DNA from: an uncultured bacterium
Lineage (GTDB): Bacteria > Acidobacteriota > Thermoanaerobaculia > Multivoradales > JAHZIX01
NCBI GenBank assembly: GCA_965368975.1
Contig: CBDUPA010000004.1
Coordinates: 96,001 to 160,000, forward strand
Reading direction: 5' to 3'
Length of the DNA: 64,000 bases
Each line of letters begins with the position of its first letter. The stretch's first letter is position 1. A program made the translations under genes and the position numbers. The notes under the pieces were generated by a model. That model saw nothing but the letters and a program-made list of their open reading frames with translations. It had not been told where the DNA came from and did no database searches. Below, piece after piece: positions 1-64,000 of the stretch.

Positions 1-624
1 GAAGCACAGCTCGAATTCATCGAAGCCCTGTTTGCCCACCCTGCCTTCCGCGCCCCGGACCTCAGCCGCGACTCGGTTTCCGACGGTCAGATTCGCTTCG
101 ACATGACCACAGTTTACCTGCCGGATGGTCCTGCGCTGGCCGAGGAGTCCACCGAAGTAGCAGAGGCTGAAGCAGCAGAGGCTGAGGTAGCGGCAGAGGA
201 CGAGTCGACCGAAGAGGCCCAGCCAGTCGAGTCAGCCCATCGAGTCGAGTCATCAAGCGGACCATCGACCGAACGGGCCTCGACGGACGCGACACCAGCG
301 CAGAACCGTGCCGCGAGCCCTGCCGCTCCTGCCGCGACGCAGCCGCCGGGAGGTGCCGGTGCGACTTCTGCGACGCTGAGGTCCACGAGCCAGCCTTCTG
401 CGAGCCAGCCTTCTACGAGCCAGCCCTCGACGAGCCGGGCCAGTGTCGATGCACCGAGTCTCACGGCTCCCGCGGCGCCTCGGCGTCCCGTTGGACCGGT
501 TCTCCAGCCACGCGCACCGTCCGCCGGCACCAGCCGTGCCAGTGCGCTGGCATCCTCTGCCAACCCTGCGAATCGTCCGCTGCCGCGGCAGCCGAACGCT
601 TCCTCCAGCCCGGGTATCCGCTGA
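1..624 (+). CDS. pilN: PilN-like assembly protein, 5'-truncated by the window, with long low-complexity C-terminal tail
   Basis: Frame 1 is open from base 1 (EAQLEFIEALFAHPAFRAPDLSRDSVSDGQIRFDMTTVY), resembling a PilN C-terminal fold. It is followed by an E/A/S/P-rich tail and lies directly upstream of pilO. Confidence 0.7.
   Translation, partial: EAQLEFIEALFAHPAFRAPDLSRDSVSDGQIRFDMTTVYLPDGPALAEESTEVAEAEAAEAEVAAEDESTEEAQPVESAHRVESSSGPSTERASTDATPAQNRAASPAAPAATQPPGGAGATSATLRSTSQPSASQPSTSQPSTSRASVDAPSLTAPAAPRRPVGPVLQPRAPSAGTSRASALASSANPANRPLPRQPNASSSPGIR
386..436 (+). repeat. 15-bp coding tandem repeat (about 3.4 copies)
   Basis: cgagccagccttctg / cgagccagccttcta / cgagccagccctcga / cgagcc, encoding SQPSA-SQPST-SQPST. 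Confidence 0.9.
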
Positions 625-632
625 CGCACGCC

Positions 633-1238
633 ATGAGTAGAACTTCCAGCACCCCGTGGAGAGAGCGCCTGTGGCTGTGGCTGCCGCCGCTGATCTTTTT
701 CGCCGTCAACCTGGTGGCGATCGTGATCTACCAGTTCAGCGGCCTGGCCGCCAGTGTCGACCTGATGGCCGCTCGCATTACCGCCGCCCAGTCGTCCGAA
801 GCGACGCTGGCTGCAGACCGCGACCTGTTGACCGAGAAGGTCGAGCGTGCCGAGGCGACAAGGGATGCGGTTCGCACCCTCTACGAAGAACGCCTGTCGT
901 CGCAGCGCATTCGATTGACCCGTATGATCACCGAACTGCGGCAGCTGGCGGCACAGACCGGGTTGACGCCGGACAACGTGTCCTACCCGGAAGAGGACAT
1001 CGAAGAGTACGGTCTGGTCAAGAAGAGCTTCGTCTTCACTGTCAGTGGCTCGTACCAGAATCTGCGTAGCTTCCTCAATGCCCTGGAGCTGAGCGAGTCC
1101 TTCATCACCTTGGAGCGCATCAGCCTCAGTGACGTCGCTGGCTCCGCCCGCGGCTCGCTGCAGATCAGCCTCAGCCTGTCGACCCTCTTCGAGGCAGAAG
1201 CGGAAGCGGCCGATGCCCGTGCGGAGGGTGCATCGTGA
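633..1238 (+). CDS. pilO: PilO/GspM-like inner membrane assembly protein
   Basis: N-terminal TM helix, coiled coil, then the PilO-type signature VSGSYQNLRSFLNALELSESFITLERISL. Confidence 0.8.
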   Translation: MSRTSSTPWRERLWLWLPPLIFFAVNLVAIVIYQFSGLAASVDLMAARITAAQSSEATLAADRDLLTEKVERAEATRDAVRTLYEERLSSQRIRLTRMITELRQLAAQTGLTPDNVSYPEEDIEEYGLVKKSFVFTVSGSYQNLRSFLNALELSESFITLERISLSDVAGSARGSLQISLSLSTLFEAEAEAADARAEGAS

Positions 1239-1819
1239 GCGAGCAAGAGCGTCAACGCCTGCTGCTCGTGCTGCTGGGCATCCTGGTGGTCGTGGCGGCG
1301 ATCCGCCTGTGGCCGAGTTCGGATGCACCGGAGCCGATATCCCCTTGGGATGCCGTGCTCGACGAGTCCAGCGATGGTGAGACGACGCGCCGGGGCCGGG
1401 AAGCTACCAGCAGCGACCCACGCGACATGCCGGTGGAAGTCCTGAACCTGGCCGCGCTGGAGCCCGAGGCCGGCAGCCACACCATCGGACGCAATCCCTG
1501 GGACTACTACGCGCCACCGCCACCGCCGCGGCCGCAGCCGGTACAAACCCACACGCGCAGCACGACGCCACCCCCACCGTCTCCGCCGCCACCGCGTGGC
1601 CCCAACCTACCGCGGGTCAACGTGCGCTTCCTCGGCTTCTTCGGACCGGAAGGCAACCCGGTGGCCGTGTTCACCGACGGTCAAGAGATCATCAATGCTC
1701 GCCGCGGTGACACGGTGGGTACAGAGTTCCGCGTGGACACCATCGGGCTGGAGTCCGTAACCTTGAAGTACGTTCGTTTCCCCGACCAGCCCCCGCAGCG
1801 CCTGCCCATCGGCGGGTAA
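1235..1819 (+). CDS. PilP/GspC-like periplasmic assembly protein
   Basis: TM anchor, GRNPW motif, Pro-rich linker and beta domain (FLGFFG...AVF...GDTVG...FRVDTI). Lies between pilO and the secretin, with a GTGA overlap. Confidence 0.6.
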   Translation: MSEQERQRLLLVLLGILVVVAAIRLWPSSDAPEPISPWDAVLDESSDGETTRRGREATSSDPRDMPVEVLNLAALEPEAGSHTIGRNPWDYYAPPPPPRPQPVQTHTRSTTPPPPSPPPPRGPNLPRVNVRFLGFFGPEGNPVAVFTDGQEIINARRGDTVGTEFRVDTIGLESVTLKYVRFPDQPPQRLPIGG

Positions 1820-1824
1820 GGGCG

Positions 1825-4488
1825 ATGGAGCAAGACATGAGATCGAGAGAATCGCTAGAGGTCGCAATGCATCAGAGTTCCACCTCACGAACCGGTCTGT
1901 GGGTGGTTGCCGTGGTAGGCCTGGCCCTCAACCTGCTGGTCATCGGCTGCTCGAGCCACACCTCCTACCGCAAGGCAGAGATCGCGGCGGCCGCGGGAGA
2001 TTGGGATCAGGCGGTCCTCTTCTACATGGAGGCCGTGGAGCAGGAACCCGAGAACCTGCCGTACCGCTCGGCGTTGCTGCGCGCCAAGATCAGTGCCTCG
2101 CAGATGCACTTCGACAAGGGCAAGCGCTACCGTGAGGCCAGTGTTCTCGGCCGCGCTCTGGTCGAGTTCCAGCAGGCGGTACAGCTGGATCCGACCAACC
2201 AGTACGCGCAGGCCGAACTGCTGGCGCTGCAGGAGGAGATCCGCGCCCAGGACGACGAGCAAGATCTGGAAACGATCGAGGATCTCAAGCGGCGCACCTC
2301 AGGCCAGCGCGCACAGCCGCCGGAGTTCGACCCACGGTCGAAGGAGCCCATCGACTTCAACTTCCCCCGTCCCACCAAGGTGCGGGACATCTACACCGCC
2401 CTGGCCGACGCCTACGGCTTCAACGTCCTCTTCGATCCCACCCTCAAGGACACCAACATGACGCTGGTGCTCGAAGACGTGGTGGCCCAGGACGCGCTCG
2501 AAGTGGTGATGCGCACGGCGGGTCATTTCTACAAGGTGCAGGACGAGCACACCATCATCGTGGTCCAGGACACGCCGCAGAACCGGCGCAAGTACGAGGA
2601 TCTGATGGTGCAGACCTTCTTCCTCTCCAACGCCGACATCAAGACCGTGATGACCATGCTGCGCAGCCTGGTCGACGCCAAGAAGATCGCCATCAACGAG
2701 CAGCTCAACGCCATCGTGCTGCGCGACACCGCGGACAAGGTCAAGGTCGCAGAGCGCATTATCCAGGCCAACGACAAAGCCAAGGCCGAAGTGGTGGTCG
2801 ACGTCGAGTTGCTACAGGTCAACTCCAACAAGCTGCGCAACCTGGGCATGCAGCTGGATTCCTACAGCGTTACCCAGAGCCTCGACCTGGGCGGCGACGA
2901 TGTGCCGCTGCGGTTGTCGGACATCGACGATCTGACGACCAACAACTGGGTCCTGTCGCTGCCCAACTTCATCTACAGCTTCGTCAAGACCAACACCGAC
3001 GCCCAATTGCTGGCACGGCCGCAGCTGCGCATCACCGAGGGTGAAAAGGCGCGACTGCTGATCGGTGAGCGCGTGCCGATTCCCACGACCACCTTCAACA
3101 CCTCGAACACCGTTGGCGGCAACATCGTGCCACTGACCACCTTCCAGTACACCGACGTCGGCATCCAGATCCAGATCGAGCCGCGCGTGCACCACAACAA
3201 AGAGATCACCCTCAAGGTGACCATCGAGGTGAGCAACATCTCCGGCTTTGTCGAAGGTGGCAATGGCCAGCGTCAGCCGCTGATTGGCACCCGCACCATC
3301 GAGTCGACGATCCGCCTGCGCGACGGTGAGACCAACTTCCTCGCCGGCTTGATCCGTACCGAGGAACTAGAGACGGAAAGCGGCATCCCGGGGCTGTCCG
3401 ACATCCCGGTCCTCGGCCGCCTGTTCTCCAACAACAACCGTGACGACACGCGCACCGACGTCATCCTGACCATGACGCCGCACATCATCCGCACGCCGAG
3501 CATCACCGAGGAAGACCTGCTGCCGATCTGGGTCGGTACCGAGCAGCAGATCACCTTCCGCGGCGGCAGCCCGCGTGTCGAGTCGGATGTCGACGGTCCG
3601 TTCGATGCCGACGCCAACAACGAACGCGTCCAGCAACTGCTGCGCGAGCGCGCCCAGCGCCTGCCACAGGGCCTGCGTACCTCCGGCGAAGCTCCCGAGG
3701 CTGAAGAGCCGCAGGGCATCGACTTGGCGCCCTCCGGCGGCCCGAGCAGTCTGTTCGAGCCCGACGAGCCCGAACCACCGGGCGACTCGGCCGCTCTGGG
3801 CTCGCCTGCTTTCCCCGAGGATGTCTATGCCGACGCCCCTGCCGAGACCTTCGTGCTGGCGCCCCTCGGGGCGGGAATCCCCGCCGCGGCCGCACATGAT
3901 CTGCAGCCGACCAGCGCTGCCCTGGCAGCCAGCCAGACCCATGCGCTGGCCGCCAGTGGTGCCGGTGTCTTCCCCGGGGACGGTCCAGCCGTCCGCCTGC
4001 GCTTGACCCCTGGCCGTCTGCAAGTTGCACCGGGGGACCTGTTCGAGGTCACGCTCGTGGCCGAGGCACGCGAGCCCATCTCCCACCTGCCGCTGGAGTT
4101 GACCTTCGATCCTCGGCTGTTGGCCTTCGAAGGTGCCGAACGCGGCGAGTTCCTGGGGCCTGAGGGCGAAGCCGTCGTCATGGCCAACGAGACCCAGCCG
4201 GGTCGCCTGGTCCTGGGTGCCAGCCGGCTGGGCCAGAATGCTCCGGTCGCCGGCAACGGCGTCGTCGCCCGCGTTCGCTTCCGTGCCCTCGCCGCGGGCA
4301 TCAGCGACATCGGCTTTCATGACGCCGGAGCTCTTGGCGCCGAGCTGGTACCGCTGACGTCTGTGCGCCTCTTCCCGGCGCGTGTGCTGGTCGACCCCGC
4401 GACACCGAGAGCTCCCGAAGGTGAAGAACGTCCGAACGCGCCACGTCCCCAGGAGCCGCGTCCGCAGGGCACTGTCTCCGAGACCTGA
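1825..4488 (+). CDS. gspD: Secretin (GspD-like) with lipoprotein signal, N-terminal TPRs and C-terminal cohesin-like domain
   Basis: Lipobox-like VIGC; TPR helices; secretin core (LLARPQLR, VGIQIQIEP, IPGLSDIPVLGRLF, ILTMTPHII); C-terminal cohesin-like beta sandwich (LTFDPRLL...GVVARVRFRA). True start may be 1837 or 1867. Confidence 0.9.
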   Translation: MEQDMRSRESLEVAMHQSSTSRTGLWVVAVVGLALNLLVIGCSSHTSYRKAEIAAAAGDWDQAVLFYMEAVEQEPENLPYRSALLRAKISASQMHFDKGKRYREASVLGRALVEFQQAVQLDPTNQYAQAELLALQEEIRAQDDEQDLETIEDLKRRTSGQRAQPPEFDPRSKEPIDFNFPRPTKVRDIYTALADAYGFNVLFDPTLKDTNMTLVLEDVVAQDALEVVMRTAGHFYKVQDEHTIIVVQDTPQNRRKYEDLMVQTFFLSNADIKTVMTMLRSLVDAKKIAINEQLNAIVLRDTADKVKVAERIIQANDKAKAEVVVDVELLQVNSNKLRNLGMQLDSYSVTQSLDLGGDDVPLRLSDIDDLTTNNWVLSLPNFIYSFVKTNTDAQLLARPQLRITEGEKARLLIGERVPIPTTTFNTSNTVGGNIVPLTTFQYTDVGIQIQIEPRVHHNKEITLKVTIEVSNISGFVEGGNGQRQPLIGTRTIESTIRLRDGETNFLAGLIRTEELETESGIPGLSDIPVLGRLFSNNNRDDTRTDVILTMTPHIIRTPSITEEDLLPIWVGTEQQITFRGGSPRVESDVDGPFDADANNERVQQLLRERAQRLPQGLRTSGEAPEAEEPQGIDLAPSGGPSSLFEPDEPEPPGDSAALGSPAFPEDVYADAPAETFVLAPLGAGIPAAAAHDLQPTSAALAASQTHALAASGAGVFPGDGPAVRLRLTPGRLQVAPGDLFEVTLVAEAREPISHLPLELTFDPRLLAFEGAERGEFLGPEGEAVVMANETQPGRLVLGASRLGQNAPVAGNGVVARVRFRALAAGISDIGFHDAGALGAELVPLTSVRLFPARVLVDPATPRAPEGEERPNAPRPQEPRPQGTVSET

Positions 4489-4579
4489 CGCGCTCGGTCG
4501 CACGCAGCAGGAGGTGCAAGCCTGTGACGTGGTCGGGGCTGGTACGTACTAGTCATAGAACCGCAGAGACCCACCAACC

Positions 4580-5071
4580 ATGATCCGCCGCCGACATCCC
4601 AAGCAAGCCCCTCGCCACCGCATGCAGGGCATGAGCATGATCGAGATGGTCGTCGTCGCGACCGTGCTACTGATCCTCGCTGGTGTCACTCTGCCGGTAG
4701 CCAAATATTCGATCAAGCGCGGCAAGGAGATGGAGCTACGGCTCGCGCTGCGCACCATGCGCAACGCCATCGACGAGCACAAGCGCTACGTCGATGCGGG
4801 CTTGTTGCCGACCGACCTCGGTACCGACGGCTACCCCTCCGAACTCGAGGCCCTGCTCGATCCGGTCGACCTGGTAGGCCAGATCGACCGGCAGATCCGC
4901 TTTCTGCGCCGCATCCCCATCGACCCGATGACCGGCTCCAACGAGACCTGGATCCTGCTCAGCACCCAGGATGATTCCGAGTCTCAGTTCTGGGGTGGTG
5001 AGAACGTCTACGACGTCCGCTCCGGCAGTCGAGGTACCGGCCTGAACGGCATCCCTTACCGAGAATGGTGA
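4580..5071 (+). CDS. GspG-like pseudopilin
   Basis: Class III signal QG|MSMIEM; RFLRRIPIDPMTG motif; C-terminal Y-x-x-W. Confidence 0.85.
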   Translation: MIRRRHPKQAPRHRMQGMSMIEMVVVATVLLILAGVTLPVAKYSIKRGKEMELRLALRTMRNAIDEHKRYVDAGLLPTDLGTDGYPSELEALLDPVDLVGQIDRQIRFLRRIPIDPMTGSNETWILLSTQDDSESQFWGGENVYDVRSGSRGTGLNGIPYREW

Positions 5072-5078
5072 TTCCCTC

Positions 5079-5543
5079 ATGACCCACGCCACCTGCCAGT
5101 CCTCCACCCTCCGCAAGCGCCGCAGTCTCGGCATCGGTGAACGCGGCTTCACCCTGCTCGAACTGATCATCGTCGTCGCCATGATCGGTATCCTGGCGAC
5201 CATCGCCATCCCGGCCCTGCGGCAGAGCCCGCGGCGTGCCCAGGAAGCCGTCCTGCGCACCAACCTGCATACCCTGCGTGACGTGATCAACCAGCACTTT
5301 GCCGACAAGGGCCACTATCCGTCGAGCCTCGAAGCCCTGGTCGACGAGGGGTACGTACGCGATGTTCCGACCGACCCGATGACCAAGAGCAACGAAACCT
5401 GGGAAGTCGTCTATGAGACCTTTGACGACGACGAAGAACCGGCCGAGACCGATCTACCCGAGGATGAACAGCCTGGCATCATGGACGTCTATTCCGGCTC
5501 CACCAGCACCGCGCTCGACGGGAGTTCCTACAGCGAATGGTGA
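5079..5543 (+). CDS. GspG-like pseudopilin
   Basis: RG|FTLLEL N-methylation motif; GHYPSSLEALV and VPTDPMT motifs. Confidence 0.9.
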   Translation: MTHATCQSSTLRKRRSLGIGERGFTLLELIIVVAMIGILATIAIPALRQSPRRAQEAVLRTNLHTLRDVINQHFADKGHYPSSLEALVDEGYVRDVPTDPMTKSNETWEVVYETFDDDEEPAETDLPEDEQPGIMDVYSGSTSTALDGSSYSEW

Positions 5544-6568
5544 GACGTGCGTCTTCGCCGCGAGCGGGTTCCAGTTTGCCACGATGGCCGAGGCAGGATG
5601 GCTACAACATGGTCATCCTGGTCATCGCCGTCACCCTGCTCACCGTTGCAACCGCCGCCGTCCTGCCCTTGTGGAGCACGGCCATGCAACGCGACAAGGA
5701 AGACGAACTGATCTTCCGCGGTCTCCAGTACGCCGAGGCCGTGCGCCTGTTCCAGGCGCGCAACGGCCGCTACCCAGTGCGTCTCGAAGAGCTGATCGAA
5801 GTCAAGCCACGCTGTATCCGCCAGCTCTATCCCAACCCCATGTCCGAAGATGGCGAATGGGAACTCGTCTTCGCCAACACTGGTCAGCCGTCCCGGAATC
5901 CCCAGTTGACCGTCGGCGGCGATCCCTCCCGCAACCCGCGACCTGACGGCCCGCAACTCGATGCCACTGGCGATGGTCAAGGTCGTCCGACTTCCGCCGA
6001 GCAAGACGCTGCAAGCCGTGGCAGCGACCGCGGTGTTGGTGGTCTGAGCGGCACGGGAGGCTCTGGCTCCGGCTTGGGTTCAAACCTGGAGGAGAGTGAC
6101 CTGCGCGAAAGCCAGAGCGCCTTTGGTGGTGCCGCCGTTGGGGGTAAACGTCAGCGCACTGGCCCGATCATTGGTGTTTTCGCCAAGTCAGACGAGACGT
6201 CGATCAAGACCTTCATGGGGCAGCAAACCTACGAGCAGTGGATCTTCACGGTCGAGATGGTCGCCGGTCACTTGGCCCTGCCCGATCGTGCACCCCTGGT
6301 GCCGTCTGCCGCGACGCTCGGCCGTCCGTATCTGGACGGCATCGAGCCGTTGATCAAGATTCCGACGCGTCAGGAGGGGCAGGGTGGTGGCGGTCAGGGT
6401 GGAGTGCCTGGGCAACCAGGCCCGCCTGGAGCGGGGCAGCCGCTTCAGCCAGGCCAGCCCGGAGCCGCGCCGGGGGGTGGCCGTCCGGCGAATCCCTTTG
6501 GTGTGCCCGGTGGACTCCCTGGCCAGCAGCGCCCGGGTCGAGGGTCGTCGGGCCGCGGGGATAGCTGA
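5537..6568 (+). CDS. GspK/PilX-like minor pseudopilin with G/P/Q-rich tail
   Basis: DG|YNMVIL signal lacking Glu5; EDELIFRGLQY; YPVRLEEL; overlaps the previous pseudopilin. Confidence 0.7.
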   Translation: MVRRASSPRAGSSLPRWPRQDGYNMVILVIAVTLLTVATAAVLPLWSTAMQRDKEDELIFRGLQYAEAVRLFQARNGRYPVRLEELIEVKPRCIRQLYPNPMSEDGEWELVFANTGQPSRNPQLTVGGDPSRNPRPDGPQLDATGDGQGRPTSAEQDAASRGSDRGVGGLSGTGGSGSGLGSNLEESDLRESQSAFGGAAVGGKRQRTGPIIGVFAKSDETSIKTFMGQQTYEQWIFTVEMVAGHLALPDRAPLVPSAATLGRPYLDGIEPLIKIPTRQEGQGGGGQGGVPGQPGPPGAGQPLQPGQPGAAPGGGRPANPFGVPGGLPGQQRPGRGSSGRGDS

Positions 6569-6572
6569 TCCC

Positions 6573-7163
6573 CTACGGGGCGGCGCTGAACAGGCCGGCG
6601 AAGCCCATGAAGGCCATCGACAGGATGCCGGCCATGATCAAGCTCATGGCAGTGCCGCGCAGGATGGAAGGGATCGAGGAGAGTTCGGCTTCTTCGCGCA
6701 GGCCGGCCATCAAGACGAGCGCAAGTGTCAGGCCGCCGCCGGCGCCTAGGGCGAAGACGATGCCCTCGAGCACGCCGTACTCGCGGCTGGTCTGGAACAG
6801 CGCCAGGGCGAGAATCGCGCAATTGGTGGTGATCAGCGGCAGGAAGATGCCGAGGGCCTGGAACAGCACGGGACTGACCCGCCGGATCACCATCTCGACG
6901 AACTGCACGGTGCTGGCGATCACGACGATGAAGCTGATCAGGCGCAGGTAGGGCGCGTACGGCAGCACGAAAGCTTCCAGGAAGGACGCCGCCAGCGAGG
7001 TGATCACCATCACGAAGATGTTGGCCATTCCCAGACGCAGGGCGGTCGCCAGGCGTCCCGAGACGCCGAAGAAGGGACACAAGCCGAGGAAGTACGACAA
7101 CGTAAAGTTGTTCACCAGCAGGGCGCTGACGAAGATCCACAGCAGCTGGCCGGAGTTGTTCAT
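6573..7163 (-). CDS. rnfA: Rnf electron transport complex subunit A
   Basis: VNNFTLSYFLGLCPFFGVS; LGIFLPLITTNCAIL; about 6 TM helices. Confidence 0.95.
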   Translation of the reverse strand: MNNSGQLLWIFVSALLVNNFTLSYFLGLCPFFGVSGRLATALRLGMANIFVMVITSLAASFLEAFVLPYAPYLRLISFIVVIASTVQFVEMVIRRVSPVLFQALGIFLPLITTNCAILALALFQTSREYGVLEGIVFALGAGGGLTLALVLMAGLREEAELSSIPSILRGTAMSLIMAGILSMAFMGFAGLFSAAP

Positions 7164-7876
7164 GCCGCCTCCTCCTGGCTCTTGCGCTTATCTTGGCTGG
7201 CCCGTTGCGCGTCGGCCGCCTGCTGCAGTCGCCGGGCCGCCTTGTCGCGGGCTTCGCGCAGGCTGGCGAAGAGCAGTAGCAAGAAGCCCAGCATCAGGAA
7301 GCCACCCGGCGGCAGGATCATGATCACCCAGGGTTCGAAGTTGGGTCCGAACAGGGATCTACCAAAGAGCGCACCGCTGCCCAGGACCTCGCGCGCACCG
7401 CCCAGCACCACCAGGGCGAGGGTGAAGCCGGCCCCCATGCCGGCGGCGTCCGCCAGCGCCGGGCCGATACGCTGCTTGGAGGCGAAGGCTTCCTGGCGAC
7501 CGAGGATCAGGCAGTTGACCACGATCAGGGAGATGAAGGCGCCGAGCTCGCGGTGGACGTTCGGCACCAGGGCCTGCAACAGCAGGTCGGCGACGGTGAC
7601 GAAGGTGGCGATGATCAGGATGTAGGTGGAGATGCGTACTGGTCGCGGAATCCAGTGCCGTAGCGCCGACACCAGGAAGCTGGAGCCGACCAGCACGAAG
7701 AAGGTGGCGCCGCCCATGGCCAGGCCGTTGACGCCGCTGTTGGTCACCGCCAGGGCTGGGCACATGCCGAGTACCTGGACGAAGACGGGGTTTTCGCGCC
7801 ACAGGCCCTTGACGAATTCCGAGGTCAGGTCGGGGCGCGGGTCTGGCGGCAGCACCGGCAGCAGGGGTTCACTCAT
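7160..7876 (-). CDS. rnfE: Rnf complex subunit E
   Basis: ENPVFVQVLGMCPALAVT; LIVVNCLILGRQEAFA; LPPGGF. ATG at 7876 overlaps the rnfG stop. Confidence 0.95.
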   Translation of the reverse strand: MSEPLLPVLPPDPRPDLTSEFVKGLWRENPVFVQVLGMCPALAVTNSGVNGLAMGGATFFVLVGSSFLVSALRHWIPRPVRISTYILIIATFVTVADLLLQALVPNVHRELGAFISLIVVNCLILGRQEAFASKQRIGPALADAAGMGAGFTLALVVLGGAREVLGSGALFGRSLFGPNFEPWVIMILPPGGFLMLGFLLLLFASLREARDKAARRLQQAADAQRASQDKRKSQEEAA

Positions 7877-8486
7877 GGTGAACCTCGGGCAGGCGCTCGA
7901 GCCATTGGGCGTTGGCACTGTTGATGATCTCGACCACGGCACGCGAGGAAATGGTGGCGCCGCTGATGGCGTCGACCTGGTGCGCGGCCTGGGCGTCGTC
8001 CTGCACCAGCTCGACCCGTGGGGACACGGCCAGGTCACGGAAGGCGGCCTGGAAGTCGGGGTCCTTGTAGATGCGGTCACCCAGGCCTGGCGTCTCGCGG
8101 CTCTCGAGGATCGCCAGGCCGACGATGCGCCCGCGCTGCGGGTCGTAGCCGTAGAGCAGGCGGATGGTGTCCTGGAAGCCGGCGCCTTCGCCACGAATGG
8201 CGTAGCCCACCAGGGTGTCGTCCGCGTAGCCTGCGTAGACCATGGCTGCCGCGGTTGCATCGTCCCCGGTTGGGGCGCCGGATGAGTACTCCAGAACCAA
8301 GCGTTCCATGCGCTGGGCGCCGGGCAGCACCTGGAAGACGGCGCGCTCCAGGGCGGCGGCCTGGTTGGCGCGGATGGTCGGCAAGGTGGCCTGGTGCACG
8401 GTGGCGATGGTGAGGCCGGAGAACAGGCCGGCGACGGTGAGTGTCGCCACCAGACGTAGAGTGCTCTCGCCCGCTGGGCGCTTCAT
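7869..8486 (-). CDS. rnfG: Rnf complex subunit G (FMN-binding)
   Basis: N-terminal TM helix; ETPGLG; covalent FMN motif DAISGATISS. Confidence 0.95.
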   Translation of the reverse strand: MKRPAGESTLRLVATLTVAGLFSGLTIATVHQATLPTIRANQAAALERAVFQVLPGAQRMERLVLEYSSGAPTGDDATAAAMVYAGYADDTLVGYAIRGEGAGFQDTIRLLYGYDPQRGRIVGLAILESRETPGLGDRIYKDPDFQAAFRDLAVSPRVELVQDDAQAAHQVDAISGATISSRAVVEIINSANAQWLERLPEVHHE

Positions 8487-9487
8487 GGCAGCCCCCGAGC
8501 GTGCCCGAAGGCGCGAGGTTGTGTGACCCGCTCGAGCAGCGGCGTGGCCGCGTTCATCAGCAGGATGGCGTACATCACGCCTTCCGGCAGGCCACCCCAG
8601 ATGCGGATCAGCACCACCAGCAGGCCGATGCCGAGGCCGAAGAACCAGGCACCGCGCGGGGCGAGCGGCGAGGTCACCGGGTCGGTGGCCATGAAGACGG
8701 CGCCGAACAGCAGGCCGCCGGAGGCGAGCATGAACCAGGGCGACGGGTAGCGCTCAGCGTCGAGGGCGAAGAACAGGCCGGAGAGGGCGGCGACGGCGAG
8801 CAGAATGGCGGTCGGAATGCGCCAGTCGAAGGCGCGCCGCAGCAGCAGCCAGAGGCCACCCAGCAGGATGGCGGCGGCGCTGGTCTCGCCCAGGCTGCCG
8901 GCGACGTGCCCCCAGACCAGGTCGGGCAGCGGCGTCGCTTCCTGCGTGAACTTCATCAGGTTCAGCGGCGTCGCGCCGCTCAGGCCGTCTGGCGGCGGTG
9001 GTGGGCTGAGGAAGGGCCAGGCGAAGGTGCTGGGCAGCAGGGTCGTGGGGCCGGAGGGTCGCACCCAGGTGGTCAGCGCGGTCGGGAAGGCGGCCTGCAA
9101 GAAGGCTCGGCCCACCAAGGCCGGGTTGAAGAGGTTCTGGCCCAGGCCGCCCCACATCAGCTTGCCCATGCCCATACCCACCGCGCCACCCAGGAAGGCC
9201 ATCCACAGCGGCAGCGAAGGGGGCAGGGTGAGGCCCAGGAGGGCTCCGGTCAGCAAGCCGCTGCCATCGGTGGTGGCACCCGACGTGCCCCACAGGCGTT
9301 CGCAACCGACGCTACCGGCGGTGGCCGCCAGCACGACCAGCAGGGCACTGAGACCGAAATTCCACACCGCCACTGCTAGTACTGGCAGCAGGGCCAGCTG
9401 CACGTCGGTCATCAGGGCGGGGGTGGTGACCCCTTGGCGCAGGAAGGGCGCCGCCTGGACGATGAGGTGAGGCTGGCGTCGACTCAT
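8483..9487 (-). CDS. rnfD: Rnf complex subunit D
   Basis: GGLGQNLFNPALVGRAFL; FMN site SGATPL; GSLGETS; FMATDPVTSP. Start MSRRQPHL at 9487 has an ATGA overlap with rnfC. Confidence 0.95.
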   Translation of the reverse strand: MSRRQPHLIVQAAPFLRQGVTTPALMTDVQLALLPVLAVAVWNFGLSALLVVLAATAGSVGCERLWGTSGATTDGSGLLTGALLGLTLPPSLPLWMAFLGGAVGMGMGKLMWGGLGQNLFNPALVGRAFLQAAFPTALTTWVRPSGPTTLLPSTFAWPFLSPPPPPDGLSGATPLNLMKFTQEATPLPDLVWGHVAGSLGETSAAAILLGGLWLLLRRAFDWRIPTAILLAVAALSGLFFALDAERYPSPWFMLASGGLLFGAVFMATDPVTSPLAPRGAWFFGLGIGLLVVLIRIWGGLPEGVMYAILLMNAATPLLERVTQPRAFGHARGLP

Positions 9488-10875
9488 GCCTTGGTCTCCG
9501 ATGCCTTCGTCTCCGGGCGTGGCGCGGGCTTTGGAGCCTGACGCGCGCGCAGCTGACCTTTGGCCACCCGGATCAGCTGCACGATCGGGATGTTCGATGG
9601 ACAGGCGAAGCTGCAGGAGCCGCACTCGACGCAGTCCAGGGTGTGCAGGTCGGCGAGCTCGTCGAGCCGGCCGACGCGCGCCAGGCGTGCCAGGCGCGAC
9701 GGATTCAGATACTGCGGGCAGGCCTCGACGCAGCGGCCGCAGCGAATGCAGGCATACTCCTTGGCCAGGCGGGCGGTCTCTTCGGTGAACGCCAGGATAC
9801 CAGAGGTGCCCTTGAGCACCGGTACATCCAGGCTGGCCAGCGGCATGCCCATCATCGGCCCGCCCATGACCACCTCGCGCACCTGCGACTCTAGCCCGCC
9901 GCAGTGGTCGAGCAGCGCACGCACCGGCGTGCCCACCGGCACCAGCAGGTTGGCGGGACGGCGCACGCCCGGGCCGGCGACGGTGACGACACGCTCGATC
10001 AGCGGCACGCCATGATCGAACCAGCTGGCCAGAGCAGCCATGGTGGCGACGTTGTTGACCAGCATCTCGACGTCCAGCGGCAACTTGCCCGCCGGCACCT
10101 CGACGCCGAAGATGGCCTCGATCAGCATCTTCTCGGCGCCCTGCGGGTACTTGACCTCCAGCGGTACCACGCGCACCGGCACCCCGCCGAGGTGGTTGTC
10201 GGCGGCGGCCAGCTCGCCGCGCAGCGTGTCGAGGGCGTCCGGCTTGTTGAGCTCGACGCCGATCACCGCTTCCTCGACGCCCAGCCGCTGTGCCAGGATC
10301 TCGATGCCGCGCAGGATCTGCCGTGGCTGCTCCACCATCAGCCGGTGGTCGGCGGTCAGGTAGGGTTCGCACTCGCAGCCGTTGATCACTAGGTGACGCA
10401 AGCGCTTGCCCTCGGGTAGGCGGTACTTGACGTGCGACGGAAAGGCGGCGCCGCCCATGCCCACCAGGCCGGCATCCTGGACCTGCTGCACGAACTCGTC
10501 GGCACTCAGTTCCTGCCAGGGGATCGCTGGACCTTCGGGCGGCTGCTGGTCGGCGAAGGGATCGGCGTCGATCACCAGCGCCGGCTTCCACTGGCCAGCG
10601 GGATGATGACGCGGACCCAGTGCACGGACGCGGCCGGTGACCGGGCTGTGCAGGGTGGTGGAGACGAAGCCGTCGGCGGCCGCCACCGGCTGACCGCGCC
10701 GGACCTCCTCGCCCGGCTGCACCAGCGGTCGCGCGGGAGCGCCGGCGTGCTGCGACAAGGGCAGGACGTAGCTGTCCACAAACGGCATGCGCTCGATGCG
10801 CAGGTGTTCGGTGGCGTCCTTGTGTTCCTGTGGATGGATGCCGTGACGGAAGGTGCGCACCGGCACGCTGCTCAT
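9484..10875 (-). CDS. rnfC: Rnf complex subunit C
   Basis: GLVGMGGAAFP; NGCECEPY; KYPQGAEK; MGGPMMG; two CxxCxxCxxxCP motifs. Confidence 0.95.
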   Translation of the reverse strand: MSSVPVRTFRHGIHPQEHKDATEHLRIERMPFVDSYVLPLSQHAGAPARPLVQPGEEVRRGQPVAAADGFVSTTLHSPVTGRVRALGPRHHPAGQWKPALVIDADPFADQQPPEGPAIPWQELSADEFVQQVQDAGLVGMGGAAFPSHVKYRLPEGKRLRHLVINGCECEPYLTADHRLMVEQPRQILRGIEILAQRLGVEEAVIGVELNKPDALDTLRGELAAADNHLGGVPVRVVPLEVKYPQGAEKMLIEAIFGVEVPAGKLPLDVEMLVNNVATMAALASWFDHGVPLIERVVTVAGPGVRRPANLLVPVGTPVRALLDHCGGLESQVREVVMGGPMMGMPLASLDVPVLKGTSGILAFTEETARLAKEYACIRCGRCVEACPQYLNPSRLARLARVGRLDELADLHTLDCVECGSCSFACPSNIPIVQLIRVAKGQLRARQAPKPAPRPETKASETKA

Positions 10876-13800
10876 GATGCCTCCTCGCCTTCCAGCATCA
10901 GGCTGAGGAAGCGTTGCTTGATGCGCTCGGCGGTGCTGCGCTGCCAGGCTTCGTGTCGCAGGGGGTCATCGGCACCATCTGCAGTGCCGGCATCCTGGGC
11001 CGCACCTTGTACGCTCTCCGCCGGGCCGCTCAGCCGGTGCAGCAGCCGCGACGTCGTCAGCTGTTGCTGCAGCGCCGCGGTCAGCTCCGGGGTCGGCTGC
11101 TGCTCTGCGAAGTAAGCCGCAAAGCGCTGCTGGCGCTGGGCCCAGTGCACGGCGGCTTGCAAGGTCTCGTCAGCCTCCAGATCACCATTCTCCGTGCTCG
11201 CGTGCAGCCGCAGCGTCGAGAACGGGCCTGAGAACACCGGGCCTGGGGACAATGCCGAGCCCGGGCCGGCCTCGCGTTGGAAGAGAGGAAAGACGCGCGA
11301 GGTGACGGCTTCCCGGGCTCGGCAGAGGGTTTCCTCGGGGGCAAAACCGTGCCGCGAGGGGCTCGGCGCATAGAGGCGTAGGACGGCGGTTCCGGGGTGG
11401 CGCAACACCGTCTCGACGCTGGCCACCAGGTGTTGCGGATGGGCGATCGACGTCTGCGCCAGCGCCGTGTGCGCGCGGCCGAGTAGCAGCGGCATGGGGT
11501 CGAGATCGATGGATTGCGGCGGCTGCAAGGTGTCGTGGTCGGTGGCCGGCAGGCCGAGGCGGAGGTCGGCCAGGAGTAGTAGCTTGATCGGGGCGTCGAT
11601 GGACTGCAGCGCCAGCAGAGCCTCGAACTCGCCCGGCCGCAGCGAAGCTTCGGCGGCGAGCACGAAGAGCGGCGGACACAGGTGACGTTCGTCTGAACTC
11701 AGCTGCTGCCAGGGCAGCGAGAGGGGAATCGGGTCGTCCATCTTCACCGTGGACGCATCATCGAGCAGCGTGCGGGCATGGCGCAGCAGGGCCGCGACCT
11801 CACCGGTGCGGGTCATCTGGGCTTCGGCCACGCCGCGTGCCAGTGCCGCTACCTCGCCAGGGCCAGCGAAGCTGACCGCGGAGGCGAAGACGTTGTACGG
11901 GAAGCGGCCGCTCCACTCGGCCAGGCTGCCGGCGGCGACCACCGCACTCCAGGGGACCGGCGCTCGACGCCACCGGTCCGCGAAGTCGGCGAGTTGGCGT
12001 GCCGCGGTGACCAGGCGGCGCAAGTGTGGGATGTCGACCTGCGGCTGCTCCAGCGCTGCCTCGACTTTGGCGCTCAGCTGCGCCAGTTCGGCCTGGGGCG
12101 CGGCCAGGGCGTCGAGCCCGCGGGCCAGGGCGTCGAGGTCGCTGTCTGGCAGGGCACCTTCGAGTGTCCGGTGGATGGCGGCCGCTAGCTCGTCGCGCAA
12201 CTCGTCTAGCTGCTCGTTCCACTGCCTGCGACGCGGCAGCAAGCAGGCGCTGGCGGCACCCAGGACCTGCCGCACGGCGATTGCCTCGCCGCTACCCGCC
12301 TCGGCACCCGTGGCGGCCAGGATCCGGCGGTGGTCGGCGGGCAGCAGGGCGGCGGCCAATGGATCGAGTCGTGGCTCGAGCGCGGGCTGTTCGAGCGTGG
12401 ACTGAGCGAGCGCGTCGGTGTTGAGTGGCGGTAGTGTGTTCAGCAGGTCGACGCGCGTGCGTTCGAGGCTGGCGCGCCCGGCGTCCAGTGGCGCGGCGTT
12501 CAACGCCTCGGGCTTGCAGGCGGCGATGCACAGCCCGCAGGCGGTGCAGGCATCCGGGTCGATAGCGAGGCTGAACAGCTGTGGCTTGGGTATGCCTTCG
12601 AAGAATGGGGCGTCGAAGAAGCGGGCGGTGCGACCGAGCTGGAGCGTGGCGACCTCGTCGCGCAAATGAGGGAAGGCTTCGCGGATCAACTGCTTGCGCT
12701 CGGCGGGCAGCGGGGAAGTCTCGAGCACGCTGCCGAGGGCGGCGTCGAGCAGCGGGCCGGCGGTCGCGCCCGGGTTCGTTTCCGTGCCGGGGTTCTCGCG
12801 CAGCGCCGTTTCCAGGCCGCTGGCGAGGGCGCCGAGCACCATGCGCAGGGGCGTCACCGGTTTGCCGGCTTCGCTGGCCCGGCGCAGTCCCAGCTCGAGC
12901 AGGGCCTTGGCGGAGAAGACGGCCGGGTGGATCGCGGCTTCCGGACAGACGCTCCAGCAGGCACCGCTACCGGTGCAGCGCGACGAGTCGAGAGCCGGCA
13001 GACGGTCGGGGAGCCGGGGTGGTCGCAGGCTGGCGCTCAGCGGTGGTTCGAGTCCCAGGGCCAGGTAGGGGTCGGGAATCAGGTCAGGCGTCGCGATGCG
13101 GCTGCGGAAGTCTGGCAAGGGACTGTCGTCCTGGTCCTGGTGAGGGCTGTGCTGGTGCAGGCGACGCGCGGCGGCTGGCAGTGCCGTGGTGGCCGCGGGT
13201 TCGGTCGTGGTGGCACGCAGGCCGAGCGGGGCGGCGTCGGGGTAGGAACGCAGCAGGGCGTCGATGGTCGCTTGCCGCTTGGGGTGAGCCTGGAGGTCCG
13301 GCGCCAGATCGAGGCCGAGGAAGCGCGGGATCGCCGCGGCAGCTTCCGTCGCCGGCCGTGAGCTACGCTTGCGCTTGCCGTTCGTCGTCGCACGGCTCTG
13401 CAGCAGCCGTCGGACGAGCTGTTCCAGGTCGGCAGCCTGCAGCGCCGTGCCGCCGAGGCCGTAGAGCACGCTGTGCAGGGTGGGGGCGTCGGCGGCGCGG
13501 GAACCCCTCTCATGAACCCCGCCCAGCACCCTACCCACCGCCGCTTGCAGCTGTTGGGTCAGGGGACCCTCGAGGGTCGCGGTCACTGGCGTACGTTCGA
13601 GCACCGCTACGTGAGCAACGCCTGCCTGTGCCGCTGCGGTCAGAGCCTCGACCATCTCCGCGTCCGGGAAGGGGCTGAGCAGGTGCAGGCCGAGTACGCC
13701 GAGCCGGACACGTTCCTTGGCAGGGCGCTCCGCTAGATGATCCGCCAGCGCGCGCGCGCCCGCGATCGCCGTGCCCATCGCCACCACCGCGACCTCGGCG

Positions 13801-14621
13801 TCCTCGAGTCGGTATCGACTCACCGGGCCGTGGTCGCGGCCGGTCCGCTCGGCCAGCCGCTGGCAGGCCCGGTCGAAGGCGGGGCGCAGCCCTGGCCGCA
13901 GGTAGACGGAGCGTGCGGCTACAGCGGCGGCGAAGCTCTCGGCGCTGGCGGGACCGGCGGCGGCGGTCGGCTGCTCGCTGTCGTGCCAGCGCGGTACCCG
14001 CCGTCGATGGCGACCGAAGATCAGTCGCTGGGCCTCGTCCGGCGGATGGATGAGCTCCTCGGGGCGCCCTAGCAGTTCGCGCAGCAGAGCGGCGGCCGGC
14101 AGTTCGACGTCGACCGGCTGGCGGGCGATCTCAGGGTCGAGGGCGATCACCACGGGGGTCAGGGCTTGCTCGGCCAGCTGTCGCCCGAGCACGGCGAAGT
14201 CGATCACTTGCTGGGTGTCGGCCGCGACCAAGGTCACCGCGCCACTGCCGGCCGCGGCATGCCAGGAGTGATGACCGGCGGCGGTGGGCGCAACGTCCGT
14301 GCCACCCGGTTCCAGGCCCAGGTAGGCCAGCAGCGGTAGACTTTGAGACGCTGCGGCGGCCAGCGAGGCTCGATCCGAGCCGTGGGGATCGAGGACGGCG
14401 GTGGCCCGACGGCCGCCCAGGGCGAGACCGACGGCGCGGGCCAGATCTGCCGGGCCATGGCTCGCTTCGGGCGCCACCGCGGCTTCCATCAGGGCCACCG
14501 CGGCAGCGCCGTCCAGCCTGCGCGGTAGTCCTTCGGCGAGCGGGATGTGGTTCGTCGTCGGGTCGAGCCCGAGCAGGCGACGGACCCAGGGGCGGCGCAG
14601 TGCGGCGTTCCAATCAGGCAT
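10872..14621 (-). CDS. Degenerate pyruvate:ferredoxin oxidoreductase (PFOR/NifJ)-like Fe-S protein, probably non-catalytic
   Basis: PFOR domain II (YRLEDAEVAVVAMG...LSPFP...YGLGG), ferredoxin motifs CTGSGACWSVCP and CTACGLCIAAC, and a beta-domain remnant (AVTSRVFPLF). YPITP, GDG and the beta-domain cysteines are absent. Start MPDWN at 14621. Confidence 0.8.
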   Translation of the reverse strand: MPDWNAALRRPWVRRLLGLDPTTNHIPLAEGLPRRLDGAAAVALMEAAVAPEASHGPADLARAVGLALGGRRATAVLDPHGSDRASLAAAASQSLPLLAYLGLEPGGTDVAPTAAGHHSWHAAAGSGAVTLVAADTQQVIDFAVLGRQLAEQALTPVVIALDPEIARQPVDVELPAAALLRELLGRPEELIHPPDEAQRLIFGRHRRRVPRWHDSEQPTAAAGPASAESFAAAVAARSVYLRPGLRPAFDRACQRLAERTGRDHGPVSRYRLEDAEVAVVAMGTAIAGARALADHLAERPAKERVRLGVLGLHLLSPFPDAEMVEALTAAAQAGVAHVAVLERTPVTATLEGPLTQQLQAAVGRVLGGVHERGSRAADAPTLHSVLYGLGGTALQAADLEQLVRRLLQSRATTNGKRKRSSRPATEAAAAIPRFLGLDLAPDLQAHPKRQATIDALLRSYPDAAPLGLRATTTEPAATTALPAAARRLHQHSPHQDQDDSPLPDFRSRIATPDLIPDPYLALGLEPPLSASLRPPRLPDRLPALDSSRCTGSGACWSVCPEAAIHPAVFSAKALLELGLRRASEAGKPVTPLRMVLGALASGLETALRENPGTETNPGATAGPLLDAALGSVLETSPLPAERKQLIREAFPHLRDEVATLQLGRTARFFDAPFFEGIPKPQLFSLAIDPDACTACGLCIAACKPEALNAAPLDAGRASLERTRVDLLNTLPPLNTDALAQSTLEQPALEPRLDPLAAALLPADHRRILAATGAEAGSGEAIAVRQVLGAASACLLPRRRQWNEQLDELRDELAAAIHRTLEGALPDSDLDALARGLDALAAPQAELAQLSAKVEAALEQPQVDIPHLRRLVTAARQLADFADRWRRAPVPWSAVVAAGSLAEWSGRFPYNVFASAVSFAGPGEVAALARGVAEAQMTRTGEVAALLRHARTLLDDASTVKMDDPIPLSLPWQQLSSDERHLCPPLFVLAAEASLRPGEFEALLALQSIDAPIKLLLLADLRLGLPATDHDTLQPPQSIDLDPMPLLLGRAHTALAQTSIAHPQHLVASVETVLRHPGTAVLRLYAPSPSRHGFAPEETLCRAREAVTSRVFPLFQREAGPGSALSPGPVFSGPFSTLRLHASTENGDLEADETLQAAVHWAQRQQRFAAYFAEQQPTPELTAALQQQLTTSRLLHRLSGPAESVQGAAQDAGTADGADDPLRHEAWQRSTAERIKQRFLSLMLEGEEAS

Positions 14622-15486
14622 GGGCTCCGACCTCCTCCCGCGGAGCTTGCGGTGGTGGCTCGACCTCCTGCAGTTCCAGGAACTGTGCCCCCTCGACCCA
14701 GCGGATAGCGCCGGTGGGGCAGCGCCAGGTCGCCGCTGGCGTCGCCGGGCCGCCGGCACCGTAGTCCACCACGGGCAAGCCGTCCTGCATGCGGATCAGG
14801 CCAGCCGGTGCGTCCTGGGCGCAGCGGCCGCAGGCGTCGCAGGCCACGGTGCACAGGCGGCGGGCCTGCTCGGCCTCGAGCGGCGCTCGGCACTGCACGA
14901 TCAGGTGGTGCGACAGCGGCAGGATCTCGAACAGGTCGCGTGGGCAGGCGTCGACGCAATCACCGCAGGCGGTGCACTTGTCGACATCGACCTCCGGCAG
15001 CTTCCAGGCGTTCATGTGGATGGCCCCGAAGGTGCAGGCGACGTCGCAGTCCGCGTGCCCCAGGCATCCCCACGAACACTCCAGGCCGCCGCCGCCCACC
15101 AGGTGCGCGGCGCGGCAGGAGTCGAAACCCTGGTAGGCCGCGACTTGCAGGGCACGGCCGACGCCACCGGCGCAGTGCAGGCGGGCGACGCGCTTCTCTT
15201 CGGCGCCGACCTCGATGCCCAGCAGGGCCGCGATGGCGTCCAGCTGTGGCCGGGTCGACACCGTGCACTTCGAGGGAGCCACGTCACCGTGCAGCAGTTT
15301 CTCGGCCAGGCCACGACAGCCGGGTTCGCCGCAGGCGCCGCAATTGGTGCCGGGCAGCATCTCGACCACCGCTTCCAGTCGTGGATCTTCCTCCACCGCC
15401 AGGAAGCGATGCGCCAGCGCCAGGGCGAGCCCGAAGGCCAGGCCGAGGCCCGCCATGATCGCCGCCGCTGTCAGCATTCCCGACAT
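14614..15486 (-). CDS. rnfB: Rnf complex subunit B
   Basis: N-terminal TM helix; LPGTNCGACGEPGC; CSWGCLGHADCDVAC; CTACGDCVDACP; CDACGRC...RCPTGAI. Start MSGML at 15486. Confidence 0.92.
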   Translation of the reverse strand: MSGMLTAAAIMAGLGLAFGLALALAHRFLAVEEDPRLEAVVEMLPGTNCGACGEPGCRGLAEKLLHGDVAPSKCTVSTRPQLDAIAALLGIEVGAEEKRVARLHCAGGVGRALQVAAYQGFDSCRAAHLVGGGGLECSWGCLGHADCDVACTFGAIHMNAWKLPEVDVDKCTACGDCVDACPRDLFEILPLSHHLIVQCRAPLEAEQARRLCTVACDACGRCAQDAPAGLIRMQDGLPVVDYGAGGPATPAATWRCPTGAIRWVEGAQFLELQEVEPPPQAPREEVGAHA

Positions 15487-15502
15487 CGTGACCTCCTGGC
15501 CC

Positions 15503-18037
15503 CTACTGGAAAGGCTGCGCGCGGCGCACCCATTCTTCGAGGCCCGGCTCGTCGGGGTCGAGCGGGGTACCCGGGTGGATGATCTTTGCCGTACAGCGTT
15601 CGGCGGCCTTGACCAGCTGCTGGAAGGTGCCGGCGCTGGCGTCCGCAATGTAGGCCTGCTTGTTCTCGTCGTAGGCGAACATCGCGGAGTTGATCTGAAT
15701 GCACTCGTTGCAGCTCGTGCACAGGGGAGAGTCGATGTAGGCCTCGAGTGTGGCGGTGTTGGCCTTGGAGGGGGCGACGGGGGGAGCGCTCGGGTTTGGC
15801 TTGCTCGGGGTTGGCTCCTTCGATTCGCTCGGAGCCGGAGCCGTCTCGGTGGCTTTGGGCTCGGCGAGCGGGACGGCCGCCCGGGATGCCGACGACGCTG
15901 GAAACGACGCAGCCGAGGCGGAGGGGGTGGCTTCGCGCAGCAAGGCGGTGGTGAGACGCTCGGCGAGCTGCTCGGCGGTTTGTCGGCGACCGCGCGCCAG
16001 CTCGTCGGCGTGCTGTGCTTCGAGGCGTGCGCGCTCGTCGCGGCGGGCCAGCTCGACCGCGCGCTCCACGTACTCGCTGCGCGTGCCGGCCATCTCCTGC
16101 AGCGTGCGCCAGTAGTCCAGGCGATCACGGCAGGTGGTGGCCAGGGTGCGGGGAACCAGGGCTCGCCGCAGCGTGCTGTCCGCGTCCACTACCCAGACGA
16201 ACGGCAGACGCCGCAGTGCGTCTTCTTCGTCCAGCGTCAGCCAGGACGCCAGCTCCAGGAGGGCGTCGTCGTGGCAGCCGGCGGGTAGCAGCCGCAGGCG
16301 GCGGGCCACGGCCGGGTCGAGGAGCGCGAAGTCGACGTAGGTGAAGGTCAACCGCAGCTGGTCCTCTTCGCCCTGCGTGTCCACCACCGCCAGGTCGTAC
16401 GCTGGCCAGTCTTGCTCAGCGGCCGGATTGCCTCCGAAGTCCATGCGCTGAGCCCAGCTGGTGCCCGCTTCCGGGTCATAGAGGAAGAGCGGGTGGGCAC
16501 GGCCGTCCAGGGCACCACCGCTGCACAGCCAAGGAGGAAGGTCTGCGGCCGCGACCGGCGACGTGCCGATCACGTGCAGGGCGGTGCGGTGGCGCTCGGC
16601 GGCCCGCAGGAAGCCGTGGATGCTGTGCAGGGGACGCAGGGCCAGGGTTTGATGTACCAGCGCCTCGCGGTGGCTGAGGCCGAAGTAGGCGAGCTCGAGG
16701 CGGAAGCCTTCCCAGGTCTCGGCAGGGAATGGCTCTTGAGAAGAGGGCTCGGGCGCCTGCAGGTGGCTGCGACGACTCGGGTCGACCTCGACCAGGATCT
16801 GGATCGGGCGTCCGGAGAGCAGCAGCTGCGACAGCGACGCCAGAGTGCTGCCGTCGAGCTGCTCGGCGTCGAGACGGACCGCCAGCGCCGGCAGCAGGCG
16901 GGCCTCCTCGTCCGAGAAGGCGCGCCAGTCGAAGTGCCGCAGCCAGGGCGTGTGGATCTCGCTCTCGTAGTCACCGGCCAGTTCCAGGCGAGCGGTGCGA
17001 GCGGCGCGCAGGATGCGCGTCAGTCGGGACGCCTCGCGATCAAAGGCGGCGGCGGCGGCGCCGCATGGGTCGTCGGCCCGTTGCACGGCCCAACCGGCGG
17101 TCTCGGTCAACGGGGGGGGCTGCGCCGAGGCTTGCGCTGACACGAAGAGCCTCGGCGGCGATGGCTCGCTGAACTCGAGCAGCGCGGCGTGAGTGTCCTC
17201 CAGTCGCTGGCGACGGCCGTGATCGTTCGCGCTGTGTCCCTCGTGCTCATGAGCCAGACGCTGGTGCAGAGCGCTGGTGTCCAGGAAGCGCGTTCCGAAG
17301 GCGCCGAGTGCGCCTTCTTCGTCATGCTTGCCGTTGTCGGCGTCGCCGGTCGCACCAGCGTTGCCGTTCGCGCCGGCCTCGCCGCTACGCCGGCGCGCTT
17401 CGGCGAGCAGACCGGCCAGCTTCTCTACCCAGCCGCGCACCTGCAGGCGCAGGCGGGCCCAGGTCGCTACCTGGCGCTGCTGCAGTACGGCCCGCAACAG
17501 GTGCAACGGAACCTCGTCGTCGGCCCCGAGCCAGACACCGTCCTCGGGTACGGCCTCGAGCAAGCGCTGCAGATCAGCCTGTAGCTGCTCGCGGACCGCC
17601 GCCGCAGGATCCAAGTCTTGCACCATGGTGTCCGCCGCGCTCCGCAGTAGCGGCCTGGCGGCGGTGGGTTGTGGCAGTAGCAGGTCAGCCATGTAGCGTT
17701 CCAGGCGTTGCACGTTGTCGCGCAGCGGGCCGGCGCTGATGCCGGCGTGGCGCAGCGCCCGCCCCAGCAGTTCGGCGGGCGACAGGCAGAGGATCGGCTC
17801 GCTGCTCTCTTCACCCGCCGCGGCCAGGAAGAGTGGGAAATCGCTGCGCAGCTGGACACCGTGGCGGAAGGGGCTGAACAGGGCCGGCCAGCAGGCCGTG
17901 GCCGGGTCGCCCGGCTCGGCCAGGGTCGGAGCCTCGTCGGAGAGGCCGAGGTGGAACGCACGCAGCGCGCGCACCTGGGTACGCTCGAGCGTCTCCTGGT
18001 CGGCGGGTAGCGTTGGTTTCAAGTTGGCAGCATCCAT
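15503..18037 (-). CDS. Large protein with degenerate PFOR beta-like domain and C-terminal ferredoxin
   Basis: LSQLLLSGRPIQILV...GRAHPLFLYDPEAG...GNPAAEQDW resembles the PFOR C-terminal domain without the TPP motif. An A/P/S/E linker leads to YIDSPLCTSCNEC...ERCTAKIIHPG. Confidence 0.75.
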   Translation of the reverse strand: MDAANLKPTLPADQETLERTQVRALRAFHLGLSDEAPTLAEPGDPATACWPALFSPFRHGVQLRSDFPLFLAAAGEESSEPILCLSPAELLGRALRHAGISAGPLRDNVQRLERYMADLLLPQPTAARPLLRSAADTMVQDLDPAAAVREQLQADLQRLLEAVPEDGVWLGADDEVPLHLLRAVLQQRQVATWARLRLQVRGWVEKLAGLLAEARRRSGEAGANGNAGATGDADNGKHDEEGALGAFGTRFLDTSALHQRLAHEHEGHSANDHGRRQRLEDTHAALLEFSEPSPPRLFVSAQASAQPPPLTETAGWAVQRADDPCGAAAAAFDREASRLTRILRAARTARLELAGDYESEIHTPWLRHFDWRAFSDEEARLLPALAVRLDAEQLDGSTLASLSQLLLSGRPIQILVEVDPSRRSHLQAPEPSSQEPFPAETWEGFRLELAYFGLSHREALVHQTLALRPLHSIHGFLRAAERHRTALHVIGTSPVAAADLPPWLCSGGALDGRAHPLFLYDPEAGTSWAQRMDFGGNPAAEQDWPAYDLAVVDTQGEEDQLRLTFTYVDFALLDPAVARRLRLLPAGCHDDALLELASWLTLDEEDALRRLPFVWVVDADSTLRRALVPRTLATTCRDRLDYWRTLQEMAGTRSEYVERAVELARRDERARLEAQHADELARGRRQTAEQLAERLTTALLREATPSASAASFPASSASRAAVPLAEPKATETAPAPSESKEPTPSKPNPSAPPVAPSKANTATLEAYIDSPLCTSCNECIQINSAMFAYDENKQAYIADASAGTFQQLVKAAERCTAKIIHPGTPLDPDEPGLEEWVRRAQPFQ

Positions 18038-18050
18038 CGCGTCTTTCCAC

Positions 18051-19004
18051 TCAGATGACGAACTTGTCGAGAACGCGCTCCAGCCCTTCGAGTTTCTCGG
18101 TCTGGCTCATGTCGAGCCCGCGCACGGTGGTCTCGTCGTAACAGGGCGCTTGTGCGTTGCGGTACAGGAGGCCGATCGATACCGGATCGGTACCCTCCGC
18201 GTAGCGGCGGGCGGCTTCCAGGTCCGCGGGGTCGTGTTCAGCCTTCTTCTTGTATAGCCGCCCGACCGGCTCGTCGACCGGGATGCCGTCTTCGTGGACC
18301 AGCAGTTGCAAGCGATCTGGGTCGTTGCGTAGCTCCAGCAACACGTCGTCGGTGTAGGTGGGGCAGCGCTGCAGGATGTGGACGAAGGCGAGGCCCGGAT
18401 GGTCGGCGGCCAGGCGCAGGGTCTGGTAGAGGTGCATCGGATTCCAGTCGACGCTGCGCGCGACGAAGGAGACGTTGCACAAGCCGAGCGCGACCAGCGC
18501 CGGATTGAGCGGCGGCAACAGGGCACCGCCGGGGTGGGTGTTGGTGTGGTACCCGATTGGCGTGGTGGGCGAAGTCTGCTTCTTGGTCAGGCCGTAGATG
18601 TTGTTGTCGAACAGCATCACCGTCATGCGGCAGTTGTAGCGCAGCGCGTGCACCCAGTGGCCAGCGCCGATCGAGCAGCAGTCGCCGTCGCCGGTGGCGA
18701 CGAAGATGTGCAGATCGGGCCGACGGCTGCGAATACCCGCGGCCACTGGCAGCGGCCGGCCGTGCAGACCGTGGAAGCCGTAGGAGTGCATGTAGTGGGG
18801 GAAGCGACTCGAGCAGCCGATGCCGGACACCGCCACCAGCTTCTCGGGTGGGATCTGCTGGTCACGGCAGATGCGCTGCACCGCGGATAGCACCGCGTGG
18901 TCGCCGCAGGCCGGGCACCAGCGTGCTACGCCGCCGTCGTAGTTCTCGAGGGTGAAGTAGCGGTCGGGGACCTCGAAGGCCCAGTCGCTGTTCATGCCGA
19001 ACAT
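18051..19004 (-). CDS. korB: 2-oxoacid:ferredoxin oxidoreductase beta subunit
   Basis: WCPACGD; SGIGCSS; TPP motif GDGD...DNNIYGLTKKQTSPT; CPTY. Confidence 0.93.
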   Translation of the reverse strand: MFGMNSDWAFEVPDRYFTLENYDGGVARWCPACGDHAVLSAVQRICRDQQIPPEKLVAVSGIGCSSRFPHYMHSYGFHGLHGRPLPVAAGIRSRRPDLHIFVATGDGDCCSIGAGHWVHALRYNCRMTVMLFDNNIYGLTKKQTSPTTPIGYHTNTHPGGALLPPLNPALVALGLCNVSFVARSVDWNPMHLYQTLRLAADHPGLAFVHILQRCPTYTDDVLLELRNDPDRLQLLVHEDGIPVDEPVGRLYKKKAEHDPADLEAARRYAEGTDPVSIGLLYRNAQAPCYDETTVRGLDMSQTEKLEGLERVLDKFVI

Positions 19005-20887
19005 GCTGCCTCCTCACCGCGTTGCAGGCGGCGTTCGAGTTCGCGGACGATTGCGCGAGGGGGAATCGGCTGGCCGTGGACCACGGACCAGCAGCCGATG
19101 TCGTGCAGGGTGTGCTCGCGTAGTAGTCGCGCCAGCTGGCCGCTACGCCGGTATTCGGCAGGGATGCCGCTGTCCGCGGTGTCGCTGTAGTTCATCTCGA
19201 TCGTCATCACCTGGGTGAAGCGATCGAAGATGCCAGCCAGACCGGGCTCCAGCGGCGACAGGAAGCGCAGGTGCAGCGAGGAGACCTTGTGGCCGGCCTC
19301 GCGCAGCTGGTCGACGGCCTCCTCGAGCGCACCCAGGGTCGAGCCCCAACCCACCACCAGCAGATCGCCCTCGGGGTCCCCGTGGAGCGCCGGCGGCTTG
19401 AGCGTCGAGGCCAGGGTGGCCAGCTTGCGGCTACGCATGGCGCAACCGCGCTGGTTGCTCTCTGGGTCGTAGGCGACCTTGCCCAGGCGCGTGTGTGCCA
19501 GGCCGGTGAGCACGTACTCGCCACCGCGCTGCCCGGGGATCGGTCGTTGCGACAGGCCGGTCTCGGCATCCCAGTCGTAGGGTGCCACATCCTGCGGCCA
19601 GGGCGATTGGTCGACCGGCGGTGACAGCCACTCGGCGCTCGGTCGCGGACGCGGGAAAGGCTGGACGCCGGTGGCCAGGTTGGCGTCGGTGAGCACGAAG
19701 ACCGGTGTGCGGAAGTCTTCCGCCAGGCGTCGCGCCAGCACCATGAAGTGGAAACACTCCTCGATCGTCGCCGGCGCCAGCACCACTTTGGGGGCGTCGC
19801 CCGGCGTGCCGTGCAGCACTGCCAGCAGGTCTGCTTGCTCGACCTTGGTCGGCAACCCGGTAGACGGGCCCCCGCGCTGCACCAGCAGTACCACCAGCGG
19901 CAACTCGGCCATCACCGCGAGGCCGATGAACTCGGTCTTCAACGCCAGGCCCGGGCCGGAGGTGATGGTGCAAGCGGTCTTGCCGGCATAGCTGGCCCCC
20001 AGGGCGTAGCCGATGGCGGCGATCTCGTCCTCCGCCTGGTGCACGATACCGCCCACCGCGGGGAAGGCGGCGGCCAGGAAGTGCGAAACCGACGTCGCCG
20101 GGGTGATCGGATACATCGCCACCACCTCGATTCCCGCGGCCATGATGCCCAGACCTGCAGCCTGGTTTCCGTTCATCACCACCAGTTCCTGTTCGGTCGG
20201 CCGGGGTGGCACCTCGAAGCGCAGGTCGAGGCGTTCGGCGGCGAAGGACCAGCCAGCGCGCACTAGATCCTGGTTGGTCTCGACCACCTGCTCGCCCTTG
20301 CGTGCGAAGACGGCCTTCACCTCGTGCAGCGCCTTGTCCAGGTCGCGGCCGTAGATCTGGCACAGCACGCCGAGCACGAACATGTTGCGACCGACGCGGG
20401 CGTCGCCGGCAATCTCGGCGCAGGCCTCCTGCAGCGCCACCTCGATCACGTGTAGCCCGCGTTCCTGGAAGCTGGCCAGGGCCTCGGCATATTGCTGCCG
20501 GATCTCCTCCTGCGGGTCTTGCGCCCAGCTGCTCTCTAGCAGGATGACGGTGCCTTCGCGGTAGGCTTCCTGGGCGATGCGGCCGTAGATCACTTGCTCG
20601 TTGAACGCGACCACCAAGTCTGCCTCGTCGCCCAGGTTGGTCACCTTGCGGTCGGCGAAGCGTACTCGGATGCCGCTGGCTCCCGCCCGCGAGCGTGCCG
20701 GCGGCTTGATTTCGGCGGGAATGATTTCCACCGTCCAGACGCCGTTGCCCATCTTGGCGCAGACGGTGCCGAAGATCTGTCCGGCCTTCTGCGCACCTTC
20801 GCCCGAGTCACTGACGATTTCGACGATCGCCTGGTGTACGCGGGCCCTCTCTTGGACTCCTGCCGGAGTCGAGACTGCAGTACCCAT
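18992..20887 (-). CDS. korA: 2-oxoacid:ferredoxin oxidoreductase alpha subunit (gamma-alpha fusion)
   Basis: DSGEGAQ; YPITPAT; QAEDEIAA; TSGPGLALK; QRGGPSTGLPTK; VGWGST. Confidence 0.93.
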   Translation of the reverse strand: MGTAVSTPAGVQERARVHQAIVEIVSDSGEGAQKAGQIFGTVCAKMGNGVWTVEIIPAEIKPPARSRAGASGIRVRFADRKVTNLGDEADLVVAFNEQVIYGRIAQEAYREGTVILLESSWAQDPQEEIRQQYAEALASFQERGLHVIEVALQEACAEIAGDARVGRNMFVLGVLCQIYGRDLDKALHEVKAVFARKGEQVVETNQDLVRAGWSFAAERLDLRFEVPPRPTEQELVVMNGNQAAGLGIMAAGIEVVAMYPITPATSVSHFLAAAFPAVGGIVHQAEDEIAAIGYALGASYAGKTACTITSGPGLALKTEFIGLAVMAELPLVVLLVQRGGPSTGLPTKVEQADLLAVLHGTPGDAPKVVLAPATIEECFHFMVLARRLAEDFRTPVFVLTDANLATGVQPFPRPRPSAEWLSPPVDQSPWPQDVAPYDWDAETGLSQRPIPGQRGGEYVLTGLAHTRLGKVAYDPESNQRGCAMRSRKLATLASTLKPPALHGDPEGDLLVVGWGSTLGALEEAVDQLREAGHKVSSLHLRFLSPLEPGLAGIFDRFTQVMTIEMNYSDTADSGIPAEYRRSGQLARLLREHTLHDIGCWSVVHGQPIPPRAIVRELERRLQRGEEAACSA

Positions 20888-20920
20888 GGTCCATGCCTCC
20901 CGTCAGGCACAGGAGCGACG

Positions 20921-21364
20921 TCAGTCGCCGGTGCCAAGATCCGTGTAGACAGAGTCGAGGAACAACTCGGTCTCCTCTACCTCGTGGGCATGGAGACGCT
21001 GTGCCAGGTCGGCGACGCCGCTGAGCAAGTCGGCCATCGGGCCGTTGCTGAGGGCGCGGGCGCTGCCCAACAAGTGGTCGAGATCACCGAGGAACTGTCG
21101 ATGCTCCTCGAAGAGGTGCTCCACTGAGGGCAGTAATTGCGGTGTCGATCGACCGACGGCAGCGCTCAGACCATCCTCGGCCTCCTCGGTCTCGAAGTGG
21201 GCGCGCAGCAGGGTCTGCAACTTCTCGAGATCCTCGGCCAGACGACCGGGGGCGTCGAGTTGCACGATCTCGTCGAGCAGGGCCGAGAGGGCCGCATGCT
21301 CGTCGGCAATACGAGTCTTGGCCGCAGCGGTAACCGCGGACTCTCTCTCTTCACTATTCGGCAT
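20921..21364 (-). CDS. Hemerythrin-like (HHE) di-metal protein
   Basis: H...HFETEE...EEH...HEVEE pattern in a predicted four-helix bundle. First gene of the redox operon; alternative start at 21382. Confidence 0.8.
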   Translation of the reverse strand: MPNSEERESAVTAAAKTRIADEHAALSALLDEIVQLDAPGRLAEDLEKLQTLLRAHFETEEAEDGLSAAVGRSTPQLLPSVEHLFEEHRQFLGDLDHLLGSARALSNGPMADLLSGVADLAQRLHAHEVEETELFLDSVYTDLGTGD

Positions 21365-21608
21365 CAGGGGCCTCTCTTCCATTGCCTTGTGCCGGGTTGG
21401 CCCACCGTGTGGAGGTGGGCGTCTCCTGAAGCTCTGGAAGTGATGATGCCGTCGAGTTGGGACGTTGGCTATACCTGCCGGGGTGGTTCGGACGTTCTGG
21501 GCACTGTCCGAACAGGTGGCTCGCGCCTCGACAGGGCCAGCTGATCACGCCAAGCGATTCTTGGTGCCGCTCACTCCCCATCTGGGTAGTCTGGTCCACC
21601 GTCGTCAG

Positions 21609-21617
21609 TGATATTCT
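21609..21617 (+). promoter_or_regulatory. Extended -10 promoter element, probably giving leaderless ACP mRNA
   Basis: TGaTATTCT lies 6 nt before ATG 21624; no SD. Confidence 0.55.
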
Positions 21618-21623
21618 CGCGCC

Positions 21624-21851
21624 ATGGACAAGGAAAAAGTTGCCCGTGACGTACTTTCCCAGTTGAGTGGCGTCGACGCCGCCAAGATCGAGCCGAAGAT
21701 GGACCTGGTTGCTGACCTGGGGATCGACTCTCCGAAAGCTCTGCAACTGCTCGTCGAGCTGGAAGACCGCTTGAGCATCGAGATCAGCGACGAGGCGGCG
21801 GCTCGGATGGACACGGCGGGCGATATCTTCGACTTCTTAGCGACCGCGTGA
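21624..21851 (+). CDS. Acyl carrier protein
   Basis: 75 aa, acidic, DLGIDS phosphopantetheine site. Confidence 0.9.
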   Translation: MDKEKVARDVLSQLSGVDAAKIEPKMDLVADLGIDSPKALQLLVELEDRLSIEISDEAAARMDTAGDIFDFLATA

Positions 21852-22615
21852 GCGAAGGCGCTTCTTCACAAACCCTCTGGCAACAGCAGCTGAAGAGCCG
21901 GCTCGTCGCGACGCTAATCCGTTGGGTGGTCCAACTGGTCGGACTCACCTGCCGCTATCGGTTTGTCAGTGGTGCCGAGCACCTGCAGCTGTGGCGCTAC
22001 AGTGGACGACCTGCGGTGTTCAGTTGCTGGCACAATCGGGTGTTCTTCTGTGCCGATTTCTTGCGCCGTCGGCTGATCCGGCAGGGCATGCCGCTGTCGA
22101 TCTTGGTGAGCCACTCCCGCGACGGTGAGATCGGGGCGCGGCTGGCGCAGGCCTGGGGGGCACGGGTGGTCCGTGGATCGACGTCGCGGGGTGGGTCGGC
22201 AGGCTTGCGCAAGATTTACCGCGCGGTGATCCAGGACGGGGTCTCGTCGGTGACCCTGCCGGACGGGCCGCGAGGGCCCCTCTACGAGGCCCAGGGCGGG
22301 GCGGTGGTGCTGGCGCAGATGTGCGGCATTCCGATCGTGCCGCTGGCGTTCGCGGCTCGACGCTTCTGGCGGCTGCGATCATGGGATCGCATCTTCATCC
22401 CCAAGCCGTTCACTCGCATCGACGTGGTGGTCGGCGAACCATTGGAGGTGCCGCGGCAGTTGGCGGAGGGGGAGCTGGATGTCTGGCGGCTGCGGCTGCA
22501 AGATGCGCTGAACGATTGCACGCGGACAGCGGATGGACCCGGCACGGATGTGCCCGGCGTGGATGTGCCCGGCGTGGATGTACCTGTGGAGAAACAGGGC
22601 ACGGATGTGCCGTGA
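21848..22615 (+). CDS. Lysophospholipid acyltransferase family protein (DUF374)
   Basis: CWHNR; VSHSRDGE; VRGSTSRGG; PDGPRGP; SWDR.FIPKPF. Confidence 0.88.
   Translation: MSEGASSQTLWQQQLKSRLVATLIRWVVQLVGLTCRYRFVSGAEHLQLWRYSGRPAVFSCWHNRVFFCADFLRRRLIRQGMPLSILVSHSRDGEIGARLAQAWGARVVRGSTSRGGSAGLRKIYRAVIQDGVSSVTLPDGPRGPLYEAQGGAVVLAQMCGIPIVPLAFAARRFWRLRSWDRIFIPKPFTRIDVVVGEPLEVPRQLAEGELDVWRLRLQDALNDCTRTADGPGTDVPGVDVPGVDVPVEKQGTDVP
22541..22612 (+). repeat. 15-bp coding repeats at the C-terminus of the acyltransferase
   Basis: ggcacggatgtgccc / ggcgtggatgtgccc / ggcgtggatgtacct ... ggcacggatgtgccg, i.e. G(T/V)DVP x4. Confidence 0.85.
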
Positions 22616-22685
22616 GCAGCGACACGCAGCTTGAGTGTGCCAGAATGAACGCAGAACTCGCGTTGATGACCAAGAGGAGGGAGCC

Positions 22686-23159
22686 ATGAGCGAGCGCGAA
22701 GAAACGCAGAATCTATTCGAGAGCTGGAACCGGGAAACGCTGCTGGAGGAGTATGTGCAGCGGCGCGACGACTATCTGCCGGACGCTCAGGAGATGCTGC
22801 ACGACGAGCTGCGCCGCCGCGGCACCAGCGACGAGGAGATCAGTGCCGCCGAGCGGGCCTACAACGAGGGACTGGAAGGACACCCGCTGGCCGACGAGGC
22901 GTTGGTGGTGGTCGAGACGTACGACGACATGGTGTATGCGACGGCGGCTCGCGATCTGCTACAACAGCACGACATCCCGTCGCTGCTGCATGGCTCGGAT
23001 CACATGCTCTTCGGGCCAGGTTTGCTGCGGGTCGGTCCAGACCCGATCACACTGAAGGTGGCCGAGCACACCGAGGCGAAGGCCAGGCAGGTGCTGAGCG
23101 AGATGGCTCCGCAGGAGAGCGACGCCTCGGAGGGCGCCGAGAACGACGACGCGGCTTGA
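22686..23159 (+). CDS. Acidic DUF2007-like (putative signal-transducing) protein
   Basis: SD GAGGAGG before ATG 22686; pattern A..ARDLLQQHDIP....D......ITLKVAE..EAKARQVL. Confidence 0.6.
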   Translation: MSEREETQNLFESWNRETLLEEYVQRRDDYLPDAQEMLHDELRRRGTSDEEISAAERAYNEGLEGHPLADEALVVVETYDDMVYATAARDLLQQHDIPSLLHGSDHMLFGPGLLRVGPDPITLKVAEHTEAKARQVLSEMAPQESDASEGAENDDAA

Positions 23160-23169
23160 CGTCGAAGAC

Positions 23170-23185
23170 GTAACTACACAGTTAC
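23170..23185. promoter_or_regulatory. Palindromic candidate operator upstream of mfd
   Basis: GTAACT-acac-AGTTAC; -10-like TACACT at 23209-23214. Confidence 0.4.
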
Positions 23186-23224
23186 TACCGCCGGCGCGCA
23201 GGGCGCGATACACTACGCGGTCCC

Positions 23225-26200
23225 ATGGATTCCCACTTGACTTCCGCTCTCCACCGGCGCCTGCGGGACAGCGAGCCGTACCGCGCGCTGGCCGGGACGT
23301 TGCGCGATACCTTCAGTGCTGTCGATGTGCAGCGTCTGCCGCTGCCGGCTGCGGCGTGGGCAGGAGAACTGCTCGGGCGCGACCTGGACCGTCCGCTGCT
23401 GGTGGTGGTGCCACGAGAGGCCGATGCACTCGCCTGGCTGGAGGCGGCGCGTCTCTTTGCCGCTGATGTTTCGGCCGAGGCTGGGAAGGGGGCGGACGGG
23501 GGGACGGCGGTCTACTTCCCGGCTCCGTCGCTGAGTCCGTACCAGGAGGCGGATACCTCGTTGCCGGTACGAGCGCAAGAAGCTGTGGCGCTCGAGCGGA
23601 TCTTGGGTGGTGGTGTGCGGACGGTCGTGTGTACGCCGCGCGCGCTGTTCCGGCGCCTGCCAGCGGCGCGGGAACTGCGGTCGGCCGCGGTCGACTTGGT
23701 GGTCGACGAGGAATTGCCGATCGAGCTGCTGAGCGAACACCTGCTGCGGTACGGCTACCAGCGCACGGACCTGGTCACCGAGGTCGGCGAGTTCGCGGTA
23801 CGCGGTGGGGTGTTCGACCTCTTTCCACCGGGGCAGGAACTACCGGTGCGCCTCGACCTCTTTGGCGACACGATAGAGTCGATCCGCAGCTTCGACCCTG
23901 ACAGCCAGCGCTCGGAGGATCGTCTGACTGCGGTGCGCGCGGTACCGCTGGCACTGCAGCCGGTCGACCACGATGCGGCGCGGCGGCTGCGCGTTGAGCT
24001 GGCGCGGCGGCAGGGGCCGGAAGTGAGCCCCGAAGCGGCGGCCCGCTTGCGAGATCTCGAGGAGCGTGGACGCTTTCCCGGTTGGGAGAACTACCTGCCG
24101 GTGCTGCACGGGGACACCGGTACCGAGGCGAGTGTTTCGCTGCCCTCGCTTCTCGGCACCGCCTTGACGGTGCTGGTGGAGCCCGGCGCGTTGGTGCAGG
24201 AGGCCGATCACCATCGCGACACGTTGGTCGAGGAGTACGAGACGCGGCTGCGCGAGCATCGCCTGGCGGCAGCCCCCGAGGAGCTGGAATTCAGCCTCGA
24301 CGCCGTGCTCGACGTGTTGAGTCGTGCGCGGCTGCGGCTACAGCCTCTCATCGGAGGTGGACAGCTCAGTGCCGCGGGCGCTGGTGCAGCAGGTGGGGGG
24401 GCCGCCGAGGCGGTCGAGGTCGACTTTGGCGCCATGCTGACGGATTCGTTCCACGGGCAGCTGCCGCGCTTCGCCACCGACGTGCGCACGGCTGGTGAGC
24501 GCGGGGAGCGGGCGGTGGTCGTGGTCACCCCGGAACATCGGCCGCGCCTGACCGAGTTGCTCGAAGGTCGCGAACTCAGCGTCGGCAGCGATGGCCTGCA
24601 GCTGGTCGAGGGCGAGCTGCAGCGCGGCTTCCGCCTGCCGGCGGTGGGCGTATCGTTCTACGGCGAGAGCCAGCTCTTCCCGCGTGTCGCCCCGGCGATC
24701 CGGCGGCGTTCCAAGGTGCGCTACGGACCCTTCATCTCGAGCCTGCGCGACCTCAAGGTCGGGGATCACGTCGTGCACGTAGATCACGGCATCGGCCGTT
24801 TCGCCGCGTTACGCGCGATCCGTCCCGAGGGTTCCGACGGAGGACCCCTGCCGCCTTCTCTGCAGGGGCTGAAGTCAGAGGCTGAGGCGGTCGAGGTGAT
24901 GGAGATCGTCTACAACAGCGGCCGGACGCTGCTGTTGCCGCTGTCGCGCCTCGACCAGGTCCAGAAGTACAGTGGCATCGAAGGCTCGGCGCCGCGCCTC
25001 GACTCCCTGGGAGGTACTTCCTGGAACAAGACCAAGTCCAAGGTGCGCAAGAGCCTGCGCCAGATGGCCGGGCAGCTGCTCAAGCTGTACGCCGAGCGGC
25101 AGCTGGCCGAGGCGCCGGTCATGGCCCAGGAAAGCGACCTACAGCGCCAGTTCGGGGCTGCCTTCGCCTATGACGAGACCGGCGACCAGTTGGAGGCGAT
25201 TCGCGAGATCGGTGAGGACCTGCAGCGCAAGCGGCCCATGGACCGGTTGCTGTGCGGTGATGTTGGCTACGGCAAGACAGAAGTGGCCATGCGCGCCGCC
25301 TTCAAGGTGGTTGACAGCGGTTTCCAGGTAGCGGTGCTGGCACCGACGACGATCCTGGCGGATCAGCACTTGGAGACCTTCCGCAAGCGCTTTGCCGGCT
25401 TCCCCGTGACCATCGACATGGTGTCGCGCTTCCGCAGCAACGCTGAGATGAAGGTGATTGCCGACAAGGTCGCGGCCGGCACGATCGATGTGCTGGTCGG
25501 CACCCACCGCCTGCTCAGCAAGGATCTGGAGTTCAAGAAGCTCGGCTTGCTGATCGTCGACGAAGAGCAGCGCTTCGGTGTGGCGCAGAAGGAGAAGCTG
25601 AAGCAGCTGAAGAAGGACGTACACGTCCTGGCGATGTCGGCGACGCCGGTTCCGCGCACCTTGCAGCTGTCCCTGGCCGGTGTGCGGGACCTGTCGGTGA
25701 TCGAGACGCCGCCCAAGGACCGCATGGCGGTCGAGACGACGATCCTGCCGTTCACGCCCGAGTTGGTGCGCGAGGCGGTCGAGTTCGAACTGGAGCGCGG
25801 TGGCCAGGTCTATTACGTGTACAACCGCGTCGAATCGATCGAGAATATGCTCACCTGGCTCAAAGAGATCGTGCCGCAGGCGCGCATCACCGTCGGTCAC
25901 GGGCAGCTCGATGAGCGAGAGCTGGCGCGCCGCATGCACGCCTTTACCGACCATCAGTACGACATTCTGTTGGCCAGCACTATCATCGAGAACGGTATCG
26001 ATATCCCCAATGTCAACACGATGATCGTGCACCAAGCCGAGCGCTTTGGTCTGTCGCAGCTCTACCAGCTGCGTGGCCGGGTCGGGCGTAGCAACCAACT
26101 CGCGTACTGCTACCTGCTGGTGGCGCAGGACAAGATCCTGACCGAGCTGGCGCGCAAGCGCCTGGCAGCGATCCGCGAGTTCACGGACTTGGGCGCTGGA

Positions 26201-26824
26201 TTCCGCATTGCCGCCCGCGATCTCGAGATCCGTGGTGCCGGCAATCTGCTGGGGTCCGAACAGAGCGGGCATATCGCAGCTGTTGGCATCGAGACCTATC
26301 TCAAGATGCTCGAAGATGCGGTGCGCGAACTGCGCGGCGAGGCGGTGAGCGAAGCGCCGTCCACCACGATGGATCTGCCGGTGCCGATGTCGATTCCCGA
26401 GGAGTACGTGCAGGACGCCAATTTGCGCATGGAGGTCTACCGCAAGGTGGCCGCTGGCGAGAGTTCCGAGGCCGACCTGCTGGCCGAGCTGACCGACCGC
26501 TTCGGGGCGCCACCGCCGTCGGTCCACACCTTGCTCAAGGCGGCGGAGGTGAAGCGACGAGCCGAGGTGCTGCGGGTACAGGCGTTGTCGGTGCAGAAGG
26601 GCACGCTCACCCTGCGCCTGCGTCAGGATACGCGCGTCGACCTCGAATCTCTGATCGCGTTGGTGTCGCAGCACAAGGGCGCGAGCTTCAGTCCGAGCGG
26701 CGCCCTGTCGCTGCCGGCAGCGGCTGGAGCCGAGGTGTTGCCACAGATCTTGGGGTTGTTCGATGAGCTGGATACGGGCGAGGTGGAGTCCCAGCAAGCG
26801 AAGGCGATGGAGGTGGCGTCGTGA
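23225..26824 (+). CDS. mfd: Transcription-repair coupling factor
   Basis: GEFAVRGGVFD; VVHVDHGIG; CGDVGYGKTEVA; DEEQRFGV; SATPVPRT; QLRGRVGR; DLEIRGAGNLLG. Confidence 0.98.
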   Translation: MDSHLTSALHRRLRDSEPYRALAGTLRDTFSAVDVQRLPLPAAAWAGELLGRDLDRPLLVVVPREADALAWLEAARLFAADVSAEAGKGADGGTAVYFPAPSLSPYQEADTSLPVRAQEAVALERILGGGVRTVVCTPRALFRRLPAARELRSAAVDLVVDEELPIELLSEHLLRYGYQRTDLVTEVGEFAVRGGVFDLFPPGQELPVRLDLFGDTIESIRSFDPDSQRSEDRLTAVRAVPLALQPVDHDAARRLRVELARRQGPEVSPEAAARLRDLEERGRFPGWENYLPVLHGDTGTEASVSLPSLLGTALTVLVEPGALVQEADHHRDTLVEEYETRLREHRLAAAPEELEFSLDAVLDVLSRARLRLQPLIGGGQLSAAGAGAAGGGAAEAVEVDFGAMLTDSFHGQLPRFATDVRTAGERGERAVVVVTPEHRPRLTELLEGRELSVGSDGLQLVEGELQRGFRLPAVGVSFYGESQLFPRVAPAIRRRSKVRYGPFISSLRDLKVGDHVVHVDHGIGRFAALRAIRPEGSDGGPLPPSLQGLKSEAEAVEVMEIVYNSGRTLLLPLSRLDQVQKYSGIEGSAPRLDSLGGTSWNKTKSKVRKSLRQMAGQLLKLYAERQLAEAPVMAQESDLQRQFGAAFAYDETGDQLEAIREIGEDLQRKRPMDRLLCGDVGYGKTEVAMRAAFKVVDSGFQVAVLAPTTILADQHLETFRKRFAGFPVTIDMVSRFRSNAEMKVIADKVAAGTIDVLVGTHRLLSKDLEFKKLGLLIVDEEQRFGVAQKEKLKQLKKDVHVLAMSATPVPRTLQLSLAGVRDLSVIETPPKDRMAVETTILPFTPELVREAVEFELERGGQVYYVYNRVESIENMLTWLKEIVPQARITVGHGQLDERELARRMHAFTDHQYDILLASTIIENGIDIPNVNTMIVHQAERFGLSQLYQLRGRVGRSNQLAYCYLLVAQDKILTELARKRLAAIREFTDLGAGFRIAARDLEIRGAGNLLGSEQSGHIAAVGIETYLKMLEDAVRELRGEAVSEAPSTTMDLPVPMSIPEEYVQDANLRMEVYRKVAAGESSEADLLAELTDRFGAPPPSVHTLLKAAEVKRRAEVLRVQALSVQKGTLTLRLRQDTRVDLESLIALVSQHKGASFSPSGALSLPAAAGAEVLPQILGLFDELDTGEVESQQAKAMEVAS

Positions 26825-27702
26825 GACGTTCAGGTCTGGGTAGGACGGCAGGACGTATGACTGTCCTCGCGCTCGCCCTCACCCTCGCCTGCCAGCCTTC
26901 GCCGCCCACGACCGATGCCATCGCACAGATCGGTCAGGACGATATCCCGTACTCACGCTTTCGCGAGTATCTGGAGCACAATCTGGGCGGTGAAGACGTC
27001 GACGTCAGTGCCACCGTACAATCGCGGATGCTCGACGGTTTGTTGCAGGAGGAGCTCTTGCTGCGCTTGGCCCAGGATGAAGGCTTGATTACCGAGCAAG
27101 CGGCGTACCGACTGGCTGTCGAGGCTTTGCTCGAGCGCGAAGTGCCGGAGATCTTGCCGGAGACCCTTGTGCGCGGGTACTACGATGCCCATCGGGCCGA
27201 GTTCGAGCGTCCGGAGCGCCTGCACCTGCGCCAGGTCCTGGTCGAGGAGCGGGCACAGGCAGATGCGGCACTGCAAGCCCTGCGCGGCGGCAGCGACTTC
27301 GCCGAGGTGGCGGCGGAGTACTCGATCGATCCGAGTGGTCCTTATGGCGGTGACCAAGGTGAGCTGGGGCGCGAGGATCTGCCGCCCGACTTTGTGGATG
27401 CGGTGTTCGCGCTAGAAGTGGGCCAGATCAGTGATGTCTTCACCACCGACTACGGCTTTTTCATCTTCCAGATCACCGATCGCCAGCCGGCGCAGCGCAT
27501 GTCGTTCGGGCAGGTCGAGCCAGAGATCCGGCGGCGGCTGCGCGAGCAGCGGCTGGCCGAGGGGCTGGTTCGCCTGGTCGAGCGCGCCAAGGGGCGCTAC
27601 AATGTCCGCTTGTATGAACAGAATCTGCCTTTCGACTATCGAGGTCCCTACCGTGATGAACCGTCTCCCAGCTCCGCGACAGCCCCTCCGAGCCAACCCT
27701 AG
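26821..27702 (+). CDS. Parvulin-type peptidyl-prolyl isomerase (lipoprotein)
   Basis: TLAC lipobox; FAEVAAEYSID...GGDQG...VGQISDV.TTDYGFFI. Confidence 0.88.
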   Translation: MRRSGLGRTAGRMTVLALALTLACQPSPPTTDAIAQIGQDDIPYSRFREYLEHNLGGEDVDVSATVQSRMLDGLLQEELLLRLAQDEGLITEQAAYRLAVEALLEREVPEILPETLVRGYYDAHRAEFERPERLHLRQVLVEERAQADAALQALRGGSDFAEVAAEYSIDPSGPYGGDQGELGREDLPPDFVDAVFALEVGQISDVFTTDYGFFIFQITDRQPAQRMSFGQVEPEIRRRLREQRLAEGLVRLVERAKGRYNVRLYEQNLPFDYRGPYRDEPSPSSATAPPSQP

Positions 27703-28894
27703 TCCCAACCCGTGGGCTCACCGCGGTGTGCGGATCCTACTGGCGGCGGTGCTGTGTCTCCCCGCCGTGCTGATGCCGCGTCCGGCCGAGGCCGAGGTGA
27801 TCAACGAGATCGTGCTGCGCATCAACGATCGCTTCGCCACGCTCTATGACTATCTGGAGCTGCGCGGTGAGATGCGTATGGACCTCCTGCGCAGCGACAT
27901 CGCGCCCGAGGAGCAGGCGCGGCGCCTGGGACAAGTGCCGCAGATGGTGATGCGCAGCATGTTCCAGGACATGTTGCTGCTCTCTCGCGCCGACCAACTC
28001 CAGGTCTTCGTGTCGCAGGAAGAGATCGACAACGAGATCCTGCGCATGCGCGCCGACTTCGGCATCTCCAGCGAGGACGAGTTCCTGCAGGCGCTGGCGC
28101 AGAGTGGCATCACGCTGGCCAAGCTGCGCCAGCAGGTCGAGAACAATCTGATGATGCGGCAGGTGATCGGACGCGAGGTGCAGAGCCAGCTGGAAGTCGA
28201 GGACGACGAGTTGCGCCGCTTCTATCGCGACAATCCAGACCTCTTCGAGGTCGATGAGCAGCGCCGGGCCAAGGAGATCGTCGTGCTCGAGAGCAGCAAC
28301 TTGGATGCCGACGGGCGACGGGTGCTGGCCGAGGGCCTCTACCAGAGGCTGACCGACGGGGAGAGCCTGGCGGCAGTGGTCGATGAGTACGCGCCGGACG
28401 GCCGGGTGAGCAGTGTCATCCACCTGGATTGGGTCAACCCGGGGGATCTCGACTCGGCGCTCGAGGGCGCGCTCTGGGACCTGAGTCCAGGCCAATACAG
28501 CCGGCCCGTGAGTGCCCGTGGCGGCCTGCACATCCTGCAGTTGCTGGATGTCAAGGAAGCCACGATGCGGCCTTTCGACGAGGTCAAGGATTGGATCCGC
28601 GCCAACCTGCAGAATGAGCGCTACAGCGAGATCTTCGCTGACTACGTGCGCGACTTGGAACAGACGGCGTACATCGTTGACCAGGCGCCAGAAGAGGCCG
28701 CGGGCTACCGCACGGAAGCGCCGCAGGGGCCGGTGACACGGGATCCGTTCCAGATCCGCGGAGAGGACGCGAGCGGTCGCTTGACGCCGCCTGCCGCAAT
28801 CGAGCCCGCCCCGATCGAGCCAGCTCCAGGCGAGCCCGCTCCAGCGCAGGAATCCGCTGCCGACACCGAAGATGCCGGCAGCGGAGGCCGCTGA
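27656..28894 (+). CDS. surA: SurA-like chaperone/PPIase
   Basis: Signal peptide, then EVINEIVLRIND SurA N-domain and a rotamase domain (PGQYSRPV...GLHILQL). Start is approximate. Confidence 0.8.
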   Translation: MNRLPAPRQPLRANPSPNPWAHRGVRILLAAVLCLPAVLMPRPAEAEVINEIVLRINDRFATLYDYLELRGEMRMDLLRSDIAPEEQARRLGQVPQMVMRSMFQDMLLLSRADQLQVFVSQEEIDNEILRMRADFGISSEDEFLQALAQSGITLAKLRQQVENNLMMRQVIGREVQSQLEVEDDELRRFYRDNPDLFEVDEQRRAKEIVVLESSNLDADGRRVLAEGLYQRLTDGESLAAVVDEYAPDGRVSSVIHLDWVNPGDLDSALEGALWDLSPGQYSRPVSARGGLHILQLLDVKEATMRPFDEVKDWIRANLQNERYSEIFADYVRDLEQTAYIVDQAPEEAAGYRTEAPQGPVTRDPFQIRGEDASGRLTPPAAIEPAPIEPAPGEPAPAQESAADTEDAGSGGR

Positions 28895-28904
28895 AGGACG
28901 ACGC

Positions 28905-29474
28905 TCAGGAGCTGAAGGCGGCGGCCAGGCGGTCGAGGGTCTCCTGTTCGGACGGAGACACCTTGTTGCCAAGCCCCAGGATGCCGCCGGCAGCCTCGGC
29001 GACGCGGCGCGCGCGAGCCATGATGCGGTCGCGCAGGTCGTGCGCCGCGGCAGGGTCGAGGCTGGCGCACAGGCCGACGACGTAGTAGTGCCAGGCCTCT
29101 AGCATTGCCGGCTGCGGGGGGTGCTTGAGCCAGGTCTGGAGCAGTTCGTGGCTCGGGCTGTCTGCTTCGACCCCGGACTCGCTGGCGGCTTCCAGGATGG
29201 CGTCTCGCTCTCGCTCCTGGACGGTGCCGTCCGCCCAGGCGACTTCCAGCAGGGGAATGAGAGTCAGGGCGAGGATGTGCTCGGCATCCATCCCGAGGTC
29301 GAGGATGTGGTCCAGAGCCTCGTCTTGCTCGATGCCGGTGATCTGGGTCAGCAGCTTCTTTTGCTCCTGACGCTCGGATTGCTCGCGCAGCTTCTGGAGC
29401 AGGATCTCGTCCTGGTGGGCGAAGAACATATCTTCCAGCGCTTTGCCGCGCTGACGGAGGTTGTCGGTGCTCAT
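28905..29474 (-). CDS. TerB-like protein with N-terminal charged helix
   Basis: PLLEVAWADGTVQERERDAIL; VAEAAGGILGLGNKVSPSEQETLDRL. SD GGAG before ATG 29474. Confidence 0.65.
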   Translation of the reverse strand: MSTDNLRQRGKALEDMFFAHQDEILLQKLREQSERQEQKKLLTQITGIEQDEALDHILDLGMDAEHILALTLIPLLEVAWADGTVQERERDAILEAASESGVEADSPSHELLQTWLKHPPQPAMLEAWHYYVVGLCASLDPAAAHDLRDRIMARARRVAEAAGGILGLGNKVSPSEQETLDRLAAAFSS

Positions 29475-29592
29475 GGATCTCTCCTGGGAGTTGGCGTCTG
29501 AGAATGACTTCGGGACGGTGTGCAAACCACTTGCGTGGTCGGTCTCGTGCACTGGCCCCGAGAGAATGCTATCGCAGCCGGTTGCACGAACT

Positions 29593-29725
29593 GAACTCCT
29601 TCTGGGGCGAAGCAGTGGTATACCAGTGCTGAGAGGGGCGTTCCGCGCTGCTCGTCCGTGGCCTTTGGGGAGTCCACCCCGGAGTTTGTAACCTCGGCGA
29701 CCTTCGAGGGTCCATCGCAGGGAGG
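29593..29725 (+). ncRNA. Candidate structured cis-regulatory leader RNA (riboswitch-like) upstream of the czcCBA-type operon
   Basis: Nested stems found by eye: 29593-29607/29677-29687, hairpin 29611-29630, 29636-29657, 29658-29677, and 29692-29722 touching the GGAGG SD. Ordered TPP-like words GGGG..GCTGAGA..ACCC..AACCT..CGCAGGGA. Confidence 0.35.
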
Positions 29726-29731
29726 CTTGAT

Positions 29732-31123
29732 ATGCAGGGAAGCAAGCAAAAGCACCGAGAGCAGCGAAACGTCCGCAGGCGGTCCCCTTTGTCGGGAGCC
29801 CGCTTCCTGGGGATGGTACTGGTGTCGATGGTGTTCGCGATAGGTGCTCGAGGTTCTGAGGCGGGTACGCTCGAGCCTGCGGCAACAACCGACGAGCCCG
29901 CGGTAGAGCGGCTCAGCCGTACGTTGGCCGCGGTGGCCGAGAATGCGCCGGAGGTCGCGGCTGTTTATGACGAGGCTTCGGCGCAAGCCGCGATGGTCCG
30001 CGCCGAGGTCCACACGTTCGATCCATTCCTGGAGCTGCAGCGCGAAGGGATGGGCACGAACCTCGACGATCGACCCAACGCTGCCTTCTACGTGCGCCTG
30101 GGTACGACCTTGCCCCTGCCGGGGGAGAAGCACCAGCGTCGGCGCCTGGAAACTAGCCTCACCGAGTGGCTGCAAGCGCGCGGCATCGCGGAGAGCACGC
30201 GGGTCGTGGTCGCGGCGGGCGATATCTGGCTGCAACTGGCGGCGCTCGAGCAGCGCCAGGCTCTGCACAGTGAACGGCTGCGACGCCTTGAGCGGGCCCT
30301 GGAACTACAGCGCAAGCGCTTGGAGTTGGGGGAAGTTGCGGGGATCGAGGTCGTTCAACTCCAAGCCGAGCACGGTGCCGAGACGATCCGCTTGCGGGCG
30401 CTGCAAACCGCGGTGGCTTCTGCACGTGCTCAGCTGCGCGAACTGGCCGGTGACGGCATGGCGGTCATCGGCGCCAGTGACCTGGGGGCGCTGGTTTCGC
30501 AGCTACCACCCTTGCCGTCCTCTGCCGAGCTCGATCATCGACTGGTCGAGAGTCCGTTGCTGCGAGCTTCGCGCGCCGACGCCGAGAAAGAGCGCGACCT
30601 GGCGGATCTGCGCCGGACGCTGGCCTGGGGCCGACCGGAAGTGGATGTCGAGTGGGAGCGGATTCCGTCGATCGACGGTGGTACCTCGTTCACCGCTGTC
30701 GGTTTTCGCTTACACGTGCCGCTGCCCTTCGGTTCCGTGGGCCGCGAACGGCAGGCGCGGGCCGAATTCGAAGCTTCGGCGGCGACGTCCCGCCTGCATC
30801 AGGCTGAGCGTCTGCTGGTGCGTCGCTGGCGTGTGGCGCTCGAAGTGCTCGGCAGCGCCGCGTCGGCGCTGGACGTCATCGCGCCCCTGCTTGCGGACCT
30901 GCCAGCCGCCGAGCATTCTCTGGCCGAGCAGTTCCGGCTCGGTGCTATTTCCTACCTGGTGCTGCTCGATGGCATGCGCCGCCTGGACGAAGTCCGGCTG
31001 GCGGTCGTCGAAGCACGCCTTGATCTACTACGAGCTCGCCTGGAGGTCGCCGCGCTACTCGGGGACAGTACGTTGTTTCCCTTGCCGGTGCCGACCGCCG
31101 CGGTGTTGTCACCGGAGTTCTAG
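29732..31123 (+). CDS. TolC/CzcC-family outer membrane efflux protein
   Basis: Signal peptide; OEP repeats (RLELGEVAGIEVVQLQ; QFRLGAISYLVLLD); upstream of an MFP and an RND pump. Confidence 0.8.
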   Translation: MQGSKQKHREQRNVRRRSPLSGARFLGMVLVSMVFAIGARGSEAGTLEPAATTDEPAVERLSRTLAAVAENAPEVAAVYDEASAQAAMVRAEVHTFDPFLELQREGMGTNLDDRPNAAFYVRLGTTLPLPGEKHQRRRLETSLTEWLQARGIAESTRVVVAAGDIWLQLAALEQRQALHSERLRRLERALELQRKRLELGEVAGIEVVQLQAEHGAETIRLRALQTAVASARAQLRELAGDGMAVIGASDLGALVSQLPPLPSSAELDHRLVESPLLRASRADAEKERDLADLRRTLAWGRPEVDVEWERIPSIDGGTSFTAVGFRLHVPLPFGSVGRERQARAEFEASAATSRLHQAERLLVRRWRVALEVLGSAASALDVIAPLLADLPAAEHSLAEQFRLGAISYLVLLDGMRRLDEVRLAVVEARLDLLRARLEVAALLGDSTLFPLPVPTAAVLSPEF

Positions 31124-31150
31124 CGAGCCTCGACGACAGGGAGATGTGTC

Positions 31151-32290
31151 ATGCGAGCAGTTTCACCTCAGTTCAACCTCTTCCTGCTCTTGTTTTTCTG
31201 CTGGCTTTCTGCGCTGCCGGTGGCGGCCGACCCGCCCGTACGCGAGGTGACCGTCAATCAGGCAGCACAGCAGCGGATGGGGCTGCGCACCGAATCGGTG
31301 CAGATCGGCAGCGTCGGCGACAGCGTCCGCATCGTCGGGCAGGTCACGCGCAGCCCTGGAGCTACGACCGAAGTACGCAGTGCGCTGGCGGGCCAGGTGA
31401 CCCGCGTGCTGGTCGCTCCCGGAGATGAGGTACACCGGGGGCAGATGCTGCTCGAGCTGCATTCGCACGAGTTACACGACCTTGAGGCCGATCTGCTGCG
31501 TGCCGCGGAGACGCTGCGGCGGGCTGAGCGCCGGTTGCAAGCCGGCCGGGAGCTGCTCGAGGTCCAGGGGATCAGCCGTCTAGAGGTCGAGGGCCGTGAG
31601 GAAGAGGTCAATCACGCGCGAGTCAGCTTGATGTTGGCGCAAGCGGAGCTGCACAGCCTGGGCCTGAGCGACGGCGAGATCGACTCGATCGTCAGGAATC
31701 AGGACCTGCGCATCCGCTACCGGGTGACGGCGCCCGCGGCGGGCACGGTGCTGGAGCTAGGTGTGCAGCCGCACACTTGGGTACAGAACTTCGAACCGCT
31801 GTTGACACTGGGTGATCCGAAACGCCTGGAATTGATGCTGCAGGTGTCGCCGGAGCAAGCAGCACGCGTGGCGCCCGGGGCGGAAGTGACCTTCCGGCCG
31901 GTCGGGCAGACCGGTGATCGTTACCTGGCGCACGTGCTGAGCCGCGTGCCGCAGGTGGATGCGGCAACCCGTACTGTCCGTGTGCGCGCGGCGATCGAGG
32001 GGAACAGCTCTGCCACGATGCTGTTTCCGGGTGTCTTCGTCGAGGGGCGTCTGCAACTGCAGGTGGCACAGCCAGCCGTGGTGGTGCCCGAGAGCGCGGT
32101 GGTGCGGATGGACGCCGCGGACTTCGTCTTCGTGCGCCTGGGGCCGACCCGCTTCGAGGCCAGGCCTCTGCGTTTGGGTACTTCCGAACCCGGCCGCTAC
32201 GCGGTGCTCGAAGGACTGCAAGCCGGTGAAGAGATCGTTGTCGAAGGGAGTTTCCTGCTCAAGTCGACGCTTCTGACGGAGGCACCGTGA
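31151..32290 (+). CDS. czcB: RND efflux periplasmic adaptor (CzcB/CusB-like)
   Basis: Lipoyl half-motifs (GQVTRVLVAPGDEVHRGQ; TAPAAGTV); VDAATRTVRVR; GLQAGEEIVVEGSFLLKS. Confidence 0.88.
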   Translation: MRAVSPQFNLFLLLFFCWLSALPVAADPPVREVTVNQAAQQRMGLRTESVQIGSVGDSVRIVGQVTRSPGATTEVRSALAGQVTRVLVAPGDEVHRGQMLLELHSHELHDLEADLLRAAETLRRAERRLQAGRELLEVQGISRLEVEGREEEVNHARVSLMLAQAELHSLGLSDGEIDSIVRNQDLRIRYRVTAPAAGTVLELGVQPHTWVQNFEPLLTLGDPKRLELMLQVSPEQAARVAPGAEVTFRPVGQTGDRYLAHVLSRVPQVDAATRTVRVRAAIEGNSSATMLFPGVFVEGRLQLQVAQPAVVVPESAVVRMDAADFVFVRLGPTRFEARPLRLGTSEPGRYAVLEGLQAGEEIVVEGSFLLKSTLLTEAP

Positions 32291-35200
32291 ACCGCTTGAT
32301 CGATCTGTCGCTGCGTCACCGGTTGGTGGTGCTCTTACTCGCGGGACTGCTAGTCGTCGCCGGTATCCAGGCGTTTCGAGGTCTGCCGATCGACGCCTTC
32401 CCGGACGTCACCAACATCCAGGTGACAGTGATCTCGCAGGCTGCGACGTTTTCACCACTGGAAGTCGAGCAGCTGGTCAGCTACCCGATCGAGCAAGCGG
32501 TCGCTGGTCTACCGCATTCGGTCGAGGTGCGCTCGCTGTCGAAGTTCGGCTTGTCGGTGGTCACCGTCGTCTTCGAAGATGGCACGGACATCTATTTTGC
32601 GCGCCAGCTGGTGCTCGAGCGTCTGATCGGTGCCCGCGATGCGCTACCCGAGGGCGTCGAATCGGGCCTCGGTCCCATCTCGACCGGACTTGGTGAGGTG
32701 TTCCAGTATACGCTGGAGAGTTCCGAGCGCGATCTGATGGAACTGCGCACGCTGCAGGACTGGGTGGTGCGGCCGATCCTGCGCACTGTCCCGGGTGTTG
32801 CCGGTGCCGATTCTTTTGGCGGCTACGTACGTCAGTTCCACGTCGTCGCGGATCTGCCGGCCCTGCGCCGCTATGACCTGAGTCTGGACGAATTGGTGCG
32901 GGCGGTGCAGGCCAACAACGCTGTTGCCGGTGGTGCTTACATCGAGCGCGGCGGCGAGCAGTTCGTGGTGCGTGGCGACGGTTGGGTGCGCAATCAGGAC
33001 GACCTGCGCAACATCGTGGTCGCGTACCGCGACGGCGTGCCGGTCTTGCTCGAGCAGGTAGCGCAGGTCGAGGTCGGTGCCGAGCTGCGCCAGGGAGCGA
33101 TCAGTCGGGACGGCAAGGGCGAGACGGTTGCCGGCATCGTGCTGATGCTGCGCGGCGCTTCCGGCCGCGAGGTCGTCGAGGGAGTCAAAGAGCAACTCGA
33201 CGTGGCGCGCCAGAGCCTGCCGTCCGACGTCGAGATCGTTCCCTTCTACGATCGCACCGACTTGGTGCGGACTGCTCTCGGTACCGTCGAAGGGGCGTTG
33301 CTGCAAGGAGCGCTGCTGGTCGTGCTGGTGCTGCTCTTCTTCATGGGGCACCTGCGCTCGGCCCTGCTGGTGGCGTTGCAGCTGCCGCTGGCGGCCCTGG
33401 CGGCCTTCGTCGTCATGCGACTCGTCGGCTTGTCGGCCAACCTGATGACGCTGTCTGGGCTGGCGATCGCCATCGGCATGCTCGGCGACGGTGGCATCGT
33501 ACTGGTCGAGAATGCCGTGCGCCTGTTCAGTGCTGAGAGCCAGGAGAGTCGTAGTCAGCTGGTGCGGCGTGCGGCGGCGGAGGTCGTACGGCCGATCTTC
33601 TTCGGCATTGCGGTGATCGTCGTCGTCTTCCTGCCGATCGCGTCACTGCAAGGCATGGAAGGCAAGATGTTCGCACCGCTTGCCTATACCATCACCATTG
33701 CCCTCGGCTGCGCGCTGCTGCTGACGGTGACGGTTGTGCCGGCGCTGGCGTCGTTGCTGCTCAAGCGCACGCCGATTTTTGACACCGGCCGCTGGCGTCA
33801 TCCGGCGGATCTGGTGCGAGGCCTCTACCGGCCGCAGCTGCGCTGGGCTCTCGATCACCCCAAGACGGTGCTCGGCGCTGCCCTTGCATCCGTCCTGGTG
33901 GCAGGGCTCGTGGCGCCGACGCTCGGCACGGAATTCATGCCGGTGATGGACGAAGGCTCGATCGTCGTGCAGCCCTTCCAGCTGCCTTCGGTATCGCTCG
34001 ACCAGAGCCTGCGCAACGTGCAACGTATCGAGGCCGCCCTGCTCGAAGTTCCGGAGGTGATCCGAGTCGTGTCCCGCACCGGCCGCTCGGACATCGCGTC
34101 GGACCCGATGGGCGTCGGCGAGAGCGATATCTACGTGATGCTCAAACCTCGCTCCGAGTGGCGTACCGCACGCACCAAGGAAGGCCTGGTCGCGGCACTG
34201 CGGGCCCGCTTGCAGGAACTGCCGGGCATCGAGTTCGGCTATACCCAGCCGATCCAGATGCGGGTCGATGAGCTGCTGAGCGGCGTCAAGAGTCAGGTGG
34301 CGGTGAAGATCTTCGGCGAAGACCTCGACCACTTGGTGCAACTTGGCGACCGGGTCGCGAGGTTGTTGGAGACGGTGCCTGGGGCTGCCGATGTCAAGGC
34401 CGAGGCCGTCGAGGGCTTGGGATACCTCCACATCCGCATGCAGCGCCAGCGCATGGCCCGCATGGGCGTCAACGTGGCGCAGCTGCGGGAACTGATCGAG
34501 ACCGCGATGGGAGGACAGGTCGTCACCACGGTGCCCGAGGGCGATCGCCGGACCGGGGTCGTCGTCCGCTTGGCGAGGGAGTTCACGCGTCAGGTCGAAA
34601 CTCTGCGTCAACTGCCCCTGGCGACGCCGACAGGGGAACTACTGACGCTGGGTGAAGTTGCCGACATCGAGCTCACCGAGGGGCCGGCACAGATTTCTCG
34701 AGAGAGCGGCCGCCGACGCCTTGTCGTGGAATTGAACGTCGTCGGTCGGGATCTCGGTGGCTTCGTGGCCGAGGCGCAACAACGACTCGGTCGCGAAGTC
34801 GAGCTGCCCACCGGCTATTTCCTCACCTGGGGTGGCCAGTTCGAACAGCAGCAGCGTGCGATGTCGAGGCTCGCCGTCATGGTGCCGTTGGCCCTGGTCC
34901 TCATCTTCATCTTGCTGTACCTCAATTTCCACCAAGCCAAGCCTGTGTTCCTGATCCTGGTCAACATTCCATTGGCCCTGGTCGGTGGCGTCCTCGGGCT
35001 CAAACTGTCGGGGCTCTATCTGTCGGTTTCGGCTTCGGTCGGTTTCATTGCCCTGTTCGGTATCGCCATCCTCAATGGGTTGGTGATGGTCGAGTTCTTC
35101 CGCAATCGTGAGCAAGCTGGGCTGAGCCGTCGACAGGCCATCCTGGAGGCCGCTGAACTGCGCTTGCGTCCGGTGCTGATGACCGCCGCGACCACCGCTC

Positions 35201-35385
35201 TGGGACTGCTGCCGATGGTGTGGGCTCGCGGCGTGGGGGCCGAGGTACAGAAGCCGCTAGCCGTGGTCGTCGTCTCGGGTGTCGTGACCTCGACGCTGCT
35301 CACTCTCCTCGTCCTGCCCGTGCTCTACGAGCGCTTCGCTGCGACGCGCCCGGTCGAGGAAGAGGTCCGTCTTGAAGATACCTGA
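32287..35385 (+). CDS. czcA: Heavy-metal efflux RND transporter (CzcA/CusA family)
   Basis: LPIDAFPDVTNIQV; GPISTGLGEVFQY; LRTLQDW; DGGIVLVEN; RLRPVLMTA. Confidence 0.95.
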   Translation: MNRLIDLSLRHRLVVLLLAGLLVVAGIQAFRGLPIDAFPDVTNIQVTVISQAATFSPLEVEQLVSYPIEQAVAGLPHSVEVRSLSKFGLSVVTVVFEDGTDIYFARQLVLERLIGARDALPEGVESGLGPISTGLGEVFQYTLESSERDLMELRTLQDWVVRPILRTVPGVAGADSFGGYVRQFHVVADLPALRRYDLSLDELVRAVQANNAVAGGAYIERGGEQFVVRGDGWVRNQDDLRNIVVAYRDGVPVLLEQVAQVEVGAELRQGAISRDGKGETVAGIVLMLRGASGREVVEGVKEQLDVARQSLPSDVEIVPFYDRTDLVRTALGTVEGALLQGALLVVLVLLFFMGHLRSALLVALQLPLAALAAFVVMRLVGLSANLMTLSGLAIAIGMLGDGGIVLVENAVRLFSAESQESRSQLVRRAAAEVVRPIFFGIAVIVVVFLPIASLQGMEGKMFAPLAYTITIALGCALLLTVTVVPALASLLLKRTPIFDTGRWRHPADLVRGLYRPQLRWALDHPKTVLGAALASVLVAGLVAPTLGTEFMPVMDEGSIVVQPFQLPSVSLDQSLRNVQRIEAALLEVPEVIRVVSRTGRSDIASDPMGVGESDIYVMLKPRSEWRTARTKEGLVAALRARLQELPGIEFGYTQPIQMRVDELLSGVKSQVAVKIFGEDLDHLVQLGDRVARLLETVPGAADVKAEAVEGLGYLHIRMQRQRMARMGVNVAQLRELIETAMGGQVVTTVPEGDRRTGVVVRLAREFTRQVETLRQLPLATPTGELLTLGEVADIELTEGPAQISRESGRRRLVVELNVVGRDLGGFVAEAQQRLGREVELPTGYFLTWGGQFEQQQRAMSRLAVMVPLALVLIFILLYLNFHQAKPVFLILVNIPLALVGGVLGLKLSGLYLSVSASVGFIALFGIAILNGLVMVEFFRNREQAGLSRRQAILEAAELRLRPVLMTAATTALGLLPMVWARGVGAEVQKPLAVVVVSGVVTSTLLTLLVLPVLYERFAATRPVEEEVRLEDT

Positions 35386-35450
35386 TCGGCGCTTTTATGA
35401 TCCTGATGAGGTGCAATAGTCCTCATTTTGGCACCTTTCAGGGATCCTAT

Positions 35451-35479
35451 TTGCCTTTTTGGGTTAAATTTAGTAGCCT
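35451..35479 (+). promoter_or_regulatory. sigma70-type promoter, probably leaderless XRE mRNA
   Basis: TTGCCT-17 bp-TAGCCT in an AT-rich island; ATG 6 nt after the -10. Confidence 0.55.
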
Positions 35480-35485
35480 CGATGC

Positions 35486-35926
35486 ATGCAGATGTTCGAC
35501 GGTTTGGGGCGTGCTTTGCGCTGGTTGCGCGAGAATCGACGACTGAGGCAGTTCGAGGTTGCAAAGCTGGCCGGCATTACGCGGCCTATGCTCAGTGCCT
35601 ACGAGACCTCCAAGCAGCGGCCGACTCTCGAGACGCTGGATCGCATCCTCAACGCACTGAATTGCGATCTCGGCGAACTCTTCGAGGCGCTCAGCCTGAT
35701 GTCGCCGCAGCCGACCGGGGCCTTCAGGCGAATGCCTCCGACTCCGGAGAGCGGCGTTGCCAGCCCTACGCTGCCGACATCCTCGGAGCTACGTTTCCTG
35801 CAACGAGCCCTGGAGGGGCGTGAGGCCGCCGATAGCGAGGAAGAGCAGGCATTCGCGGAGCTGCTGCGCGTCGTGTACAGGTGGTTACTATCCGTTCGGC
35901 GAGAAGCTTTACGCCCTGCGGAATAG
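35486..35926 (+). CDS. XRE-family HTH regulator (paralogue 1)
   Basis: LRWLRENRRLRQFEVAKLAGITRPMLSAYETSKQRPTLETLDRI. Confidence 0.9.
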   Translation: MQMFDGLGRALRWLRENRRLRQFEVAKLAGITRPMLSAYETSKQRPTLETLDRILNALNCDLGELFEALSLMSPQPTGAFRRMPPTPESGVASPTLPTSSELRFLQRALEGREAADSEEEQAFAELLRVVYRWLLSVRREALRPAE

Positions 35927-36121
35927 GAGACTAGGTTCTCGGTGGTAAATCCGCCTGCAGATGCGAGACTGGCTCAAGGGGGCCTGAGTGGCATTATTGA
36001 GTCATGGAATTTTTGTCGTTTCTTGGGGCTACTTCGTCTCCCATGTTTCCTCTTGTTGCCCATTAGCGCTTCTGATACGCTCCGTGAAACTTGGCGGGGG
36101 TATAGTAGGGAGGAAACGACT

Positions 36122-36586
36122 ATGCTCCAACTCGACCGTCTCGGCCAGGCTTTGCGCTGGCTGCGATTGCATAGCAAGTTACGACAACGGGAAGTGGCCG
36201 AGCGAGCTGGGATCACCAGCTCGATGCTCAGTTCCTACGAGAGTGGCAAGAAAGCTCCGACGCTCGCGACGCTCTCGAAGATCCTACAGGCCATGGAATG
36301 CTCGTTGCTCGATCTCGTGCATGCGCTGGAGCTGGTCGACGATGGCAAGGTCTCTCCGGGAAACCGCCGAGTGGTAGGTTCGCGTCTCAACGAGCCGCGC
36401 TTGCTGCCTGCCGGATCGACCGCTTCGCTCGACCTCGATTCCATCTTCGCGGGCTCGCGTCCGCTCGACCCCGAGGAGCGCCGCGCTTTCGGCGAGATGC
36501 TCAGCGGGTACTGCCGTTGGATGCGTTTCCTGCGCGAAAGCGGCGAGCGTCTCACCAATTCCATACGCCCGAGCAGCGCGAGCTGA
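36122..36586 (+). CDS. XRE-family HTH regulator (paralogue 2)
   Basis: SD GGAGG before ATG 36122; LRWLRLHSKLRQREVAERAGITSSMLSSYESGKKAPTLATL. Confidence 0.9.
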   Translation: MLQLDRLGQALRWLRLHSKLRQREVAERAGITSSMLSSYESGKKAPTLATLSKILQAMECSLLDLVHALELVDDGKVSPGNRRVVGSRLNEPRLLPAGSTASLDLDSIFAGSRPLDPEERRAFGEMLSGYCRWMRFLRESGERLTNSIRPSSAS

Positions 36587-36827
36587 CCTCACTCATTCCC
36601 CACTAGTCCTGACTCCGACCGTCTCGACTTCTCTTGGGGGCGCACAGCCCCGAACCCTTTCCTCCGACCTTACTTTGGCCCGCGGCGCCGGATCCGATAT
36701 CCTCTAGGCGCGCCGCGGGTCTTGTCGGCTGTGCGGCCTCTCTTCACTTTCCGTCCACTCCACCTTCCCTGAACTAGCCCTTGACGGCTCCCGTGCGGAG
36801 TCCGAGTTGTCCTTACCGAGGTTGACC

Positions 36828-37595
36828 ATGAGCCAAACTTCCCGCTGGATTGCCTATCGTAAGCCCAATCCCCAGGCCCGATTGCGCCTGTTCTGTTTCC
36901 ACTATGCCGGTGGCGGTGCGTCCGTGTTTCGCACTTGGCAGAACGATCTGCCATCCGACATCGAGGTGTGCCCCGTGCAGTTGCCCGGCCGCGAGAGCCG
37001 CTTGCGCGAGCCCGCGTTCGTCCGTCTGGCGCCCATTCTCGACGAGCTGCCGGATGTCCTGCAGCCGCTGATGGACATGCCCTTCGCCTTCTTCGGCCAC
37101 AGCATGGGCGCCATTATTTCCTTCGAGCTGACCCTGCGTTTGCGGCAGCTCGGCCGCACGTTGCCGCTGATGCTGCTGCTCTCCGGCCGCCGTGCGCCGC
37201 ACTGCCGCGAGACCGACCCGCCGTTGCACGATCTGCCCGAAGCCGAGTTCAAGGCCGAACTGATGCGTCTGGAAGGCACACCGCAAGAGGTGCTGGAGCA
37301 TCCCGAACTGATGGAGTTGTTGCTGCCGCTCCTGCGGTCCGACTTCGCCGTCTGCGAGACGTACGAGCACGACGAATCCGCTGTTCTCGATCTGCCCATT
37401 TCCGCCTTCGGTGGCCTCGCCGACCACAAGGTCGACAAGGTGCACCTGGAAGGCTGGCAGAAGTACACCAAGGGCCCCTTCAAGCTGCGCATGTTCCAGG
37501 GCAACCACTTCTTCCTCAACGGCTCGGCGCGCCATGACCTGCTGCGCGGCGTCGCTCAGGACGTTCTGCCGCTGGTGCCGGAGACGGTCGCTTGA
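36828..37595 (+). CDS. Type II thioesterase (NRPS/PKS editing)
   Basis: LFCFHYAGGGAS; QLPGRE; GHSMG; LRSDF; GNHFF. Confidence 0.93.
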   Translation: MSQTSRWIAYRKPNPQARLRLFCFHYAGGGASVFRTWQNDLPSDIEVCPVQLPGRESRLREPAFVRLAPILDELPDVLQPLMDMPFAFFGHSMGAIISFELTLRLRQLGRTLPLMLLLSGRRAPHCRETDPPLHDLPEAEFKAELMRLEGTPQEVLEHPELMELLLPLLRSDFAVCETYEHDESAVLDLPISAFGGLADHKVDKVHLEGWQKYTKGPFKLRMFQGNHFFLNGSARHDLLRGVAQDVLPLVPETVA

Positions 37596-38419
37596 GTCCT
37601 CGGCCGCCGCAGACGTTGACCACCGACGGCAACGAGAGCTACCAGCCGGCGGATCGAGAACAGAGTTGCTGGCCGGTCGAGCCCGATCCGTCGGCTGTCG
37701 ACCTGACGCTGGGTCCCAGCGACATCCATATCTGGACCGTTCCCCTCGATCCGCCGCCGCACGTCGTTGCTCGTTTGCGTCAGCGTCTGGCCCCCGACGA
37801 ACTGCAGCGTGCCGACCGTTTCCGCTTCGACAAGCACCGCCGGCACTACACCGTCGGTCGTGGCGTCCTGCGTCGCCTGCTCGGTCTCTACCTCGGCCGC
37901 GGGCCGCAAGACGTGCACTTCCGTTACGGCGACAAGGACAAGCCCCATCTGGCGGACGATGCTGAGACCGGTCTGTACTTCAACCTGTCGAATTCCGAAG
38001 ACATGGCCCTCGTCGGTGTCACGCGTCACGGCGAGATCGGTGTCGATATCGAGCACCTGCGTCCCATGCCTGACGGCGAGCAGATCGCCGAGCGCTTCTT
38101 CTCGATCCCTGAGCGCGACGTCCTGCGTGGCGTGCCGGAAGACCAGAAACACCTCGCCTTCTTCAACTGCTGGACGCGCAAAGAGGCTTACATCAAAGCC
38201 GTCGGCGATGGTCTCTCCATGGCTCTCGACCGCTTCGACGTCACGCTGGCGCCAGGGGATCCGGCGAAGATGTTGAGCTGTGAAGGCTCGGCAGAGCAGG
38301 GAGCCGCCTGGTACCTGGAGCACCTGGAGCCCTGGCAGGGCTACGTAGGGGCGGTGTGTCTGCTGGGCAGTGGCTTCGAGCTGACCTGTCGTCAGTGGCC
38401 GGTCGACGGCGAGATCTAG
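37592..38419 (+). CDS. Sfp/HetI-type 4'-phosphopantetheinyl transferase
   Basis: KPHL; FNLSNS; IGVDIE; FFNCWTRKEAYIKAVG. Confidence 0.93.
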   Translation: MSPRPPQTLTTDGNESYQPADREQSCWPVEPDPSAVDLTLGPSDIHIWTVPLDPPPHVVARLRQRLAPDELQRADRFRFDKHRRHYTVGRGVLRRLLGLYLGRGPQDVHFRYGDKDKPHLADDAETGLYFNLSNSEDMALVGVTRHGEIGVDIEHLRPMPDGEQIAERFFSIPERDVLRGVPEDQKHLAFFNCWTRKEAYIKAVGDGLSMALDRFDVTLAPGDPAKMLSCEGSAEQGAAWYLEHLEPWQGYVGAVCLLGSGFELTCRQWPVDGEI

Positions 38420-38510
38420 TAGACAAGGTTCTTGCTGGGCGGAAGAGTGGCTCGATGTTCTGGGGGGATGGACATCGGCCGCTAGACAGGGTGCAGAACC
38501 CTTCTCTGGG

Positions 38511-38550
38511 TTGACAAAGATCTGTGTCGCCAGTAGATTTGTGATGCAAA
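38511..38550 (+). promoter_or_regulatory. sigma70 promoter with overlapping palindromic operator
   Basis: TTGACA-17 bp-TAGATT (38511-38539); TTTG-tgatg-CAAA (38538-38550), probably bound by the downstream winged-helix regulator (inference). Confidence 0.7.
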
Positions 38551-38574
38551 CTACTTGGTGAAACGGAGTCCGCT

Positions 38575-39174
38575 ATGAACACCTACATCGAAACTCCTCG
38601 TGACCGTATCTTCCGTGCCTACTGGCAGGATGGTTCCATCGACCTGTTCGCCGGGATAGGCCTGGCTCTCATCGGCATAGGCTGGCTGGCCGATCTCATC
38701 GCAATATCGGCGGTCTTTCCGGCGATTCTGGTGCCGCTCTGGGTCGCCTTCCGTTCCAAGCTCGTCGAGCCCCGGCTTGGGCATATCCGCTTCGATCAAC
38801 CGCGCCGCAGCCAGTTGCGCCGGGTGCACACAGGGCTGTTGATCGCGGGTTGCGTGATGCTCCTGCTGGGTATCGCCGTGTACCTGAAGTTCCGTGGACC
38901 GTTGGCCGTGGACCAGTGGTTGCGTGCGGTGGTACCTGCACTACCCGCGGTACTGGTGGGCTTCGGCGGTGTCCTGACGGGCTTCTTGATGGGGCTCCAC
39001 AGGTTCGCTCGGTACGGCATAGCCTGCATCGCCGCGGGCTTGATCGTGGCACTACTGCAAGTTGATCCTGGTTGGTCTCTGCTCGCCGGAGGCTGCGTGG
39101 CTTTGATCTCGGGTGCACTGCTCCTGAGGGCCTTCTTTCGGGACTTCCCGCTCCTACCCGGTGAGCTGGAGTAG
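38575..39174 (+). CDS. Hypothetical multi-pass membrane protein
   Basis: About 6 hydrophobic helices; YWQDGSIDL and VEPRLGHIRF motifs; co-transcribed with the wHTH gene. Confidence 0.75.
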   Translation: MNTYIETPRDRIFRAYWQDGSIDLFAGIGLALIGIGWLADLIAISAVFPAILVPLWVAFRSKLVEPRLGHIRFDQPRRSQLRRVHTGLLIAGCVMLLLGIAVYLKFRGPLAVDQWLRAVVPALPAVLVGFGGVLTGFLMGLHRFARYGIACIAAGLIVALLQVDPGWSLLAGGCVALISGALLLRAFFRDFPLLPGELE

Positions 39175-39176
39175 CC

Positions 39177-39512
39177 ATGCGAGCCTTGCAGTTCGACGCC
39201 AAGGCGGTCGCCTCGCTGGATCGTGTACTGCACGAGCCAGCGAGGCTCAGTGTCGTGGCTTGTTTGGCTCTGGTTGACGAGGCCGACTTCGTCTTCCTGC
39301 AGTCCCAGACCGGCATGACCGGCGGCAATCTCTCGTCTCACGTCAAGAAGCTGGAGAAGGCTGGATATGTCTCCATCAGCAAGGAGTTCCAGGGATCCAG
39401 GCCAAGGACTTCGCTCCAGCTCACTGCGGCAGGGCGAACCGCGTTTGCCGCCTACCTGAAGTCGATGCAGGCACTGCTTGCAGTGCTGAACGGAAAGGAG
39501 AGTGTGCAGTGA
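39177..39512 (+). CDS. Winged-helix (ArsR/MarR-like, HTH_34) transcriptional regulator
   Basis: LDRVLHEPARL...ADFVFL...TGGNLSSHVKKLEKAGYV..K.F...PRT...LT..GR.AF..Y. Confidence 0.9.
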   Translation: MRALQFDAKAVASLDRVLHEPARLSVVACLALVDEADFVFLQSQTGMTGGNLSSHVKKLEKAGYVSISKEFQGSRPRTSLQLTAAGRTAFAAYLKSMQALLAVLNGKESVQ

Positions 39513-39733
39513 AGAATGCCGAAGACAAAAACCACGTTACGCGCACTAGGAAGGTCGGAGATCAGGTCGCCCTGGCAGTGCTATTTTTCTTCTTTGCCAT
39601 GGGTGCGTTTGCGATGAACCCGAAGGGTTGGGGACCCTTCGATTGGCTGGCGGTCAGCGCGTTCTCGCTTCTCGGGATCTGGCTGCTGGTGCGTGCTCGT
39701 CTGCAGTATCTGGACGAGCGACGGACTGGTTGA
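39509..39733 (+). CDS. Small two-TM membrane protein
   Basis: GTGA overlap, SD GGAG, two hydrophobic segments. Confidence 0.55.
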   Translation: MKNAEDKNHVTRTRKVGDQVALAVLFFFFAMGAFAMNPKGWGPFDWLAVSAFSLLGIWLLVRARLQYLDERRTG

Positions 39734-39744
39734 GCTGAATCGAC

Positions 39745-41715
39745 CTACAAGTATCCCAATGACCGCAACTGCTCCAGGTCTTCCTCACTCAGATCCGCCG
39801 GCAAGGCCTGGACGCCCTGGCGGTGCTGCTGCAGCCAGCGTTGCAGCAGTTCGTGTAGCTCTTGCTCGACGTCCAGTCCTGTCCCCGCCAGGTTCTCGGC
39901 TTCCTCGGGATCTGCGCGCAAATCGAAGAGGAACGCGCCTTCCGGGTGCAGCTTGTTGCCGTAGCTGAGCATGTAGGCGTGATCCCGTGTCCGCACACGC
40001 ACGCCTTGACGGTGTGCATGCTCGCTGAAGGCGTAGCGACGGCCGTTGCGTCCCTCGCCGGTCAGCTCGCGCAGGTCGGTGCCGTCGCTCTCGGGGGCTT
40101 CCAGGCCGGCTGCGTGGAGCAGGGTGGGGAAGAGGTCGACGCTTTGGACGAGGCCCTCTAGACGCCTTCCGCGTTGGCCGTCAGCAGCCTGCTGCAGCAA
40201 CTTCTGCGGCCAGCGCACCATCAGGGGGACGTGCAGCGTGGTCTCGTACAAGCCCGTGTGTCGGTAGTAGAGGCCGGGTCGATGCTCCTCCAGGTTCTCA
40301 CCGTGATCGGCCACGAAGGCGACGATGGTGTTCTCCAGCAGGCCGCGGCTGCGCAGGAAGTCGAAGAGGCGGCCGAGCTGGTGGTCCATGTAGGCGACCT
40401 CGCCTGGGTAGAGCTGGTAGCTGGCGGCCAGGGAACGGTGTCGGTAGGGCTCACCGCCGGGAGAACGGTAGTAGAGCCAGCCCTGGGACGGTGTCAGGCC
40501 GGTGTCTTCTTCGTGCGCGAAGCCGAAGGCGTACGGGGCCGGCGGAGTGTGGGGAGTGTGCGCGTCGAAGAGGTGGAGCCAGGCGAAGAAAGGCTTGTCG
40601 CGGGCGGCGATCCAATCCATCGTCATGTCGACGCCGATCTCGGCGGTGAAGTGACGGCCGGTCAGGGCGACTTCGTCGAAGCCCTGGCCCAGGCCGGAGT
40701 TCTGCGGTCCCAGGTGCCGAGCGGCGATGACGGCGAGCGTCTCGTAGCCCGCGCCCTTGTACAACTCGGCGAGCGTCGCGTGCTCCTCGGGCAGCGGCGT
40801 GCCCAGGTTGTAGACGCCATGGTTCTTGCCGTAGAGGCCGCTCATCAGCGACGCGAAGCTGGGATTGGTGACGTTGAAGGGCGAGACCGCATGCAGCCAG
40901 ACGTCGCTTTCCGACGCCAGCCGGTCGAGCGCGGGGGTCACGCTGACGCCGCCGGTGTCGCGTGCGCCATAGGCCCCGAGTGAGCGCGCGCGTAGCGTGT
41001 CGGCGCCGATCAGCAGCACGTTCGGGTGGGCGAGTGTCGGTGGCGCTGCCGGCTTGCGGCTGTAGACCGCCGGGCTACCCCACAGGGTCCGCAGGCGGAC
41101 GTCCTCAATGCCGGGCGGCAGGTCGACCTGGAGCAGCAACTCGACGGTCGTGCCGGCGTAGGCGCCGAGGTCGACGATGATCGGCGCCGGTCCCGGCGGC
41201 ATCAGGCGTGCCGTGTCGTTGTGCAACTCGGCGAGCTCGCCGCCGACGGTGCGTACGCCGACACGGTAGATGCAGGGCTCGCGGTCTTTCTCGTTGCGCA
41301 GGGGGATGAAGGAGAGGTAGGGCTCTTGCCCCAACTCCACCTGCCAGCGCAGGCGTGAGCCCGCCATCTGGCGCAGGGCTCGGATTTCGCTGGCCGGTAG
41401 CGTCGGCACAGACTCGAGCTGTACCGCGCTCAGCCGCTGTACGTTGCGTACTTCGGCCGGCCCCAGGTAGACCATCTCCCGTTCGGACAGCTTCTGGTAG
41501 CCGGCGTAGCTCGGCTTGATCTCGATCTCTGGTGGTTGTACCCACAGGTCGAAACGGTGCCAGGCGTCGTCAGCCACTCCCGGAGCCCAGTTGCTCGGGG
41601 TGCTGCCGGTTGGCGTGCCAGTGCTCGGAGTTTCGGTGCACGCGGTGAGCAGCGTCAGGAGCAGGGTGAGCGGGATGAGGGCGAACAGGTTGCGGCGGAG
41701 AGCATCGGCGTACAT
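39745..41715 (-). CDS. Sulfatase/alkaline-phosphatase-superfamily lipoprotein with Thr at the nucleophile position
   Basis: LTAC lipobox; PNVLLIGADTLRA; TPALDRLA; TNPSF in place of C/SxPxR; HLFDAHTPH; ADHGE; C-terminal LRSLGYL. Confidence 0.85.
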   Translation of the reverse strand: MYADALRRNLFALIPLTLLLTLLTACTETPSTGTPTGSTPSNWAPGVADDAWHRFDLWVQPPEIEIKPSYAGYQKLSEREMVYLGPAEVRNVQRLSAVQLESVPTLPASEIRALRQMAGSRLRWQVELGQEPYLSFIPLRNEKDREPCIYRVGVRTVGGELAELHNDTARLMPPGPAPIIVDLGAYAGTTVELLLQVDLPPGIEDVRLRTLWGSPAVYSRKPAAPPTLAHPNVLLIGADTLRARSLGAYGARDTGGVSVTPALDRLASESDVWLHAVSPFNVTNPSFASLMSGLYGKNHGVYNLGTPLPEEHATLAELYKGAGYETLAVIAARHLGPQNSGLGQGFDEVALTGRHFTAEIGVDMTMDWIAARDKPFFAWLHLFDAHTPHTPPAPYAFGFAHEEDTGLTPSQGWLYYRSPGGEPYRHRSLAASYQLYPGEVAYMDHQLGRLFDFLRSRGLLENTIVAFVADHGENLEEHRPGLYYRHTGLYETTLHVPLMVRWPQKLLQQAADGQRGRRLEGLVQSVDLFPTLLHAAGLEAPESDGTDLRELTGEGRNGRRYAFSEHAHRQGVRVRTRDHAYMLSYGNKLHPEGAFLFDLRADPEEAENLAGTGLDVEQELHELLQRWLQQHRQGVQALPADLSEEDLEQLRSLGYL

Positions 41716-41757
41716 GGCGGCAGACTTTACCAACTTTCCACGCGCGTCCGGGAGATC

Positions 41758-43896
41758 TCAGGGGGCTGCCGCGCCGCTCAGCTGCTGCCGGACTTGCCTG
41801 GCGACTTCAGGAGCACGTCGTTCGAGCTCGCGCAGCTCTCTGCTGGCGTCCTGCGCTTGACCACTCGATGCCAGCGCCAGCACCAGCAATGCCCGGGCTC
41901 GCGCGTCCGTGGCATCGGCCTGCACTGCTGCACGGAAGGCTTCGACCGCCTCGTTCAGGCGCCCCTGCGAGGCCAGCAGACTGCCCAGATTTCGTTGCAC
42001 CGTGGCCACCTGGGCGCGTTGTTGGGCAGCTTGCTGGCGTTCTACGTGGTTCAGCCAAGCCAGAGCTCGACGGTAGCTCTCTTCCGCTTCGCCAAGACGT
42101 CCGGCCTGCGCCTGGCCGTTGGCCAGGTCTCCCCAATAGCTGCCGATGGTGACCGCGTCGGGAAACGCCGCTGCCGCGGCGAGCGTTGCCGCCCGTTCGA
42201 AGTACGGCAACGCTTCGCTGCCGCGCCCCGCTCCTACCAGGGTCAAGGCCAGGTTGTGCTGGATCTCGGCGTTCCCTGGGGCAGTGCCTGGGGAGAGGTC
42301 GAGCGCTCGCTGGTAGGCTCGGAGGGCTTCGTCGACGCGCCCGAGATCCCCCAGGACGTTGGCCTGGTTGACTTGCGCTTCCGCATCCCTCGGGTTGAAG
42401 CGGGCCGCATCCCGGAAGTGTCCGAGTGCGTCCTGCAAGCGGCCTTGCCGCTGCGCCACGATACCCAGGTTGTTGTGTGCCCGCGCGAAGTTCGGCCGGA
42501 TGCGCACGGCCTCCTGGAAGTACGGCAACGCGTCGCTCACCCGTCCGTCTTTGAGCAGAGTGATGCCGACGATGTTCTGCATGTGATGGTTGGGGCCGGT
42601 GACGTCGAGCGTGTGCTCGAAGAGCGTCAGGCTGGTCTGCCAGCGGCGCACCTGGTGCCAAGTGAGAACGATCAGGGAAATCAGCACAAGGCCAACGGCG
42701 GCGGTCGCCAGGCGCTGCCCCAGTGCCTTGCTCTGAGCCGGTCGCGCAGCCAGGAAGGCGTCGGCGCCCCACACCAGGAGGAGGAACAGGCCGGTGTAGG
42801 GAAGGTAGGTGTAGCGATCCGCCATCGCTTGCACCCCCACCTGCACCAAGCCGAGCACCGGCACCAACATGCCGGCGAACCACAGCAGCCCGACGAGCAC
42901 GAACGGATCGCGTCCGCCGAGACGCCAGGCGGCGAAGGTCAGCCCGCCGAGAACCACCAAGGACGCGAGCAAGGCGGCGACGGACGGCAGCCCAGGATGG
43001 GGATAGAGCACGCCCAGGTCGATCGGCCACAGCAGCTTGCCCACATACGCCGCCAGCGCCACGGCGCTATTGGCCAGCCGCGCCAGGAACGGTAGTTGCT
43101 CCAGATCCGAGACCGCCCCTCCCGCTTGCTGGACCCGGTAGGTGACGGCACTCGAGATCGCCACCATGAGAAACAGAGGTGCCTTCTCCCACCAAAGCGG
43201 GCGTGCCGTGAACAGCGCTCGCAGCCGTTGCCAAGCCGAGACGGCGTCGCCCTTCCTTTGCGGGAGCGGAACGCGGTGCAGCGGCCAGATGTCGAGTAGC
43301 AGCAGGACGAACGGCAGCGTAACCAGCATTGGCTTGCTCAGCAGGCCGAGCGCGAAGGCGGTCGTGAGAGTGAGGTAGCGCCGCGTCGACGGCCGCTCGA
43401 CGTAGGCGGCATAGGCCCACAGCGTCAGGCCAAAGAAGAGGCCGCTGAGGACGTCCTTGCGCTCTGAGATCCAGGCCACGGACTCGACGTGTGCCGGGTG
43501 TAGGGCGAACAGTGCGGCAACCAGGAGGCTGAGGTCGAAGCGGCCGCTGAGGCGCGCGAGGGCGAGCAGCAGAGCCAGCGTTGCGGCGAGGTGCAGCATC
43601 AGGTTGGTGACGTGGTGATCACCAGGGTCGAGGCCGTAGAGCTCGATGTCGAGCATGTGACTGAGCCAGGTCAGGGGATGCCAGTTGCTGGCATGGCCGG
43701 TGGTGAAGGCCCAGGCGATGCCGTCCCAAGTCAGGCCCTGCTGGACGTGGGGGTTGTCCTCGACGTACAGCGGATCGTCGTAGTTGACGAAGTCGTGATG
43801 GTGCACCGGTGCGTAGACCAGCGCCGTGATCGCGAGCAGGACGAGCGTCAGGACGATGTGGGTAGTGCGGGATTGGCTTGTACTGGATTGGGACAT
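41758..43896 (-). CDS. TMTC-like GT-C membrane glycosyltransferase with C-terminal TPRs
   Basis: NYDDPLYV; NWHPLTWLS; HPAHVESVAWISERKDVL; SKP; ADRYTYLP; about 11 TM helices followed by TPRs. Confidence 0.85.
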   Translation of the reverse strand: MSQSSTSQSRTTHIVLTLVLLAITALVYAPVHHHDFVNYDDPLYVEDNPHVQQGLTWDGIAWAFTTGHASNWHPLTWLSHMLDIELYGLDPGDHHVTNLMLHLAATLALLLALARLSGRFDLSLLVAALFALHPAHVESVAWISERKDVLSGLFFGLTLWAYAAYVERPSTRRYLTLTTAFALGLLSKPMLVTLPFVLLLLDIWPLHRVPLPQRKGDAVSAWQRLRALFTARPLWWEKAPLFLMVAISSAVTYRVQQAGGAVSDLEQLPFLARLANSAVALAAYVGKLLWPIDLGVLYPHPGLPSVAALLASLVVLGGLTFAAWRLGGRDPFVLVGLLWFAGMLVPVLGLVQVGVQAMADRYTYLPYTGLFLLLVWGADAFLAARPAQSKALGQRLATAAVGLVLISLIVLTWHQVRRWQTSLTLFEHTLDVTGPNHHMQNIVGITLLKDGRVSDALPYFQEAVRIRPNFARAHNNLGIVAQRQGRLQDALGHFRDAARFNPRDAEAQVNQANVLGDLGRVDEALRAYQRALDLSPGTAPGNAEIQHNLALTLVGAGRGSEALPYFERAATLAAAAAFPDAVTIGSYWGDLANGQAQAGRLGEAEESYRRALAWLNHVERQQAAQQRAQVATVQRNLGSLLASQGRLNEAVEAFRAAVQADATDARARALLVLALASSGQAQDASRELRELERRAPEVARQVRQQLSGAAAP

Positions 43897-43934
43897 GCTG
43901 AAAGCGAGGATATCTCAGTGCTACCATCCTGCTC

Positions 43935-44630
43935 ATGCCCCACGTCGACGAAGGCGTCATCAAATTCCACGCTGACCACCGCGACGCCCCCCTGGACGCG
44001 CGCCGCTACGCGGATACCGCCTGCCGATTGATCGCCTGGCGGGAGATCCTTGGTCGTACCGGCCTGGTGGGGCAGGAAGAGGGGCGCTATGGTGGTTTCG
44101 GCTATGGCAACGTGAGCGCTCGCGTCGGTCCACCCTCCGCGGCGCGTGGCCGGCGCTCGTTTCTCATCACGGGTACCCAAACCTCGGGCAAGCAGTGTGT
44201 ATCTCTGGCTGACCTGTGTGTGGTCGAACGTTTTGACGTCGAGCGCAACAGCGTCGACAGTCACGGCCAGACGTTGCCGTCGTCCGAGTCCATGACGCAC
44301 GGTGCGGTCTACGACCTGGGGAGCCACATTCGCTTCGTCTTCCACGCTCACAGCCCGGTGATCTGGACGCAGGCGCCGCGGCTGCGCATCCCAACGTCGG
44401 ACCCGCGGGTGCCGTACGGGACGCAGGAGATGGCGCGCGAGGTCCACCGATTGTATCGGTCGACCGCCCTGCCGGAGGTGCAGATTCTGGCCATGGGCGG
44501 ACACGAGGACGGGGTGATCGTCTTTGGACGCACCGCGGAGGAGGCGGGGGAAGTCCTGGTGCGCTACCTGGCGCGCGCGTACGAAGCGCGCTGCAGCGCG
44601 GCGGGCGCGGCATTCTGTTCGATGTCCTAG
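43935..44630 (+). CDS. Class II aldolase/adducin family protein
   Basis: GNVSAR; PSSESMTHGAVY; HAH; GHEDG. Confidence 0.85.
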   Translation: MPHVDEGVIKFHADHRDAPLDARRYADTACRLIAWREILGRTGLVGQEEGRYGGFGYGNVSARVGPPSAARGRRSFLITGTQTSGKQCVSLADLCVVERFDVERNSVDSHGQTLPSSESMTHGAVYDLGSHIRFVFHAHSPVIWTQAPRLRIPTSDPRVPYGTQEMAREVHRLYRSTALPEVQILAMGGHEDGVIVFGRTAEEAGEVLVRYLARAYEARCSAAGAAFCSMS

Positions 44631-44671
44631 TCGTCCCCTGATGCCGAAGACCGGCTGAACCCAAGACCGGG

Positions 44672-44677
44672 TACAAT
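44672..44677 (+). promoter_or_regulatory. -10 element of a probably leaderless pilD transcript
   Basis: TACAAT lies 6 nt before GTG 44684; no SD. Confidence 0.55.
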
Positions 44678-44683
44678 CTCCGC

Positions 44684-45481
44684 GTGACTGTGCAAACGCT
44701 CTTTCTGCTCTACGCCGCCGCTCTCGGATTGATCGTGGGCAGCTACCTCAATGTGGTGATCCACCGGCTGCCGCGCCGCGAGTCGACGGTGACCCCGCGG
44801 TCGCGGTGTCCGCACTGCAGCACCTTGATCCGGGCTCGCGACAATGTGCCGGTGCTGAGCTTCCTACTGCTCGGTGGCCGTTGCCGCGACTGCCGCAGCC
44901 CGATCAGCTGGCGCTATCCGCTGATCGAGCTGCTGACCTCGGTGTGCTTCGTACTCAGCTTCCAGCTCTACGGCTTCACCGCCGGGGGGCTCGTCGCGGC
45001 GGTGTTCTGTGCGTTGATGATCGTGCTCGCCGGTATCGACATCGACCACCTGATCCTGCCTGACCGCCTGACGCTGCCCGGCATCGTCGTCGGGCTCACG
45101 CTGCACGCCTGGCAGCCGTCCTGGCTGCCCTGGGCAACGCTGCGGGAGGCGATCTGGGGAGCTGTGCTCGGTGGCGGCGTGCTGCTGGCGATGAGCGGGC
45201 TCTGGCTCTTGCTGCGCCGGGTCGAGGGGATGGGGCTGGGGGACGTCAAGATGCTGGCCATGATCGGTGCCTTTCTGGGTTGGAAGGGGGTGCTGGTGAG
45301 CCTCTTCCTGGCCGCGCTGTCGGGGACGTTGCGGGCCTTGCCGTCGTTGCTCAGCGGCGGCCTGCGGCCGATGCACCGTTTGGCCTTCGGACCGTTCCTG
45401 GCTTTTGGTGCCGTCATTGCCCTGCTCACCGGCGGGGGAGGTTTGCTCGATGCCTACGCCCGCATCCTTCAGTGGCCGTAA
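44684..45481 (+). CDS. pilD: Prepilin peptidase / N-methyltransferase
   Basis: GSYLNVVIHRLP; two CxxC motifs; IDIDHLILPD; GMGLGDVK; FGPFL. Confidence 0.95.
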   Translation: MTVQTLFLLYAAALGLIVGSYLNVVIHRLPRRESTVTPRSRCPHCSTLIRARDNVPVLSFLLLGGRCRDCRSPISWRYPLIELLTSVCFVLSFQLYGFTAGGLVAAVFCALMIVLAGIDIDHLILPDRLTLPGIVVGLTLHAWQPSWLPWATLREAIWGAVLGGGVLLAMSGLWLLLRRVEGMGLGDVKMLAMIGAFLGWKGVLVSLFLAALSGTLRALPSLLSGGLRPMHRLAFGPFLAFGAVIALLTGGGGLLDAYARILQWP

Positions 45482-47336
45482 GGCTGAAACTCGTCGAGCG
45501 CGCCGCTACGTCGACCTGCGTCGCGAGGTTCCGGTGCTGGTGCCGACGGCGGTGCTGTTGCTGGTGGTCCTGTCGACCTTCACCCTGGTGTCGTATCGCA
45601 ACGCGGTGCACCTGCTGATCGAACAGCGCCAGTGGGAGGCCGAACGCCTGGCGACCACCATCGCGCGCCAGCTGGACGGAGAGCGCTTGCCGGATTCGAC
45701 GCGGCTCGGCGAGTTCGCACCACAGGCGGTAGGGATCGCGGTGATCGGTCCTGACGGTCATCCCCAGGTACACACCGGCGAAACGTCGCAGCCGTTGCCG
45801 GTGCACCAGGCCGAAACCCATCTGCACACCTTCGGTCCGAGTGAAGATGTGCCGGGACTGACCGTCGCCCTGGTGCCCTTGGGCGAGGGGCGCTGGTTAC
45901 GCTTGGACTTGCCGGCCCTCATTCTCGACGCCCAGCGTCGCGGGCTGCGCGTGCTGACAGTGTTGGTGTTGATGCTCAACGTGGCTCTCAGCACCTACAT
46001 CTTGCTGTTGCTACGTCAACTCATGCTGCCGTACCAGACACTACTGGAGCGAGCGCGGGAGATCGGGCCGCGAGGCCGTGAAAAGCTGCGCGGTGACGAG
46101 GAGGTCAACTTCCTGCTCGACACCTTCGAGCAGGCGCTGCGAGCTCTGTCGCATCGGGAGGGGAGCGGCCGGGACGGCGATGGCGAGCGTGAAGCCGACG
46201 AAGATCTGCAAGTGCTGGAGCGAACCCTGCTGGCGAGCGTCGAGAGCGGGCTCCTGCTGCTCGATCGAGCTGGCGACGTCTTGGCGATCAACCGCGTCGG
46301 AGAGTCGCTGCTGCACGTGGCGCGTCCCGAAGCAGGCACCCCGCTGTCTGAAGCTCTGGCGCCGCACTCGCGGCTGGCTGCGTTGTTGCTCGACGCCGCG
46401 CAGCGGCAGCAGGAGCTGCAGCGGCAGGAATGTACCGTGCAGGTGGACGATGAGATCCGCACACTCGGGCTGGCCGTCCATCCGCTGCGCCGCGACGACG
46501 GCCGGGTGCGTGGCTACCTGGTGCTGTTCGCCGATCTCACCGAGATGCAGCAGCAGGCAGCGGAGGAGCGTCTGGCGGAGAGTCTGGCCCGGCTCGGTGA
46601 GCTGGCCGGTGGTATCGCGCACGAGATGCGCAACAGTCTGGCGACCCTGCGTGGCTACCTGGCGCTGATCGAGCGCAAGCCGGAAGAAGAGTCGCTGAAA
46701 GACTATCTGCGAGAGATCCGGCACGAGACCGACCACCTGCAACGGGTGCTCGAAGACTTCCTGTCCTTCGCGCGTCCGGGTACCGTGCGTCTGGAGCCGC
46801 TTCTGTTGGCCCAGTTGATTCATCGGGCGGCGGCCGATCCGGCGCTCGCCGGCATGCCGGTGCGGGTGCTGAGTGAGGAGCCGGGACAGTTGAAAGGGGA
46901 CCCCCAGCTACTCGAGCGGGCCCTGCGCAACCTCCTGCACAATGCGGCCGAAGCACATCGTGACAGTGGATGCAAGGGACCGGTCGAGGTCTCCCTGGTG
47001 CGCAACCAGCAGCGGCTGGAGGTGCTGATCGACGACCGTGGCCCGGGCTTGCCGGCTGGAGTTCGCGAGCGGCTGTTCGAACCCTTCGCCGCTGGACGGC
47101 GTTCGGGCGTCGGCCTTGGCTTGGCGTTGGCGCACCGCATCCTGGCGCTGCACGGGGCGCGCCTGCAATTGGAGGATCGTGAGGGCGGCGGCACCCGGGC
47201 TCGTTTGCAGTTTCCGAAGGAGGCTGCGAATTCTGCTACTGAAGGTAACAATTCGAGATCAGAGTCCGGGGCTCTGGAGTTGCCCGGCGACGAGATCGAG
47301 GTCCAGGCAGAAGAGCAAGCAACTACAGATCAGTGA
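45450..47336 (+). CDS. PilS/NtrB-like PAS sensor histidine kinase
   Basis: Two TM helices, a PAS domain, H-box IAHEMRNSL, N-box NLLHNA, DRGPG, GVGLGL; SD GGAGG before ATG 45450. Confidence 0.88.
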   Translation: MPTPASFSGRKAETRRARRYVDLRREVPVLVPTAVLLLVVLSTFTLVSYRNAVHLLIEQRQWEAERLATTIARQLDGERLPDSTRLGEFAPQAVGIAVIGPDGHPQVHTGETSQPLPVHQAETHLHTFGPSEDVPGLTVALVPLGEGRWLRLDLPALILDAQRRGLRVLTVLVLMLNVALSTYILLLLRQLMLPYQTLLERAREIGPRGREKLRGDEEVNFLLDTFEQALRALSHREGSGRDGDGEREADEDLQVLERTLLASVESGLLLLDRAGDVLAINRVGESLLHVARPEAGTPLSEALAPHSRLAALLLDAAQRQQELQRQECTVQVDDEIRTLGLAVHPLRRDDGRVRGYLVLFADLTEMQQQAAEERLAESLARLGELAGGIAHEMRNSLATLRGYLALIERKPEEESLKDYLREIRHETDHLQRVLEDFLSFARPGTVRLEPLLLAQLIHRAAADPALAGMPVRVLSEEPGQLKGDPQLLERALRNLLHNAAEAHRDSGCKGPVEVSLVRNQQRLEVLIDDRGPGLPAGVRERLFEPFAAGRRSGVGLGLALAHRILALHGARLQLEDREGGGTRARLQFPKEAANSATEGNNSRSESGALELPGDEIEVQAEEQATTDQ

Positions 47337-47358
47337 TTTATCCCGGATGCGAGGAGGG

Positions 47359-47373
47359 TGGCATAGCCTTTGC
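47359..47373 (+). promoter_or_regulatory. sigma54 (-24/-12) promoter of the minor pilin operon
   Basis: TGGCAT-AGCCT-TTGC with exact GG-N10-GC spacing, downstream of a PilS-like kinase and upstream of fimT. Confidence 0.75.
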
Positions 47374-47386
47374 TGTATAAGCCAGC

Positions 47387-48064
47387 ATGAGACGACAAGC
47401 CGCCACCCCGCAATGCACCAGAGCCGGTTTTACCTTGATCGAGCTGCTCTTCGTGATGCTGCTCATGCTCGCGTTGTCTCTGGTCGCTGTTCCCGAGGTG
47501 CTGAAGTCACTCTATCGAGCACAACTAGACAGTGGGACGCGGGCGGTTCAGATTGTCACTGCCCGAGCTCGCCAGAGTGCTGTGCTTCATCAGAGCAGAG
47601 TCATTGTGCTCACTGGGCAGACAACTCCGACGGAGCCAGATTCAACCCCTGAGTTGTACCTTTTGGCCTTCGCTCCGGACAACGTCGCCGTGCCACTTCA
47701 ACTGGAGATGCGCCACTTGCCGAACGTTGTCCTGGAGGGGCCGCCTGCCAGCCCAGCCGCGACGGCCGGTCTGGTCACCGTGGACACCTCTACCTGGCCG
47801 GCTGTGGAGTCGCCACATGGCACCTTGACCCTGGCCGGGGAAGGAATGGTGTTCCTGCCAGACGGTTCTGTGCAACAGGTCGGTGCCTGGCGCCTCGCCC
47901 ATCAAAGCGAGAAGACGTTCTCGCTGTCGGATTCGTCGACCCGGGTCGAGCGCTTCGACTACCGCGAGCTAGAGGTGTCGATTCCGGCCACGGGTCGCCT
48001 AGCGCTGAACTTGTGGAAGCGGGACTCGGAGACCTTCGAACGCGCTAAGCCGGTAGTCGACTGA
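47387..48064 (+). CDS. FimT/FimU/GspH-like minor pilin
   Basis: AG|FTLIEL; ARARQSAV; VFLPDG. Confidence 0.8.
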   Translation: MRRQAATPQCTRAGFTLIELLFVMLLMLALSLVAVPEVLKSLYRAQLDSGTRAVQIVTARARQSAVLHQSRVIVLTGQTTPTEPDSTPELYLLAFAPDNVAVPLQLEMRHLPNVVLEGPPASPAATAGLVTVDTSTWPAVESPHGTLTLAGEGMVFLPDGSVQQVGAWRLAHQSEKTFSLSDSSTRVERFDYRELEVSIPATGRLALNLWKRDSETFERAKPVVD

Positions 48065-48090
48065 ACGGACTTTCGTCAAAGGAAGCAAGT

Positions 48091-48723
48091 ATGCGCCGCA
48101 AACTACCAACACATCGCATTCGGTCAGCCCGTCGGTCTGCAGGCTTCAGCTTGCCAGAGGTGTTGGTCGCAGCACTTCTGCTCTTGATCGTCTCCTTGGG
48201 ACTGATCCCTCTGTTCATGACCGCTATGGTGAACAACTCCTATGGCGAAGAGAGTACGCGTCTCGCAGCCAGGGGACGTGCGGCCGTGGAGGAGTTCTTG
48301 CAGCTCAACTTCGATCACGAGGATGTCGATGTTCCGGTTGGGGCCACCGAGTTGATGGTCGAACAGCAGTGGGATCCGCAGGAACGCACCTGGGTAGACG
48401 GGACAGGTTTGGTCAGTGCGGCCAGCTCGCTGCGCTGGAGTCGACAGGTGCGGGTGCAACAGTTCAGCATCAACGGTGCCCGCGATGTGGATGGTGACGG
48501 TGTGATCGATGTGATCGAAGGCCTCGAAGATCAAGCCGGGCGAAGCGGGCATCCTGACCCTCGCGACGGTCGCTTCGACAATCCGCTCAGCGGCGCCGTG
48601 AACGACTCTCAGTTCGTCCACCTCAAGTCTCTCGAAGTCGTTGTCGCCGGTCCGCACCTGCAACTCACGCGCACCTCGTTGGGTGGTCGTGTGTTCAGCG
48701 TCACCACGTTGAAGACTTTCTGA
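48091..48723 (+). CDS. pilV: PilV-like minor pilin
   Basis: AG|FSLPEVLVAALLL; position in the fimT-V-W-X-Y1 order; DVDGDG loop. Confidence 0.75.
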   Translation: MRRKLPTHRIRSARRSAGFSLPEVLVAALLLLIVSLGLIPLFMTAMVNNSYGEESTRLAARGRAAVEEFLQLNFDHEDVDVPVGATELMVEQQWDPQERTWVDGTGLVSAASSLRWSRQVRVQQFSINGARDVDGDGVIDVIEGLEDQAGRSGHPDPRDGRFDNPLSGAVNDSQFVHLKSLEVVVAGPHLQLTRTSLGGRVFSVTTLKTF

Positions 48724-48742
48724 AGGTGAAGAGGATGAACGC

Positions 48743-50134
48743 ATGTTACGCCGTCTAGACCAGACATCTCCCCAGGCAGGATTCTCGCTCTTCGAGCTGC
48801 TGATCGCCCTGGCGATGACAGCCATGCTGATGGTTGGCGCGCTCGGTCTCTTCGATGCGATGAACAAGCTCACGCGCGTGCAAACCAACCTCTCCAACGT
48901 TCAGCAGGTCATGCGCGTGACGCAGACTGACCTGGTTCGTCATCTGCGAATGGCTGGTCGCGGTGGCCTCGCCGCACGGCTGAACAGCGTTCTGCCGGTG
49001 GCGACTAGCTTCCAAGGAGTCAACCTGGATGCTTTGGAGCTGCGAACCAATCTTGGAGACAGCGGTTCACCGCGCCTCGTTTCGTCGACGGCTGGAGCAC
49101 CGAATGCCTTGCAGGGTAGTGACATGCTGATCGTGCGTGGTGTCTTCAACACGCCGCTCTACCAGATTCGGCAAAGTCACGACCTGGTTTTGCAAGACGA
49201 TTCTCTGACCGACGTGGATCCAGTCAGTGCTGTGCGCGGCATCGTCACGGTTTGCGCCAACGGGGATGGCATCGAGCAGACGGTAGCTCCCTTGACGCAA
49301 CTGATCGCCGACGGTGAGAAAGAGCCGATGGTGATGGTGAATCGGGTGAATCAGGCACAGGTCGTCGTGGTAGAAGCTGACTTCGGTTCCACGAATTCCG
49401 TCAGCTTCAATGATCCGACAGTTTGTCCGGCAGCCGGACCGAGCAACGGCGTGGGTGTTCGCATCGAGTTCTACATCCGCCGTGCGGGAACTGCGAACCC
49501 CGCCTCTGTCGACCTGGACACCTATCGCTTGCTTTCGAGCGATCCTTCGCTGGCCGCGCTCCCCTCGACCATGCGCAGTGCTGCGCAGATCGGCCTTCTC
49601 GAGGAGTATCGCTACTACTTGCAGGAAGACGCTTCGGGTACCGCGGATCTGGAGCGTGCGCGCATGATTCCCGGTACCGAGACCCTGTGGCGCAACGATC
49701 TGGACAGCATTCAGGTGTTCGCCGACAACATGCTGGATATGCAAGTGGCATTGGGTTTCGACACCTCGCTGGGGAACTGCGCCGGGACGGACTGTTCTTT
49801 CGACGCAGATCTGGACAACGCCGGGTTGGACGACTTGATCTACGAGGCGAACGATGGTGATGACGACGATTGGCTGTTCAACAGTTCTGATGACGACCCA
49901 ACCGCCGCGATCTGGCAAGTTGGGGCCGCCATCACGGCTGACGTGCCGGACCTACACCTGATCAGGCTGAGCTTGATCGGTCGTACCGAAGGCGCCGATC
50001 CCTACTACGAGGCTCCTGACTTACAGGACTTGGAAGATAGTGATTATGGCGCACGCGATCTCAACGATTGGCCCGAAACGCGGTTTCGACGCCGGCAGTT
50101 GCAGACGGTAATCGAGCTTAGGAACCAGCTCTGA
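48743..50134 (+). CDS. pilW: PilW-like minor pilin (463 aa)
   Basis: AG|FSLFELLIAL; LRMAG; ADNMLDMQVALGFD; C-terminal VIELRN. Confidence 0.85.
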   Translation: MLRRLDQTSPQAGFSLFELLIALAMTAMLMVGALGLFDAMNKLTRVQTNLSNVQQVMRVTQTDLVRHLRMAGRGGLAARLNSVLPVATSFQGVNLDALELRTNLGDSGSPRLVSSTAGAPNALQGSDMLIVRGVFNTPLYQIRQSHDLVLQDDSLTDVDPVSAVRGIVTVCANGDGIEQTVAPLTQLIADGEKEPMVMVNRVNQAQVVVVEADFGSTNSVSFNDPTVCPAAGPSNGVGVRIEFYIRRAGTANPASVDLDTYRLLSSDPSLAALPSTMRSAAQIGLLEEYRYYLQEDASGTADLERARMIPGTETLWRNDLDSIQVFADNMLDMQVALGFDTSLGNCAGTDCSFDADLDNAGLDDLIYEANDGDDDDWLFNSSDDDPTAAIWQVGAAITADVPDLHLIRLSLIGRTEGADPYYEAPDLQDLEDSDYGARDLNDWPETRFRRRQLQTVIELRNQL

Positions 50135-50139
50135 GTTGC

Positions 50140-50161
50140 GCTCTGAGCCCAGGCTCAGAGC
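50140..50161. other. Perfect 10-bp inverted repeat after the pilW stop (no U-tract)
   Basis: GCTCTGAGCC-CA-GGCTCAGAGC. Confidence 0.7.
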
Positions 50162-50283
50162 TAGACAAGGGTTGGTGGTAGTCAAATGACATGCAGGATC
50201 GTCCGGTCCGTTCGGGCTGGCGAAAAAGAGGGGGGAGCTCCAACATGCAGGAGAGCCCCCGACATGCAGGGAGTTGAAATCCG

Positions 50284-50898
50284 ATGAGTGTGAAAAACGC
50301 TTCTAAGCGCGTTGGATCATGGAATTCGCAGGGCGGTAGCGCCTTCGTTGCCGCCCTGCTCTTGATTATCGTGTTGACCGTGCTCGGCGTCACTCTGGTG
50401 CTGACGACCCAGACCGAGCGACGCATCGGTGCCAATGAGCGAACCGGTGAGCGTAACTTCTACGCTGCGGACGCGGCACTGCGCTTGGGGTTGGTCAAGT
50501 TCATGGCTCTCAAGGACTACCGGCCGCTGCGTCTGGATACGGTGGAACCGGTCGTGGTCGATGGAGTGACTCGGTCAGGCAATGTACAGGCTCGTGATCT
50601 GGACGGCAATCTCCGGCAAATGGGAATCGAGACTCGGCTCCAGGTGTCGGCCATCTATCCGATCAACAATAGCCGTAGCTCACTCGGCATGATCAATCAG
50701 GGTGCGCACTACTACAACATCAACCATGCGGTTGTAGCTAGCGCGACGCGCATCGTGCCAAGACCCGACGCATCCGGATTACCGCCCATCATGAGCACCA
50801 AGCAACTGAGCGTGATGTTCATGGCGGATCCTCTGCCATCGCCGAATGCACAGGCGCTGGCCACCATTGACACCAGTGAACTCAGCAACAAGTTCTAG
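50284..50898 (+). CDS. pilX: PilX-like minor pilin
   Basis: GG|SAFVAALLLIIVLTVLG (no Glu5); ERRIGAN...NFYAADAAL. Confidence 0.85.
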   Translation: MSVKNASKRVGSWNSQGGSAFVAALLLIIVLTVLGVTLVLTTQTERRIGANERTGERNFYAADAALRLGLVKFMALKDYRPLRLDTVEPVVVDGVTRSGNVQARDLDGNLRQMGIETRLQVSAIYPINNSRSSLGMINQGAHYYNINHAVVASATRIVPRPDASGLPPIMSTKQLSVMFMADPLPSPNAQALATIDTSELSNKF

Positions 50899-50952
50899 TT
50901 GCCACCTTCGATGTGCCGGTGGTTCCTGGCGAGCCGGTGTAGGAGTCCAACA

Positions 50953-53900
50953 ATGAAAACTCTCAGAAGCGCTTCCTTGGTCCTCGTGACTGGTCTGCTG
51001 GTAATGGTTACTCTGGCGTTGTCTGTGCAGGCTGACGACAGAGCTCTGCTCAATGCACAGAGTGGTGAGCCATACGTGTTCGTACTCTTCGACACCTCCG
51101 GCTCAATGCATTGGACTCCTTTCTGTTCACAAGCCGACTTCGACGCCGGGGAGTGCGCCCCCCTGTGCACGGTCGGCAATTGCAATGCTTGGACGAACGG
51201 AGACGATCCGGTATCCAAGCTCTACCAGGCCAAGAAGGTCTTGTACGAGACCGTCGAATCTGCCACGCGTGTGCACTTCGGTTTTGCTACCTACAACCAG
51301 GACGACCTCGGTGTCCTCGACAAGCATTGGATCTACAAGCCACGCACTACGGGAATCGAACTCGTCAGCGGCAACTTCTATCCCGACCCGGACTTCACCG
51401 CTCCAGATGGAGCCCAGGAGTGGCAGGAGATCTTCGGTGATCGCGATTCCTGCACCTCGAGCAGCCGGACGGGTTGTGACTATAACCGTCCCGCAGACAT
51501 GGATGACGCGTGGGAGTTGGAGCGGGTCTGGCGCTACCCAAAAATCGACGATGACCTCAACGACACGGTCTCGTTTTATGTCCGCGATACCGACAACCGG
51601 ACCTACCGGGTGTACTACAGCCACGCTTCTGGCTACGGCTCTGAGACGATGGGTTCCGACACCATCCACATCTCGGTTCGTGTTCGCCGATACAACATCT
51701 CTAACGGTAACTACTACAGCAGTTTCGACAGGACGACGGTAGTGCCCTTCGATCTCGTCTACACGGACCTCGACGGCGACGGTACCGTTGATGCACCGAC
51801 CGAATTCCTGATGTGGGAGAACGGTGCCCGGAGAGGACCGAGACAGCGTGGCTACACTTCCACCGACGATTTGACCGCCTCCGGAACCTGTGATGGTTGG
51901 GACCCGAACAATCCGGTGGCCAGCGTCGGTGGTCTGCGGGCCAACGACGATGACGACTTCTACGGCAGCTACCGCTTGCGCTTCCCGAGTCAGACGGCCG
52001 ACTTCCGTGACGTCCCGACTGGCAATGACCTATTCCTGGTCGGGGATGTGGTGCCTTTCGACTGGTTGAATGATCAGCGGCAGACCATCCTGGACCGATT
52101 GGCGCCCAACCGCGTGAGTCAGGGCAGCAATGCCAACTTCATCCCGGACTTCGGTTCCGCTCGCTATCTCAATGATCTGCCGGTGAGTGGCCGTTTGACG
52201 CTCAAGGACACAAATGAGCGCCCCATCATCTCCACAGGGTCGACGCCGATCGGCTACTCGGTGCGCAACTTCGATGCTTGGTACGCTGATTGGAGGAAGC
52301 GCGCCGATGGCACGATTTCTATTCCGGGCGGTGCCGATGAGAGCTTTGGTTGCCGCCGCAAATTCCTGCTCGTGCTCACGGATGGTGAAGAGACTTGCGG
52401 CAACAGCCCCTGTGACGAAACCCGAGACCTGTTCGATGATCAGAACGTCCAGACCTTCGTGGTTGGCTACGGCTTGCAGAACAGCACGACCTTGAACTGT
52501 ATGCCATGGTTCTTCCCGCTGGAGGTCGAAGACGACGATCTACGCTGTCGCGGTACCTACGACGGTCAGTGCTACGACTGCCCGCAGGCCGACCTGCAGA
52601 CCCGGGCACATCCGGTGACGGGTGAGACGGTGCCAGTGTGCCGTGAGCCCTTCTTCGCCGCGTCGGCTTCAGAGCTCAAGGACGCCTTGTCCAACATCAT
52701 TCAGCTGGTCTCGACCGAGACACGGAGCTTCTCCTCGGCCGCGGTCCCGTCGGTGCAGGCAGAGGAGGCGGACAAGATCTACCTCTCGAGCTTCGTCCCA
52801 ACGCTGGACAGTCCCATCTGGCCCGGCCGTATGGACGCTTTCCTGCGGCCGTTGCCACTCAAAGAGGTGGTTGGTGAGAACGGTGAGATCAACCTGATTC
52901 CCGACGCCTCGATCGAGTGCAGCTCCAGTGTCGAGAGCAGTTGTCACCTGTGGAACGTCAACGATCCTGAGAACTACGATACGTTGCTCGATCAGCTCCC
53001 TGCCGCCGCGCAATCGGCAGTTCGTCTGACCAACGTCACCGCGATCCAGGCGGCGCTCAACGGCATGCTGGACTACGGCGATGCTTCGTACGATGACAGC
53101 GACTTCCAGAGCTGGCTGGGTGCTGCCAGCAGCAAGCGGCGTGTGCTGTACGCGCGCCAGGATGGGGCTACCGGTGTAATCCCGGCGGAGACGCGGCTCT
53201 TCCTGCCTCCCGTCAGTTCACTAGTCAACAGTGATGAACTCTGGCGCGATCTCATTCGCAGCCTGGAAATCTGTACCTTCGCTAGTGACACGCATCCATG
53301 CTACGACGCATCGACGGCTCAAGGCCTGGATGCGCGTGACGCCGTGCGCAGGACACAGCGTTTCACCATCATGCCCAAGGTGATCAGGAACCCACAGAAC
53401 GGTGAGGTCTTGCCTTTCGTGATGGGCGATATTTTCCACTCTGACCCCGTGGTCGTTTCGAGCCCCTCGAACTTCCAGTACTTCACAGAGGATATTGGTG
53501 CCGATAGCCTCGGTAACGGTGGCTATCGCGACTACGTGCTCGAGCATCGCACACGTCGGCGTCTCCTCGTCGTTGGCTCGAACGATGGTCAACTGCACGT
53601 CTTCGAAGCGGGCACCTACAGTGCCGGGCTCGACGACCAAGGCAATCTGACCGGCGACTACACGAATGGTACTGGCAAAGAGCTGTTCTCGTTCGTGCCG
53701 CGCGGTGTCAAGCCGACCCTCGAGGCCATGTCGCAACCTGGTGTCACCGACCACCGGTTCACGGTCGACGGTACGGTGCGAGTTGATGACATCTATCTCG
53801 ACCCGGTGCACACTGGTACGCCGACAGCCAGCGAGCGCGAATGGCGCACGCTCTTGATCGGTGGTCTTCGCGAAGGCGGCAAGAGCTACTACGCTCTCGA

Positions 53901-55275
53901 CGTGACGCAGCCGGACGTCATCGACTTCCAGGTTGTCGGGGGCGTGACCACCAAGGTCGGCGAGGCTCAGATCACTACCAACAGCGAAGAGATCCCCACC
54001 TGCTACGGTGTTGCCCCCGGCGGCACGTGTGGTCCGGTTCCGTTCCCGGCGGTACTTTGGGAGTTCTCGGACCCGCTGGACGAAGATGGTGTAGGCGGCA
54101 CCGACCTGGGTGATACCTGGTCGCGCCCCAACACTGGCAGAGTCCGCATCTGCACCGCCGGCACCTGCAACAGCTCGGATGCGGGAACCGTCATTGAAGA
54201 TCGCTACGTCGCCATCTTCGGTGGTGGCATGGATGCCAGTCGCAATAATCAAGAGGGTAACTGGCTCTATATGCTGGACATCGAGACCGGCGAGGTGATT
54301 TGGAAGGTACCGCTGATCGGTTCAGCTCCGAGTGAGCCCGCGGCGGTCGATACGGATGGTGACGGCTATCTGGATACCATCTACATCGGCACCACACTGG
54401 GCTATCTCTACAAGGCCGATATCAGCAAGGCAGTCAAGATCGTCAGCACGACAGTTCCGGATGCGGTCACCGGGACGCTGGTCAGCGTTGACCGCGTCAC
54501 CGACAGTGCTTGGGATCCCTTCCTGGTCTTCACTACGGGTGGTCAGCCGATCTTCTACCCGCCGGCCGTGATCTACATTCCGGATACTGGACACTATGCT
54601 CTGGCCTTTGGCGTTGGGGATCGCGAGGATCTCTGGAGCTCTGTGTACAGCCCGAGCAACGGTCGCTTCTACATGATCGTCGATAATGGTTTCGCTGCGG
54701 GAATGACACCGCGTGTGGAGTCGGACTACCCGAAGATCATTCCGAACTCGAACCTGCCGAACGAGACCAACTTGCTACTGACCAGCCCAGGTGGTTGGTA
54801 CATGGAACTGGACAGCGGGCGGATCGAGCACCTGATCACCCCGCCGTTCGCGATTAGCGGTATTACTGTCTTCAGCACCTACCTTCCCGGTGATGCGATT
54901 GGCGAAGGCGGCTCGGTCTGCGGTCGTACAGGTTCTAGCCGGTTGTACGTAGTCTTCACCACTAACGCCAACGGCGTCATGAAGAACTCGTCCGGGACCA
55001 CGGTGAGATACCGTGAAGTCTCCGACCTGGTGACCAGCCCCTTCGTGCAAGAGGGAACCACCAAGAACAAGCGAGACCCGAATGCTCCCACCGTTTCCCC
55101 ATGCGATGCAGCGGATGTCGCCGACATTCAAGAAATTCTCAAGCAGCAGCTACCGGATTCCTGTACCTTTGGCAACTTCAGCCAGGACATCCTGACACGC
55201 CGTAGCCGCGAGGGGATCGAGTGCATCGCACCGGTGCCGGTGTGCATGATCCAGCACAACTGGAGAGAGTTCTGA
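50953..55275 (+). CDS. pilY1: PilY1/PilC pilus tip adhesin with vWA domain
   Basis: SD AGGAG; signal peptide; MIDAS DTSGSM...TP...LTDG; MGDIFHSDP; VGSNDGQLHVF; GKELFSFVP; GLREGG; DTDGDG Ca-binding loop. Confidence 0.92.
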   Translation: MKTLRSASLVLVTGLLVMVTLALSVQADDRALLNAQSGEPYVFVLFDTSGSMHWTPFCSQADFDAGECAPLCTVGNCNAWTNGDDPVSKLYQAKKVLYETVESATRVHFGFATYNQDDLGVLDKHWIYKPRTTGIELVSGNFYPDPDFTAPDGAQEWQEIFGDRDSCTSSSRTGCDYNRPADMDDAWELERVWRYPKIDDDLNDTVSFYVRDTDNRTYRVYYSHASGYGSETMGSDTIHISVRVRRYNISNGNYYSSFDRTTVVPFDLVYTDLDGDGTVDAPTEFLMWENGARRGPRQRGYTSTDDLTASGTCDGWDPNNPVASVGGLRANDDDDFYGSYRLRFPSQTADFRDVPTGNDLFLVGDVVPFDWLNDQRQTILDRLAPNRVSQGSNANFIPDFGSARYLNDLPVSGRLTLKDTNERPIISTGSTPIGYSVRNFDAWYADWRKRADGTISIPGGADESFGCRRKFLLVLTDGEETCGNSPCDETRDLFDDQNVQTFVVGYGLQNSTTLNCMPWFFPLEVEDDDLRCRGTYDGQCYDCPQADLQTRAHPVTGETVPVCREPFFAASASELKDALSNIIQLVSTETRSFSSAAVPSVQAEEADKIYLSSFVPTLDSPIWPGRMDAFLRPLPLKEVVGENGEINLIPDASIECSSSVESSCHLWNVNDPENYDTLLDQLPAAAQSAVRLTNVTAIQAALNGMLDYGDASYDDSDFQSWLGAASSKRRVLYARQDGATGVIPAETRLFLPPVSSLVNSDELWRDLIRSLEICTFASDTHPCYDASTAQGLDARDAVRRTQRFTIMPKVIRNPQNGEVLPFVMGDIFHSDPVVVSSPSNFQYFTEDIGADSLGNGGYRDYVLEHRTRRRLLVVGSNDGQLHVFEAGTYSAGLDDQGNLTGDYTNGTGKELFSFVPRGVKPTLEAMSQPGVTDHRFTVDGTVRVDDIYLDPVHTGTPTASEREWRTLLIGGLREGGKSYYALDVTQPDVIDFQVVGGVTTKVGEAQITTNSEEIPTCYGVAPGGTCGPVPFPAVLWEFSDPLDEDGVGGTDLGDTWSRPNTGRVRICTAGTCNSSDAGTVIEDRYVAIFGGGMDASRNNQEGNWLYMLDIETGEVIWKVPLIGSAPSEPAAVDTDGDGYLDTIYIGTTLGYLYKADISKAVKIVSTTVPDAVTGTLVSVDRVTDSAWDPFLVFTTGGQPIFYPPAVIYIPDTGHYALAFGVGDREDLWSSVYSPSNGRFYMIVDNGFAAGMTPRVESDYPKIIPNSNLPNETNLLLTSPGGWYMELDSGRIEHLITPPFAISGITVFSTYLPGDAIGEGGSVCGRTGSSRLYVVFTTNANGVMKNSSGTTVRYREVSDLVTSPFVQEGTTKNKRDPNAPTVSPCDAADVADIQEILKQQLPDSCTFGNFSQDILTRRSREGIECIAPVPVCMIQHNWREF

Positions 55276-56063
55276 TGCGAGTAACCCCTGCAGTGTGCGT
55301 CCTGGGAACCTTGCTGATGGTGTTCTGGCTTGTGCCGCCTGCCCAGGGTGCTTGGCTAGTCACCACTGGAGGTGAAGAGCTCGAGACCCGAGGAGACTGG
55401 CAAGAGCGTGGTCGGCTTATTGTCTTCACGCGCCCGGACGGAACGTTGGCGTCTATTCGCGCCTCGCTGATTGATCTTGAGCAGAGCCGTCGGCGAAACG
55501 AGACACCCGTACGAGAACCGAGGCCAGCGGCGGCGCCTGTCGAAGCGCGACAGGAGCCGATAGCGGTGCTGACGGACGAGAACCTACAGCTCTTCGGAGA
55601 TGGGGCTGGCGGGACTTTTAGTGCCGCAGACTCGCGGTCCGTGTCCACGCAAGAAGCTCTGGAGGTCGACGGAAGTGATCCAGCGGATCAGAATACTCGT
55701 TTGCCCAGCCCCGCAGGTCTCACAGTGGACGATTGGCGTTATCTGGAAAGTGACGCTGGGACCGAAGTTATCGGGGTTGTTCGCAACAATGGAGAAGACA
55801 TCTACGCTAATATAGAATTGCAAGTGTCGGTGTATGGAGTGGATGAGGAACTCATGACCACCCGTAATGCACGACTCGCAAACCCAATTCTGGCTCCGGG
55901 ACGTCAAAGCGAGTTCCGGTTGCCACTGCCGCAGACCTACGGGGTCGACCGGGCCGAGTTCAATCTCACCGGTGTTCCCTTCGAGGCTCGCCGACCCGAA
56001 GGTGAGGAACCAATAGGGGGTTCCACTGCGGCACCAACACAGCCCACGGGTGCTGGCCCTTAG
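55275..56063 (+). CDS. Exported protein with C-terminal FxLYD-like Ig-fold domain
   Basis: TGATG overlap with the pilY1 stop; signal peptide (AQG); VIGVVRNNG...VSVYG...LAPGRQSEF. Confidence 0.65.
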   Translation: MRVTPAVCVLGTLLMVFWLVPPAQGAWLVTTGGEELETRGDWQERGRLIVFTRPDGTLASIRASLIDLEQSRRRNETPVREPRPAAAPVEARQEPIAVLTDENLQLFGDGAGGTFSAADSRSVSTQEALEVDGSDPADQNTRLPSPAGLTVDDWRYLESDAGTEVIGVVRNNGEDIYANIELQVSVYGVDEELMTTRNARLANPILAPGRQSEFRLPLPQTYGVDRAEFNLTGVPFEARRPEGEEPIGGSTAAPTQPTGAGP

Positions 56064-56094
56064 GGGTCGGCCTTTGGGGAACCTGCTGTATTCC

Positions 56095-56122
56095 GGCCGG
56101 CGCTTGCGCCGGCCTCTTTTTT
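56095..56122 (+). terminator. Rho-independent terminator of the pilin operon
   Basis: GGCCGGCGC-TT-GCGCCGGCC followed by TCTTTTTT. Confidence 0.8.
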
Positions 56123-56271
56123 GGCGGTTGGACGACGGTCCAGCCCCCAAGAAAGAGGTTGCTTGTCAGAGGCCTGCGGAGCAGACCCCCTCGAGGCCAA
56201 GAAGCGCGGTTCTCCACCCGGTGCCGACCAGCCTCTCATCCCCAACTCCCTCGGCTGCGCCGTAGGGGCAT

Positions 56272-57394
56272 CTAGAACGGCTCGTCTTCGACGTCCGACT
56301 CTGCGATCAGCTGACCCTTCAGGAAACCCTCGATGAACGGCTGGATGCCACCGTCGAGAACCTTGTCGGTATCGCCTTCCTGGACGCCGGTGCGGTGGTC
56401 CTTGACCATGCGGTAGGGCTGCAGCACGTAGCTGCGGATCTGGCTGCCCCACGCGATCTCGCGCTTCTCGCCTTCGATCTTGTCTTGCTCGGCAGCGCGG
56501 CGGTCCATTTCGGCCTGGTAGAGCCGGGCTTTGAGCATCTTCATCGCGGTCGCGCGGTTCTTGAACTGGCTGCGCTCGGCCTGGCAGGAGACCACGATGT
56601 TGGTGGGCAAGTGAGTGATGCGGACGGCGGATTCGGTCTTGTTGACGTGCTGTCCGCCAGCGCCAGAGGCGCGGAAGGTATCGACGCGCAGTTCCTTGTC
56701 CAAGATCTCGATCTGCACATCGTCGTCGACCTCGGGGTAGACGTACACGGAGGCGAACGACGTATGACGCCGCTTGGCGGCATCGTAGGGGCTGATGCGG
56801 ACCAGGCGGTGGACGCCACTCTCGGACTTGAGGTAGCCGAAGGCGTTCTCGCCTTGGACGGCGAAGGTGGCGCTCTTGATGCCGGCTTCTTCGCCGTCTT
56901 GCCGGTCCATGAACTTGGTCTCGAAGCCTTCCTGCTCGGCGTAGCGTAGGTACATGCGCAGCAGCATCTCAGCCCAGTCTTGCGACTCGGTACCGCCGGC
57001 CCCGGAGTGGATGGTGACGATGGCGCTGCGGTGGTCGTCTTCCCCGGAGAGCTTGAGCTCCAGCTCCAGGCGCTCAGCGTCCTTTTCGACGCGCGACAGG
57101 AACTCGCGCATCGACTCGTCGGCTTCGCCTTCGGCCAGCAGCTCGCTCCATACCTGCAATTCTTCCTCGTCGTTGCGCAGCTGCTCGAGCGACTTCTGCC
57201 GCTTCTCGAGCTGGCTGCGTTCCTTCACCAGCGGTGCACTGACAGCGGGGTCGTCCCAGAAGTCCGGCTGCTGCATCTGCCGGTCGAGGTCGGTCAGCTT
57301 GTCGTCGAGGTCGAGCTCTTCAAAGGTACCCCCTTAGGGAGTGCAATTGCTTCCCCAACTCGCTGATCTTCTGCTGTGCGTCTCCGGCGAACAT
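56272..57394 (-). CDS. prfB: Peptide chain release factor 2 with programmed +1 frameshift
   Basis: ATG 57394 and 24 codons end in AGG GGG TAC CTT TGA; the +1 frame continues into GAGGTESQDWAEML, RISPYD and GAGGQHVN. Confidence 0.96.
57319..57334 (-). promoter_or_regulatory. RF2 frameshift cassette
   Basis: Minus strand AGGGGG-TAC-CTT-TGA-A (internal SD, slippery CUU-U, UGA). Confidence 0.92.
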
Positions 57395-57454
57395 GTCTAA
57401 GCCTCCTGCGGCTCTCGCTCCCTCGGTCTCGGGGTGCGCTTCTGAGTCTTCAAC

Positions 57455-59185
57455 CTAGGTTGTAGTTGGTTCGGCTGATTTGTTTGGTTCGGTTGATTTG
57501 CTTGGTTCGGTTGGCGTATCTGGTGCGGTCTGCGCGGGGGTGCGAGATGTCGCTGTGGTGATGGTCGGACCTCGGCCGGCGGATCCTGGACTATACATCA
57601 TCGTCAGGATGGCCAGAAGCCAACAGCTCGCTGGTACGAGCCAGGGGGCGCGGGTATAGGGGCTGAGTCCGCTGGCCGAGCGATCGGCGTCGACACGGGC
57701 CCGTAGCGTGCCTTCTTCACCGGCGTCCAGATGGTCGACGATACTGCCGTCGGCGCCGATCACGGCCGAGATGCCGGTGATGGCGGCGCGCAGCAGGGGC
57801 CGACGATTCTCTGCGGCGCGGAAGCGGGCGGCACGGAAGTGCTGGGGCAGCGCGGCCGAGTCGCCGTACCAGGCATCGTTGCTGATGGTGACCAGCACGT
57901 CGGCGCCAGCGCGCACCTGCGCTGCGACCTGTGCCGGAAAGATGGCTTCGTAACAGATCGCGACACCCAGATCACTCGTCTGGCCGGTGGCCGTGCGCCA
58001 GGGCAGCAATCTGGGGTCGTTACCGGCTCGAAAGTTGCCGGCCGAGCGGGCGATCTTGCCGATGAAGGGTAGGATCTTGGCGAAGGGCACGTACTCGCCG
58101 AAGGGCACCAGGTGTTGCTTGTCGTAGCGGTGCAAGCCGCCGTCCACATTCAGGAGATAGGCCGCGTTGAAGACGTCATCTCCATCGCCGTAGGCGTTGG
58201 AGTTCAGCAGCACACCGCACTCACGCTGGTGGGCCAGGCGGTCGAGAGCCTGCCGGAGCTGTGTTCGTCCTCCGGCCTGTGCCTCCAGCACATAGGGCCA
58301 GCCGGCACTCTCGGGCCAGATCAAAAGGGCGCCGGAGACGTCGCACGCTTGCTCGGACATGCGTAGCATCTTGGTCAGGTTCTGCCGCGCCTGCTGGGCG
58401 TCGTAGTGTTGCATGTTGGGGATGTTGGGCTGGAGCACGCGCACCGGCATGGTGTTTCGGGCCGGCCCAGCTGCATCCTGGAAGCGGCCCTCCTCGAGGG
58501 CGGGGTCCTGCAACGTGGGGGTCGCCCACCGTCCGCCCAGGACGAGTAGCAGCACCGGTATCAGCAGGCCGAAGCCGGCCAGGCCGGCTCTGGCCGAGAA
58601 CCTTGCGCCCGCGGCTCTCTCCTGCTTGCGGTCGTATGCGGACAGCAGAGCCAGGGCCAGGCCGGTGTTGACAAGTACCAGCAGGTACGAGACGCCGTAG
58701 CTGCCGATCCAGGCACTGAGTGGCAAGGCACCGGGTACGTCCTCCCAGGCGTAGGCGGCGAGGTTCCAGGGGAAGCCGCTGAGGAGCCAGGAACGCAGCC
58801 ATTCGGCGCTCACCCACCAGGCCGGGATACCGAGCCAGGCGACCCAACCGCCGCGCCTCCAGACACTCCAGGCGCCGAAGGCGAAGATCAGCTGGTAGCT
58901 ACCCAGGTACAGGGCGAGCAGCACCATCAGCAGCCACGACAGTGCGGGCGACAGGCCACCGAAGCTGCCCAGGGTGTGTGTGATCCATGGAATCCCGACT
59001 AGCCAGCCCACCGTCGCGTGCAGCCACACCAGGAGCACCGCCTGCCGCCGTGGCCGTCCGAGCAGGGCGAGCAGCGGCACGAGCGCCACCCAGGACAAGT
59101 ACGTGCCCGGCTGCTTGCCGAAGCACAAGCCCCAGAGGGCTCCACCGACAAGGGCGGTCAGCAACCAGGGGAGCGTGCGCTTCAC
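57455..59185 (-). CDS. lnt: Apolipoprotein N-acyltransferase
   Basis: GFPWN; WPES; YDKQHLVPFGEYVP; ICYEAIF; SNDAWY; RAAENRR. Confidence 0.95.
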   Translation of the reverse strand: MKRTLPWLLTALVGGALWGLCFGKQPGTYLSWVALVPLLALLGRPRRQAVLLVWLHATVGWLVGIPWITHTLGSFGGLSPALSWLLMVLLALYLGSYQLIFAFGAWSVWRRGGWVAWLGIPAWWVSAEWLRSWLLSGFPWNLAAYAWEDVPGALPLSAWIGSYGVSYLLVLVNTGLALALLSAYDRKQERAAGARFSARAGLAGFGLLIPVLLLVLGGRWATPTLQDPALEEGRFQDAAGPARNTMPVRVLQPNIPNMQHYDAQQARQNLTKMLRMSEQACDVSGALLIWPESAGWPYVLEAQAGGRTQLRQALDRLAHQRECGVLLNSNAYGDGDDVFNAAYLLNVDGGLHRYDKQHLVPFGEYVPFAKILPFIGKIARSAGNFRAGNDPRLLPWRTATGQTSDLGVAICYEAIFPAQVAAQVRAGADVLVTISNDAWYGDSAALPQHFRAARFRAAENRRPLLRAAITGISAVIGADGSIVDHLDAGEEGTLRARVDADRSASGLSPYTRAPWLVPASCWLLAILTMMYSPGSAGRGPTITTATSRTPAQTAPDTPTEPSKSTEPNKSAEPTTT

Positions 59186-59202
59186 GATGGGGGGGCTGGA
59201 GG

Positions 59203-59898
59203 CTACTGGGACGAGGTGATCCAGGTGTCGAGACGGAAGGTCACCTTGACCCGCTCGGCGATGCGTTCCGCGTCGCTACGGTCGATGAAGGGGCCGATGC
59301 GTACCCGGTACATGGTGCGATCGTCCACTTCCACGGGCGACAGGAAGGCACTGTAGCCCTTGTCGTTGAGCCGCCGACGTACCTTCTGGGCTTGTTCCTG
59401 GTCGGGGCTCGAGAACACCTGGATGAACAGCTCGTCCCCGGTTGGTGGTGGCGGAGGCCGGCGAGCAGTGGTGCGTGGCAAGGTTGCTGGTGGTTCTACG
59501 GCAGGCTCCACAGCTGGCTCCACGGGTGGTGGTGCTACGGCTGGGCTCGTCTCCTGTGTGGGCTGCGCCGGGGTGGTAGGTTCCGCGACAGGCTCCGGTT
59601 GTGGAGAGGGTGGTGGCGGTTCGATCCGGCGTGGTGGCGGAGGTGGTGGGGCGGTGGTCTCGCCTGCGCCTTCGCTCTCGGGCTCGAAGAAGCTGAACTG
59701 CTCCAGTGGGTCCTCTTCCTGGCTCGCCGGTTCGGCCGCGGCAGTCTGCGGCGGCGGCGGGGACACGCTGTCGCGGCCGATCCACAGGCCGGCGAAGAAG
59801 GCGGCCAGAAGACAGCCCAGCAGCAGCAGGAAAGCCGCCATCACCTGGCGGCTCGTCAAAGCGACTTCGTAATAACTCGGTTCGTCGTGCTCGCTCAC
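59203..59898 (-). CDS. SPOR-domain cell division protein (FtsN/DedD-like)
   Basis: TM helix, Pro-rich linker, IQVFSS...YRVRIGPF. Likely GTG start at 59898, 7 nt after TATACT. Confidence 0.85.
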   Translation of the reverse strand: MSEHDEPSYYEVALTSRQVMAAFLLLLGCLLAAFFAGLWIGRDSVSPPPPQTAAAEPASQEEDPLEQFSFFEPESEGAGETTAPPPPPPRRIEPPPPSPQPEPVAEPTTPAQPTQETSPAVAPPPVEPAVEPAVEPPATLPRTTARRPPPPPTGDELFIQVFSSPDQEQAQKVRRRLNDKGYSAFLSPVEVDDRTMYRVRIGPFIDRSDAERIAERVKVTFRLDTWITSSQ

Positions 59899-59959
59899 GC
59901 GGCCCAGTATAGCCGGCAGGGTAGCCAATAGTCACGGCCTGACCCTGGTGGTTCGATAC

Positions 59960-61156
59960 CTACGACTCGGAGGGGACGTTCTCCGAGACGGGAGCCTCGA
60001 CGACCGGGAGCTTGGGCAGCGGTGGCAGCGGTTCCATTCTCTGCACTACCACCAGGCTGACATCGTCGCGTAGCGGTTCGTTGCCCATGTATCCATGAAA
60101 GGCGTCGACCAGACCGCGGTGGGCTTGGTCCGCAGTGACGCTGGCGGCCAGGATGTGCCGCAGGCGCTCGAAGCCGAAGTCGTCCTGGCCCGGGTCGACG
60201 GTGGCTTCCGGCAGGCCATCGGTGTAGAGCAGGAGCAGGTCGCCGGGAAGCAGGCGGGTCGAACCGGTGGTCAGCTGGAGTTCCTTGCGCACGCCCAGCG
60301 GCAGCGCGCCGCGCCCCAACTCCTCGACCTCGCCGCTGGTTGCGCGTCGCACCATCGGGAAGGGATGGCCGGCACTCACGAAATCGAGGGTGCCGTGTTC
60401 TGGGTCGAGAAGGCCGTAGAAGAGCGTCACGAAGGAGCGGCGATCGCTGGTGCGTACCAACGCCCTGTTGACCAGCTCGACCACTTTCAGTGGTTCGGGA
60501 TCGAGGTCGATGCCGAGCTTCAGCGTGGCGTTGGTGATCGCCATCAGTAGCCCGGCCGCCATGCCGTGACCGCTGGCGTCAGCGATCACCAGTGCCCAGC
60601 GGCCATCGTCGAGGGGGAGGAAGTCGTAGTAGTCGCCGCCGATGTCGTTGGCGGTGCGGTAGGAGTGTTCGAAGACGTAGCCGGAGATGGGAGGGGAGTG
60701 CTGCGGTAGCAGCTGACGCTGCAACTGCCGTGCGACCTCGATCTCGTCGCGCACGTGGACGCGGTCCACGAGTTCGAGCGATAGCAGGAAGAGCAGGCCG
60801 GAGATGCTGATCATGTACCAGATGGGCGAAAAGTCGATCCTGATGCCGGAGCTCAGCTCCGCCACCTGCACAAAGATGAAACCGCAGGCTGCCGCCGCCA
60901 GAGACAGCACAAAGAGCATGCGTCGTGCGGGTGTCAGCTTGAACGATAGGCCAAGGAACACCAGCTTGACGCGGTGGAAGAAGCGCTGCACGGGCTCTTG
61001 CGGCTCGGGCTGCTGCTGTTCGCGGGTGAGCACCGCGTAGACGTGTGAGACGTCGCGATTGAACAGGCGGCGCAAATCGTGACTGTCGAAGCCATCTGTG
61101 TAGGCGCTCAGAAAGCTCTGGGAGTCTTGCGCCAATTTTCGTAGTCTGCGGGCCAT
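59960..61156 (-). CDS. Membrane-anchored PP2C/SpoIIE (RsbU-like) phosphatase
   Basis: ARQLQRQLLP; GGDYYD; IADASGHG; AGHP; YTDGLPE; DDVS. Confidence 0.92.
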   Translation of the reverse strand: MARRLRKLAQDSQSFLSAYTDGFDSHDLRRLFNRDVSHVYAVLTREQQQPEPQEPVQRFFHRVKLVFLGLSFKLTPARRMLFVLSLAAAACGFIFVQVAELSSGIRIDFSPIWYMISISGLLFLLSLELVDRVHVRDEIEVARQLQRQLLPQHSPPISGYVFEHSYRTANDIGGDYYDFLPLDDGRWALVIADASGHGMAAGLLMAITNATLKLGIDLDPEPLKVVELVNRALVRTSDRRSFVTLFYGLLDPEHGTLDFVSAGHPFPMVRRATSGEVEELGRGALPLGVRKELQLTTGSTRLLPGDLLLLYTDGLPEATVDPGQDDFGFERLRHILAASVTADQAHRGLVDAFHGYMGNEPLRDDVSLVVVQRMEPLPPLPKLPVVEAPVSENVPSES

Positions 61157-61175
61157 AGATCGTCCCTGGCGCGGC

Positions 61176-61982
61176 TCAGCCGTAACCGAGTTCCGTGCGC
61201 GGTGGTGGATCAGTACTGGGGCGTGGCCGGTACAGACCGGCCCACTGCAAGCTGAGCAGGGTCAGATAGAGCGGGTTGAGCAGGAGGTAGCGGCGCCACA
61301 GCCGGCGTGGCTCCTGCAGCAGGCGGAACAGCCATTCCAGGCCACGCTTCTGCCAGCCGGAAGGGGCCTGTGGCAAGCGCCCGGCGTGGAAGTCGAAAGC
61401 GGCGCCGACGGCGAGCAGCGGCATGCGCAGGCGGTCGCGGTACTCGAACACCCAGGTCTCTTGACGCGGACAGCCGAGTCCGACCAGCACCAGGGCCGCG
61501 CCGCTGTCGCGGATCTGCCGCACGATGTCGTCGCGCTCGTCGGCGCTGGTGCGGCGGAAGCGCGACGGTTGCTTGCCGGCCAGGCGCAGGCCGGGGATGC
61601 GAGCGGTCAGGTTGGCAGCCAGGTCGTCGAGCACTGCCTGCCGGCTACCGTAGAGGTAGACCGGCAGTGCCTCTGCTGCTGCGGCGGCGCACACTTCGAG
61701 CGTCAAGGCCGGGCCGTAGACGCGATCCGGCAAGTCTGCGCCGTGTAGACGCTGCAGTGCCCAGCGCACCGGCTGACCGTCCGGTACCACCAGGTCGAGG
61801 TGGTTCAGGCGATAGCGTTGCTCATGGTCGAGCACGCCGGTCATCACGCCGTGCACCGCCAGGGCCGTCAGTGCCAGTGGCCGCCGCTCTTGCGCCGCCG
61901 CCATCACGCGCGCCACTGCCGCCTCGTAGTCGACCGCGTCGACGCCAATGCCGAGCACGTCGTGACGGCCGAGGTCGATCAC
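61176..61982 (-). CDS. WecB/TagA/CpsF family glycosyltransferase
   Basis: PDGQPV; RVYGP; GLGCPRQE; [10 protein letters not shown]; [19 protein letters not shown]. Confidence 0.93.
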
Positions 61983-63130
61983 GCCGCGTCTCCCTCAGGT
62001 TGCGGGGGCGGTGCGCCCTGCTGCCGCTCGCTGTGCCCTCTTTCCGCGTGCCATCTTTCCGCGTTGTGCTCATAGATCTGGCGCAGGATGGCCGGTACGT
62101 CGAAAGTCAGCTGCCAGTTTGGATAGTGTGTCTCGAACTTGCCGTTGTCGCTGATCCACCAGATGTGATCTCCGACGCGGTTGTCCTCCGCGTAGCCGTG
62201 GCGCAGCTCGCGGCCGGTGATGTCTTGGCACAGCTCGATCGCCTCGCGCATCGAGCAGTTGCTAAAACGGCCGCCGCCGATGTTGTAGACCTCGCCGCGC
62301 GGTGCTTCTCCGCGTCCACCATGGCACGCTCGGAAGACGGCGTCGAAGGCACGCACCAGGTCGTAGCTGTGGATGTTGTCGCGCACTTGCTTGCCTTGGT
62401 AGCCGTAGACCGTGTAGGGCGCGCCGGTCACCGTGCAGCGCATCAGGTAGGCCAGGAAACCGTGCAGCTGTGTGCCGCTGTGATTCGGCCCGGTAAGGCA
62501 GCCGCCGCGGAAGCAGGCGGTGTGCAGGTCGAAGTAGCGCCCATATTCCTGTACGAGAACGTCGGCCGCTAGTTTGGACACGCCGAACAGACTGTGCAGG
62601 CTCTGGTCGATCGGCATCTCTTCACTGATGCCGCCAGCGAAGCGGTGATCCGCCGCGATCTCCCAGCGCGTCTCCTGCTCGACGAGTGGCAGGCGGTTGG
62701 GCGTGTCGCCGTAGACCTTGTTGGTCGAGGTGAAGAGGAAGACCGCGCGCGGGCAATGGCGGCGCACGGCTTCGAGCAGGTTCAACGTGCCCACCGCGTT
62801 GACGCCGAAGTCGGTGTGCGGTTCCTTGGCGGCCCAATCGTGCGATGGCTGCGCCGCCGTGTGGATCACCAACTCGATGGCACTGCCACATTCGCCCAGC
62901 AAGCGATGCAGCGCATCGATGTCGCGGATGTCCAGGTCGGCGTGACGGTAGCGGCGGCCGAGTCGTTGCTGCAGGCGCTGGCGATTCCAAGCGGTCGAGG
63001 CTTCATCGCCGAAGAACACCCGGCGCAGGTCGTTGTCGATGCCGACCACGTCGAGCCCCTGCTCGGCGAAGTACACCGCGGCTTCAGAGCCAATGAGTCC
63101 GGCCGAGCCGGTGATGAGGACGATCGCCAT
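61979..63130 (-). CDS. NAD-dependent epimerase/dehydratase (CDP-paratose 2-epimerase/RfbE-like)
   Basis: TGSAGLIG; HTAAQPSHD; STNKVYGD; GKQVRD; YNIGGG. Confidence 0.9.
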
Positions 63131-63139
63131 CGCGCGTCC

Positions 63140-64000
63140 TCAATTCCCCTGCCTTGCGGCGCCCACATCGGGACGCAGCACGCCAGACTCGGGAGGTGGT
63201 GCCGTCATCGGTGTTCGCGTAGGCTGCTGTCGTAGCAGTTCCGGCCACGGGCGCGATGTCGGTTGCAGCCGGCGCAGGCTGTAGGTGCCGTCGACGAAGG
63301 CGAAGAAGCCCCAGGCGCTGCGCTCGGGGAAGTGCCGCTGCCAGAACTCGAGTGCAGCGCGGAACTCCTGCGCATTCTTGGGGCCGGCGGCGAAGACGAC
63401 TGGATCCGGGCAGGGGCGCGCGGGGTCCAGGCAGGCGGGCGACGGTGGCGGTGCATAGTAGGCCCAAGAGACGTGATTCTGTGGGTGCACCATGAAGTAG
63501 GTGAAGATCAGCGCTGGTTCGCTGCTGTGTCCGTCCTGAGACTGTCCGTCGCGCGCGTTCCGCACCTGTTGCAGGTGCAGCTGCTGGTAGACCGTGCGCC
63601 ACGTCCGAACCGAGTGACCGATCTCGCTCACGTTCACCGGCAGGAAGCTCAGGCACGCCACCAGCGTTCCAGCCAGCGCTGTCGCCACAGTCGCGCGTCG
63701 ACCCCACGGCAGCGCGGCACTTTCCAACCAACGGCCCAAGCGCATCAAGGCAGCGGCCGTTGCCAGCGCCAGCAGCGGGACGATCTCGGCGAGGTAGATC
63801 GGCCCCGTCGTCGCCACCACCGTCTTCGGTACCAGCACACGGTAGCCGTAGTCGGCTAGGATCAGGCCCCAAAAAGCCCACAGGTACCAACCTCGTCCGT
63901 CTGAGCGCAAGCGGGCAAAGGGCACGAAGAGCAGCGACAATGGCCAGCCGAAGAGCCAGAAGTTCTGCCGCAAGAGACCCCCGCCGACGGAGACCGCCAT
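63140..64000 (-). CDS. C-terminal part of a polytopic membrane protein (possibly GT-C-like), 5'-truncated by the window
   Basis: Open frame to the window edge; several TM helices (WLFGWPLSLLF; GPIYLAEIVPLLAL) then a soluble tail; upstream of glycan genes. Confidence 0.55.
   Translation of the reverse strand: MAVSVGGGLLRQNFWLFGWPLSLLFVPFARLRSDGRGWYLWAFWGLILADYGYRVLVPKTVVATTGPIYLAEIVPLLALATAAALMRLGRWLESAALPWGRRATVATALAGTLVACLSFLPVNVSEIGHSVRTWRTVYQQLHLQQVRNARDGQSQDGHSSEPALIFTYFMVHPQNHVSWAYYAPPPSPACLDPARPCPDPVVFAAGPKNAQEFRAALEFWQRHFPERSAWGFFAFVDGTYSLRRLQPTSRPWPELLRQQPTRTPMTAPPPESGVLRPDVGAARQGN

Follow-up and report, generated by a model that had tools for sequence, protein, structure and literature searches.

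Rnf complexes and the oxoacid oxidoreductases that depend on ferredoxin hold a central place in anaerobic and microaerobic energy metabolism, where the prevailing view connects them via a free ferredoxin pool. To our knowledge, the known Rnf complexes are fed by free ferredoxin and contain no PFOR-derived subunit; the gene order rnfBCDGEA is found in Bacteroides and Chlorobium. As for the oxidoreductases, the partner of the solved OGOR (6n2n) is a separate small ferredoxin. The 2-oxoglutarate:NADP+ oxidoreductase of Azoarcus evansii, reportedly described by Ebenau-Jehle, Boll and Fuchs in 2003, is said to be a soluble KorAB-type enzyme operating without Rnf, with no report of a subunit resembling the protein X described below.

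The window analysed here is a stretch of 64,000 nt from contig CBDUPA010000004.1 (GCA_965368975.1, positions 96,001-160,000; Acidobacteriota JAHZIX01). It contains an operon of 11 genes, all on the minus strand between 6573 and 21382, in the order hemerythrin-like, korA, korB, X, rnfB, Y, rnfC, rnfD, rnfG, rnfE and rnfA (Table 1). Seven junctions overlap, namely korA/korB (13 nt), rnfB/Y (8 nt), Y/rnfC (4 nt), rnfC/D (4 nt), rnfD/G (4 nt), rnfG/E (8 nt) and rnfE/A (4 nt), and the intergenic gaps measure 33 nt (hemerythrin-like/korA), 13 nt (korB/X) and 16 nt (X/rnfB). The starts of rnfB, Y, rnfD and rnfE are inferred from the Met that adjoins the stop of the preceding gene and gives an N-terminus in keeping with the family. 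Eleven co-oriented, mostly overlapping genes had been proposed in a first-pass annotation, and the ORF coordinates and overlaps, together with Pfam and NCBIfam, which confirm each of the standard genes, agree with it. Its lower boundary at 6573 is retained and the upper one is moved from 21364, the second Met of the hemerythrin-like gene, to 21382. The flanking genes are unrelated and lie on the opposite strand, with secretin and pseudopilin-like genes on one side and DUF374 and Mfd on the other.

Table 1. Genes of the operon, in the order of transcription, with window coordinates.
Gene	Feature	Length (aa)	Coordinates	Strand	Basis
hemerythrin-like	HHE cation-binding domain; first operon gene	153	20921..21382	-	PF01814 30.1 bits (cut-off 25.3)
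korA	alpha subunit of a two-subunit 2-oxoacid:acceptor oxidoreductase; PFOR domains III-I-II	631	18992..20887	-	POR, POR_N, PFOR_II
korB	beta subunit; intact TPP and [4Fe-4S] motifs	317	18051..19004	-	TPP_enzyme_C, PFO_beta_C
X	PFOR-derived, predicted non-catalytic	844	15503..18037	-	profile match to Y, Foldseek, motif loss
rnfB	N-terminal membrane helix, Fe-S domain, ferredoxin-like domains	290	14614..15486	-	PF04060, Fer4
Y	full-length PFOR pseudoenzyme, 3.75 kb	1249	10872..14621	-	family profile to 6cin, E 2.1e-71
rnfC	NADH/FMN module, two [4Fe-4S] motifs	463	9484..10875	-	TIGR01945 515 bits; RnfC_N, Complex1_51K, SLBB, Fer4
rnfD		334	8483..9487	-	PF03116 343.7 bits
rnfG		205	7869..8486	-	PF04205 FMN_bind 63.9 bits
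rnfE		238	7160..7876	-	PF02508 213 bits
rnfA	last gene; stop 4 nt from a convergent plus-strand ORF	196	6573..7163	-	TIGR01943 216.8 bits (cut-off 229.3)

All six Rnf core subunits (A, B, C, D, G and E) have their family domains. RnfC and RnfD score well above their equivalog or subfamily cut-offs, whereas RnfA and RnfB fall slightly below theirs (for RnfB, NF005503 at 199.5 bits against 252). RnfB matches 9eri_B (E 1.8e-48) and also 7zc6_B, and its hydrophobic N-terminus is conserved in all 64 related RnfB sequences that were extracted. The operon thus shares with the canonical Rnf complexes (9ERI, 7ZC6, 8AHX) the six subunits with the expected domains and the layout of RnfB, and its gene order, the insertion aside, resembles the rnfBCDGEA type. 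However, the genes of canonical Rnf are contiguous, whereas here Y splits rnfB from rnfC, and an OFOR together with X lies upstream in the same operon.

KorA exceeds the cut-off of TIGR03710 (533.5 against 482.75 bits), carries the catalytic Glu within an AEDE motif at residue 285, and finds its nearest solved chain in 6n2n_A, an OGOR, over the full length (E 3.8e-82). KorB displays CPAC at residue 30, GIGCS at 61, GDG..NN at 105 and CPTY at 214. As judged from these motifs, KorAB is the sole catalytic TPP enzyme encoded in the operon. Among the NCBIfam family models, a generic subfamily model alone exceeds its cut-off for KorAB. In tubeworm-symbiont loci korAB-X-rnfB-Y is followed by sucC and sucD, which points to 2-oxoglutarate as the most likely substrate. 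The likeness to the OGOR 6n2n extends to the full-length KorA, the one-cluster TPP motifs of KorB and the lack of a delta ferredoxin subunit in both.

The 844 residues of X comprise a domain-V remnant devoid of Cys, a helical insert and a domain VI/VII-like core (about residues 1-700), followed by a disordered, Ala/Pro-rich tether of about 55 residues (704-761) and a ferredoxin domain (about 762-844) with a single [4Fe-4S] site composed of C773, C776, C779 and C815. X and Y match each other in profile-profile comparison by hhalign (E 2.3e-38). The GDG..N motif and the proximal-cluster Cys are missing in 24 of 28 aligned rows of the X family, including the X of the window; the four exceptions are fragmentary sequences of intact PFORs. 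By sequence, X is an inactive paralogue of the C-terminal part of PFOR, derived from a special PFOR clade. The AF2 model (pLDDT 82) places the tether, with a pLDDT of about 40, between two confident parts; in Foldseek the core finds PFOR (E 4.8e-6) and OFOR beta chains (TM 0.40-0.44, target-normalised), and the tail finds 1fxr (TM 0.84, rmsd 0.9). The tail is of the Fer4_13/D. africanus ferredoxin I type: the family profile matches ferredoxin I (1dax) with an E of 1.2e-8, and the window protein alone reaches 21.9 bits against the Pfam cut-off of 24.5. Its four Cys ligands are invariant in the X alignment and constitute the sole Fe-S site of X. Across the alignment of X, sister-X and intact relatives, most linkers are rich in Ala, Pro and Glu and span 26-59 residues, a few being considerably shorter, and the ferredoxin motif begins about 72 residues before the C-terminus in nearly all sequences. 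Small carriers on Ala/Pro-rich linkers are familiar from the lipoyl domains of 2-oxoacid dehydrogenase E2, and the pyruvate:NADP+ oxidoreductase of Euglena is a PFOR fused to its own acceptor. Both are analogies to X rather than homologues, and the carrier of X is a [4Fe-4S] ferredoxin.

Y consists of domains I, II, V and a VI-like domain with the helical insert, and domain III is missing in the Y of the window. Its AF2 model (pTM 0.80) matches 6cin in Foldseek with an E of 4e-24. The catalytic Glu of domain I, the GDG..N of domain VI and the four proximal Cys are gone in all 20 aligned members; only the motifs of the two domain-V clusters are retained (C549, S552, C555, C559 and C692, C695, C698, C702). 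All eight of these Cys are present in 18 of the 20 members and seven in the Y of the window, where Ser552 replaces the second Cys of the first motif, so that an altered cluster or a 3Fe cluster may be bound there. Y agrees with the homodimeric PFORs of Moorella thermoacetica (6CIN) and Desulfovibrio africanus (1B0P) in its fold and in the order of its domains, and X corresponds to their C-terminal part. Neither protein, however, retains the proximal cluster or the residues that bind TPP. A helical insert in domain VI, about 85-100 residues long, is common to Y, X and the intact relatives, and X and the intact relatives carry the tethered ferredoxin. Profiles, folds and motif alignments hence bear out the earlier view that X and Y are PFOR-derived proteins that have lost the TPP motifs. 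The Fe-S motifs that they were said to keep are the domain-V motifs of Y, with seven of the eight Cys in the window, and the ferredoxin tail of X, the proximal cluster being lost in both.

It could be argued that Y, X or both are sensors or enzymes of a new kind, whose catalysis or ligand binding needs no TPP; the retained domains I, II and VI might, for example, bind CoA or acyl-CoA. The predicted folds of both proteins seem well preserved, and Y has 45 invariant columns besides the Cys motifs, including an HRRRVPRWHD-like stretch. We nevertheless consider this very improbable, as the Glu, the GDG..N and the proximal cluster have all been lost, the Y of the window has also lost domain III, and X contains no catalytic motif known to Pfam or NCBIfam, its core being matched by no model of either collection.

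The absence of a stand-alone small ferredoxin gene, noted at first pass, agrees with a six-frame scan of the window for canonical CxxCxxCxxxC-type motifs, in which only RnfB and RnfC matched and no small ORF appeared. The scan was strict, and the variant motifs of Y and X escaped it; the result therefore excludes only small ORFs with the canonical motif.

Among 79 loci around Y, the order korAB-X-rnfB-Y-rnfCDGEA is shared by no fewer than seven named phyla, so the arrangement is not a matter of chance and the linkage of X and Y to rnf and kor that the first-pass annotation had proposed to examine by synteny is confirmed. The carriers include tubeworm and lucinid symbionts, Woeseiaceae, Acidobacteriota and Gemmatimonadota, among others. 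Upstream of Y, 64 of 67 loci have rnfB, 51 of 59 have X and 41 of 50 have korAB; on the downstream side, rnfC is present in 62 of 67 (63 once locus L054 is corrected). In 51 of 65 loci, a candidate Y start lies in overlap with, or directly next to, the stop of rnfB. The insertion of Y into rnf is accordingly conserved and not accidental. In four symbiont-type loci rnfCDGEA lies apart from korAB-X-rnfB-Y, implying that the module need not adjoin the genes of the membrane core.

The protein in the Y position is of the pseudo type in 64 of 76 rows of the locus table. In Gemmatimonadota and Hydrogenedentota, by contrast, the interval between rnfB and rnfC holds a catalytically intact PFOR with a ferredoxin tail, and in Spirochaetia an intact PFOR without the tail. 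These intact enzymes show that the ancestor of Y was a genuine enzyme encoded within rnf, and since they occupy the same position in other phyla, Y appears to be a partner of Rnf. A tail-less pseudo-Y is paired with a tailed X in 48 of the 55 loci where both positions are visible, and no tailed X accompanies the tailed intact PFOR that takes the Y position in two loci. There is one ferredoxin tail per cluster.

The sister branch of X, sampled as 80 metagenome loci, gives a second context. Directly upstream of X these loci carry korB (56 of 57) and korA (35 of 36); a GltD/NfnB-like gene (30 of 30) and a PyrK/NfnA-like gene (28 of 28) are also upstream, and matches to rnf or Y occur in none of the 80. 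Because X follows korAB in these rnf-less loci with an NfnAB-like module, it appears to be a partner of KorAB, and the KorAB-X pair goes together with NAD(P)-linked ferredoxin oxidoreductase modules of two different kinds. This succession of korB by X, a pseudo-beta chain with a tethered ferredoxin, both here and in the sister loci, is what sets these systems apart from 6n2n. The Azoarcus evansii enzyme resembles the present proposal in coupling a KorAB type to pyridine nucleotide; a gene for an Azoarcus-type NAD(P)-binding flavoprotein is absent from the operon of the window, whereas the GltD-like gene accompanies the sister loci. X and Y had been suggested as coupling wires, and both indeed are Fe-S-bearing pseudoenzymes, but they are not equivalent: X goes with KorAB and Y with Rnf.

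We think it fairly probable that the operon encodes a dedicated path from KorAB via the tethered ferredoxin and (Y) to RnfB and NAD+. The PFOR-like core of X would anchor the protein at KorAB, and its ferredoxin would swing on the tether, accept electrons from the single [4Fe-4S] cluster of KorB and hand them to the entry side of Rnf, where Y probably sits at RnfB as a docking and relay module. Rnf would then reduce NAD+ and move ions, the entire path being reversible. A swinging carrier fits better than a rigid wire because the sole Fe-S site of X is tethered. Gene content, the loss and retention of cofactor motifs, the folds, the tether and the linkage in two independent contexts form the direct basis of this proposal, and we infer the contacts between the partners, the order from the X tail via Y to RnfB, the substrate and the direction.

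Some findings speak against a dedicated path, among them the detached rnfCDGEA of the four symbiont-type loci, the Ser552 of Y and the generic nature of the subfamily model that KorAB matches. Loci L002 and L035 have a pseudo-Y but no X near rnfB. The host genome has this Rnf as its only one and encodes one true PFOR and two further OFOR alpha genes, so that Rnf probably serves free ferredoxin too; it also encodes a 2-oxoglutarate dehydrogenase, and KorAB is therefore not essential for the cycle. The presence of other ferredoxin-dependent enzymes beside one Rnf would also suit mere co-regulation, with a soluble ferredoxin linking KorAB and Rnf, and X and Y having another role outside any electron path, for example in protecting or regulating oxygen-sensitive enzymes; the hemerythrin-like gene at the operon head fits such an oxygen theme. 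This seems improbable to us, because it leaves unexplained the conserved Cys of the Y clusters and the X tail, the pattern of one tail per cluster, the pairing of KorAB-X with a different ferredoxin:NAD(P) module, and the intact PFORs in the Y position.

Along the dedicated path, electrons could run either way, and both 2-oxoacid oxidation and reverse carboxylation had been considered from the outset. RuBisCO was not found in the host genome and all NifH matches were under the cut-off, which, together with the 2-oxoglutarate dehydrogenase, renders the oxidative, ion-pumping direction the likelier one in this genome and the reverse less likely. For this heterotroph we favour oxidation, in which 2-oxoglutarate oxidation would pump ions. 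The same parts could run in reverse, with Rnf, the ion gradient and NADH reducing the ferredoxin of X and KorAB carboxylating succinyl-CoA for the rTCA cycle or anaplerosis. Rnf and KorAB-type enzymes are both reversible, and 6n2n, the nearest solved relative of KorA, comes from an organism that we take to use the rTCA cycle. Moreover, 32 of the 79 related loci are gammaproteobacterial, with record titles including many lineages of sulfur-oxidising autotrophs and symbionts, and passages of two symbiont papers propose Rnf as the source of reduced ferredoxin for rTCA in such symbionts (PMC6315080, PMC11636981). On the other hand, according to passages of the latter, the dimeric korAB and a 'PFOR-like' gene of Endoriftia go down under H2S limitation while the rTCA cluster goes up, although 'PFOR-like' is the label of that paper and the gene may not be a Y homologue (PMC11636981). 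Considering also the gene content of the host, we regard the reverse direction as possible but doubtful.

Full-text literature searches aimed at the korAB-X-rnfB-Y-rnfCDGEA architecture found no description of it, in accordance with the earlier impression that the cluster had not been described. The nearest idea is found in passages of PMC6315080, where the Hdr-Flx/korABCD rTCA cluster of tubeworm symbionts likewise has an OGOR amid electron-transfer genes, maybe wired directly; it differs in its four-subunit OGOR and its Hdr-Flx partner. Passages of that paper put the dimeric korAB 'elsewhere', together with TCA genes, and contain no description of adjoining X, rnfB and Y (PMC6315080). The operon suggests a private electron wire between Rnf and a 2-oxoacid oxidoreductase, via two inactive, Fe-S-bearing PFOR relatives, of which the searches found no account.

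If the path is hard-wired, the energy of 2-oxoglutarate oxidation (in the variants with intact PFOR, that of pyruvate oxidation) would be conserved as an ion gradient, and in reverse the system would be a gradient-driven carboxylase for autotrophs and symbionts. A more far-reaching, tentative reading joins KorAB, X, Y and Rnf into one stable, membrane-bound, ion-pumping 2-oxoglutarate:NAD+ oxidoreductase independent of the ferredoxin pool (in reverse, a gradient-driven 2-oxoglutarate synthase), with the tethered ferredoxin swinging between the KorB cluster and a dock on RnfB that the inactive Y provides; with an active PFOR instead of Y, the arrangement would yield a pyruvate:NAD+ Rnf machine (Gemmatimonadota, Hydrogenedentota), and X would represent a large unnamed family of KorAB third subunits. 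Taken as a whole, we consider this reading possible but rather unlikely. The locus would also illustrate plainly how enzymes become scaffolds, the catalytically active intermediates being still extant, and it offers a first functional lead for the X family, which comprises no fewer than 1,758 clusters when grouped at 50% identity. Metabolic models of the carrier groups currently label X 'ferredoxin' and give Y as either 'PFOR' or '4Fe-4S protein', and may thereby count a dead enzyme as a live PFOR.

The hemerythrin-like protein has no match in NCBIfam. It had been counted as a member of the operon, and it is present as such in the window; across 49 related loci a homologue lies upstream of korA in nine, which makes it an occasional accessory only.

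The cluster comprises 11 co-oriented genes in the order hemerythrin-korAB-X-rnfB-Y-rnfCDGEA. Seven junctions (korA/korB, rnfB/Y, Y/rnfC, C/D, D/G, G/E and E/A) overlap by 4-13 nt, and the remaining three intergenic gaps are 33, 13 and 16 nt. This is the layout proposed in the first-pass annotation, which was also right about the presence of a hemerythrin-like gene (an HHE-domain protein according to Pfam) but not about its 5' end, since the first ATG is at 21382 and not at 21364. Both flanks lie on the opposite strand and are unrelated, with secretin and pseudopilin-like genes on one side and DUF374 and Mfd on the other. No promoter or terminator was predicted in a scan of 6000-22000, a result of little weight at 64-72% G+C. 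The Pfam and NCBIfam models identify RnfB, RnfC, RnfD, RnfG, RnfE and RnfA, as well as KorA (POR, POR_N and PFOR_II domains; TIGR03710 at 533.5 bits, above its cut-off) and KorB (TPP_enzyme_C and PFO_beta_C). RnfB aligns with its counterparts in Rnf complexes of known structure, 9eri_B (E 1.8e-48) and 7zc6_B. The nearest solved relative of KorA is chain 6n2n_A (E 3.8e-82), entitled 2-oxoglutarate:ferredoxin oxidoreductase of Magnetococcus marinus in the fold library. Because KorB keeps CPAC, GIGCS, GDG..NN and CPTY and KorA keeps AEDE, KorAB is an intact enzyme. A further PFOR candidate near the cluster, a 1199-aa ORF, was rejected as Mfd. On the rnfA side, a convergent 343-aa ORF, whose stop lies 4 nt from that of rnfA, has a pseudopilin-typical N-terminal hydrophobic segment and a long Gly/Pro/Gln-rich tail, with no Pfam match.

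Coordinates of the features discussed, in the window or in related loci elsewhere (L-numbers)
Feature	Location	Strand	Remark
Eleven-gene cluster	window 21382-6573	minus	
X	window 15503-18037	minus	844 aa
Y	window 10872-14621	minus	1249 aa
ORF with pseudopilin-like N-terminus	window 5537-6568	plus	343 aa
Mfd	window 23225-26824		1199 aa
Low-G+C region	window 48000-56000		
PilW-domain protein	window 48743-50134		
PilY1-domain protein	window 50899-55275		1458 aa
Release factor 2-like gene	window 56272-57394	minus	short ORF from ATG 57394; 334-aa ORF from 57276
Intact PFOR between rnfB and rnfC	L057:9779-14815		tethered C-terminal ferredoxin		
Intact PFOR between rnfB and rnfC	L062:9800-14773		tethered C-terminal ferredoxin
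Intact PFOR between rnfB and rnfC	L067:9788-14410		
Extra gene pair	L006:3385-8712		
Extra gene pair	L064:1664-8704		
Extra gene pair	L009		
Five-gene operon	L154:4502-6004		
Five-gene operon	L162:3465-6116		
Five-gene operon	L143:3421-4431		
Flanks of korAB-X-rnfB-Y	L017:904-2193; L017:14672-16847		

Built from 20 Y relatives, a profile matches Moorella thermoacetica PFOR (E 2.1e-71); the match spans domains I, II, V and VI, plus domain III in the long members. The same enzyme is the top fold match (E 4e-24) of an AF2 model of Y residues 1-1200 (pLDDT 76, pTM 0.80). For residue checks, the family was aligned to the genuine PFOR of the window's own genome, encoded on contig C1. The catalytic Glu of domain I, the GDG..N motif, and both CxxC cysteines together with the fourth proximal-cluster Cys are each missing in 20/20 aligned members. 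The eight ferredoxin cysteines of domain V are retained in the family, with Ser at the second position in the window's Y and one other member. Since the catalytic and proximal-cluster residues are lost and the domain-V cysteines are kept, Y is a PFOR pseudoenzyme with room for two clusters at most. A complex prediction for Y 510-1249 with RnfB 35-290, each supplied as an alignment, scored 0.00 in two runs made without controls and carries no weight either way.

Pairwise BLASTP of X against Y gives no significant match (best E 0.19), and their homology is visible by profile-profile comparison only, where X 45-~650 aligns with Y 520-~1200 (probability 100%, E 2.3e-38). Because this alignment starts at Y 520, X corresponds to Y from domain V onward. 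Pfam returns a weak C-terminal Fer4_13 match and nothing else for X, and the core of the window's X matches no Pfam or NCBIfam model; by Foldseek, the core resembles PFOR and OFOR beta subunits. The domain-V cysteines, the proximal-cluster cysteines and GDG..N are all missing in 24 of 28 aligned X relatives, the other four rows being fragments of intact enzymes. In the AF2 model (pLDDT 82) a confident core extends to ~700, followed by a segment at pLDDT ~40 (704-761) and a confident last domain that superimposes on Desulfovibrio africanus ferredoxin I (TM 0.84, rmsd 0.9). The family profile matches the same ferredoxin (E 1.2e-8), and the four cysteines of the tail are invariant in the family alignment. 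In most aligned X, sister-X (the deepest X branch) and intact PFOR relatives the linker consists of 26-59 Ala/Pro/Glu-rich residues, being much shorter in a few rows, and in nearly all rows the ferredoxin motif begins ~72 residues before the C-terminus. The loss of motifs, the low-pLDDT Ala/Pro/Glu linker and the conserved terminal domain thus imply that X combines an inactive core of PFOR type with a ferredoxin held on a flexible tether. With at least 1,758 cluster representatives at E <= 1e-30, the family is a large one. The first-pass annotation had described both X and Y as PFOR-derived proteins that lack TPP motifs and retain Fe-S motifs. The 20-member alignment and the Moorella profile match confirm this for Y; for X the origin and the missing TPP motifs stand, and the Fe-S motifs are found in the tail ferredoxin but not in the core.

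Scanning the Y alignment against one genome per species yielded 79 distinct loci, which record titles assign to Gammaproteobacteria (32), Acidobacteriota (16), Gemmatimonadota (6), Myxococcota (5), Hydrogenedentota (3), unclassified Pseudomonadota (3), Eiseniibacteriota (2), Spirochaetota (2), Alphaproteobacteria (1) and Actinomycetota (1), eight bearing no taxon name. To judge by the titles of L046, L024 and L042, relatives of Sedimenticola or Thiodiazotropha are among the carriers. Most are metagenome bins, and some ORF calls are over-extended in high-G+C DNA. Synteny was mapped with the 11 proteins of the window by tblastn (E <= 1e-5, a threshold that very divergent genes may escape) and counted over loci with sufficient flank. 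Immediately next to Y, rnfB lies upstream in 64/67 loci and rnfC downstream in 62/67 (63/67 after correction of locus L054). Complete rnfCDGEA follows in 50/56, X is upstream in 51/59 and korA plus korB in 41/50; the entire order is found in 32/45, and a hemerythrin-like gene in 9/49. Several of the loci that lack a feature hold truncated or extended clusters, and in L006 and L064 an extra gene pair puts korA out of view. The linkage of X and Y to kor and rnf genes, as posited earlier for the window, therefore holds in other genomes. In 51/65 loci a possible start codon of Y overlaps the rnfB stop or directly adjoins it, most frequently at -8; choosing the start nearest to the rnfB stop biases the distances to small values. 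All 64 extracted RnfB sequences have a hydrophobic N-terminal helix. Mean column identity is 65% for RnfB versus 39% for X and 38% for Y. Among 201 sampled genomes of the window's phylum, 17, not counting its own, reach E <= 1e-30 against Y in their best match, and none of these strong matches falls in the window's order or class, where the best is 8.8e-14; as these matches mix Y, intact relatives and ordinary PFOR, they indicate patchy distribution only. The synteny and the differing conservation of RnfB, X and Y, together with the absence of a strong Y match in the same order or class, suggests that the cluster has been transferred between lineages as a unit.

Not every gene in these positions is degenerate. 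In Gemmatimonadota, Hydrogenedentota and Spirochaetia, the gene flanked by rnfB and rnfC has a product of 1540-1700 aa, those of L057, L062 and L067 spanning 1540-1680 aa. It gives strong POR_N, POR (domain III), PFOR_II, Fer4 and TPP_enzyme_C matches and, in the first two of these groups, a C-terminal Fer4_13. These PFORs retain the Glu, CxxC, GDG..N and the last Cys, and their third Cys lies within NATGC[ST]SVW behind a helical insert of ~85-100 residues in domain VI. Ten of the 11 examined proteins of this type are intact, L073 being degenerate. A PFOR of this intact type is also found directly upstream of rnfB, in the position of X and together with a pseudo-Y, in L006, L064 and L075 (Acidobacteriota or Thermoanaerobaculia), where the tail could be read in L064 and L075 and not in L006. 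The C-terminal region that the proteins share was used for a quick maximum-likelihood tree, from which the window's own Y was excluded. The tree comes from a short search and has the ordinary PFOR of the genome as its one, long-branched outgroup at the root, so that it is indicative only. Pseudo-Y forms one clade (SH-aLRT 99), and X forms another (support 100), which is nested among the intact enzymes within a clade supported at 99. Indicative as the tree is, the findings fit a special PFOR clade, distinguished by helical insert and tethered ferredoxin, that inhabited rnf operons and left Y and X as its inactive descendants. In some Acidobacteriota clusters (L006, L064 and L009) the extra pair gives the order korB, X, intact PFOR with tail, rnfB, pseudo-Y, rnfC. 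Because an intact PFOR is included, one Rnf operon may serve two live oxoacid oxidoreductases in clusters of this type.

The deepest branch of X, labelled Betaproteobacteria in some source records, was used as the query of a metagenome scan and returned 80 loci (L094-L173). Upstream of X these encode KorB directly (56/57), KorA (35/36), a 500-aa GltD/NfnB-like protein with Fer4_20 and Pyr_redox_2 (30/30) and a PyrK/NfnA-like protein with DHODB_Fe-S_bind (28/28); rnf or Y was found in 0/80. Since the sister X follows korB in operons that have an NfnAB-like module and no rnf, KorAB-X is a unit joined either to Rnf or to a soluble NfnAB-like NAD(P)-linked module. The conserved five-gene operon (PyrK/NfnA-like, GltD/NfnB-like, korA, korB, X; no rnf) is common in metagenomes, and its predicted products resemble a 2-oxoglutarate:NAD(P)+ oxidoreductase with a tethered ferredoxin subunit. 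A 2-oxoglutarate:NADP+ oxidoreductase has reportedly been published from Azoarcus evansii.

In Gemmatimonadota loci, korB and rnfB are separated by a 340-347-aa ORF that has a weak match to the X profile (E ~1e-8) and is tail-less; the tail is carried by the intact PFOR. Among 55 loci with both the X and Y positions visible, 48 combine a tail-less pseudo-Y with a tailed X. X is absent from three in which an intact PFOR takes the Y position, tailed in two of them and tail-less in one (L067). In two the X position holds an intact PFOR, and two (L002 and L035) lack an X near rnfB. By this census, a tethered ferredoxin is present at some position in nearly every cluster.

In four tubeworm-symbiont-type loci (L017, L023, L039 and L048), korAB-X-rnfB-Y is not followed by rnfCDGEA. 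In L017, the one annotated of the four, the module is preceded by a NuoF-like flavoprotein gene (Complex1_51K and NADH_4Fe-4S) and followed by sucC and sucD (succinyl-CoA synthetase), an adjacency that seems to tie KorAB to the 2-oxoglutarate/succinyl-CoA step. One study locates the Escarpia symbiont's dimeric korAB alongside TCA genes and proposes an Hdr-Flx-OGOR complex for its other OGOR (PMC6315080); another reports that a 'PFOR-like' gene and korAB(3) decrease together under H2S limitation (PMC11636981). Rnf and Kor are mentioned only apart in PMC6593406 and in a 2026 preprint. The first-pass annotation did not know the architecture as a characterised system, and full-text literature searches returned no account of korAB-X or of a PFOR-like gene separating rnfB from rnfC; a brief mention of the gene order may exist in the supplements of PMC6315080 and PMC11636981.

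The Rnf of the cluster is the sole one in the window's genome, which measures 7.1 Mb and is 99% complete; a candidate second Rnf on contig C1, an RnfD/E/A-like cluster with no RnfB, RnfC or RnfG matches, was rejected and looks Nqr-like. The genome also encodes a true PFOR, two further OFOR alpha genes and a 2-oxoglutarate dehydrogenase E1 (1053 bits). No NifH match above cut-off and no RuBisCO were found in it, and its gene content looks like that of a heterotroph.

The cluster thus contains one live single-cluster TPP enzyme accompanied by a tethered ferredoxin on a dead PFOR core, and a dead two-cluster PFOR accompanying RnfB and RnfC of a complete Rnf. We propose that KorAB would oxidize 2-oxoglutarate, and that the ferredoxin of X would swing between the KorB cluster and the entry side of Rnf. 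Y, bound at RnfB, may give a docking site and perhaps a two-cluster relay, after which Rnf would reduce NAD+ with ion pumping. The path would be reversible, and in the window's genome it probably runs in the oxidative direction. Judged from the genes, a stable supercomplex is possible.

Elsewhere in the window, the low-G+C region (0.58-0.60 versus ~0.65 elsewhere) holds type IV pilus minor-pilin-like genes, among them those for the PilW- and PilY1-domain proteins. Beyond it lies a putative release factor 2 gene, apparently with the classical programmed +1 frameshift, in which a short ORF runs into AGGGGG TAC CTT TGA at ~57330-57319, and the PCRF/RF-1 ORF carries on in the +1 frame.
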